54,669 nucleotides of DNA from Octopus bimaculoides (GCF_001194135.2 NC_069009.1:10374265-10428933), one strand, 5' to 3'; shown: positions 1-54,669, numbered from the stretch's first letter. Translations and numbers: made by a program. Notes: generated by a model from the sequence alone, not told the origin.

Positions 1-556
1 TCATACCTCCCCTCCCCTCCCTCACTCCTCCCACTCCAAAGTAGCGTTTTATTGTTTGTGAATCTGTGTGTTTTAGTGTGAGTGTATTAATTAGATAAGA
101 GGTATATGACAGAGTGATAAATTAGGTTAACAATTTGATGTTTACATTTATGTCTCTGTGTAGGTGTAATATCTGTCTTCGTTCAAATAGTGCCTTGTTG
201 TATGTGAATATGTGTGAAATCCTCTGGCTACCTATAATCGAATGCGTTACAATTAACGAAAACAATTAATGCAAACATGTTTATGTACATATATCAGATT
301 TTTGTCTGTCTATGGATATGTGCCTGGACGTGTATCGAAATGTAAGTGCAATTCGGTCTGTATATCATATGCGGTGCTTAGTTATATCACCACTGATTAC
401 CAACCTATACTTCTTCTTCTTCTACTTCTTCTTCTTCTCCCCACCCCCTGCTGCTCCTCCTTCTTATTGTGACTTTCATGTTTTCTTTTTCACGATTTGT
501 GTAATTCGGACTGTATATCATGTACGGTGTTTACGTGTACATCACCACTGATTACA

Positions 557-587
<31 letters not shown>

Positions 588-857
588 CTTCTTCTTCTTC
601 TTCTTCTTCTTCTTCTTCTTCTTCTTCTTCTTCAAATTACCCTAATACCTACACTACTACCATCATTATCGTATCTTCCACCTTCAACTCCGCCTCCTCT
701 TCCCCATCACCGCTTTCATCATCATCACCTTCAACGTCATAATTGTCACCATTATCTACATGGAATTAATCATCATCATGTTCATCTAATTGTTTAGCAA
801 ACATCCGTTACAAATATGGCTTATACATTTTCTTATTAACTCAATTTTATGTTCCAG

Positions 858-929
858 ATACTTGAGTCATAATAATATCAAGGAAATCCAATCAGACACC
901 TTCCAAAATCTGTCCAGTTTAACAGATCT
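858..929 (+). CDS. LRR exon 1 (class D): [23 protein letters not shown](L)
   Basis: ttccag|72 nt|gtaagt. Confidence 0.88.
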
Positions 930-3297
930 GTAAGTTGAACCAGTTTTCTTTTTTAGTATTTCATTGACGATGTTCTTCTAAATCCGTAATATCTTGCCAT
1001 CCTTGATTGTAAGCACCCTCAGCCGTCTTACCACAGATGTGTTTTATAGTTTGTGAGTCTGCGTCTGCTAGTGTGTGTCCATTTATTTGATATGTGATAT
1101 ACGAGAGGTTCATAGATCAGGGAAAAGAAATGGTGCTTGCATTCTTATGTCTGTGTGTATGTTTAAAATCTGTCTTTGAACAAAATATGTGTTGCTCGTA
1201 AATATGTGTGAGGGCCTGTTATTTAGGCTTCGTATAGAGAGTGCCTGATAATGAACAGGAAAAATTAGTGCAAACAAGTTTATGCGCATATATCATATGT
1301 TTGTCTCTCTGTAGGATTGTGTGCCGGCGAATCTATCAAAATGTATGTGAAATTCGGTCCGTGTATCATACGGTGTTTACGTCAAGATCACTACTGATTG
1401 CCAACCTTCTTCTTCTTCTTCTTCTTCTTCTTCTTCTTCTTCTTCTTCTTCTTCTTCTTCTTCTTCTTCTTCTTCTATTTGTATTTGTTTTATTCATGGA
1501 AGACTCCTTCTTCTGTAAATATTCTATTTTTCCTTCTTTCCGTTTGCTTTGTTCTTTCTCTATTCTTTCTTGTTCTTCTTCATCACAACTGTCTGCTGTT
1601 ACTTCTTTTTCTATGTCTTAAATATTTGCTCTTCTTCAATATCATATTCTTCTTCATCACCATATTCGCCATCATCATAGTCATGTTAATCCATATCAAC
1701 ATCAAGATAATCAGCCTTAACAATACCACCCCCAGCATCAGCATGAGAGCATATTCCTCATCAAAACTACCATATAATCTCCACTGCCTCATCATCATAT
1801 TCATCACTTCCTCTATCACAAAATACCCTAATACCTACACTACTACCATCATTATCGTATCTTCCTCTTCCACCTCCGACTCCTCTTCCCCATCACCGCT
1901 TTCATCATCATCACCTTCAATATCATAATTGTCACCATTATCTACATGGAATTAATCATCATCACGTTCATCTAATTGTTTCGCAAACATCCGTTACAAA
2001 TATGGCTTATACATTTTCTTATTAACTCAATTTTATGTTCCAGATACTTGAGTCATAATAATATCAAGGAAATCCAATCAGACACCTTCCAAAATCTATC
2101 CAGTTTAACAGATCTGTAAGTTGAACCAGTTTTCTTTTTTAGTATTTCATTGACGATGTTCTTCTAAATCCGTAATATCTTGCCATCCTTGATTGTAAGC
2201 ACCCTCAGCCGTCTTACCACAGACGTGTTTTATAGTTTGTGAGTCTGCGTCTGCTAGTGTGTGTCCATTTATTTGATATGTGATATACGAGAGGTTCATA
2301 GATCAGGGAAAATAAATGGTGCTTGCATTCTTATGTCTGTGTGTATGTTTAAANNNNNNNNNNNNNNNNNNNNNNNNNNNNNNNNNNNNNNNNNNNNNNN
2401 NNNNNNNNNNNNNNNNNNNNNNNNNNNNNNNNNNNNNNNNNNNNNNNNNNNNNNNNNNNNNNNNNNNNNNNNNNNNNNNNNNNNNNNNNNNNNNNNNNNN
2501 NNNNNNNNNNNNNNNNNNNNNNNNNNNNNNNNNNNNNNNNNNNNNNNNNNNNNNNNNNNNNNNNNNNNNNNNNNNNNNNNNNNNNNNNNNNNNNNNNNNN
2601 NNNNNNNNNNNNNNNNNNNNNNNNNNNNNNNNNNNNNNNNNNNNNNNNNNNNNNNNNNNNNNNNNNNNNNNNNNNNNNNNNNNNNNNNNNNNNNNNNNNN
2701 NNNNNNNNNNNNNNNNNNNNNNNNNNNNNNNNGTTACAGATATTTGCAAAATAATAATATCGAAAAAATTGAAGTAAGGGCTTTCCATGACCTGCCCAGT
2801 TTAAAATTTCTGTAAGTTGGATAAGTCTTTTCTCATAAAATTTCATTGACAATATATTAATAAATATTCAAAACCTCATTAATATTCGCACCATATCCTT
2901 GTTCCTCCTTACATTCCCAATGTGTTTTGATAGAAATCTATGATTGTGAGCGTCTGTAAATATGTGTCTGTGAGTGTGTGAATCTGAATATGTGTTGGCA
3001 TGTATAATATTTTCTGTTCTAGCTGCCCTGCTAAATCTTCTTATACACTCGAACGTGTCCTCCTTTACAACTACGGATATTGTAGGGAAACCATCTGAGG
3101 CAAGGATGTGCATATCTCTATGTACGCGGAAATCTACCACTTTAGGATTTAATAAAAATTATAATGGGTCTTGGGTATTTTGGGGTCACCTTGTATGTTT
3201 ATGAATGTAAATATGAGTGAGAACCCTTTCTGGAGATGAGAAGTATGTAAGTATGTGACAATTAAGTAAATGAATTAGTTGAAACGTATATATATGC

Positions 3298-3344
<47 letters not shown>

Positions 3345-3447
3345 AATAATAAATGGAGCAAAACGCATATAATCAATAAGTTCCTTTTATATATATATGA
3401 ATGTATGTAAGTATGTTTCTGCGTATAATATATATGTATATAAGTTG

Positions 3448-3494
<47 letters not shown>

Positions 3495-3649
3495 TGTATA
3501 TATATGTTTGTGTGTGTATCTGTCTATCGGTATATCTGTATGTGTATGTATGAGTGCATCTAAGTGTAGCGAACTACATGAGTAATTCGGTCTGTATATC
3601 ATGTTCGGTGTCTGCATCAGAACTGATTGCCATCATAGACTTTAGTTAC

Positions 3650-3680
<31 letters not shown>

Positions 3681-6600
3681 CTTCTTCTTCTTCTTCTTCT
3701 TCTTCTTCTTCTTCTTCTTTTGTCTTTTCCTATTTTTCTTCTGCTCTTAATTTTCACTTTATTTTTCCCATCCGCTTCCCATCCCCTTCGTCATCCGCCG
3801 CCTCCTCTTCTTCCATCTTCTTTCTTTTCTTCTTTTCACCGCTTCTTTTTTCTTTTTTCTTTTTTCTTCTTTTTCTGCTTTTGATTTTCACTTTCCCTTT
3901 TTCATCCTCTTTCTATCCTCTTCTTCTTCTTCTTCTTCTCCCCCTCCTTCCACTTCTACTTGTTTCATTTCTTCTTTTCCTTTTCTCTTTTTTTCTTCTG
4001 TCTTTGATTTTCACTTTATTTTTCCTATCCGCTTCCCATCCTCTTCGTCATCCGCCGCCTCCTCTTCTTCAATCTTCCTTCTTTTCTTCTTTTCCTTTTC
4101 TCTTTTTTCCTTTTCTCTTTTTTCCTTCTGTCGTTGATTTTCACTTTCCTTTTCTCATGACTTTTTTATGTCTCATGACTTTTACATTTTCTCATTTCCC
4201 TATCATTCTCGTTGTTCTGTATTTGTCTAAACTGTATGTATGGAAAATACATCCTCATCTGCCGAAAACATCGTTGCTGTCCTCTTCACCGTCATCTCAT
4301 TTTTGTTGTTATCTTTCTCAAACATGGCCTACGTCAAGTTCATCATAACCCTCAACATCATTCATTACCACACCATACTGCTATCGGATGCAGAATCTTC
4401 GAAACATCATCATCACCAACATTAACATCCCGAACAACAGAATCATAGACATGCTAATCCCCCACATTATCTAAATAGTCAACTTTAACATCATCAGCAT
4501 CCTAACTTCTTCGTCAACGTCACTACACACCATATACCTTTCTTTACAGTATCCACTTCATATTCATCACAACCACCGCCACAACGTCCACCATCAACTC
4601 TACCACCACCATTATCCTTCTATTCTACCTTCTGCTTACCACCATCATCATAACTATTATTATCGTCATGGACGTCATTATCAGCGCCATGAACTTTATG
4701 GAAGAAATCATCATGGTAATCTAGACCTACTTCCCAATCGCTTCCGTCATCAAATTGTTTAGCCCAAATTCTATTACAAATATTTTCTATACAATTCCTT
4801 CGTAATTTAATTTTATGTTCCAGATCTTTGAGTTCTAATGATATCACAGAAATCAAAGCAGACACCTTCCAAAATCTGTCCAGTTTAACAAACCTGTAAG
4901 TTGAATCTGTTTTACTTTTTAGTATTTCAATGTTGATACATTTCTAAATCTCTAATATCTTTCCATCCTTCGTTTTAAGCTCTCTCACCCATCTTTCCAA
5001 AGATGTTTTATATTGTCTGTGAATCTGTGTGCGTGAGTGAGTGCCCATTTCTGAGTTATGGGATATATGAGGGCGCGATAGATCAGAGGAGTCATTCAGT
5101 GCATACATACGTGTGTCTCGTTTTATATGTTAATACTGTCTCTGTCCAAAATCTGTGTTTCTATTTCTCAATGCGTGTGAATGTGGTTGAGGAGCCGTTC
5201 CTCAAATTAGGAAAATAAGACAAGTAAAGGGAAAAATTAGTGCAAACGTTTTAATGTACACGCACACACACACACACATATACATGTGAAAAGGTATTAA
5301 TCTTCTCTCTTCGCTCCTTTGCACCACATGGGCTGAACTTTCCTCCCCTTGCCCCTCTCCACCTCCCACCCACCTTTTCTCTCTTGCTCCGACTCCTACT
5401 TCTCTTCACTCATACCCTCTTTATCTTCTCTCTTGTCTCTTTTCTCTCCTACCCACCTTCTCCTTCCCCTTTCATCGTCAACCCTCCCTCGTAAGCCAAC
5501 CCCACCCAACCTCAACCCCNNNNNNNNNNNNNNNNNNNNNNNNNNNNNNNNNNNNNNNNNNNNNNNNNNNNNNNNNNNNNNNNNNNNNNNNNNNNNNNNN
5601 NNNNNNNNNNNNNNNNNNNNNNNNNNNNNNNNNNNNNNNNNNNNNNNNNNNNNNNNNNNNNNNNNNNNNNNNNNNNNNNNNNNNNNNNNNNNNNNNNNNN
5701 NNNNNNNNNNNNNNNNNNNNNNNNNNNNNNNNNNNNNNNNNNNNNNNNNNNNNNNNNNNNNNNNNNNNNNNNNNNNNNNNNNNNNNNNNNNNNNNNNNNN
5801 NNNNNNNNNNNNNNNNNNNNNNNNNNNNNNNNNNNNNNNNNNNNNNNNNNNNNNNNNNNNNNNNNNNNNNNNNNNNNNNNNNNNNNNNNNNNNNNNNNNN
5901 NNNNNNNNNNNNNNNNNNNNNNNNNNNNNNNNNNNNNNNNNNNNNNNNNNNNNNNNNNNNNNNNNNNNNNNNNNNNNNNNNNNNNNNNNNNNNNNNNNNN
6001 NNNNNNNNNNNNNNNNNNNNNNNNNNNNNNNNNNNNNNNNNNNNNNNNNNNNNNNNNNNNNNNNNNNNNNNNNNNNNNNNNNNNNNNNNNNNNNNNNNNN
6101 NNNNNNNNNNNNNNNNNNNNNNNNNNNNNNNNNNNNNNNNNNNNNNNNNNNNNNNNNNNNNNNNNNNNNNNNNNNNNNNNNNNNNNNNNNNNNNNNNNNN
6201 NNNNNNNNNNNNNNNNNNNNNNNNNNNNNNNNNNNNNNNNNNNNNNNNNNNNNNNNNNNNNNNNNNNNNNNNNNNNNNNNNNNNNNNNNNNNNNNNNNNN
6301 NNNNNNNNNNNNNNNNNNNNNNNNNNNNNNNNNNNNNNNNNNNNNNNNNNNNNNNNNNNNNNNNNNNNNNNNNNNNNNNNNNNNNNNNNNNNNNNNNNNN
6401 NNNNNNNNNNNNNNNNNNNNNNNNNNNNNNNNNNNNNNNNCTTCTTCTTCTTCTTCTTCTTCTTCTTCTTCTTCTTCTTCTTCTTCTTCTTCTTCTTCTT
6501 CTTCTTCTTCTTCTTCTTCTTCTTCTTCTTCTTCAGCTTGCCCTTCTCATTCTTCTACATCTTCGTCTTCTTCGTTTTACTGTTCTTCCTCTCCATCTTA

Positions 6601-7913
6601 TGCGTCTGCATCGTGTTCTTCGTCTACTTCTTTTACGTTTCCTTATTCGTCTTCGTCTACTTCCTCTCCTTTGTCGTCTTCTTCATCATCATTATAATCA
6701 TCAATATCAACAGTATAATCAGTGTCATTAACTTTATATTATTAATCATAATCGCGATCTACTACCCACCCCTCATCATCTAATTGTTTCGCCAAAATTC
6801 TGTCAAAAATATGTTTTATATAATTCCTTCTTAACATAATTTTATGTTCCAGAGATTTACGTTCTAATAATATGAAGGAAATCAAAGCAGACACGTTCCG
6901 AAATCTGCCCAGTTTAACAAATCTGTAAGTTTAATCATTCTTTCTTAAACTATTTCGTTGACAATATATTTCTGAATCTGTACTATTTTCTCATCCTTCA
7001 CTGTAAGCGCCCTCATCTTTCCAAAGATAAGTTTTATTGTTTGCGAATATATGTGTGTGAGTGTGAGCTCATTTCTTAGTTATGCGATATATGAGAGCGT
7101 AATAGTTCAGGAGAACCATTTAGTGTATGCTTGTGTATGCTTGTGTATGCTTGTGTATGCTTGTGTATGCCTCTTCAATATTGTCAACTTCATAAATATT
7201 TGCATCATCTACCGCAACGTCTGTATTATCTTCATCAATCTATTCATCATCATGTTTTTATTTCTCTTATAACAGGTATTCGTTTAGCCATAATGTTTTA
7301 ATGTTATACAACACTTCTATGAATTTCGCCTCTGAAAATATATTTTATGTTACAGATATTTGCAAAATAATAATATCGAAAAAATTGAAGTAAGGGCTTT
7401 CCATGACCTGCCCAGTTTAAAATTTCTGTAAGTTGGATAAGTCTTTTCTCATAAAATTTCATTGACAATATATTAATAAATATTCAAAACCTCATTAATA
7501 TTCCCATCATATCCTTGTTCCTCCTTACATTCCCAATGTGTTTTGATAGAAATCTTTGATTGTGAGCGTCTGTAAATATGTGTCTGTGAGTGTGTGAATC
7601 TGAATATGTGTTGGCATGTATAATATTTTCTGTTCTAGCTGCCCTGCTAAATCTTCTTATACACTCGAACGTGTCCTCCTTTACAACTGCGGATATTGTA
7701 GGGAAACCATCTGAGGCATGAATGTGCATATCTCTATGTACGCGGAAATCTATCTCTTTAGGATTTAATAAGAATTATAATGGGTCCTGGGTTTTTTTGG
7801 GTCACCTTGTATGTTTATGAATGTAAATATGAATGAGAAGCCTTTCTGGAGATGAGAAGTATGTAAGTATGTGACAATTAAGTAAATAAATTAGTTGAAA
7901 CGTATATATATGC

Positions 7914-7946
<33 letters not shown>

Positions 7947-8802
7947 TGGATATATGTATTTGTCTGCTTATGCGAGTATATAACAATCTATCTGTAATTC
8001 AGTCTGTCTATCATGAACTCCTCGTCTGCATCCTCATCACCATCGTCCTTCACATTTTCATTCCCTACTCAATCATAAACACATCGAAGTTCATTATGGT
8101 CCGCTTCTTCATCAATAACATTCGTTACCACAACATACTGCCACCTGATGCTGAATCTTAAAGTCTATCATCATCATCATCATGAACGTTACTATCCACG
8201 CTTACATGATTAACAATATCATATTCAGCATCATCATAGATGTGCTAATTCCCGTCGTTATCAGAATAATCAACATTAACAACATCACCCCATCGTCAGC
8301 ATCTTAACATCTTCGTCGTCATCACTACAAACCCTATACTCTTCTCCCCTGTTTCATCAACATATTCCTGGCAACGATAACGTACACTATCTAATCCACC
8401 ACCGCCAAAATCCTACTATTCGACCTCCCCTTCATCATCATTATAATGATCAACATCAACATCATCAGCTATGAACTTTATGGAATTAATCATAGTCACG
8501 ATCTACATTCCGCCCCAACCATCATCTAATTGTTTCGCCAATCTTATGTCACAACCACATTCTTCACAATTCCATCTTAACTTAATATCATGTTCCAGAA
8601 ACTTGACTCTTAATGATATGAAGGAAATCAAAGCAGACGTCTTCCGAAATCTTCCCAAATTAACAAAGCTGTAAGTTAATTCATTCTTTCTTATACTATT
8701 TCGTTGACGTTGTATTTGTAAATTTGTACACCCTTCCCAACCTTCATTTGAAATTCCCTCACTTGTGTTTCCAAAGATGTGTTTTATTGTTTCCGAATAT
8801 GC

Positions 8803-8893
<91 letters not shown>

Positions 8894-10127
8894 GGAGAGA
8901 GTGAAAATGAGAGAGTGTGTCCATTTCTTAGTTATGTGATCTATGAGAGCGTTATAGTTCAGACGAACCATCTAGTGTATGCTTCTGTATGTCTCTGTGT
9001 ATGTGTAAAGTGTGGCTCTGTCCAAAGTGTATGATTTTGTATATTAATATGTATGAATGTAAGGGAGAATCTGTTCCTCAGATAATGGATATATGAAAGT
9101 GTGACAATTGAGGACACAAATTTCTGTGATGATTACATCTCCATCATCACTGATTACCAGCGTAGACTTTACTTATACTTGTTGTTGCTGTTGTAGGTCT
9201 TTGTCTTTTACTATTGTTTTTCTTCTTCTTCTTCTTCTTCTTCTTCATTGTCTTTTTCGATTTCTTTCTATTCTTATTCTTCCTCTTCTGATCCTTCTTT
9301 TTCTTCCCACATTTGTATTTTGAATATTCGATTCCTCACTTCTACTCATTTTACTTCTCTTCAGCGTTTGATGTTGCTGTTTCTCTTCTTGATTTTTTAC
9401 TGCTGCACCTCTTCAACTCACCCTCTTCTTCTCATCTTTTTATTAACCTACTTGTTTCAATTATTCTCCAAGCTTCTTTTTTTTATTCTTTATGCTGTCG
9501 TAATTTTCACATACATTTTCACCAATGCTTTATGTCTTCAAATCTTCAAAATTTCTGTCTTCATATTAATCATCACTATTATCAATATTGTCAACCTGAC
9601 AAATATTTGCACTATTTAGAGCAACGTCAGTATTATCTCCATCAATCTATTCATCATATTTTTTTTTCTTAGAGCAGGTATTCGTTTAGCCATAATATTT
9701 TATGTTATACAGCACTTCTATGAATTTCACCTTTGAAAATATATCTTATGTTACAGAGATTTGCAAAATAATAATATCGAAAACATTGGAGTAAGAGCTT
9801 TCCATGACCTGCCCAGTTTAAGCAGTCTGTAAGTTGACAATATACTAATAAATATTAATAATCTTCTCATTAATATTAGCCCCATTATCCTTGTCCCTCC
9901 CTACATTGTCAATGTGCTTTTATAGAGATGTGTGACTGCTTGTGAGAGTCTGTAAATATGTGTGTCTGTGAGTGTTTGAATCTGAAAATGTGTTGGCACG
10001 TATAATATTTTGTGCTCCACCCTTGATGCTAGATCTACTTACCCATTCGAACGTGTCTTCCTTTACAACTACGGATCTTCCTGTTACTACAACCACAGCA
10101 GCATCAATGATGATGACAACAACAACA

Positions 10128-10185
<58 letters not shown>

Positions 10186-12324
10186 GTTCCTATTTTCTAT
10201 CTTCTTCTTCGTTATCTTCTTCCTCTTCTTGTTCCTCTCCTCCTTTTTCTTTTCTCATCTATCTTCTTTTTTCCTGACTTTCACAATTTCTTCTTATTTC
10301 TTTACTTATTTATCAATCGCTAGATCTCCTGTTTCTCTAAATTCCATACTTTGTAAATCGCAACCATATCTGGAGCGGAAATTTTCGACGTTCTTGTCCA
10401 TGTCCTCATCATCGAAATCCTTATTTTCGTTGTTAAATATCTCGTTCATAAACGTCTCAGATTCATCATAGTCCTCTTCATCATCAACATCATTCATTAC
10501 CACAAAATGCTGCTATCATTTGAAGAATCTTCAAGACAACCATCACCATCGCCAACATTGACATCATCAACATCAATGTCATGTCCAGAATCACCATAGA
10601 TATGCTAAACCCCTTCATGAACAGAATAACATAAACGTCATCACCCCTATCATCATCATAAAATGTTTGTGATCATCACTTCACACTCTAGAGACTATCT
10701 CATCCGGGTACTCATCACTACCATGACGTCCACTATAAAATCTATTGCCAGAATTATACTTCGGCGCCACCCCCTCGTAATCATCATAATTACCACATTA
10801 TAATCATCATCATCATCAACATCAGCAACGGTGCTATGAACTTTATGGCATTAATCAACATCGCGTTCTGATTCCCATCGCTTCCATCATGTAATTGCTT
10901 AACCAGATTCTCTCACATATACGTTCTATACAATTGCTTATTACCTGAATTTTATGTTCCAGGAATTTAAGTTCAAATGATATGATAGCAATCAAAGCCG
11001 ACATCTTCCGAAATCTGTCCAGTTTAACAACTCTGTAAGTAGAATGAGTTCCACGCCAACCATCCTCTAATTGTTTAAACAAATATATTGTACATAATTC
11101 CTTCTTAACTCAATATTATCTTCCAGATACTTGCCATTTAATGATATGAACGAAATCAAAGCAGATACTTTCCGAAATCTGTCCAGTTTAACAAATCTGT
11201 AAGTGAAACCTTCTTTCTTATACTATTTCATTGACGATATATTCCTAAGCCTGTAATAGCTTCCCATCCTTCATTATAAGCTCTGTCACCCTTCTTCCGA
11301 AAGATGTGTTCCATTGTTTGCGATTATGTGTGTGGGTGTGTGCCCGTTTCTTAGTTACGTGATATACGAGAGCGTGATAGTTCAGGCGAAACATTTAGTG
11401 TATGCTTGTGTATGTCTCTGTGTATGTGTAAAGTCTGGCTCTGTCCAAAGTGTGTCCTTTTGTATATTAATACGTGTGAATGTGAATGAGAGTCTGTTCT
11501 TCAGGCAATAAATATATGAAAATGTGACAAGTGAGGAGAAACATTTGTGCGATGATCACTGCTCATCGCACGTAATCATCGCTGATCACCATGATAGACC
11601 TTACTTCTACTCATTCTAGGTTTTCTTGTTGCTGTTGTAGTTTCTTCTTCTTCTTCTTCTTCTTCTTCTTCTTCTTCTTCTTCTTCTTCTTCTTCTTCTT
11701 CTTCTTCTTCTTCTTCTTCTTCTTCTTCTTCTTCTTCTTCTTCTTCTTCTTCTTCTTCTTCTTCTTCTTCTTCTTCTTCTTCTTCTTCTTCTTCCCCTCC
11801 TTCTCCTTCTTCTTTTCCGTCTTCTGCTTGCTACTTTTCTTCGTCTTCATCTACCTTTTCTTCTTTTCCTTCATTATCTTTTACTTCTTTTTTATCTTCT
11901 TCACTCTTTATTTGTATATACACACATATGTTTTTGTGCGTTTCTTTGTGGCCGTGTGTGTGTATGTGTGGACGTTTCTGTTTGTGTGTGTGTAAATATC
12001 AATGATTTAACAATTTTGTCTCCACACTCCTTACCTTCTGTCTCTCAGTCTCCACCCAAATCCTTCTTCTTCTTCTTTGGACAGACGTGTGTTTGTGCCT
12101 ATATCCGAGTGTGGGTGAATGGGTATTCATGTTGATATTAGTATGTTTGCGAGTGTATCAGCCCTCATCATTTCAATAGGAAACCCAACAGCTTCTTGTT
12201 CGCTACATCATCAGTTCCATTATAGGATCGAGTGGCCAAGGGAATCATTAGCACGGACCACATTCGATTTCGGTTCAACTCCTCAGCTCCAATCCCCTAT
12301 TCTCTCTCTCTGCCATTGTATACG

Positions 12325-12364
<40 letters not shown>

Positions 12365-13026
12365 TATATATATATATATACATATATTCTTGTATGTTTG
12401 AAAATGCGGCGATTTGTCTATTTTGTGTGTTTGTGCTTCTCTGGTTCTTCGACTTCTTTCTCGTCCTCTTCTTCAATTACCTTTCTCCCTCTCTTCTTCT
12501 CCCCCTCCTTCTTCTCCATCTTTTCTTCTGGTAGCAACTTGTCTTTGTATTCGTCCTCATCTACCGCTTCTCTTTTTCCTTGATCCGCTTTTACTTCTTC
12601 TTTCTCACTTAGTATATTCACACATCTATATTCTTGTTTGTTTGTGAGTTTGTCAATGTGTGGATGTGTCTGTGTGACTCTGTGCGTTTGTATAAATATC
12701 AGCGATAATCATCAACAATGACTGTCCCTTCTTATTGTATTTATGTCTTCATTATTCATATTCCTTTTCCCCTTTGATAACCAGATCATTCGTCTTCTCC
12801 ATTTTACTCTCTTTCTTTGAAATTTCCATCTCTATGTAATTTTTCTCTTCTGTCTTAAACTATTTATATGTTGTGTAAGTTTTCTTTCTTTCGCGTTTTC
12901 ATCTTCTCCTTTAAATCTGACCACAAAATTTATACCTTGTTTTGTTACATTATCAATATCATTTCTTCTTCCTGTCCTGCTTTTCATTCTTCATTTTCTT
13001 CTTGTTACTTCAGCCTTCATCTTCTT

Positions 13027-13086
<60 letters not shown>

Positions 13087-13968
13087 TCTCGTCTATTTTT
13101 TCTTTATCTTCCTCTTCTCATTCTTCTCTTTCTTCCTCTCGCTCTTCTCTTCATCATCATCATCATCATCATCATTACCATCCTTTACACAACAGTCCCG
13201 TGTTATTCTCCATATTCTTCTTCGTTTTCTGTTTCTTCTTTGTTTCATCCCACTTCTCGCATTTTTATTCTACATATTCGACTCCTCATTTCTACTCCTC
13301 TTACTTCATTTCTGCATTTTGATGTTTCTCTTCTTTTTCATCTTCTACTCCAGTCCATCGTCACATCTCCCTCTTTCTTCTCTTCATCTTATACTCCTCA
13401 TGACTTTAATTTTTCTCCGTGCTCTTTTTCTTTTTAATTATTACGTTGTCAAAATTTTCACATACATTCTCCAACACTATTTTACATTTTCAATCATTCA
13501 TGGTCTCTTTTTTCATATTAATCATCACTATTATTAATATTATCAATGTCACAAATATTTGCACCATCTACAGCAACGTCACTATTATCGTCATCAACCT
13601 ATTCATCATCAAAGTCTTTTACTTCCAGCAGGTACTCGTTTAGCCATAATATTTTATGTTATACAAAAAGTTTATGAATTTCACCTATGAAAATATATTT
13701 TATGTTACAGATATTTGCAAAATAACAATATTGAAAAAATTGACGTAAGAGCTTTGCATAATCTGCCCAGTTTAAGTTCTCTGTAAGTTGGATATGTCTT
13801 GTTCATAAAATTTCATTTACAATATACTACTAAATATTCCCAATATTCTAATTCATATTCGCCACATCTCCTTGTCTCTCTCTACATTCTCAATGTCATA
13901 TTAAGAATTCCCAGAGACATGCTAAACCCATCATTAACAGAATAATCAGCATTAACAACATCACTCCT

Positions 13969-14024
<56 letters not shown>

Positions 14025-15324
14025 AATCATCATCACTACACACATTAGACATTTCCACTCTGTCCCATCATCATGTTCATTACTGCCACAGTGTCCACTA
14101 TCAAATCTATTGGCACCGTTATACTTCGAATCCACCCCTCATTATCATCATCATTACCATCATTATCATCATGATCATGATCATGATGATCATCATCATC
14201 ATCATCATCCTCCTCCTCCTCCTCCACATCATCATCATCATCATCATCGACACCATCATCATCATTAACATCATCATCATCGTTGCCGTGAACTTTATGG
14301 AATTAAACACCATCTTCTGATTCCCATCGCTTCCATCATTTAATTGCTTAGCCTAATTCTGTCACAAATATGTTCTGTATAATTGCTTATTACCTGAATT
14401 CTATGTTCCAGGAATTTAAGTTCAAATGACATGTGGGCTATCGAGGCCGACATCTTCCGAGGTCTGTCCAGTTTAGCAACTCTGTAAGTAGAATAATTTA
14501 TTTTTATAGGATTTCATCGGCGTTATATTTCTAAATCCATAATATATACCCATCTTTCATTTAAAGCTACCCCACCCACCGTTCTACAATTTCGTTTTAT
14601 TGTTTGGAAATCGTCGTGTGGGTGAGTGTGCGCCCATTTCTTAGATGTGGGATATATGACGATGTGATAGTTCAGGGGAAATATCTGGTACATGCATGTA
14701 TTTGTCTTTATGTATGCGGAAAATCTATTTCTGTCCAAAGTGTATGTTTTGCACAGGGTGACCAAAAAGAAAAACAGATCTCACAAAACTTTGAATAAAA
14801 CTATTAAAATAAAGCGACGCAGAGGAATAGATCGAGAGTGCGATTTCAGGAGAGACTGATCAGTAGGAAGCGTGACATTGAGTGGGTACCGCATTCACTG
14901 TTTTTGGACCCCTCCCAGATTTTTTTATCAGTGTGGATGTCTGAAGGAAAATGTTTACCAGAAACGATTGGTTGTCTGAAGTGAGCAAACACAGCAGAAA
15001 TCAGGAAAATCACCACAGTGGAATGCATTCGAGTAATTGACAATGTTGCGCGGCGTATGTAATTTGGAGCATATCTAGAAAAGAACACGATGTTTATGCA
15101 AAGGGTACGATCGTACACAGACCGATGTTCGCTTTCAGCAAATTTCAAAAATGTTGCTGAAATTTTGTTTGATTTAATAAAATGTTTTCGGTTCTGTTGT
15201 TTTGTTATTTGGGTGGAGGTCACCTTGTATTTTAATAAGCATGAATGTGAGTGAGGACATTCTCCAGAAATTTAAATATAAGTGTGTGACAATTAAGTAG
15301 AAGATTTAGTTGAAACGTGTTTAT

Positions 15325-15391
<67 letters not shown>

Positions 15392-17206
15392 NNNNNNNNN
15401 NNNNNNNNNNNNNNNNNNNNNNNNNNNNNNNNNNNNNNNNNNNNNNNNNNNNNNNNNNNNNNNNNNNNNNNNNNNNNNNNNNNNNNNNNNNNNNNNNNNN
15501 NNNNNNNNNNNNNNNNNNNNNNNNNNNNNNNNNNNNNNNNNNNNNNNNNNNNNNNNNNNNNNNNNNNNNNNNNNNNNNNNNNNNNNNNNNNNNNNNNNNN
15601 NNNNNNNNNNNNNNNNNNNNNNNNNNNNNNNNNNNNNNNNNNNNNNNNNNNNNNNNNNNNNNNNNNNNNNNNNNNNNNNNNNNNNNNNNNNNNNNNNNNN
15701 NNTATATATATATATATATATATATGTTAGCTTTGATGTAGTGAGCCTCTACACGAGTATCCCCATAACTTAGGACGAGAAGCAGTAGAGTTCTGGATAC
15801 ACAAACACTCACAAGGAATCCAAGGAAGTTTCTCCAAGGAGCTCATGCTTGAAGGGCTACAGCCAGTATTAGAAAATAACTACCAATACTACCCACGCAT
15901 ATATGGAACTGCGATGGGTACCAGAGTAGCACCTACACTTGCCGCACTAGTAATGGGTTATTCGGAAGGAAAATCAACCGCTTATCTCAGATTTCTTTTG
16001 GACAAAACTTCCACTCATACCTAGTGGGAAACTGGAAAAGATACTTGGATGACTATTTTATATTCTGGAATAGAAGTAAGAAAGACCTTAAAATGCTTTT
16101 GAAATAATAAACGGCGTCCATGGATCAATCCAATTTATGAAAATGAATGGAAGAGAACTCCCCTTCCTAGATATCTTAATAATTAAAGAGAATGACATTG
16201 TAACAACTGACCTCTAGTACAAAAAGCACGAACACAAACCAATATTTAGACTTTAGATCTTGCCATCCTTTCCATACAAAAGGAATATACCCTTTAATAT
16301 GGAAAGACGAATATATACAGTAGTTTCGGGGACAAATAGAAGAGAAAAACGACTTGCAGAGTTTAACGTGTTCCTTAAAATACAAAAATACCCTCACCAA
16401 ACTAATAGACCAATCAATGACTGAAGCTAAACATATCCCAATCCCTACACTAAGAAAAAAAACACTTACACTGAGGATAAACTAAAAAATGAACATAAAA
16501 ATATCCCATTTCTTATCACTCACAATCCCAGGAACCAGCCAATTCTACACCAGTCGCCATGTCTTCGACAAATAATCAAGGAACAACAAAAAATCAACAG
16601 CCGAAGGCAACCACTAAATATTAAGAAACTTCTAACCAAACCAAGATTTAAATCAGAGGAAGAAATGAAGCAAGGTACGAAATGTGGAGACCCCCGATAT
16701 GTCATATGTAATTGAATAGAACAGGGACCAGCCAAAAAATTTAAGATTGGAAAAGGTGAATGCAAATGTCAATTGCAAAAGGAAAAGCCTGATATATTGT
16801 ATGACATGCCCACGATGCAACGAACACGAAATTGGGGAAACAAAAACTAACCAACCGGGTAAATGTGCAAAGACATCAGATAAATCATCTCGCACTCAGA
16901 TGCATAGCATATGGTGATCATTTGGACACCTGTGCACAAGGAAAATTTACAAGTTTTCCTTCTGCATAAAATAAATCAATAGAATGACCTTCTCCGGAAG
17001 GCAAAAGAGGAATATTTCATATGATTTTTGAGTCCAAAACTAGACAGGAAACAGTCAACAACAATCTTACTGAAAACAACTTTCACTATATGTAATAACA
17101 TAAATACTGAAAGCGCTTGCACATCTACAAAAGCAAAAACCACCCCACATTTTGTGAAGTCTCTTCCAAAAGGTTAGTGTCTTCTCTCCATATATATATA
17201 TATGTG

Positions 17207-17264
<58 letters not shown>

Positions 17265-19544
17265 AATATGTATGAATGAGTGTGTATATGTGTATATATG
17301 CATACGTAAATACCTGTATGCACGCATGCATGTGACTGTAAATGCGTGTGCAACTGCGCGCACGTGTGTGCGTTTGCATGTATATATATATACGTGTATG
17401 TCCACGCATCTGCGTGTATGTATACATATTCGCAAATATATATGTACATGAGTGCATGCGTACATATGCCATTATACCGACTTTCCTCCTCTCCTATTCC
17501 TGCTTATCACTAACCTATCACATACATCTATTTATACTATTTTGATATGCTTGTATTCTTCCCTCCACCTCAAATTTTACTACCAAAACTACTACTCACT
17601 TCGGTATTACACCAACCATACCTTTCCTCTAACCATCCCTTGATGTATATCACCTCTACTCATATATCTCACTTCTTACCTTCTCATCTATTCCTATCCG
17701 TTCCCCACAGCTCTCTCATCCTCCCATCACATTATCTTGACCACCAACAAACACTCCCTTTCTCACTTCCTTCACCCTTTCTTCACTTTTTCACTCTTTA
17801 TTTGTCTTTCTCCCATTTTATTTTTTCTTTTTTCTTTTTTTTCTTTCTCTTCCTATTTAAATTTGACCTATCTCCTCTTTCTAATCATGCACATCTCTCC
17901 ACCCTGCATCTATCCATAAATACTGCCAATATATTCTCAAATGTTCATTCATATCACAAAACCCCCATCGAACCAGAAACACTGATTCCACGGATCTATA
18001 CTTTGGAATGACTAAAGAGGAACTACAATTGCAGCTTACAGACCATGAACAGGAAACATCTTACGACTTCTATACATCATTTTCTCCGAATAATATCTTT
18101 ATATATCTTATTTCTACTTTCATTCTCTTATTTTACTTTATATTCGCTAGCTTCTCCCTTTCCACAATAATTCGAACTAAATATTTTACACACCATCTCT
18201 GAAGAAGGGATATCTATAATTTCCCAGAAACAGGTGTAAGACTATGTCAATATAAAGGTCCTGAAAACGCCTCACACCATTGGATTTGTTATCGTATTCA
18301 CTCAATATTTTGTTCCAGATACTTGACTTATAATGATATGAAGGAAATCAAAGCAGACACGTTCCGAAATCTGCCCAGTTTAACAAATCTGTAAGTTAAA
18401 TCATTCTTTCTTAAACTATTTCGTTGACGATATATTTCTGAATCTGTACTATTTTTTCATCCTTCACTGTAAACTCCCTCATCTTTCTAAAGATATGTTT
18501 TATTGTTTTCGAATGTGTGTGTGAGTGTGATCTCATTTCTTAGTTATGTGATATATGAGAGCGCAATAGTTCAGGAGAATCATTTAGTATATGCTTGTGT
18601 ATGTCTCTGTGTATGTGTAAAGCCTGTCTTCTCTTTCTTCCTCTTGATCATCGCTTTCATCATCGCCAGCCTTTTCCATGTTATTCTCCATATTCTTCTT
18701 CTTCGTTTTCTGTATCTTCTTTGCTTCATCCCACTTCTCGCATATTTATTCTACATATTCGACTTCTCATTTTTACTCCTTTTACTTTTCTTCTGCATTT
18801 CGATGTGCTTTTTCTTCTTCTTGATCTTCTACTCTAGTACCGCCTCACTTCACCCTCTTTCTTCTCTTCTTTTTTTTCTCTTACTCACTTCAATTTTCCA
18901 ACGAGCTCTTTTTCTTTCATCCTTTCCATTGTCGCGATTCTCACATAAATTTCTCACCACTGTTTCATATTTTCAACTCTTCATAAACACCCTCTTCATA
19001 TTCATCAATATTATCAACTTCACAAATATTTGTATCTTCTACAGCAAGGGCAGTATTATCTTCATCAATGTATTCATCATCATTTTCTTTTCTTACAGAA
19101 GGTATTCGTTTAACCATAATATATTATGCAACACTTTTGTAATTTCACCTTTAAAAATATTTTTTCTTTTACAGACATTTGCAAAGTAATAATATCGAAA
19201 TCATTGAAGAAAGAGCCTTTGATGTCCTGCCCAGTTTAGGATATCTGTAAGTTAGATAAGCCTTGCTCATAAAATTTCATTGACAATATACTAATAAATA
19301 TTCATAATCTTCTCATTAATATTCGCACCATATCCTTATTTCTCCTTACATTCTCAAAGTGTTTTGATAGAAAGGTGAGATTGTGAGTGTCTGTACATAT
19401 GTGTGTCTGTGATGTGAATCTCAACATACGTTGGTATGTATAATATTTTGCGTGCTACCGAACCTGCTCCATGTTTTTGTCCACTCGAACGTGTGTTCAT
19501 TAAGAACTATGGACAATGCTGTTACTACAACCACAACAACAGTG

Positions 19545-19593
<49 letters not shown>

Positions 19594-19791
19594 TGTATTT
19601 CTTTTTATTGCTCTTTCATTCATTCTTTTCTTGTTCTTTTAAATATTCTTATTCCTATATCATATATTCTCGCAAACAGAATATGAGCCACATGTATCCT
19701 CATTTCCATCATCATTCGCATCATCATTATCATCTATTTTTTCCTCTTTCCATTTCTTCCTTTTCTACTTCTGCATCAATTTTTTGTTTTA

Positions 19792-19823
<32 letters not shown>

Positions 19824-19849
19824 CTTCTTCTTCTTCNNNNNNNNNNTCT

Positions 19850-19895
<46 letters not shown>

Positions 19896-19914
19896 TGTAT
19901 TCATTAATTTTATG

Positions 19915-19972
<58 letters not shown>

Positions 19973-20007
19973 TAATAATAATAATCCTTCTTCTACTTCT
20001 TCTTTTG

Positions 20008-20049
<42 letters not shown>

Positions 20050-21207
20050 CTCCCTTTTTTTCTCTTCCTACTCCTTAATTTACTTCTTCTTTGTCTTCTT
20101 GAATTAATCATCATCGTCTACTGATTTCCATTGCTTCCATCATTTAATTGCTTAGCAAAATTCTGGCACAAATATGTTCTATACAATTGCTTATTAAATT
20201 CAATTTTGTTTTCCAGGGATTTAAGTTCAAATTATATGAAAGAAATCAAAGCCGACATCTTCCAAAATCTGTCCAGTTTAACAACATTGTAAGTAGAATA
20301 CCTTCCCATCCTTCATTTGAAGCTACCCCAACCGACTTTCAACAGATGTGTTTTATTGTTTGGGAATCGACGAGTGTGTGTGTGTGCCCATTTCTTAGAT
20401 ATGTGATATATGGCTGTGATAGTTCTGAGAACGATCTGGTGCATGTATGGGAATGTATTTATGTATGCGGAAAAATCTATCTCTGTCCAAAGTGTATGTT
20501 TTATACAGGTTGACCAAGAGAAATGACAAAGACCTCACAAAACTTTGAATAAAACTGTTTGAATAAAACTCCACAGACGTATAGATCGAGATGAACTGTG
20601 GTTTCAGCAAGACGGGGCCACCCACCATGCATCAAATGAATCCCTAGCCTGGCTGAGAGAGCGATTTCAGGAGAGACTGATCAGCAGGAAATGTGACGTT
20701 TAGTGGGCACCTCATTTACTGGTCTTGGAAACCCTAGATTTTTATCAGAAGTGGCATCTCAACGATTGTTGAACTGAAGGCAGCAACCACAGCAAAAATC
20801 AGGGAACTGCTCAAAGAGGAATGTGTTCGTGTAATTGACAATTTTGTTCGACGTATGCAATTGTTTTGGCAACGTATGCCATTTGGAGCATATTTTGAAA
20901 AGGACATGACATTTATGCAAAGGGAATGATCATACACGGACCGAAGTTTAAGTCCAACAAATTTCAAGATATTTGCTGCACCTTTCTAGTGTAGGATTTA
21001 ATAAAACATTTTTGGGCTTTATTTCTTGGTGACCAGCCTGTATATTAATGAGTGTCAATGTTAGTGAGGCCCCCCTCCAGAGATATGAAGTATATCAGTG
21101 TGTGGCAATTAAGCAGAAAAATCAGTTTAAATGTGTTTATGTACATATATTTAAAGAGATTTAGAAATAATATTTCTATTTTTGAAAAACCAGTAGATGT
21201 GTTCCAC

Positions 21208-21252
<45 letters not shown>

Positions 21253-22295
21253 CAATTAAACATTCGGACAGACAGTTAACAGCGAGGCTTGCTGGGTTCG
21301 GGTACACCACATTGATAAACATCATATCATATTTAGCATCACCATAGATGTGCTAATCCCCGTCATTATAAGAATAATCAACATTAACAAAATCACACCC
21401 ATCATCAGCCTCTTCATATGTTCGTCATCATCACTACAAACCAATACGTTATTTCTTCAACATATTCCTCACTACTATATCACCCACTATCAAATCTACC
21501 ACCGTCAAAATCGACCTCTTCCCATTAATCACCATTACAATCATTTACATGTACATCATCATCGGTGCTAAGAACTTTATGGAATCAAACATAATCTCGA
21601 TCTACATTCCAAACCCGGCATCATCTAATTTTTTCGCCAATCTTCTGTCACAAATATATTCTTTACAATTCCTTCTTAACTCAATATTGCATTCCAGATA
21701 CTTGAATTATAATGACATGAAGGAAATCAAAGCAGACACGTTCCGAAATCTGCCCAGTTTAACAAATCTGTAAGTTTAATCATTCTTTCTTACACTAATC
21801 CGTTCACGATATATTTCTAAATCTGTACTATCTTTCCATGCTCCAATTGAAGCTCCCTCCCTTATGTTTCCAAAGATGTGCTTTATTGTATGCGAATATG
21901 TGCGTTTTTTGAGTGTGTTCCCATTACTTAATCATGTTGTATATGAGAGCGTTATAGTTCAGACGAACCATTTAGTGTATGCTTGTGTATGAGTGTGTGT
22001 ATGTGCATAGTCTCTCTCTGGTCAAAGCGCGTCATTTTGTATATTAATATGAGTGAATGTCAGTGAGAGCCTGTTCCACAGATAATAAATATTTGAAATT
22101 GTGACACTTGAGCAAACAAATCTGTGCCATGATTACCTCTGCATCACCATTGACTACCATAACAGAATTTACTTCTTATCCTTTTTGTAGGTTTTGTTGT
22201 TGTTGCTGCACTCATTGTCCTTGTTTTTGTTGTTGTTGTTATTTTACTTTCTTCTTCTTCTTCTTCTTCTTCTTCTTCTTCTTCTTCTTCTTCTT

Positions 22296-22326
<31 letters not shown>

Positions 22327-23154
22327 TTATTATTATTATTATTATTATCAATATTATTTATTTTTCATATCTTCTCCACATTTCTATTTTACTCATTCGA
22401 CTTCCCCCTTCTCCTCCTTTTATTTCTTTTTGACCTTTTGATGTCGTTTCTCTTCTTCTTCTTCGTTTTCTACTCAAACCCCTTGTCCCTTCTCCGTTTT
22501 TCTCATTTTCTTTTTATTCTCCAAACGCTTCAATTTTTCTCCGAGCACTTTTTCTCTTTTTTCATTGCGTTGTCACAAATTTCAAATAAAATTACCATTC
22601 CTCTTTTATATTTTCATTTCTTCATGATCACTCTCTTCATATTCATCATCATTATCATTAATATTATCAACATCACACAATTAGCCCCAAATACAGCAAC
22701 ATCAAAATTATCTTCATCGTTTTATTCATCATGTTCATATTCTTCCAGCGGGTATCCGTTTTACCTATATTATTGTTTATTATACAACACTTCTATAATT
22801 TCATCTATGAAAATATATTATATGTTACAGATATTTGAAAAATAATAATATCGAAAAAATTGAAATAGAAGCTTTCCGAGACCTGCCCCGTTTAAGTTCT
22901 TTGTAAGTTGGATAAGTCTTGTTCATAAAATTTCATTGGCAATATACTACTAAATATTCAAAATATTCCTATTAATATTTGCAAAATGTCCTTCTCCCTA
23001 TTGTTAATTATTTCGATGGAAATTGCTCGTGTGTACCTTTAAATACGTGTGTCTGCGGGTGTGTGCATCTGACAATGTTTTGGCATGTATGATACATTAT
23101 GTTCCACCCACGTTAATAGTTCTTCTTATCTACTTCTACTACTGACATCCATCT

Positions 23155-23198
<44 letters not shown>

Positions 23199-26100
23199 TC
23201 TTTTTATCGCCTTTTCATACATTTTCTCTTCTTGTTCTAAATATTTTTGTTCACTAATTTCTGCAACAAGACTATCGGTAAAATCTTACAACTCTTACAT
23301 CGTCGTTAGAATTATCATCATTTTATATATCATAGTACACAGTTATTCATATATATAATTTCTGTTCATTTTCTTCTTCTTCTTCTTCTTCTTCTTCTTC
23401 TTCTTCTTCTTCTTCTTCTTCTTCTTCTTCTTCTTCTTCTTCTTCTTCTTCTTCTTCTTCTTCTTCTTCTTCTCTCTCTCACTTTGTATATACAAACATA
23501 TAAATTCTAGATTGCTTCTGTGTGAGTGCGTGAATGTGTAAAGTACCTGTTTGTGTGTATAAGTATCAACGATATAGATCAACAATCAATTAATCCTCAT
23601 CGTGTTCTGGTTTCCATCGCTTCCATCATTTAATTGCTTCGCCAAATTCTGGCACAAATATATTTTATACAATTGCTTATTAATTCAATTTTATGTTACA
23701 GGGATTTAAGTTCAAATGATATGAAGGCAATCAAAGCCGACATCTTCCGAAATCTTCCCAGTTTAACAAATCTGTAAGTAGAATTAGATCTTTTTTATAG
23801 GATTTCACCCACGTTATATTTCTAAATGTGTAACATAATTCCATCCTTTATTTGAAATTCCCTCATCCGACTCTCCAAAGATGTATTTACTGTTTGCGAA
23901 TCTGTGTGTCTGAGTGTGGACACATTTCTTAAATATGATATATATGACAGTGTACAGGGGACCTATCTGGTGCATGCGTGTGTATATTCCTAGATATGCA
24001 GAAAATCTATCTCTGTCCAAAGTTTATATTTCGTTCAGGGTGACCCTCTACCAACAAATATCCACAAATCCACAAATCGTTTTATAAAACTGTTTGAATA
24101 AATCGACGCAGTGAAGATGATCGCGATGAATAATACTTCCAGCAAGATGAGGCCACCCACCACGCATCAAATGAATCTCTAACCTAGCCGAGAGAGCGAT
24201 TTAAGGTGAAATTCGCCAGCAGCAATTGTGACGTTGTGTGGACACCGCATTCACCGCACTTGAACTCCGCCAGATGTCTATCTGTGGGGGTAACTCACGG
24301 ATAATATTCACGAGAACAAGCATCAATCGATTTTTGAAAAGTAGGTGGCAATCACAGCAGAAATCAGGGAAATCCCCCAACGAGGCATGTTTTCGAGTAA
24401 TTGATTTGTTACCATAAGCTTTACATCATCTATATTTTCTGTTTATTGTTGTTGTTGTTGATGTCAGTCTTCTTCTCCTTCTTCTCGATCTTCTTCTTCC
24501 ACTTCGTCTCCTCCTCCTTCTTCATCACCATCAGCAGCATCTTCATTTTTTCTCTTTTTCTACGTCTTCCACTTCTCCCTTTCCTTAACTTGTTCTTCTG
24601 CGGTGAGTTTCAATTTCTATTGATTTCTTCTTCATTTATCCTTTCTTGTTCTTTTCTCCTTTCTGCATCATTTTCTTGATTCTGTATTCTGTGGAACCCT
24701 ATACTATGTAAATCTCAACCACAATTACCGGTAGAAATTCTCATCTACTCGTCCATATCCTCATCAGCGACCTTCCTCATATTTTCGTCTTAACTTTCTC
24801 AATTATAAACAAACTGAAGTTCATTATGGTTCCCTTCTTCATCAACATCATTCATTACCACAAAATACTGCCATCAAATGCAGAGTCTGAGACACTATCA
24901 TCATCATCGTCATCGTTAACATCCCCACATACATCATAATATCATATTCAGGATCATCATAGACGTTCTAATCCCCGTCATTATCAGAATAATCACCATT
25001 AACAACATCAACTCTATCACCAGCTTCTTAACATCTTCGTCATCGCTACAAACCATACACTTTTCTTCTCTTTCTCATCAACATATTCCTCACTACCATA
25101 TCGTCTATTATCAAATCTACGACCGTCAAAATCCTTCTACTCTATCCCCACCCCTTCACCATCATTTCAATCATTAACATCAACATCATCATTGCTGCTA
25201 AGAAATTTATGGAATTAATCATAATCGGGATGGGCAATCATCTAATCGGTTCGACGATTTTCTGTCACAAATATATTCTTTACAATTCGTTCCTAACTCA
25301 CTCTTTTGTTTCAGATACTTGGCTTATAATGATATGACGGAAATCAAAGCAGACACCTTCCGATATTTGTCCAGTTTAACAAATTTGTAAGTTAAAATCA
25401 TTCTTTCGTTTACTATTTCGTTGACGATATATTTCTAAATATGTACTCTCCTCCCATCCATCATTTGAAGCTCTCTCCCTTGTGTTTGCAAATATGTGTG
25501 TGTGGGCGTGTGTACCCATTTCTTAGTTATGTGATATGTGAGAGCGTTATAGTTCAGACGAACCATTAAGTGTATGCTTGTGAATGTATCTGCGTATGTG
25601 TAAAGTCTGTCACTTCTTCTTCTTCTTCTTCTTCTTGTATTTTAATTTTTCTTTCTCCTTTTCCTTCATCTTTCGTTTCTTTTACCTCTTTCTTCTTCAT
25701 CAACGTCCGTTCCTTCGTCTTCTTCTTTTTGGTTATTTTATTTCTTTGTTGCTTCGACTTTTTTCTCATTTTCTTCCTCTTCCAGTTCTTCTTAGCCTTC
25801 TTCATTTTGTTACATTATTCTTCGTTTTCATTTTCTTCATCGTCTTTTTGTTCTTCTTCTTAATTCCATTCTTCTTCTTCTTCTTCTTCTTCTTCTTCTT
25901 CTTCTTCTTCTTCNNNNNNNNNNTCCTTTTCCTTCATCTTTCGTTTCTTTTACCTCTTTCTTCTTCATCAACGTCCGTTCCTTCGTCTTCTTCTTTTTGG
26001 TTATTTTATTTCTTTGTTGCTTCGACTTTTTTCTCATTTTCTTCCTCTTCCAGTTCTTCTTAGCCTTCTTCATTTTGTTACATTATTCTTCGTTTTCATT

Positions 26101-27122
26101 TTCTTCATCGTCTTTTTGTTCTTCTTCTTAATTCCATTCTTCTTCTTCTTCTTCTTCTTCTTCTTCTTCTTCTTCTTCTTCTTCTTCTTCTTCTTCTTTT
26201 AGATCTTTTCCTTCGTCCACTTCTTATTCTTATTCTTCATCTTTTGATCCTTCTCTTTCTTCTCCTGTTTTTGCTTCATCATCATTCTCTACTCAACAGT
26301 TTCTTATTATTGTTCTCCATTCTCTCATTCTTCCTCATTTCATCCCATTTTCCATATTTTTATTTTATTCAATCGACTTCCCACTTCTACTTCTTTTCCG
26401 TCTTTCCTACCTTTTGATGTTGTTTCTTTTCTTCTTATTCTTCTACGTCAGCCATTCGCTCCTTTCTCATTTTCTTTTTATTCTCCAAACGCTTCAATTT
26501 TTCTCCGCGCACTTTTTCTCTTTATGCATACCGTTGTCGCAAATTTCATATTAAATTTCCACGACTGTTCTTTTATATTTTTATATCTTCATGCTCACTA
26601 TCTTCATATTCACCATCATTATCATCAATATTATTACCCTCACAATATGCACAGTCTAGAGCAACGTCAAAATTATCTTCATCATTCTATTTATCCTGTT
26701 CTTATTCTTCCTCCAGCAGGTATTCGTTTAGCCATAATATTTTTATTATATAATACTTCTAAAATTTCACGTTTGAATATATATTTTATGTTATAGATAT
26801 TTGCAAAATAATAATATCGAACAAATTGAAATTCGAGCTTTCAATGACCTGCGCAGTTTAATATCTCTGTAAGTTGGATAAGTTTTATTCATAAAATGTT
26901 ATTGACAATATCTTACTAAATATTCAAAATATTCCCATTAATATTTCAACAATGTCCTTGCCCCATCCCTACAATGTGTTTCGATAAAGATGTGTAACTG
27001 TTTGTGAGTGTCTGTAAATATGTGTATCTGTGGGTGTGTCAATCTGAATGTGTCAGCATGTATAACATTTTGTGTTCCACACACCCTGCTAGTTCTTCAT
27101 ATCCACTTGAACGAATTTTCCT

Positions 27123-27172
<50 letters not shown>

Positions 27173-29230
27173 GATTAAACTACTACAAATGCTATTATGC
27201 CTTTCACTCATTTCACATTTCTCTCACTCCGATGTCATCATTATACATAAACAACGCATCTTCGTTTTTATACCATTTTCATTCAGAGTCTTTTTCTCTC
27301 CTTGTTCTAAATATTCTTGTTCATAAATTTCTGCAACAATTATGTCAACCACATCATTCTTCATTTACATCACCATTAGCTTAATCATCATTACCATCAT
27401 CATCATCAAAGTAAACTAAAGGACATTATGTAGTTCGTCATCATCATCATCATCTACATTTCTCCTTCCATGAATTCCTTTTCTACTTCCACACCAGTTT
27501 CTTTTTTATATATTTTATTTTTGTTCGTTTTACACTCGGTCGTCGTTTTCTTCTTCTTCTTCTTCTTCTTCTTCTTCTTCTTCTTCTTCTTCTTCTTCTT
27601 CTTCTTCTTCTTCTTCTTCTTCTTCTTCTTCTTCTTCTTCTTCTTCTTCTTCTTCTTCTTCCCTTTTTCTTCTGAGTTTCGCCTTCTTTTTTCGTGACTT
27701 TCCAAATGTTTTTTTCTCATGATTTCCCCATATTTCATCACTTATTTATCAATCGCTTGATTTCCTATTCCTCTAAATTCAATTCTATCTAAATCACTAC
27801 CACATCCGACCCGGAAATCATCGATGTTCTCGTCCGTATCCTCATCACCGACATCCTTCTTATTTTCTTTGTTGAATTTCTTGTTCATAAACAAGTAAAA
27901 TTCATCATTTTCCTCTTCATCAACATTATTCATTACCACAAAATGCTGCCATCACATGGCGAATGTTCAACACAACCATCTTCATCACCAGCATTAGCAT
28001 CATCATTTTCAATGTCATATACAGAATCACCATAGGCATGTTAAACCCCATCATTATTAGAACGATCAGCACCAGCAGCAGCGTCCTATCATCAGCATTA
28101 GACATATCTTCGTTATCATCACAAGGCACCCTAGGCACATCTCCTCTGTCTCATCATCATACTCATAACTACAACAACGTCCACTGTCAATTCTGCCGAC
28201 GCCATTATGTCTATAATCCACCTCCTCATTTATCATCATCATCTCACCACAACCACCACCATCACCACCACCACCACCACCACCACCACCACCACCAGCA
28301 TCATCCACCTCCTCATCATCATCCTCATTATCATCATCGGTTCCATCATTTAATTGATTAGCCAAATTCTGGCACAAATATATTTTATACAATTGCTTAT
28401 TAACTCAATTTTATGTTACAGGGATTTAAGTTCAAATGATATGAAGGCAATCAAAGCCGACATCTTCCGAAATCTTCCCAGTTTAACAAATCTGTAAGTA
28501 GAATTAGATCTTTTTATAGGATTTCATCCACATTATATTTCTAAATGTGTCATATAATTCCATCCTTTATTTAAAATTCCCTCATCCGACTCTCCAAAGT
28601 TGTGTTTATTGTTTGCGAATCTGTGTCTGAGTGTGTACACATTTCTTAGATATGATATATACGACAGTGTGATAGTGCAGGGAAATCATCTGGTGCATGG
28701 AGGTGTATGTCACTATGTATGCAGAAAATATATCTCTGCCCAAAGTTTATTTTGTGTACAGGGTGACCTCCAAACCCCACCCACAAGAACCAGAAATCTT
28801 TGAATAAAATTGTTTGAATTAACCGAGGCAGAGGAATAAATCAGAATGAAAAATAGTTGCAGCAAGATGGAGCCATCCCCACGCATCAAATGACTCCCTA
28901 GCGTAGGTGGGAGAGCGATTTGAGATGCGATTGTTCAGCAGCAACTGTGACGTTGAGTCGATACCGCATTCACCAGACTTGAACACACCAGATTTTTATC
29001 TCTGGGGATAACTCAAGGATAACGTTCACGAGAACAACCTTTGAACGATTTTTGAACTGAAAGTGGCAATCCCAGCAGAAACAAGAGTAATCCACAACGA
29101 AGAATGTTTTCGAGTAATTGATAATTTTGCGCGACGTATACCATTTTGAGCATATTTTGAAAATAACATGATTTTTTTGAAAAGGAAATGATCGTACACA
29201 GACCGAAGTTTCAGTCCAACAAATGTCAAG

Positions 29231-29269
<39 letters not shown>

Positions 29270-31376
29270 AAAATAAGAGGAATGACCAGCAAAAGTGGAC
29301 TCCTATATGCTAGAAATAGATGCCGAATCATCTAACCACGAAAGAAATATGTCTTCTCAGTAAAACTTTAGCGACACAACAGACTGTAAAAGGGCAAGAC
29401 AAATGAAAAAATACTAAATAAAAAAGCGATTAACCTACGTACCATGGTTTCTTCTGTTAAAATTTACATAAGTAAATATCTGCAGGATCGTCAGCGTAGT
29501 CTATCGATTAGCGATGCAATTTCCAGAAATAGACACAATTCTACAAATTACATTCAGTGTATCCTTTCAAATGTTTTCAATCTGGCGCGCTAAGTCCGGA
29601 AATAATTCTGCAGTTAATAAATTTTTGGAGCTAATTTACCGGTTTGAGAACATTATTGTATAAAATTTATTTATGAGGGTAGAAGTTGATATTAGTCAAT
29701 TAGAACCAGTGGTCTAGCATATAAAACAAAAAATCCGAAGATTAAAATTATATTACATACAAAAATCGACAGACTACGCTGACGATCCTGCAGATATTTA
29801 CTTATGTAAATTTTAACAGAAGAAACGTAGGTTAATCGTTTTTTTATTTAGTATTTTTTCATTTGTCTTGCCCTTTTACAGTCTGTTGTGTCGCTAAAGT
29901 TTTACTGAGAAGACATATTTTTTTCGTGGTTAGATGATTCGGCATCTATTTCTAGCATATAGGAGTCCACTTTTGCTGGCATTCCTCTTATTTTTGTATG
30001 TAATATAATTTTAATCTTCGGATTTTTTAATATGCTAGACCACTGNNNNNNNNNNCATATATATCTGTTAATTCCATGTTTTGTCCTCATGATTTCTTCT
30101 TATTTTCTCCTTTCTCTATCATTCTCTTGAATCTTTATTCGGTGGAAGACTATACTATGTAAATCCCAAACACAATTGCCGACCAAAATTCCCACCTCCT
30201 CATCCACATCCTCATCAGCATCGTCCTTCACATTTTTGTTCTTACTTTTCTCAATCGTAAACATACAGGAGATCATTATGGTCCTCTTCTTCATCAATAT
30301 CATTTGTTACCACAAAATACTGCCATCAGACGCAGGATCTTAAACACTATCATCATCATCGCCAACGTTAACATTCCCATCTACACCAAAAACAATATCA
30401 TATACAGCATCACCATAAACACGATCATCCTCGTCATTACGAGAATACTAAACATTAACAACAGCTCCATCATAAGCATCTTAACATGTTCATCATCATC
30501 ACTACAAACCATATACTATTCTCTTCTGTCTCATCAACATATTCCTTACTACCATATCGTCCATTATCAAATCCACCACCAAAAAATCCTTCTACTAGAC
30601 ATGCGCCTCTTCATCATCGTTACAATCCTTAACATCAGTATCATCATCGGTGCTATGTACTTCATCGAACTAATCAAAATCGCGATCTATATTCCACCCC
30701 CAGCATCATCGAATTGTTTCGCCAAATATTTTCTATACAATTCCTTCTTAACTCAATATTATCTTCCAGATATTTGACATTTAATGATATGAAGGAAATC
30801 AAAGCAGACACCTTCCAAAATCTGCCCAGTTTAACAAACATGTAAGTTAAAAACATCCTTTCTTATACTATTTCGTTGACGATATATTTCTATATCTGTA
30901 ATATCTTCCCATCCTCCAGTTTAAGCTTCCTCATCCCACTTTCAAAAGATCTGTTTTGTTGTTTGGGAATATGTGAGTGTAAGTGTGTGTGTGTGTGTTT
31001 GAGAGAGGGGGGGGGTAAGAGAGTGTGTGTAGCCATTTCTAAGCTATGTGATATACGAGAGCGTGATAGTTCAGGTGAACCATCTGGTGTATGCTTTTGT
31101 ATGTGTAAACTCTGTCTCTTTCCAAAGTGTGTCATTTTGTATATTAATATGTGTGAATGTGAGTGAGAGCCTGGTCTTCAGATAATAAAAATATGTAAGT
31201 GTGACAATTCAGGAAACAAATCTGTGTGATGTTTATGCTCCTATCACCAACTCATTGCGACCATAGACTTTACTTCTGCTTCATCTTGGTCTTGTTGTTG
31301 CTGTTGCAGTTCTTGTTCTTCTTTTTCTACTTCTCCTCTTTCTTTTTCTTCGTGTACTTCTTTTTTCCTCTCCTTG

Positions 31377-31407
<31 letters not shown>

Positions 31408-34400
31408 TGTTGTTATTGTTGCTGTTGCACTCTTCTTCTTCTTCTTCTTCTTCTTCTTCTTCTTCTTCTTCATATTGTCCTTCATTTTCTCTTTCTTCTT
31501 CATTTCATCCTGCTTCGCGCATTTCTATTTTTCTCATTCCACTCCCACTTCGACTTCTCTTACATCTTTCCTAGCTTTTGATGTTACTTCTCTTCCTCTT
31601 AATCTTCTGCGCCACCCCTCGTCCTTTCTCTCTCCTTCTCATTTTCTTTTTATTCTCCTAACCCTTCAATTTTTCTCCGAGCACTTCTTCTTCTTATTCC
31701 TTCCTTTGTCGCACATTTCACATAAAATGTCCACCACTGTTTTATATGTTCATATCTTCATGATCACTCTCTTCATATTCATCATCATAATCATCAATAT
31801 TATCAACCTCACAATTTGCAGCGTCTAGGGCAACGTCAAAATCATCTTCATCATTCTTTAACTTCCAGAAGGTATTCGTTTAGCTATAATATTCTTTATT
31901 ATACAATACTTCTAAAATTTCACCTTTGAAAATATATTTTATATTCATAGATTTTTGCAAAATAGTAATATCGAAAAAATTGAAGTAAGAGCGTTTCATG
32001 ATCTGCCCAGTTTAAGAACTCTGTAAGTTGGATAAGTCTTGTTCATAATATCTCCTTGAAAAGATACAAACAAATATTGAAAATATTCGCATTAAAATTT
32101 GCACAATTTCTTTGACCCTCCTTATAATGTGTTTCGACAGAAATCTGTGAGTGTTTGTGAGTGCCTGTAAATATGTGTGCCTGTGAGTGCGTGAATCTGA
32201 ATATATGTTCGTTAGATCTTATCCACTCGAAGAAGTCTTTCTTTACAGCTACTGATATTGCTGTTACCACTACTACTACCACTGATACCAGTGTAACAAC
32301 TACTACAAATACTATTGTTTTTCACTCATTTCACATTTCTTCCTCTCCAATCTCATCATAATGCATAAACAACGTATCTATGCTTTTATCGTTGTATTTT
32401 ATTTATTCTTTTCTTCTTGTTCCGTTCTTCTAAATATTCTCGTTCATAAATTTCTGCAACAATAATGTCAACCACATCATTCCTCATTTACATCATCATT
32501 AGCATCATCATCATAGTAAACGGAAGGAATTATGTACTTCGTCATCATCATCATCATCATCATCTACTTTTTCTCTTTTCGCTGCTTCCTTTACTTGTAC
32601 ATGAATGTTTTTATATATCTTATATTTGTTTGTTTTCCACTCGGTCGTCGTTTTCTTCTTCCTCTTCTTCTTCTTTTTCTTCTTCTTCTTCTTTTTCTTC
32701 TTCTTCTCCTCCTCCTCCTCCAACTCCTCCCACTTCTTCTTCTCCTCCTCCTCCTCCCCTTCTTCTTTTTCTTATTCTTCTTCTTCGACTTCTCCCCCTC
32801 CACCTCCTCCTCCTTCTTCTTCTTCTTCTTCTTCTTCTCCTCTTCCTCCTCCTTCTTCTTCTTCTCCCCTCCCCTCCCCCTNNNNNNNNNNNNNNNNNNN
32901 NNNNNNNNNNNNNNNNNNNNNNNNNNNNNNNNNNNNNNNNNNNNNNNNNNNNNNNNNNNNNNNNNNNNNNNNNNNNNNNNNNNNNNNNNNNNNNNNNNNN
33001 NNNNNNNNNNNNNNNNNNNNNNNNNNNNNNNNNNNNNNNNNNNNNNNNNNNNNNNNNNNNNNCTCCTCCTCCTCCTCCTCCTCCTCCTTCTTCAACAATT
33101 CATCATCACCAACATTAATATTATCAACATCCATGTCATGTTCAGAATCAGTATAGACGTGCTAAACACCATCATTATCAGAGCAATCGTCATTAACAAC
33201 ATCACTCCTATCATCAGCATTATAATATCTTCGTTATCATCATTACACAACCTAGACACTCCTCCCGTGTCTCATCATCTTACTCATCACTACAACAACG
33301 GCCACTATCAATTCTGCCGACACCATTATACTTCTACTCCACCACCCCCTCTTCCTCCTCCTTCTAATCATCATCATCGTCATCATCATCAACATCATCG
33401 TCGGTGCCATGAACTTCATGGAATTAATCATCATCTTGTTCTGATTTCTAGCGCTTTCATTATTTAATTGCTTAACCGAATTATGTCAAAAATATGTTCA
33501 ATACACTTGCTTATTAAATCGATTTTATGTTCCAGGGATTTAAGTTCAAATGATATTAAAGCAATCGAAGCCGACACCTTCCGAGATCTGTACAAGTTAA
33601 AAACACTGTAAGTAGAATAATTTTTCGATAGGATTTTGTCGCCGTTATATTTCTAAATCTTTATTATCTTCCTATCTGTAATTTGAAGCACCCTCGCCCG
33701 GTTTCCTAAGATGTGTTTTATTATTTACGAATCTCTGTGTGTGAGTGGTTGGTCTTTCCTTAGATATGGGATATATGACTTTGTGATAGTAAAGGGCAAC
33801 CACTAGGGCATACGTGTTTATGTCTCTACGGATGCGGAAAATCTGTCTCAGTCCAAAGTGCATGTTTTGTATAGGGTGACCCATAAAAACAAAGAAACCA
33901 CTAATCTTCGATTAAAATTGTTTTCATAAACAACGCAGAATTATAAACCGATATAAACAATGCTTCCAGCAAAACGGGGCCACCCACCAGGCGGCGAAAA
34001 TCTCCCTCGCCTGGCTGAGTGCGATTTCAGGAAGAACTCTTAGCAGCTATTGTGATGTTGAAAGGGCACCGCATTCACCGGTCTTAAACCACATGAGACT
34101 TGTATGTGTAGGGGTATCCCAAGGATGATGATTACCAGAACAACCCTCAGACGATTGGTGAGCTGAAAGTAGCAATCACAGTAGAAATCAGGGAAATCCA
34201 TAAAGGGTAATGTGTTCGAGTAATTGACAATTTTGTTCGACGTATGCAAGCGTGTGCGCGACGTATGTCGTTTGGAGAGTATTTTGAAAATAACATAACT
34301 TTTATACAAAGGGAATAATCGTTCACAGACCCAAATCGTACACATATCGTACACAGACTTGAAATTTGTTGGATCATTCTAGGATTTAATAAAATCTTTA

Positions 34401-34798
34401 TGGGGTCTGTTTTTTTTGGTGGGGGGGGGGAGGGTATATGTGTCCCATCAACATATTCCACACTACCATCATCATTGGTGCTATGAACATTATAGAATTA
34501 ATCTTAATCGCGATCTATATTCCACGCCAACCATCATCTAATTGTTTAGATATATTTCTGTCATAGATATGTTCTATACAGTTCCTTCTTAACTCAATAC
34601 TATCTTTCAGATATTTAACCTTTAATAATATGACGGAAATCAAAGCAGGCGCCTTCCGAAATCTGACCAGTTTAACACATCTGTAAGTTAAATCATTCTT
34701 CCTTATACTACTTCGTTGATGAAAATGTGTTAGCATGCATGACATTTCCCATTTCACCCAACACTGCTAGTTCTTATCCGTTGCAGCGAGTCTTCCTT

Positions 34799-34848
<50 letters not shown>

Positions 34849-35458
34849 GGTAGGCCTTCCACCTTTCTAGATCTCTCCCTCTTCTTTGTCATCATCATAC
34901 AATAAACACGTATCTTTGTTTTTTTTCTCACTTTTACTCTTTCTTTTCTCCTTCTTCTTCTTCTAAATAGTTTCGTTCATAAATAATAATTTGAACCTCA
35001 TCTAACCTCACTTCCGTCATCATTGGCATCATCATCATCATCTCAGTAAAAAAAGATCGTTATATACCCCGTCATCATCATCATCATCATCTCAGTAAAA
35101 AAAAAACATTATATACCCCGTCATCATCATCGTCATCATTTTCTTCTTCTTCTTCTTCTTCTTCTTCTTCTTCTTCTTCTTCTTCTTCTCCTCCTCCTCC
35201 TCCTCCTCCTTCTTCATCATATTTTGCTTCTACGTCAGTTTTTATACATTTTATTTTTGCTCGTATTTCTCTAAACCTTCATCACCTTCTTCTTTATCTT
35301 CTCTATTCTCCAAATTCTTTTCCTCTTTCCTCTCGTTTTCTTCTTTTCCTTCCCATTCACCGTTTCTTATTTGATCCGATTTTATAAGATTTACCAATTA
35401 TATTTCCATATTCCTTAACTTCTATCTCTAAATCTAAACCTCTCTCTCTCTCTCTCCA

Positions 35459-35513
<55 letters not shown>

Positions 35514-36680
35514 TCTTGCGTGTGTGTGTGAGTGTGTATAAATATGAACGATTATTATGTGCTTTAACACATCTACTTATTTTTCTTCTCCTTCCTACTA
35601 TTGTTCTACTTATTCGACCTGTACCTCTTCTTCTTCTTCTTCTTCTTCTTCTTCTTCTTCTTCTTCTTCTTCTTCTTCTTCTTCTTCTTCTTCTTCTTCT
35701 TTATCATCATCATCATCATCGCCAGCAGTAACATCCTCATCAGCATCATCAGCATGACCATGGACATGCTGAGCTCCGTCACTATCAGAATAATGAACAC
35801 GAAAAACATCACCTCCATTATTAGCATAACATCTGCACACCATACACTCTTCTCTTTTCCCTTATCATTATATGCATCACTACTACCATCACGTACACTA
35901 TCATAACTCTTACCGCCACCATTATCCCCTCTTTCTTCTCCTCATTCTCTTTCTGCTCCTCCTCTTTCTCTCTTCTACTTATCCTCTTTCTCCTTTTCAT
36001 AATCATTAACATCATCAACATTATCATTGTTTTGATGGACTCATTCATCATTGTGATCTACTTTCCACCCCATCATCATCAAATCTTTTAGTTAACATTC
36101 TGTCATAAATATGTTCTATACAACTCGGTTTTAACACAATTCTATGTTTCAGATACTTGTATTCAAATGGTATCCAGGCAATCACAGCGGACACCTTCGG
36201 AAATCTGTCCAGTTTAAAATATCTGTAAGTCGAATCATTAATTTTTATAGCATTTCATTGACGATATATTTCTAAATTTGTAATGTCTTCCCATCCTTCA
36301 TTTCGAGCTCCCTTAGCCGTCTGTCCAAAGCTCTGTTTCATTATTTGTGAATTTGTGAGTGTGAGCGTAAGCCCATTTCTCCGATATGGGCTGTATCAGA
36401 GCGTGATAACATGTATTGGCTGTGTGGTAAGTAGCTTGCTTACCAACCACATGGTTCCGGGATCTGTCCCATTGCGTGTGACCCTGGGCAAGTGTCTTCT
36501 ACTATAGCCTTGGGCCGACCAAAGCCTTGTGAGTGGATTTGGTAGCGGTTCGGCAAAAGAGACCAATAGAATAAGTACTAGGCTTCCAAAGAATAAGTCC
36601 TGGGTCGATTTGCTCGACTAAAGGCGGTGCTCCAGTATGGCCACAGTCAAAAGACTGAAACAAGTAAAATAGTAAAATAG

Positions 36681-36723
<43 letters not shown>

Positions 36724-38178
36724 NNNNNNNNNNNNNNNNNNNNNNNNNNNNNNNNNNNNNNNNNNNNNNNNNNNNNNNNNNNNNNNNNNNNNNNNNNNNN
36801 NNNNNNNNNNNNNNNNNNNNNNNNNNNNNNNNNNNNNNNNNNNNNNNNNNNNNNNNNNNNNNNNNNNNNNNNNNNNNNNNNNNNNNNNNNNNNNNNNNNN
36901 NNNNNNNNNNNNNNNNNNNNNNNNNNNNNNNNNNNNNNNNNNNNNNNNNNNNNNNNNNNNNNNNNNNNNNNNNNNNNNNNNNNNNNNNNNNNNNNNNNNN
37001 NNNNNNNNNNNNNNNNNNNNNNNNNNNNNNNNNNNNNNNNNNNNNNNNNNTTCTTCTTCTTCTTCTTCTTCTTCTTCTTCTTCTTCTTCTTCTTCTTCTT
37101 CTTCTTCTTCTTCTTCTTCTTCTTCTTCTTCTTCTTCTTCTTCTTCTTCTTCTTCTCTTCCTCCTCCTCCTCTTTCTTCTTCTTTTATTTCTTTTATTCT
37201 TCCCTTACATCTCATCGACCTTCTTTTGCTACTTGATTCGCTTTTCTTATAAGCTTTACCAATTCTATTTCCATACACCTTATCTTCTGTCTCTAAATCT
37301 CTACCCAAATCGTTCTCATTCTCCTTTGATCATTGGTGTGTTTGGGAATATGTCTCAATGTGGATCACTGGACATACACTTCGATAGAGTATGTTTGAGA
37401 GTGTATCAGCCCTCAAAATTTGATCATAATTTTGCGTAGCTCTCTCACCTCTATCTCTCAATCTCCCTCTATTTCTACACACACACACACAGAGTCTTGT
37501 ACATTTGTTTGTGAATGTGACTGGGAATAGGTGTCTACTTGTGTGTGTGTCTGCGTTTGTGTGTGGGTAGGAATATCAGCGATAATTATCAACCATGACT
37601 CTCACTTCCAATTGTATTTGGGATTATACTATTCATATTTCGGATTGTATTATTCATATTTATCTTCATCTATAATCACGAGATCATTCCTTTCTTCTTC
37701 CAAATTTCCATCCGTAAATTTTATTTCCCTTCAGTCTTCAACTATATATATATTATATATATGTATCTGACTTTACATCCACTTCTTCATCTCCATTTTT
37801 AAATCTAATCATATAATTTATGCCTTCATTTCTTATCTTCCCGTGAACTCAGTAACATTTATATCATCATAACTCATTTGCATCATCATTATCTTCACCA
37901 AAGTAAATAAAAGGGACATTATGGACTTCGTCATCATCATCATCGTCAACCATTTCTCATTTCGCTGCTGCGCTTTCTACTTTTAAATCAACTTTCTATG
38001 TATCTTATTTGTGTTCGTTTTCCACTGTCTCTTCTTCTTCTTCTTCTTCTTCTTCTTCTTCTTCTTCTTCTNNNNNNNNNNNNNNNNNNNNNNNNNNNNN
38101 NNNNNNNNNNNNNNNNNNNNNNNNNNNNNNNNNNNNNNNNNNNNNNNNNNNNNNNNNNNNNNNNNNNNNNNTCTTCTT

Positions 38179-38209
<31 letters not shown>

Positions 38210-39944
38210 ATCTTCTTCTTTCTTTCTTTCTTTCTTTTTTCCATTCTTCGTCATCTGTTATTTTGTCTTTTTTTCTTCTTTTTTCTTCTTCATCCTCCTC
38301 CTCCCCTCTTCCTCCTCCTCCTCCTCCTCATCATCATCATATTCTTCTTCTTCTTCTTCTTCTTCTTTCTTTTTTCCCTTCTCCGTCATCTGTTATTTTT
38401 TCTTCTTTTTCTTTACATCTCTCCGCTCTTCTTCCTTCTTATTATCATTATCACATCTTAGTCATCAACACTACAAAAGGCGGTGCCCCAGCATGGCCGC
38501 AGTTAAATGACTGAAACAAGTAAAAGAGTAAAAGAGTAGAGAGTAACACTACAACCATATATTCTTCCGTTCTCCCTCATCATCCTATTCATCTGTATTA
38601 TCAACACGTCCTCTACCAGCTGTACCACCACCCTCATGCTCCACCACTTACCCTTCATCATCATCTTTAGCAGCAGCATTATCTTCATCATCATCATCAT
38701 CATCACTTCATCATCATCATCGCCACTCACATCATCATGAAACTAATCACCATCGTGTTCCAAGTTTACGTAACTTCCAGTATCTAATCGTTTAGCCAAA
38801 TTTTTATCACAATTATGTTCCATACAATTGTTTTTGAACTCAACTTTATGTTCCAGATCTTTGACTGCTAATGGTATCAAGGAAATCAAAACAGACACCT
38901 TCCGAAATCTGTACCGTTTAACAAATCTGTAAGTTGAATTAGTGTTGTTAGTTAGTATGTCATTGACGATACATTTCTAAATGTGTAATGTCTACAAATA
39001 CTTCATTTTAAGTACAGTCACCCGTCCTTACAAAGATGTGTCTTCATGTTTATAAATCTGTGAGTGTGGTCCCATTTCTTAGATACGGTACATATGACGG
39101 CATGATACTAGCGGGGAACAATTTAATGAATGTATATCTACAGCCTGTGTCAGCCCAAAATAAGTGGTATTGTTTGCGAGTGCCTTTGAATATGAGTGAG
39201 GGCATATTTACGAGTTTTCGGATTGATGAGTGTGTAGCAATTGAGGGGAAAACGTTAGTGGAAACTTGTTTATGGATATATGTCAGCATGTTTGTTTATG
39301 CATACATGTGTGCATGCGAGTTTATCAACATATATGTGTAATTCTGCGTGTGCATGATGTAAGGTATTTACAATTCCATCACCATTGATCGTCTCTTCTT
39401 CTTCTTCTTCTTCTTCTTCTTCTTCTTCTTCTTCTTCTTCTTCTTCTTCTTCTTCTTCTTCTTCTTCTTCTTCTTCTTCTTCTCTGTTTCTCATATCGTT
39501 CTACTATTTATTATTCGCCTGTTATTTTTTTTTTACTTTTCCTCATTTTCATTTTCTATTACGTCTTTCAATTGTACTAGATGTTAATGCTGTTTCCATA
39601 TTTTGAACTTATTCCTCATATTCTGTTATCCTACTTCTCTTTTTTACCTTCTTTCTATCCTCTTTGTTCTTCCTTACAAACTTCAATCACTTTTCAGTTC
39701 AACTTTTCAAATTTCTTTCGCATCATTTTTGCAATTTTTTCTCATTTTAATCTTTTATCGCCAATCTCATCATTTCACCATCACTAACTTCAGCATTACC
39801 GTCATCAAAATAATCTGAATCAAGTGAAGACCCTTTACATCATCGTCATTTACATATTCATTATCATTGTTAACAGAAACAGCACCAGCTTCACAGTCAT
39901 AATCCAAATCATAATCATGATCATCATAAACATCATCATCATCC

Positions 39945-39992
<48 letters not shown>

Positions 39993-42900
39993 CCATCGTT
40001 GTCGTCGTCGTTTTGTAATCATCATCATCTTCATCATTACCATAATTATCGACATCAGCATCGTTATCTCGAACTTTATCTCCGTTATCAGTAACCATAT
40101 TACTTCATCAAAACACCCCCACTATCCTCCTTTCCACTGTCTCTTCCTTATATTAACCCAAGCTACCACGACCACCTCCATCACCACCTCTTTCCTACGT
40201 CTCTTCATTCCCTCATTCGTAATATTAATATCACCACCTTTCTCATCTGCATTTCTTCTACTCAAGTAAGTAATTATTTAACAATAATATTTTATATTTA
40301 ATCAGAAAACAATTCTATACGTTTTCTAATCACCTAAAATTCTATTTCATTGTCATTTCGTTGATAATAATTCTTTACAATGTTACTCCTCTTTACGTAT
40401 TCAAATCAACTAACATTTTCTATTACAGATATTTGAATGAAAATAATATCAGCACAATTCAAGTAGGAACCTTCGATGATCTTCCCAGGTTAACCTTTCT
40501 GTAAGTTAGATAAGTTCTGTTGATAATATTCCATTGACAATATATTACTAACAATTTAAAGTGTTCTTATTTTGTATCGCATTCCTTTCTTGACTCCCTC
40601 AATACTCTCATTCTTTTTGGATAGAAATATGAGATTGTTTGTGAAGTACTGTGAATATTTGTATCTGTGAATGGCATATATATATATATANNNNNNNNNN
40701 NNNNNNNNNNNNNNNNNNNNNNNNNNNNNNNNNNNNNNNNNNNNNNNNNNNNNNNNNNNNNNNNNNNNNNNNNNNNNNNNNNNNNNNNNNNNNNNNNNNN
40801 NNNNNNNNNNNNNNNNNNNNNNNNNNNNNNNNNNNNNNNNNNNNNNNNNNNNNNNNNNNNNNNNNNNNNNNNNNNNNNNNNNNNNNNNNNNNNNNNNNNN
40901 NNNNNNNNNNNNNNNNNNNNNNNNNNNNNNNNNNNNNNNNNNNNNNNNNNNNNNNNNNNNNNNNNNNNNNNNNNNNNNNNNNNNNNNNNNNNNNNNNNNN
41001 NNNNNNNNNNNNNNNNNNNNNNNNNNNNNNNNNNNNNNNNNNNNNNNNNNNNNNNNNNNNNNNNNNNNNNNNNNNNNNNNNNNNNNNNNNNNNNNNNNNN
41101 NNNNNNNNNNNNNNNNNNNNNNNNNNNNNNNNNNNNNNNNNNNNNNNNNNNNNNNNNNNNNNNNNNNNNNNNNNNNNNNNNNNNNNNNNNNNNNNNNNNN
41201 NNNNNNNNCCTTACCTCTCCAACACCATCCTCCTCACCAGCACCCATCATCGATCCTATCACATCACCGACTCCTCCACCTGAACTTCTAACAATATCAT
41301 CTACTGCATTTCCTGCTCTCTCTCTGCCCTTCTCTATACATCGGGCAAACGGGACGCCGCTTGGCTGACCGGTTCGCGGAACACCTCCGAGACATCCGAC
41401 TTGGCAATGACACCCCGGTTTCGCTGCATTTCGGCTCAACCGGTCACTCTTTGCAACACCTGTCCGTGTTCGGATTGTCCTTGCCCAGGAACCATCTGGA
41501 CTCCCGTTTGCACGTGAATAGGGATTGATATTCTCTCTTCGCTACTTTGCGTGGCATGGGCTCACCTCTCCTCCCCTCTTCGTCTAACCTCCTCCCCTCA
41601 CCTCTCTCCCCCTCACACTTACTTTCTCCCACCCACCTCTCCTCTCTTGCTCCGATTCATACTTCTCTTCACTCCTACACTCCTTCTCTCTTCTCTTCAC
41701 TCCTACCCACCTTCTCCTTCCCCCTTCATCGATATGTAAATGACTTCCCATCAACCTGTACTAGAATGTCAGGAAAATTGTGAACCAGTGGTCTCTGCTT
41801 GACACCTCGAATTTGTTTAGGAGTAGAGCAAGCCTGGGGAATTACTTCTCTCTTCTTTATGCTGGTGAAAACTGGTCTAGAAGTTCTTGAGCTTTCTCTA
41901 AAGAGGTCGCTACTAGTGCAGCATCATCGGCAAAAAGTAGATCACGAATGATGCGGGAGTGTAGCAGTGTTCTGGCTTTAAAACTCTGATGATTGAATTG
42001 TCTACCACTTTTTCGAAACTGGAATTTCACACCACTTTGTATGTCGTCAAAATCATGCCTCAGCGTCACTGCAAAGAAAAAGTCAAACAAAACAGGAGCC
42101 AATAGATAACCTTGCTTTGTGCCGTTTGTAAAGTCCAGCCTTCATTCCCTTACGAAAGGAAATAACATGCACCATCTTGTTAGGTATACTAAGATTTTTC
42201 AGAACTTTCCAGAGTAATTGCTGGTTAACAGTGTCAAAGGTCTTAGGAAGGTCAACGAATATCAAGAGCAACTCTTGATTTTTCTCACGTGCCTTGTCCA
42301 TGACCTGTCGGAGGGAAAAAAATCATGTCGAAAATGTCAGGACCAGAGCAAAATAAATCCACTCTGTGAATCTGGGTAGATCTTTACAACGTGTCTGATG
42401 ATCCTGTCAAGAATAAGTCGAGCAAGTATCTTACCAGCAATAGCCAGAGCGATATTCCACGATGATTATCACAGAACTTCTGTTGCTTTTGTTCGTATAC
42501 ATATTTTGGATTGAGGCATCCTTGAAGTTTATGAAAAGGTCATGCGGTTTCTTAAAAGTTTCTGTCCACCATTCTTGTAAATTTCATGAGCGTAGCATCG
42601 CTGCCAGGTGCTCTATCAGAAGTCATCTGTTCAATAGTGTTTACCACTCTCAGAAAGGTTGGCTCCAGAGACAGTTCCAGTATTCCAGTGTACTGTGGAA
42701 CAGACATTATTACGTCGTCATTAGTGACTGAGGTGGAGTTCAACACAGCTTCAAAGTGATCTTTCCATCATTTCAGGATGTCAGATTTGTCATTCAGGAG
42801 TGTCTCTCTATTCGATGAAAAATAGGTGTAATACCGTGCTCCTGAGGATCATACACTTTCTCGAGGCCATCATAGAAGGCTTTAGAATCCTTTCTGTCTG

Positions 42901-45475
42901 CAGTAGATTTCAAAAACCAATAAGCCTCCGTCACCTGTCTCAGAGTATGTTGGATATGGCCTCTGTATACATTTCTTGTTGGCATTCTCTTTTCTGGATG
43001 AGCTCTTATCATTCATCCAAGTTCTGTGTGGGCTGTGCATTTTATCTGTCAACTGTTGGACATCTGTTTTGTTATCGTTGAACCAGTCTTGAATCTCTAC
43101 AGATGCAAAGTGGGTTGCATCACGCAGAGCCTTCCGAGATGGTGCGATGTCATCATTGATATGAAGAGTGCTGAATGCAGTGTTCTACTTAATAAAGAGC
43201 TCAATCTGTTTTTCAAAAGTTTTCAAAGGCAGTACATTAATGTGCTTAGGAAATGATGACTTTTGTAGTCTTGTGTGTTTCAGATGGAACGTAGCAGGTG
43301 TTTTGAATGAACGCTAATTGTTAAGGTACCTAATGTCTCGTTTCTTAGAGATAACATAGTCTATGAGATGCCAATCCTTAGATCTTAGTATGCGTCCAGG
43401 TCGTCTTAGAATAATTTCGCTGTTCAAAAATTCTATTTGTGATGCTTAGACTGAATTCCCTGCAGACGGAGAGCACATGAAGACCGCTGGAATTCATTAA
43501 CCTACATCATAACCAGCCTCCTATGCCTGATAGTCAGTACCAAAAAGAGCGTTATGTCGCCATAAGGACGAGTTTATCCCTATGGTGATAACTGGAGACA
43601 GCACCATGGCGTTGGTTATAAAGTTCATCCTTTTCCTTCTCAGTGCTGACCATGGCTGGGGCATAGCACGAGTGTTGTGATCAAGTTCCAACATTAGTGT
43701 CATGATGCGATCAGAAATACCTTTTGGGGAGGGGCTCCTTTGCCGCCCCTCCACTTGTTGTGGAAGGCGGTGCTGTGTCTAATTAGACCTGCTTTGTTAC
43801 CACTGGTGGACACGGACAGCACAACTACTCACAAGTTCTGTGCTGGAACACCCATCACCGAATGGCCGGCCGCCAGTTGTGGAGAGATCCAGCAAGAGAC
43901 TTCCGGTAATATTCTTTACCTGTCTCTATCACTTTCACTCCCTGACCAGTGGACATTTGGAATTTTTTTCAAGTTGAAGCAATGCCATATTGAATGAATA
44001 AATGTAAGTTGTCAGAAAACCACACAGATGATTTGATTTGAGTGTTGAAGGCCTGTAAGGTGTTTCCCTTCTTCAATATCATTTTCATTTTTTCTTCTAG
44101 AGCTTCAACATTTCTTCTTCTTCCCCGGCTCCTTTTCTTGTTGTTGTTGTTGTTGTTGGTCTTCTTCTTCTTCTTCTTCTTCTTCTTCTTCTTCTTCTTC
44201 TTCTTCTTCTTCTTCTTCTTCTTCTTCTCCACTTTCCTGCCCCTACTTCTCCTCATTATCACCAGCATCGTAACAACGTCAAGACGATAACCATATATCC
44301 TTCCCTTCTCTTTCAACATCTTACTCATTACAACCACCATTACAAGTTCCTCTACCAGCTCTACTACCACCATTATACTCCACCATTTCCACTTCCTCCT
44401 CCTCCTCCTCCTCATCACCATCATCATGAACAGCAGCAGTAGCCTTATAATAATCATCATCATCATGAAACTAACCATCAACTTGTTCTACTTTACATCA
44501 CTTCCACATGTAATATTTTAGCTAAAATTCTATCACAAATAAGTTCTGTACAATTTCCATCTTATCTTCCAGATCTTTGAGTTCTAATGGTATCAAGGAA
44601 ATCAAACCAGACACCTTCCGAAATCAGTTCCGTTTAACATATCTGTAAGTTGAATTAGTGATTTTTTAGTATGTCATTGACGATATGTTTCTAAATACGT
44701 AATGTCTTGCAATACTTCATTTTAAGCACCCTCACCCGTCTTACCAAAGATGTGTTTTCGTGTTTATAAATCTGTGAGTGTGGGCCCATTTCTTAGATAT
44801 TGTACATACGATAGCGTGTGTATGTCTCTGTCAATGTTTACAACCAGTGTCTCTGGTTTGGTTGCGAACGTCTGTGAATATGAGTGAGGGCATATTTACG
44901 AAATTTCGAATTTATGAGTGTGTAGCAATTGAGAGAAAAACGTTAGTGGAAACATGTTTATGGATCTATGTATGTCTCTGTGCATGTTTGGATGTGTGCA
45001 TGCGAGTTTATCAAAATGTATGTCTAATTCGACGTGTATATCATGTAAGGTGTTTACGATTCCATCATCGACTCTTCTTCTTCTTCTTCTTCTTCTTCTT
45101 CTTCTTCTTCTTCTTCTTCTTCTTCTTCTTCTTCTTCTTCTTCGTTTCCTCTCTCCGCCCCTCCTCCTCCTCCTCCTCCTCATCATCATCATCATAGCAT
45201 TTTCGTCATCAAGACTACAACCATATATTCTTCTCCTCTGCCTCATCATCTTATTTATCACTATCACCATCACAACGGCATCCACCAGCCTAACACTATC
45301 AGTATACTCTACTACTTCCAATTCAATATCCTCCTCCTCCTTCTCATCCTCCTTCNNNNNNNNNNNNNNNNNNNNNNNCTTCTTCTTCTTCTTCTTCTTC
45401 TTCTTCTTCTTCTTCTTCTTCTTCTTCTTCTTCTTCTTCTTCGTTTCCTCTCTCCGCCCCTCCTCCTCCTCCTCC

Positions 45476-45516
<41 letters not shown>

Positions 45517-47023
45517 GTCAACATCATCGTCATCACCATCATCTTCACGAAACTAATCATCATCGTGTTCTGCTTTCCATCCTTTTATTCATCTAATTAT
45601 TTAGCCAAAATTACGTCACAAATATCGACAAAATTCAGGTAGGGTCCTTCGATGACCTGCGCATTTTAGCATATCATTAAGTGAGATACGTCGCGATAAT
45701 ATTTCATAGACGATATATTATTACATGCTTAAAAAGTTTCACATTTTTTTTTCGCTACGCGTCCTTCTCTCTGTTTGCATCCTCACTCTTTTCCGATCGA
45801 AATGTGTGACTATCAGTGATTGTCTGTAAATACGTGTCTGTGAGTATGTGTCAATATGAATCTGTATTGGCATGTAAGACATTTTGTGTAGACTCTCCCT
45901 TCTAATTGCATATTCAAGAGTACGTTATTAATATTAGTATTTATACACCTTCCATCATCTTTCAATTCTCTTGCTCTTCTTCTTCTTCTTCTTCTTCTTC
46001 TTCTTCTTCTTCTTCTTCTTCTTCTTCTTCTTCTTCTTCTTCTTCTTCTTCTTCTTCTTCTTCTTCTTCCTCCTCCTCCTACTCCCCCTCATCATCATCA
46101 TCATCGTCATCATCATTTTCTCCTTGGTATTCTTTACCTTTCCATTTTCCACATCTGCTTTCTTTTCTTCCTCTCCTTCCTCTATTTTATATCCACTCTG
46201 TTGTAACGTAGTTTGTAACGTACAATAAATAAGACGACTAGAAAACAGTTAAAATCAATGTAAGGAAACAACAAATGATTTTACGAACAAACATTCAATA
46301 TTCCTTGTGAACTAACCAACCGACACCTTCCGACTTCTCTGCAAACTAACACGAACCTCACTCGACTTCGAACTCTTAACCTTGAACTCACACAGATCGT
46401 TACTATTTATACTTTACTCAGACCAGTCTATCTCTCGTAAGGAGGTATCGTTAATCTCATTAGAAAAACCTCTTGAAATTTCGACTACTATGAGAAATTG
46501 GAATTTCTTTTCTTTTTTCTTTTTTCTTTCCAGCTTCTCACCTTCTTTAATTTTAGTTGTATCTTAATTGCTGCTTCACATTTAAGACATTATCATTCGT
46601 TGCACACATTACTTTATCATCTTCTTCCGAATTTCAAACTTTTTTCAATCCGTCGTCTCTAATTTCCATAGTAACACGTTTTTGCTGAATTCTTTTCCTT
46701 CTTTTCTTCATCAAAAATCGGTTCCTTACAAATTCTGCTTAACCTAATTTTATTTGACAGGAATTTGAGTTTTAATGATATCAAAGAAATGAAAGGAGAA
46801 ATATTCCAAGATCTTCCCAGTTTAAAAAGTCTGTAAGTTAACTCAGTCTTGCTTATAGTATTACAATGACGATATATTTTTTAATATGTGTCTTCCCATA
46901 CTTCATTTTTACCACACTCACCTACCTTTACCTCTACAATCAATCTCTGTCGCAAGTGTGCTATTGAGAGTGTGACAAATGAGTGTAAATATGAAATGCA
47001 ACCATACGTATATATATATGTAT

Positions 47024-47073
<50 letters not shown>

Positions 47074-47337
47074 NNNNNNNNNNNNNNNNNNNNNNNNNNN
47101 NNNNNNNNNNNNNNNNNNNNNNNNNNNNNNNNNNNNNNNNNNNNNNNNNNNNNNNNNNNNNNNNNNNNNNNNNNNNNNNNNNNNNNNNNNNNNNNNNNNN
47201 NNNNNNNNNNNNNNNNNNNNNNNNNNNNNNNNNNNNNNNNNNNNNNNNNNNNNNNNNNNNNNNNNNNNNNNNNNNNNNNNNNNNNNNNNNNNNNNNNNNN
47301 NNNNNNNNNNNNNNNNNNNNNNNNNNNNNNNNNNNNN

Positions 47338-47376
<39 letters not shown>

Positions 47377-47636
47377 ATATATGTATGTATGTATGTATAT
47401 ATATCTGTATGTATGTATGTATATGTTTATGTATGTATGCATGTATGTATGTATTTGTAAGTCTGTAAGTGTGTGTGATGGGGTCGCTTGACTGACCCCT
47501 TTGTGTTTGGGCGAGTGCGAGCAAGTCTTTCCAGCATGCAGGTCTAAATTGGTCAGTATGTCATGTACAGTGTTTACCTCTCGTTGACCGTTCATTACTT
47601 CTACACTCATTCTCCACCATCATCACCACCACCACA

Positions 47637-47683
<47 letters not shown>

Positions 47684-48118
47684 AGCAACAACAACCACTA
47701 GTAGTTGTAGTAGCAACGGTAGTAGAAGCATTGCTCCTGCATTTGATGGATACCTGCAGTGAGAGGAAATATGAAAAACGTACAGAAAGTTGTGAAGGAT
47801 TGCGTACTTTGTGATATCTATTCCATGTCAATGTATGAGTGATTATAAGTGTGTGGGTCTGTGTGAGTGTTTGAGTCTGTGTAAGTTTACCTGTGTATGT
47901 GCGTATATATGTCTGTTTCTTGTAAGCATGTGTGAGATTATGAACATAACTTTATGCTTTTGTCCTTTTCTTTCTTCATTTCTTTCTTCTTCGTCCTCTT
48001 CCTCTTCTTCTTCGTCATAGTATTATTATTATCTTCTTCTTCTTCTTCTTCTTCTTCTTCTTCTTCTTCTTCTTCTTCTTCTTCTCCTTCTCCTTCTTCT
48101 TCTTCTTCTTCTTCTTCT

Positions 48119-48200
<82 letters not shown>

Positions 48201-51155
48201 GTACTATTACTATTTTGACCTATGGTGCAATTCACTTGGTGGAATTTTCTGTGGCGGTAATTTACTACAGTGGAATTTACCGGTCACCACAGGATCATAA
48301 CATCATCGTCGTCAACCGCTTCATCCTCATAAACATCACTACTACAACTACTACCACCACCAACAAGAAGAATAACAACACCAGCATCACCATCAGCAGC
48401 ACCGCCATCATTATACCCATCATCATCGCAATCTGCTCGGCAGCTCTTCTATCATCTAATTGTTTAGACATGACATCTAATATTCTGTTACAAATCTGTT
48501 CCATACAAGTCCTTAACATCATTTTATTTTACAGAGAATTGGGTGGTAATGGTATGAAGATCCAAGCAGAAATGTTCCAAAATCTTTCCATCTTAACACG
48601 TCTGTAAGTTGATTAATTCACGTTTATAGTATTTCATTGAAGATATATTTCCAAATATGTAATGATACCCATATTTCATTTTAAACTCTCTCACCCATTC
48701 TTCCATATACTGTCACAGACTCTCTCTCTCTCTCTCTCTCTCTCTGCCTGTCTGTCCCTCTCTCNNNNNNNNNNNNNNNNNNNNNNNNNNNNNNNNNNNN
48801 NNNNNNNNNNNNNNNNNNNNNNNNNNNNNNNNNNNNNNNNNNNNNNNNNNNNNNNNNNNNNNNNNNNNNNNNNNNNNNNNNNNNNNNNNNNNNNNNNNNN
48901 NNNNNNNNNNNNNNNNNNNNNNNNNNNNNNNNNNNNNNNNNNNNNNNNNNNNNNNNNNNNNNNNNNNNNNNNNNNNNNNNNNNNNNNNNNNNNNNNNNNN
49001 NNNNNNNNNNNNNNNNNNNNNNNNNNNNNNNNNNNNNNNNNNNNNNNNNNNNNNNNNNNNNNNNNNNNNNNNNNNNNNNNNNNNNNNNNNNNNNNNNNNN
49101 NNNNNNNNNNNNNNNNNNNNNNNNNNNNNNNNNNNNNNNNNNNNNNNNNNNNNNNNNNNNNNNNNNNNNNNNNNNNNNNNNNNNNNNNNNNNNNNNNNNN
49201 NNNNNNNNNNNNNNNNNNNNNNNNNNNNNNNNNNNNNNNNNNNNNNNNNNNNNNNNNNNNNNNNNNNNNNNNNNNNNNNNNNNNNNNNNNNNNNNNNNNN
49301 NNNNNNNNNNNNNNNNNNNNNNNNNNNNNNNNNNNNNNNNNNNNNNNNNNNNNNNNNNNNNNNNNNNNNNNNNNNNNNNNNNNNNNNNNNNNNNNNNNAT
49401 ATATATATATATATATATATATAAAACCAATGACACACAACCACACACACACAGACATACATACACAGACAGACACACACACTCACACACACACATTCAC
49501 ACACACACATACACGCACGCACGCACACACACACATGTACATATATATATATGTTTGTGTGTGTGTGTGCGTGTGCGTGTATGTGTATGTGTGTTATCTT
49601 TGTATATTTTGTATATGAATAATGCGAGTGTATCAACATGCGTGCAATATTCAGTCTCTATATCATGTACATGTTTTCTCTCCAAACCAATACTGTTTAC
49701 CCTCGCAGTTGTATATTTAGCACTATATTATTCTGATTTTAATTTTTATACAAATTGATTTTTGTTGTTGTTGTTGTTGTTGTTCTTCCTCTCCTCCTCC
49801 TCCTCCTCCTCCTCCAATACTCTTCCTCCTCCTCCTCCAATACTCTTCCTCCTCCTCCTCCAATCCTCTTCCTTCTCCTCCTTCTCCTCCTTCTCCTCGT
49901 CCTCCTCCTCCACATTCTTCTTCTCCATATTTCGCGTGCCTTTCATTTTCTCTTATGATTTCTTCATAATTTTTTGTTTCTCTATCTGCTGCTATATTTC
50001 TATGCATCTAATACCTGTACTATTTGCATCAGAGCCACCGCCACCATGATCATTATCGACTTCTTCGTTTTCGTCATCGTCGACGTAATCATCTTCTTCA
50101 TCATTTCTATATTTATCTGTCATCAGCATCGTCAACATCAACATCCGACTCTTCATCATCAACATCATTCATTACCATCAGACACCACGATCAGATGCAC
50201 AATCTTCAGCATCATCACCATCATCGCTACAGAAACATCACCACAAACATCAACATCCTCAATATCATATTTTTGATTTCCATAGATATGGAATCCTAAA
50301 CCTTGACAGGATAATCGCACTGAACAACATCACATTCGATCATCCGGATCATAACATTATCAACACTGACATCATATTTTCATGTCTTCCAGTTTATCAT
50401 CATATACTTCACTACCAGTGGAGGCGCAATGGCCCAGTGGTAGGGCAGCGGACTAGCGGTCATAGGATTGCGGTTTCGATTCCTAGACCGGCCGTTATGA
50501 GTGTTTATTGAGCGAAAACACCTAAAGCTCCACGAGGCTGTACTCTTCCACCACAACTTTCTCTCACTCTTTCTTCCTGTTTCTGTTGTGCCTGTAATTC
50601 AAAAGGGTCAGCCTTGTCACACTCTGTGTCGCGCTAAATATCCCCGAGAACTACGTTAAGGGTACACGTGTCTGTGGAGTGCTCAGCCACTTGCACGTTA
50701 ATTTCACGAGCAGGTTGTTCCGTTGATCGGATCAACTGGAACCCTCGACGTCGTCAGCGACGGAGTGCCGACAACAACAACAACAACAACTTCACTACCA
50801 CAGCCACCACCATAACCAGCAACACAACCACCACCACCACCTTTATCCCCATTATCGTTATCTAATACCTCATCATCATAATCTACTCTGCATCCATAAT
50901 CGAATTGTTTAGACATGACATTCAATATTCTTTCACAAATCTGATCCATACAATTTCTTAACTAAATCTTTATTTACAGCGATTTAAGTGGTAATGATAT
51001 GAAGGAAATCAAACCAGAAATATTCAAATATCTTTCCAGCTTAACAGATCTGTAAGTTGAATAATTCATGTTTATTGTATTTCATTAAAGATATATTTCT
51101 AAATATGTGATGATACCCATATTTCAATTAAAAAACCTTCACCCCTCTTTCCCTA

Positions 51156-51209
<54 letters not shown>

Positions 51210-51604
51210 NNNNNNNNNNNNNNNNNNNNNNNNNNNNNNNNNNNNNNNNNNNNNNNNNNNNNNNNNNNNNNNNNNNNNNNNNNNNNNNNNNNNNNNNNNN
51301 NNNNNNNNNNNNNNNNNNNNNNNNNNNNNNNNNNNNNNNNNNNNNNNNNNNNNNNNNNNNNNNNNNNNNNNNNNNNNNNNNNNNNNNNNNNNNNNNNNNN
51401 NNNNNNNNNNNNNNNNNNNNNNNNNNNNNNNNNNNNNNNNNNNNNNNNNNNNNNNNNNNNNNNNNNNNNNNNNNNNNNNNNNNNNNNNNNNNNNNNNNNN
51501 NNNNNNNNNNNNNNNNNNNNNNNNNNNNNNNNNNNNNNNNNNNNNNNNNNNNNNNNNNNNNNNNNNNNNNNNNNNNNNNNNNNNNNNNNNNNNNNNNNNN
51601 NNNN

Positions 51605-51644
<40 letters not shown>

Positions 51645-53642
51645 TATATGTATATGAACATAAAATAACACTCAATTTTATGTCACAGATATCTGAACGA
51701 CAATGACATAAAGTATATTCAACGTGATATCTTTGGAAACCTTCCGAATTTAGAAAAATTGTGAGTTGAGTCGCTTTTATTCGTATTATTTAATTAACCG
51801 TATATCCAGATTGTCAATATTTTCTCCAACTTTGCTTTTCTTTCTCTCTCGTTGTCCCAATCAAGCATTCTTATTCGCTCTGTCTCTCTCCATAGTTTTC
51901 TCTAAGTATGAGTGTATGTACGTTTTGTGAAAGTGAAAGTATATGGTTGTATAATCTTTTTTTCATTATCTCCTTATGTATATGTAATCATGCTCTTGTT
52001 ATCGAATTAATCTTAAGATTTTTCTTCTATATTTCATGTTCTTTATTTTCTAAACGTTCGTCTCACTAATATTCAAATATTCATTATTCGACAACATTTC
52101 ATCATCTTTTTCTCTTTGTTTTCTTTTTTGTTCTAGTTTTCTAAGTTTATCTGTTAATCTTCTTATGTTTTTCACATGTTTTTTTTTGTGTGTATGGATG
52201 TACATATACTGGATGTATCAGTAAAGTTTCCAAATTTTAGATTCGAATTCGGAAGTTTGTATATCAAGAATGCTTAAAGATAACTTAATGGGATTATGAG
52301 AGGATTTTCGAATGCAAATTGACCCTTCTTTGAGCAAGACGAAATGTTGATTACTCTCCAACCCCACAAAAATAATCATGAATCAAATGCTCATTGGCGG
52401 AAACGATATTTTCAGAAATAATTTACCATAGCTTAGAGTTGGGAGCTAATAAACTATTGGAATAAAGTTCCAATGAAAGCGTAAAGTCATATTTCAAAGG
52501 GCTACAGAGAGTTCTATCCACAATTTTGTGTGTTAGGCATCAAGAGTTATTCTACTTTTGGCAATGGCTTCCTCAATCCTCTTTCTGACTGTACCACAAG
52601 CTTTCTGAATGACTTCATCAATGTTCTCCTCACACCTTCTACGAATGGAGTTTTGGGGGAATTGAAGTTAAGTGTGGGGCTTCTCACAACCTCTTTCCGA
52701 CCAGTTCATCCCAGATGCTGACGTCTAAAGGGCTTGAATCAGGTGATGAATGAGACCAAGTATCCTTATCTTAAAACCTGCTCGCACACATATCCCTGTG
52801 AAACTTTTGACCCAATGCTCTTGTGGGACAAGGAATATCATCTTTCCATCAGAGGCCATGCAGATTTAAATCATCACCATGCCACGGTTTTTGTACCTGA
52901 AATTGACGTTTTTTTGGCTCTCTTGTGAGAAGCTGAAGCCAGGACGCTGCTGTTGCATCTGTTTGTGTGCATATCATGGGTGAACCTCTTGTCATGTGTG
53001 TAAAAGATCACTCGAGGGTTGTGTTCTACTTTGCTCAAGATGATCTTCTCCAAACTTCTAACCCTTTGTTGTGGAGTAACAAGATGCCTCACTGGTCTCG
53101 TGTCCAATTTCATTATCTAATCTTCTGTCACCAGTCTCTGAACGACTGTCATTGCTAAAACTCCTCTTTTATATGCCATGCGCCTTGAGGATTGAGTTGG
53201 ATCTCTTTCGATTGATATCTTCAGCGCCAGCTGGAAATGGTGATCCTTCTTGCGATTCTGACTTCCGGATTCAGCTTTCCTCTCCATTATTCCCTCTTTC
53301 TCAAACTTATTCACAATTCCCTTGATGCTTTTTCAATGGAGTTTGAAGTTCTTCAAAATGTTAATCAGTTTCCAGTCCGTTGTCTAAAATTCCTTTCACA
53401 TCATATTTACCCTGCTTTCTATAATTTTTCTTTTCTATCAACAATCTCATCCTATTCACCGTCATTGTCATCAACAGTATCATCATCACAATTATTTACA
53501 CCATCTTCAACACCGTTAATTTTATCGTCAACATATTTTTATTATCGTCAACAGAAACAGCACTAATTTCATCTCGTCATCAGTATCATCTTAAGTATCC
53601 TCCTCCTCCTCCTCCTCCTCCTCCTCCTCCTCCTCCTCCTCC

Positions 53643-53675
<33 letters not shown>

Positions 53676-54147
53676 CCATCACCATCATCATCGTCGTCGT
53701 CGTCATCATCATCAGCATAACTATCTTCATCAGCATCGTTATCACGAGCTTCATCACCATCAACAGCAACAACATTATCTTCGTCATCACTACCACCATC
53801 CCACTGTCCTCTGCCCCTTCCTCATATTCCTCCATACCAACAGGATTACCTCATTCATCCTCCTCCTTTCTACCATCAATATTATCATCATTTTCATTAT
53901 CAACTACTTTCGTTCTCCATCAAGTAATACTTTATATATTTATCACAAGGCACTTCCGTACATTTTCTAATCCTCTAGCATTTTATTTTATTTTATAGAC
54001 ATTTCGGTGATAGTAATAATTTGCAAAAAAGCTCCTTTTTATGTTTATCTCATCAGGCAAAATTTTATATTACAGATATTTGAATAAAAATAGTATCGAC
54101 AAAATTCAAGTAGGGACCTTTGATGATCTGCCCAGATTAAGATATCT
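858..54147 (+). CDS. Partial multi-exon gene: tandem array of 34 single-LRR exons (815 aa if all spliced); extracellular LRR protein, termini outside window
   Basis: 34 AG..GT-bounded exons read by hand, all phase 2-2. Junction codons are CTN/TTR Leu, with one ATA Ile, and no stops. Recurrent N-glycosylation sequons (NLS/NLT/NIS/NMT). One 72-nt exon per LRR is known from LGR/RXFP-type receptors, but family cannot be assigned without the termini. Confidence 0.85.
2044..2115 (+). CDS. LRR exon 2 (class D): same peptide as exon 1
   Basis: ttccag|72 nt|gtaagt; one synonymous change vs exon 1 (ctg/cta). Confidence 0.82.
2740..2811 (+). CDS. LRR exon 3 (class B): [23 protein letters not shown](L)
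   Basis: ttacag|72 nt|gtaagt, immediately after an N gap. Confidence 0.85.
4824..4895 (+). CDS. LRR exon 4 (class D): [23 protein letters not shown](L)
   Basis: ttccag|72 nt|gtaagt. Confidence 0.9.
5293..5519 (+). mobile_element. Tail fragment of the same Penelope-like family as 41209-41760
   Basis: Shares ttctctcttcgct.ctttgc...catgggct and ctctcttgctccga..catacttctcttcactc with 41525-41730. Confidence 0.6.
6853..6924 (+). CDS. LRR exon 5 (class A): [23 protein letters not shown](L)
   Basis: ttccag|72 nt|gtaagt. Confidence 0.9.
7356..7427 (+). CDS. LRR exon 6 (class B): identical to exon 3
   Basis: ttacag|72 nt|gtaagt. Confidence 0.88.
8599..8670 (+). CDS. LRR exon 7 (class A): [23 protein letters not shown](L)
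   Basis: ttccag|72 nt|gtaagt. Confidence 0.9.
9757..9828 (+). CDS. LRR exon 8 (class B): [23 protein letters not shown](L)
   Basis: ttacag|72 nt|gtaagt. Confidence 0.9.
10963..11034 (+). CDS. LRR exon 9 (class C): [23 protein letters not shown](L)
   Basis: ttccag|72 nt|gtaagtagaat. Confidence 0.9.
11127..11198 (+). CDS. LRR exon 10 (class A): [23 protein letters not shown](L)
   Basis: ttccag|72 nt|gtaagt; preceded by a 92-nt intron. Confidence 0.88.
11641..11794. repeat. (CTT)n microsatellite, representative of dozens of (CTT)n, (CAT)n, (CTA)n, (TA)n and (CA)n tracts
   Basis: Directly visible; these tracts generate most ORF-track hits. Confidence 0.95.
13711..13782 (+). CDS. LRR exon 11 (class B): [23 protein letters not shown](L)
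   Basis: ttacag|72 nt|gtaagt. Confidence 0.9.
14412..14483 (+). CDS. LRR exon 12 (class C): [23 protein letters not shown](L)
   Basis: ttccag|72 nt|gtaagtagaat. Confidence 0.9.
14754..15227 (+). mobile_element. Internally deleted Tc1/mariner (DD41D/rosa-like) relic, copy after exon 12
   Basis: Termini cagggtgacc...ggtcaccttg followed by TA; internal sequence matches the other four copies. Confidence 0.75.
15726..17050 (+). mobile_element. Penelope-like retroelement fragment (RT + GIY-YIG), degenerate
   Basis: [14 protein letters not shown] (RT motif A), [10 protein letters not shown] (motif B), RYLDD (motif C), LPFLD, then [18 protein letters not shown] (GIY-YIG-like); frameshifts and stops. 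17450-18290 may be its 3' region. Confidence 0.85.
18319..18390 (+). CDS. LRR exon 13 (class A): [23 protein letters not shown](L)
   Basis: ttccag|72 nt|gtaagt. Confidence 0.9.
19175..19246 (+). CDS. LRR exon 14 (class B): [23 protein letters not shown](L)
   Basis: ttacag|72 nt|gtaagt. Confidence 0.9.
20217..20288 (+). CDS. LRR exon 15 (class C): [23 protein letters not shown](L)
   Basis: ttccag|72 nt|gtaagtagaat. Confidence 0.9.
20506..21040 (+). mobile_element. DD41D/rosa-like mariner relic, copy after exon 15
   Basis: Translates [38 protein letters not shown]...DFY, with 41 residues between the DGA Asp and the last Asp; contains a stop. Confidence 0.8.
21698..21769 (+). CDS. LRR exon 16 (class A): [23 protein letters not shown](L)
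   Basis: ttccag|72 nt|gtaagt. Confidence 0.9.
22831..22902 (+). CDS. LRR exon 17 (class B): [23 protein letters not shown](L)
   Basis: ttacag|72 nt|gtaagt. Confidence 0.9.
23702..23773 (+). CDS. LRR exon 18 (class C): [23 protein letters not shown](L)
   Basis: ttacag|72 nt|gtaagtagaat. Confidence 0.9.
24036..24405 (+). mobile_element. DD41D/rosa-like relic, 3'-truncated, after exon 18
   Basis: Starts cagggtgacc; contains cagcaagatgaggccacc and gatgtctatctgtgggg (DxYLWG-like) segments. Confidence 0.75.
25315..25386 (+). CDS. LRR exon 19 (class A): [23 protein letters not shown](L)
   Basis: tttcag|72 nt|gtaagt. Confidence 0.9.
26797..26868 (+). CDS. LRR exon 20 (class B): [23 protein letters not shown](L)
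   Basis: ttatag|72 nt|gtaagt. Confidence 0.9.
28422..28493 (+). CDS. LRR exon 21 (class C): identical to exon 18
   Basis: ttacag|72 nt|gtaagtagaat. Confidence 0.9.
28759..29232 (+). mobile_element. DD41D/rosa-like relic, after exon 21
   Basis: ta-cagggtgacc start; ccgcattcaccagacttgaacacaccagatttttat = [12 protein letters not shown]; ends in (TA)n. Confidence 0.78.
29265..29999. repeat. Long inverted repeat, arms about 240 bp (29265-29509 and 29764-29999)
   Basis: e.g. gatcgtcagcgtagtctatcgatt vs aatcgacagactacgctgacgatc; only a few small indels or mismatches. Confidence 0.85.
29707..30045. mobile_element. MITE-like element with about 57-bp terminal inverted repeats (CAGTG...CACTG)
   Basis: 29707-29765 cagtggtctagcata...catacaaaaa is the near reverse complement of about 29990-30045; TSD uncheckable because of the adjacent gap. 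Confidence 0.55.
30770..30841 (+). CDS. LRR exon 22 (class A): [23 protein letters not shown](I)
   Basis: ttccag|72 nt|gtaagt; ends in AT, giving Ile when joined to exon 23. Confidence 0.9.
31951..32022 (+). CDS. LRR exon 23 (class B): [23 protein letters not shown](L)
   Basis: tcatag|72 nt|gtaagt; Asn-ladder position is Ser. Confidence 0.88.
33536..33607 (+). CDS. LRR exon 24 (class C): [23 protein letters not shown](L)
   Basis: ttccag|72 nt|gtaagtagaat. Confidence 0.9.
33872..34410 (+). mobile_element. DD41D/rosa-like relic, after exon 24
   Basis: tagggtgacc start; cagcaaaacggggccacc and gtaattgacaattttg segments shared with other copies. Confidence 0.75.
34611..34682 (+). CDS. LRR exon 25 (class A): [23 protein letters not shown](L)
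   Basis: tttcag|72 nt|gtaagt. Confidence 0.9.
36153..36224 (+). CDS. LRR exon 26 (D-like): [23 protein letters not shown](L)
   Basis: tttcag|72 nt|gtaagt. Confidence 0.9.
36418..36680 (+). mobile_element. tRNA-derived SINE, apparently a composite of two octopus-type SINE halves
   Basis: A-box-like ggctgtgtggtaag head; tail aaggcggtgctccagtatggccacagtc...ctgaaacaagtaaaa shared with 38477-38544. Confidence 0.7.
38477..38544 (+). mobile_element. 5'-truncated SINE with 10-bp target-site duplication
   Basis: Tail ggcggtgccccagcatggccgcag...gtaaaagag flanked by aacactacaa at 38467-38476 and 38545-38554. Confidence 0.75.
38857..38928 (+). CDS. LRR exon 27 (D-like): [23 protein letters not shown](L)
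   Basis: ttccag|72 nt|gtaagt. Confidence 0.9.
40429..40500 (+). CDS. LRR exon 28 (class E, B-related): [23 protein letters not shown](L)
   Basis: ttacag|72 nt|gtaagt. Confidence 0.9.
41209..41760 (+). mobile_element. Penelope-like element 3' end (GIY-YIG endonuclease + C/T-rich tail)
   Basis: [45 protein letters not shown] with a frameshift in (CT)n. Confidence 0.82.
41830..43900 (-). mobile_element. RTE-clade (BovB-like) LINE fragment, degenerate
   Basis: Minus-strand peptides [11 protein letters not shown] (endonuclease region), [39 protein letters not shown] (RT). Confidence 0.85.
44573..44644 (+). CDS. LRR exon 29 (D-like, paralog of 27): [23 protein letters not shown](L)
   Basis: ttccag|72 nt|gtaagt; a core Leu is replaced by Gln. 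Confidence 0.85.
45621..45676 (+). pseudogene. Dead class-E LRR pseudo-exon: [18 protein letters not shown]
   Basis: Aligns to the 3' part of exons 28/34. The acceptor and 5' part are missing, and the sequence is fused to a D-type upstream block. The donor position reads ttaagt instead of gtaagt. Confidence 0.8.
46761..46832 (+). CDS. LRR exon 30: [23 protein letters not shown](L)
   Basis: tgacag|72 nt|gtaagt. Confidence 0.88.
48535..48603 (+). CDS. LRR exon 31 (69 nt, 23-aa repeat): [22 protein letters not shown](L)
   Basis: ttacag|69 nt|gtaagt; one-codon in-frame deletion relative to paralog exon 32. Confidence 0.83.
50418..50788 (+). mobile_element. Full-length tRNA-derived SINE with (CAA)n tail and 12-bp TSD
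   Basis: A-box tggcccagtggtag and B-box ggtttcgattcc; TSD acttcactacca at 50406-50417 and 50789-50800. Confidence 0.85.
50980..51051 (+). CDS. LRR exon 32: [23 protein letters not shown](L)
   Basis: ttacag|72 nt|gtaagt. Confidence 0.9.
51689..51760 (+). CDS. LRR exon 33 (most divergent): [23 protein letters not shown](L)
   Basis: tcacag|72 nt|gtgagt; downstream intron unrelated to other units. Confidence 0.88.
52480..53420 (-). mobile_element. Degenerate Tc1/mariner transposase, DD37D/maT-like
   Basis: Minus-strand [22 protein letters not shown] (HTH-like), [11 protein letters not shown] (SDEK-like), [30 protein letters not shown]; subfamily is inference. Confidence 0.7.
54076..54147 (+). 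CDS. LRR exon 34 (class E): [23 protein letters not shown](L)
   Basis: ttacag|72 nt|gtaagt. Confidence 0.9.
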
Positions 54148-54669
54148 GTAAGTTGGCTTAGGCTTCTTGGTAATATTTCATTGCAAATATATATTACTAA
54201 ATATTTAAAACCTTCCAATTTTGTTTCGTGTGCCGTCTTTGTCACTCTTTACCTTCTCAATATCTTTTGACGGAAACGCGTGATTGTTTGTGAATGTCTA
54301 TAAATATGAGTGCCTGTGAGTCATGTTAATATAAATGTGTATTGGTATGTATTACATCTTGTTTTTGTACGTGAATATATATATATATATATATTTATAT
54401 ATAAAAACAAATAGTAAATGAGTATATGCATATATACGTACAGGTATGTGCATACCGACATCCACCTGTATGTATAGGTGCATATCTGGGTACAGGACAT
54501 TGCAAACAAACGTAGACGAGAACACACGAGCCACATAGAGAACATTCTACTTCATCAGCTACCCACGTTTTAACACCGGCGTTTCGACGAGCTTCGGGCA
54601 GGACCCATCGCTAAAACGGCTCGTCCCATGGATCGCAGATTAAATTTGTATACGCAAATTAAATCTAGC

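Follow-up and report, generated by a model that had tools for sequence, protein, structure and literature searches.

The 54,669-nt window analysed here, a 100% match to chromosome CM046629.1 of Octopus bimaculoides, contains a real and unusually long array of exons that each encode one LRR. On balance, we favour the view that the window is the middle of the LRR region of one very large gene for an octopod adhesion-GPCR-family ectodomain, whose cassettes are variably skipped. Each 24-residue LRR forms its own 72-nt exon, a three-exon block has been copied in tandem repeatedly until the array reached at least 40 exons before a single LRRCT, and selection keeps all copies spliceable, in frame and furnished with the scaffold residues. 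In the mechanism we propose, ordinary exon skipping, of the kind annotated in paralogues, would leave mature mRNAs with differing sets of cassettes, and these sets would yield ectodomains unlike in length and surface, with neither mutually exclusive choice nor somatic rearrangement taking part. The first-pass annotation, made from the sequence alone, had named a cephalopod as the probable source, which the chromosome match bears out.

An array of single-LRR exons

We count 34 intact single-LRR exons on the plus strand of the window, of which 33 measure 72 nt and the other 69 nt; all are of phase 2-2 and flanked by AG and GT. A scan for AG, 69 or 72 nt open in phase 2 with an LRR pattern, and GT matched these 34 exons on the plus strand, none on the minus strand and 0–1 across 20 shuffles, in agreement with the count first put forward. 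Donors read GTAAGT in 33 of 34 exons and GTGAGT in the other, and acceptors consist of polypyrimidine and AG. Exon boundaries split the codon for the conserved Leu of the LxL strand, and all introns are therefore of phase 2. Because exons end in CT (29), TT (4) or AT (1) and start with A (26), G (7) or C (1), all possible junction codons are Leu, Phe, Ile or Met; no forward join creates a stop, as had been claimed, and the shared phase permits 2^34 in-frame subsets. The joined exons match Pfam LRR_8 at 918 bits (E = 2e-284) and follow the typical extracellular pattern LxxLxLxxNxIxxIxxxxFxxL in 24-residue repeats, with scaffold residues present in 33–34 of the 34 exons.

At the upstream end, exons of class B2 (exon 1, 858–929; exon 2, 2044–2115; exon 4, 4824–4895; exon 5, 6853–6924; exon 7, 8599–8670) are interspersed with two of class A (exon 3, 2740–2811; exon 6, 7356–7427). 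Exons 1 and 2 are 98.6% identical and lie in the same gap-free contig (1–2353). Exon 3, which is identical to exon 6, starts 8 nt past an N gap (2354–2732) and lies inside a 607-nt block 97% identical to 7349–7955; at most this one exon could reflect assembly redundancy. Exon classes repeat with a period of three, and exons 8–25 form six A-B1-B2 blocks of about 4–5 kb each: exons 8 (9757–9828), 9 (10963–11034) and 10 (11127–11198, preceded by an intron of just 92 nt); 11 (13711–13782), 12 (14412–14483) and 13 (18319–18390); 14 (19175–19246), 15 (20217–20288) and 16 (21698–21769); 17 (22831–22902), 18 (23702–23773, its 72 nt identical to those of exon 21, with diverged flanks) and 19 (25315–25386); 20 (26797–26868), 21 (28422–28493) and 22 (30770–30841, the sole exon with an AT end); and 23 (31951–32022, with acceptor TAG and the scaffold N replaced by S), 24 (33536–33607) and 25 (34611–34682). 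The array thus grew by tandem duplication of the three-exon block A-B1-B2. Downstream lie exons 26 (36153–36224), 27 (38857–38928), 28 (40429–40500, A-like), 29 (44573–44644), 30 (46761–46832), 31 (48535–48603, the 69-nt exon, which encodes a 23-residue LRR and keeps phase 2-2), 32 (50980–51051), 33 (51689–51760, with the GTGAGT donor) and 34 (54076–54147, A-like). An nhmmer profile of the exons added one decayed plus-strand copy at about 45605–45676, with donor TTAAGT, the scaffold L and N lost, and no place in any gene model.

The array extends past the window on both sides. Upstream, positions 46–421 of the plus strand align at 74% identity to 1041–1420, the intron block that follows exon 1, and so represent the post-exon block of an LRR exon sited just upstream of the window; the earlier claim of such a continuation had rested on positions 1–300. 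Downstream, exon 34 is followed by six LRR exons and an LRRCT exon, so that 40 LRR exons lead to the single LRRCT, a lower bound on the run. All 14 N gaps of the window are intronic, and 12 of them adjoin (CTT)n, (CA)n, (TA)n or (CT)n microsatellites. The frame across gaps is unaffected because each exon comes with a splice site at either end, and gaps of at least 100 N could hide additional exons.

Selection on the exons

Had the exons changed as fast as the flanking introns, in substitutions and indels alike, only about 9% of copies should still be intact, whereas 34 of 35 are (P ~ 4e-35); the array is therefore neither a chance pattern nor neutral. Indel columns make up 0.7% of the exons compared with 8–15% of the flanking introns, and dN/dS is 0.11–0.24 at scaffold codons compared with 0.7–1.0 at other codons. 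By these sequence comparisons, strong purifying selection acts on the LRR scaffold residues (L, N, I, I, F, L, L), whereas surface residues are almost free to drift. The most variable residues occupy positions 1, 3, 4 and 23 on the predicted concave face (pN 0.29 versus 0.17 and 0.03), where dN/dS is 0.7 and thus not above 1.

Gene models at the locus

The NCBI annotation divides the array between two gene models, each joining the exons it uses in order, and holds one isoform only. The upstream model (805 aa) has exon 26 as its last exon and ends without a UTR at a plus-strand TAA (36226–36228) reached by reading through the exon 26 donor (CT followed by GTAA). XP_052833813.1 (784 aa) joins exons 27–34 and the six further LRR exons in genomic order, skips the decayed copy, and continues into the single LRRCT, a Cys-rich domain and alpha/beta modules. 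It begins, with neither UTR nor signal peptide, at a 16-nt plus-strand exon (36411–36426, ATGTATTGGCTGTGTG followed by gtaagt), and this ATG exon is probably an ab initio completion. The model also takes intron sequence (38779–38856, plus strand) as coding, by using an acceptor upstream of the usual one of exon 27. Because the 40 LRR exons are interrupted by neither a signal peptide/LRRNT exon nor an LRRCT exon, and because the break between the models combines a read-through end, a UTR-less 16-nt start and an intron with two N gaps, we infer that the two models are pieces of a single transcription unit.

An octopod receptor family

Searching the XP_052833813.1 tail against 1.84 billion representatives gave matches to only 41 clusters; ten of the 41 were looked up, comprising eight from Octopus, one from Argonauta and one faint scallop match. 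The LRRCT, Cys-rich and alpha/beta tail, whose exons were located in L001, is 37–63% identical to family members, and its Cys-rich part gives a weak LYPD1 match (E = 0.016). Relatives score 42–54 bits for GPS and 41–143 bits for 7tm_2, and one has a Death domain. Full-length relatives run from a signal peptide and LRRNT through the LRRs, LRRCT, an Ly6-like Cys-rich region, one or more alpha/beta modules, an HRM-like region and GAIN/GPS to the 7TM and sometimes a Death domain. By sequence, then, the gene belongs to an octopod-specific family of LRR-bearing adhesion GPCRs, to which these tail domains are confined and which matches the octopus-specific 'group 3' of Ritschard et al. 2019 (PMC6408891). 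Group 3 was reported to show positive selection, with expression in suckers, skin and the axial nerve cord, and one-LRR-per-exon arrays and cassette splicing are absent from that account (PMC6408891).

Group 3 receptors such as XP_052821851.1 (O. bimaculoides, 1535 aa) share the LRR type and the tail, and paralogues lie on the same chromosome. Annotated relatives carry 3–17 LRRs each, in contrast to the at least 40 LRR exons of the array gene, and those with a membrane part have GPS and 7tm_2; the expectation that its run would exceed those of LGR/RXFP ectodomains was correct. Paralogous loci have GPS and 7tm_2 models closely downstream. At the array locus, only the 15 opening residues of the GAIN linker were located (L001 72465–72509), after which come further LRR exons, with no GAIN or 7TM exon in the 10 kb past the last tail exon. 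Because LRR exons rather than GAIN/7TM follow the tail, the array's own gene copy may lack a membrane part.

The NCBI name of XP_052833813.1, 'toll-like receptor 5', is wrong: the 784-aa model has no TIR domain at E <= 0.1, and its tail is of the adhesion-GPCR family type. Of the exons that the first-pass annotation had proposed to look for along the scaffold (signal peptide, LDLa, LRRNT/CT and 7TM/TIR), the single LRRCT was located; the 784-aa model has neither LDLa nor TIR, no signal peptide/LRRNT lies among the 40 LRR exons, and no 7TM lies in the 10 kb past the tail. Its LGR/RXFP frame of reference likewise does not apply, as neither LDLa nor 7tm_1 occurs in the model or its tail relatives, which have GPS and 7tm_2 instead. 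LGR5-like proteins match the array at the LRR level only (about 35%), and the closest solved folds are LGR4, LRIG1 and LRRTM2.

Cassette splicing in paralogues and, possibly, in the array

Paralogues in O. sinensis and O. vulgaris resemble the array in their 72-nt, phase-2, one-LRR exons with AG/GTAAGT sites, alternating classes and the same LRRCT and Cys-rich tail. They have 3–11 LRR exons with annotated skipping, unlike the single annotated isoform of the array gene. The O. sinensis paralogue, on the gap-free contig VCDQ01004985.1 (XP_036355612-23), has 13 isoforms of 409, 385, 361 or 337 aa that use varied subsets of its 72-nt LRR exons; they hold 0–3 variable cassettes, and one pair of cassettes is never used together. 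O. vulgaris isoforms (CAI9732351-56 / CAJ1099358-59), from an annotation combining Iso-Seq and RNA-seq via PASA, differ by exact 24-aa LRR cassettes. Combinations may be overstated where isoform sets come from short reads. Because isoforms in both species differ by 24-aa cassettes, cassette skipping is a family trait.

For the array's own gene, cassette splicing is, by analogy with these paralogues, a plausible candidate. Its near-consensus GTAAGT donors are those that constitutive exons would have, and the skipped O. sinensis exons carry the same donors. No transcript-derived protein with exons 8–25 was found among 5.8 billion sequences, including ORFs from assembled sequencing runs. A search for a docking hub, a weak test that detects matches of at least about 9 nt, returned no site able to pair with many introns; the only sequences that paired were dinucleotide repeats and one local inverted repeat. 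Pyrimidine-rich (CTT)n introns are common to the array and the O. sinensis locus (checked in O. sinensis alone).

Alternative explanations

The ordered joins of the public models, which take in all the intact exons they cover and omit the decayed copy alone, would also fit a constitutive giant solenoid, in which every one of the 40 or more LRR exons is invariably included in sequence, giving a single uninterrupted LRR domain of some 1,000 residues or more and no splice diversity. The 805-aa upstream model has the length for all 26 upstream window exons and more, splice sites are uniformly strong, scaffold selection acts on every exon, and long chaoptin- and artichoke-like LRR proteins are the best non-octopus matches. 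We nonetheless consider this reading rather unlikely, as annotated relatives have 3–17 LRRs only and paralogues skip cassettes. A ring is already complete at about 26 typical LRRs in TLR ectodomains; with 40 or more the solenoid would have to wind into a spiral, a possible shape but one without precedent in the octopod family. Moreover, both model ends at the split resemble ab initio completions, so the in-order joins may partly mirror the predictor. The silence of the databases on exons 8–25, together with the decay of one copy, the LRR exons in place of GAIN/7TM past the tail and non-scaffold dN/dS close to 1, could instead point to a young, partly non-functional duplicate: the array or its upstream 26 exons, derived from a tandem cluster of truncated ectodomain copies, would have been recently amplified, with little or no transcription, and gene conversion would preserve their look. 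Exons 18 and 21, identical between diverged flanks, and the 97%-identical blocks do suggest conversion or recent duplication. The idea is improbable, since copies about 15% divergent retain frame, both splice sites and the seven scaffold residues in 34 of 35 cases, exon indels are about tenfold rarer than in the adjoining introns, and conversion alone would give homogenised copies rather than diverged intact ones.

At the other extreme, the symmetrical exons with their 2^34 in-frame subsets, the concave-face peak in variability, the two paralogue cassettes that never occur together, and the positive selection and expression in suckers, skin and axial nerve cord reported for the family (PMC6408891) might be read as marks of a Dscam- or VLR-like hypervariable receptor, with regulated, cell-specific or pathogen-driven cassette choice generating a very large immune or self/non-self repertoire. 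This we regard as very improbable. A Dscam-type mutually exclusive cluster is contradicted by paralogue isoforms with 0–3 variable cassettes rather than exactly one, and the weak hub test located no complementary docking/selector hub; VLR-type somatic assembly is at odds with 34 of 34 cassettes on one strand, in a single order and in register, with canonical AG/GT sites. Concave-position dN/dS, at 0.7, also falls short of positive selection. In these analyses we saw no sign of mutually exclusive choice, of somatic assembly or of an immune role.

Discussion

We return to variable skipping of cassettes within one large adhesion-GPCR-family ectodomain gene, several elements of which have counterparts elsewhere. 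ADGRA2/ADGRA3 (GPR124/125), LGR4-6 and the glycoprotein-hormone receptors also place an LRR ectodomain on a 7TM receptor, and LGR-type genes have about one LRR per exon. ADGRA receptors differ in having about four LRRs and an Ig domain, and LGRs are rhodopsin-class (7tm_1) receptors with at most about 17 LRRs and no tandem expansion of exon blocks. In Slit genes, 72-bp single-LRR exons could likewise be spliced alternatively, and skipping keeps the frame as it would here; Slit, however, is a conserved secreted guidance cue with four short capped LRR domains and no lineage-specific expanded array. Chaoptin and artichoke of arthropods (27–31% identity) share very long runs of 24-residue LRRs, but are GPI-anchored or FN3-bearing adhesion proteins without common tail domains, and the similarity is at the repeat level only.

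Drosophila Dscam1 also uses tandem same-phase duplicated exons for a binding surface, but selects exactly one per cluster by docking/selector RNA pairing, whereas octopus paralogues include variable numbers of cassettes. Lamprey VLRs likewise draw diversity from LRR modules, but by somatic assembly of cassettes without splice sites, in contrast to germline exons in one orientation. A bolder reading, which we consider unlikely, would be that an octopus adhesion-GPCR-family gene holds 40 or more interchangeable LRR cassettes from which cells splice differing subsets, perhaps with the long (CUU)n tracts on the sense strand of the array introns as regulatory handles. If so, Dscam or the clustered protocadherins would have in this array an LRR-based equivalent, which could furnish neurons, sucker receptor cells or haemocytes with surface codes or binding specificities of their own.

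Architecture and coding constraint of the LRR exon array

The window (54,669 nt, including 4,083 N in 14 gaps) carries on its plus strand a diverged repeat whose core is a 72-nt exon. A splice-aware scan combined with an nhmmer profile search of the window identified 34 intact copies of this LRR exon and one decayed copy, bearing out the first-pass annotation of an array of 34 intact phase 2-2 exons with one LRR each. Exon length is 72 nt in 33 of the 34 copies and 69 nt in the other (48535–48603), the phase is 2-2 throughout, and the donor is GTAAGT in 33 copies and GTGAGT in one. On the minus strand the scan gave no matches, and in shuffled sequence 0–1. As an example, exon 1 (858–929, plus strand; ttccag/ATACTTGAGTCATAATAATATC...ACAGATCT/gtaagt) encodes 23 residues flanked by Leu on each side.

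Because the exons end in CT, TT or AT and start with A, G or C, the junction codon is always Leu, Phe, Ile or Met, so the earlier rule that no join creates a stop holds; this codon provides the conserved hydrophobic residue of the LxL strand. The array was also correctly expected to leave no trace in a six-frame ORF track, which lists low-complexity or gap-spanning ORFs only, and to continue upstream: positions 46–421 are homologous to the block after exon 1, and a further exon therefore lies just upstream of the window. Since every intron lies in phase 2 and every donor reads GTAAGT or GTGAGT, a retained intron contributes a single hydrophobic residue (Met at exon 22, Leu at the other 33) before translation stops at once (xxG TAA or xxG TGA), as at 36223–36228, where the upstream NCBI model ends. 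Any of the exons could form the end of a truncated, secreted LRR protein or expose the mRNA to NMD.

Compared class by class, the exons carry only somewhat fewer substitutions (about 15%) than the introns beside them (17–23%), and indel columns are about ten times rarer in the exons (0.7% versus 8–15%). The scaffold codons L2, N5, I7, I10, F15, L18 and L21 hardly vary among the 34 exons (dN/dS 0.11–0.24), compared with a dN/dS of 0.7–1.0 at non-scaffold codons.

Growth and assembly of the array

Three exon classes can be told apart: class A (21-residue consensus, ttacag acceptor), class B1 (21-residue consensus, first base G, donor gtaagtag) and class B2 (23-residue consensus). Exons 8–25 form six tandem A-B1-B2 blocks of about 4–5 kb each, which indicates that block duplication built up this array, the longest run of LRR exons observed in the family. 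Exons 18 (23702–23773) and 21 (28422–28493) are identical over 72 of 72 nt and their flanks are too diverged to reach the 90% identity required in the self-comparison, a pattern that suggests short-tract gene conversion between blocks.

All 14 N gaps are intronic, and 12 adjoin microsatellites, the usual break points in short-read assemblies; frame continuity is therefore not at stake, and extra exons could be hidden inside gaps of at least 100 N. Two pairs of blocks are 97% identical. One (621–1167/1807–2353) lies within a single gap-free contig; the other (2733–3339/7349–7955), in which exon 3 is identical to exon 6, starts at a gap edge, so that only exon 3 could represent assembly redundancy. 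On the basis of these pairs and the gap positions, we reject an assembly artefact for every other exon. Separately, in the intron that separates exons 21 and 22, a 245-nt inverted repeat with 95% identity (29265–29509 and 29764–29999) lies next to a 10-N gap (30046–30055); this repeat may represent a foldback or MITE-like element, or else a fold-back introduced by the assembly.

Gene limits and public annotation

The window matches CM046629.1 (GCA_001194135.2) at 100% identity, with position 26411 falling on record position 10400675, and the joined exons match the downstream NCBI model XP_052833813.1, ‘toll-like receptor 5 [Octopus bimaculoides]’, with 98% identity over exons 27–34. In this model, exons 27–34 are followed by another six LRR exons, all joined in order with only the decayed copy left out; a single LRRCT exon, the Cys-rich exons and an α/β plus HRM-like module in two copies come next. 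The model opens at 36411 with an ATG exon of 16 nt, joined to an alternative acceptor upstream of the normal one of exon 27; it has neither a UTR nor a signal peptide, and its 31 N-terminal residues come from the ATG exon and translated intron sequence (38779–38856). The upstream 805-aa model ends, also without a UTR, at 36228, where exon 26 is read through its donor (CT/GTAA, giving Leu and a stop). The two models are 183 nt apart (36228–36411), within an intron containing two N gaps. No signal-peptide/LRRNT or LRRCT exon occurs within the window, and no N-cap or C-cap exon interrupts the 40-exon run; the two models thus read as fragments of one unit, probably a single gene artificially split. 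The name ‘toll-like receptor 5’ is wrong, as XP_052833813.1 has no TIR domain: Pfam finds LRRs only, with no matches in the tail that follows them.

Tail domains and family assignment

In a word-indexed search, this non-LRR tail matches Octopus proteins only. When 1.84 billion representatives were searched exhaustively with a paralogue consisting of the tail only (P0131), just 41 clusters matched; the ten that were looked up comprise eight from Octopus, one from Argonauta and one faint scallop match. Members of the tail family are named ‘adhesion GPCR G6-like’, ‘GPR126-like’ or ‘ADGRA3’ and contain GPS and 7tm_2 domains above Pfam thresholds, and one O. bimaculoides member (1535 aa) has an additional Death domain. 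The family matches the octopus-specific adhesion-GPCR group 3, for which LRRs were reported in 5 of 22 sequences and a Death domain in one member (Ritschard et al. 2019, PMC6408891).

At paralogous loci on the same chromosome, an ectodomain model is followed by a GPS plus 7tm_2 model. At this locus, the final 10 kb of L001, the locus DNA running past the 3′ end of the window, were searched for GAIN/7TM exons by permissive tblastn, which found only the first 15 linker residues: the last tail exon runs into these residues of the GAIN linker, and more LRR exons come next. These three intact exons, located after the second α/β plus HRM-like module (L001 74086, 76535 and 78362, within L001 72342–82390, equivalent to about 98750–108800 in window numbering), resemble exons 28–30 and look like a further partial tandem gene copy rather than the expected GAIN/7TM exons. 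The tandem duplication of the module itself (L001 54381–62636 and 65491–72509) is shared by O. vulgaris CAJ1099358/59, and is therefore a family trait and not a mis-assembly.

AlphaFold predicts the LRRs (pLDDT above 90) and the α/β modules of XP_052833813.1 with confidence, and the Cys-rich and HRM-like parts poorly. The nearest solved folds are LGR4, LRIG1, LRRTM2 and TLRs. A single weak PDB sequence match hints that the Cys-rich part may be Ly6-like, and a sub-threshold match in a relative is the basis for the tentative term HRM-like; ‘SEA-like’ is our tentative reading of the predicted β-α-β-β-α-β module.

Cassette splicing in paralogues

In O. sinensis, 11 LRR exons of 72 nt were detected in a paralogue whose 52.7-kb contig is free of gaps, and RefSeq gives this paralogue 13 isoforms of 409, 385, 361 or 337 aa. 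The isoforms vary in which of the first five or six cassettes they contain, the last three cassettes are constitutive, and one pair of cassettes is never found in the same isoform. This paralogue locus has two more intact LRR exons of 72 nt (L005 28668–28739 and 31667–31738), neither of which appears in any of the 13 isoforms. Other O. sinensis and O. vulgaris genes give length series of 525/501/477, 489/465/441 and 531/507 aa, and the O. vulgaris isoforms differ by exact 24-aa cassettes. The splice forms in the O. vulgaris annotation derive from Iso-Seq and RNA-seq through PASA (PMC10700109). The present locus has a single annotated isoform; by analogy, the family offers strong indirect evidence that its array may be spliced combinatorially. 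No complementary Dscam-like docking/selector hub was found, and skipping in this gene, if any, would be ordinary cassette skipping and not Dscam-style exclusion.

The sense strand of the window is 61% pyrimidine (1430 TCTT versus 120 AAGA) and contains 29 (CTT) runs of at least 8 units on the plus strand, with no (AAG)n runs. Such runs are present in 18 of 33 introns, often about 450–550 nt past the exon (for example, 558–632, 1406–1474, 11644–11793, 23373–23471, 27550–27660 and 37053–37154). The alternatively spliced O. sinensis paralogue has the same (CTT) bias (26 versus 0); in the gene of the window, the bias is much less in the non-LRR part. In RNA the runs become UCUU-rich tracts, a class of sequence to which PTB-type splicing repressors bind.

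Discussion

On balance, we favour the reading that the locus is one large octopod LRR adhesion-GPCR-family ectodomain gene with a block-duplicated array that is probably used in variable subsets. Tandem duplication of the three-exon A-B1-B2 block expanded the array, and mature mRNAs would carry variable subsets of its LRR cassettes, as annotated for the paralogues. The earlier proposal of a candidate combinatorial LRR receptor locus stands as to the exon array, and its interpretation has partial support.

The main rival is a constitutive solenoid of at least 40 LRRs, which we consider rather unlikely; annotated relatives have 3–17 LRRs, versus the at least 40 offered by this array. A largely silent young duplicate array is a minor and improbable alternative. 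In its favour, exons 8–25 had no near-identical match among transcript-derived ORFs or in a search for the upstream 805-aa model (best match 42%), and these exons are present in no database protein; against it, 34 of 35 copies are intact compared with about 9% expected from a simulation with intron rates (P about 4e-35), so the exons are coding or were until very recently. The other minor rival, a true hypervariable recognition system, appears very improbable; variability peaks at positions 1, 3, 4 and 23, where the repeat is expected to form its concave face, and positive selection on these codons is not significant (dN/dS = 0.7).

The family and its gene models are already public; we found no description of the exon-array architecture and cassette splicing in the searchable literature, and nothing useful on single-LRR-exon splicing. 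The analysis corrects the public annotation, in which the gene is misnamed and probably split. In octopuses a few families of surface receptors have grown, protocadherins and certain GPCRs among them, and such expansions are thought to underlie the octopus nervous system and chemotactile arms. The array shows a second route of expansion, within a single gene, in which three-exon LRR blocks multiplied and the copies were kept usable; if cassettes are skipped here as annotated for the paralogues, the number of different ectodomains from this one gene could be enormous.
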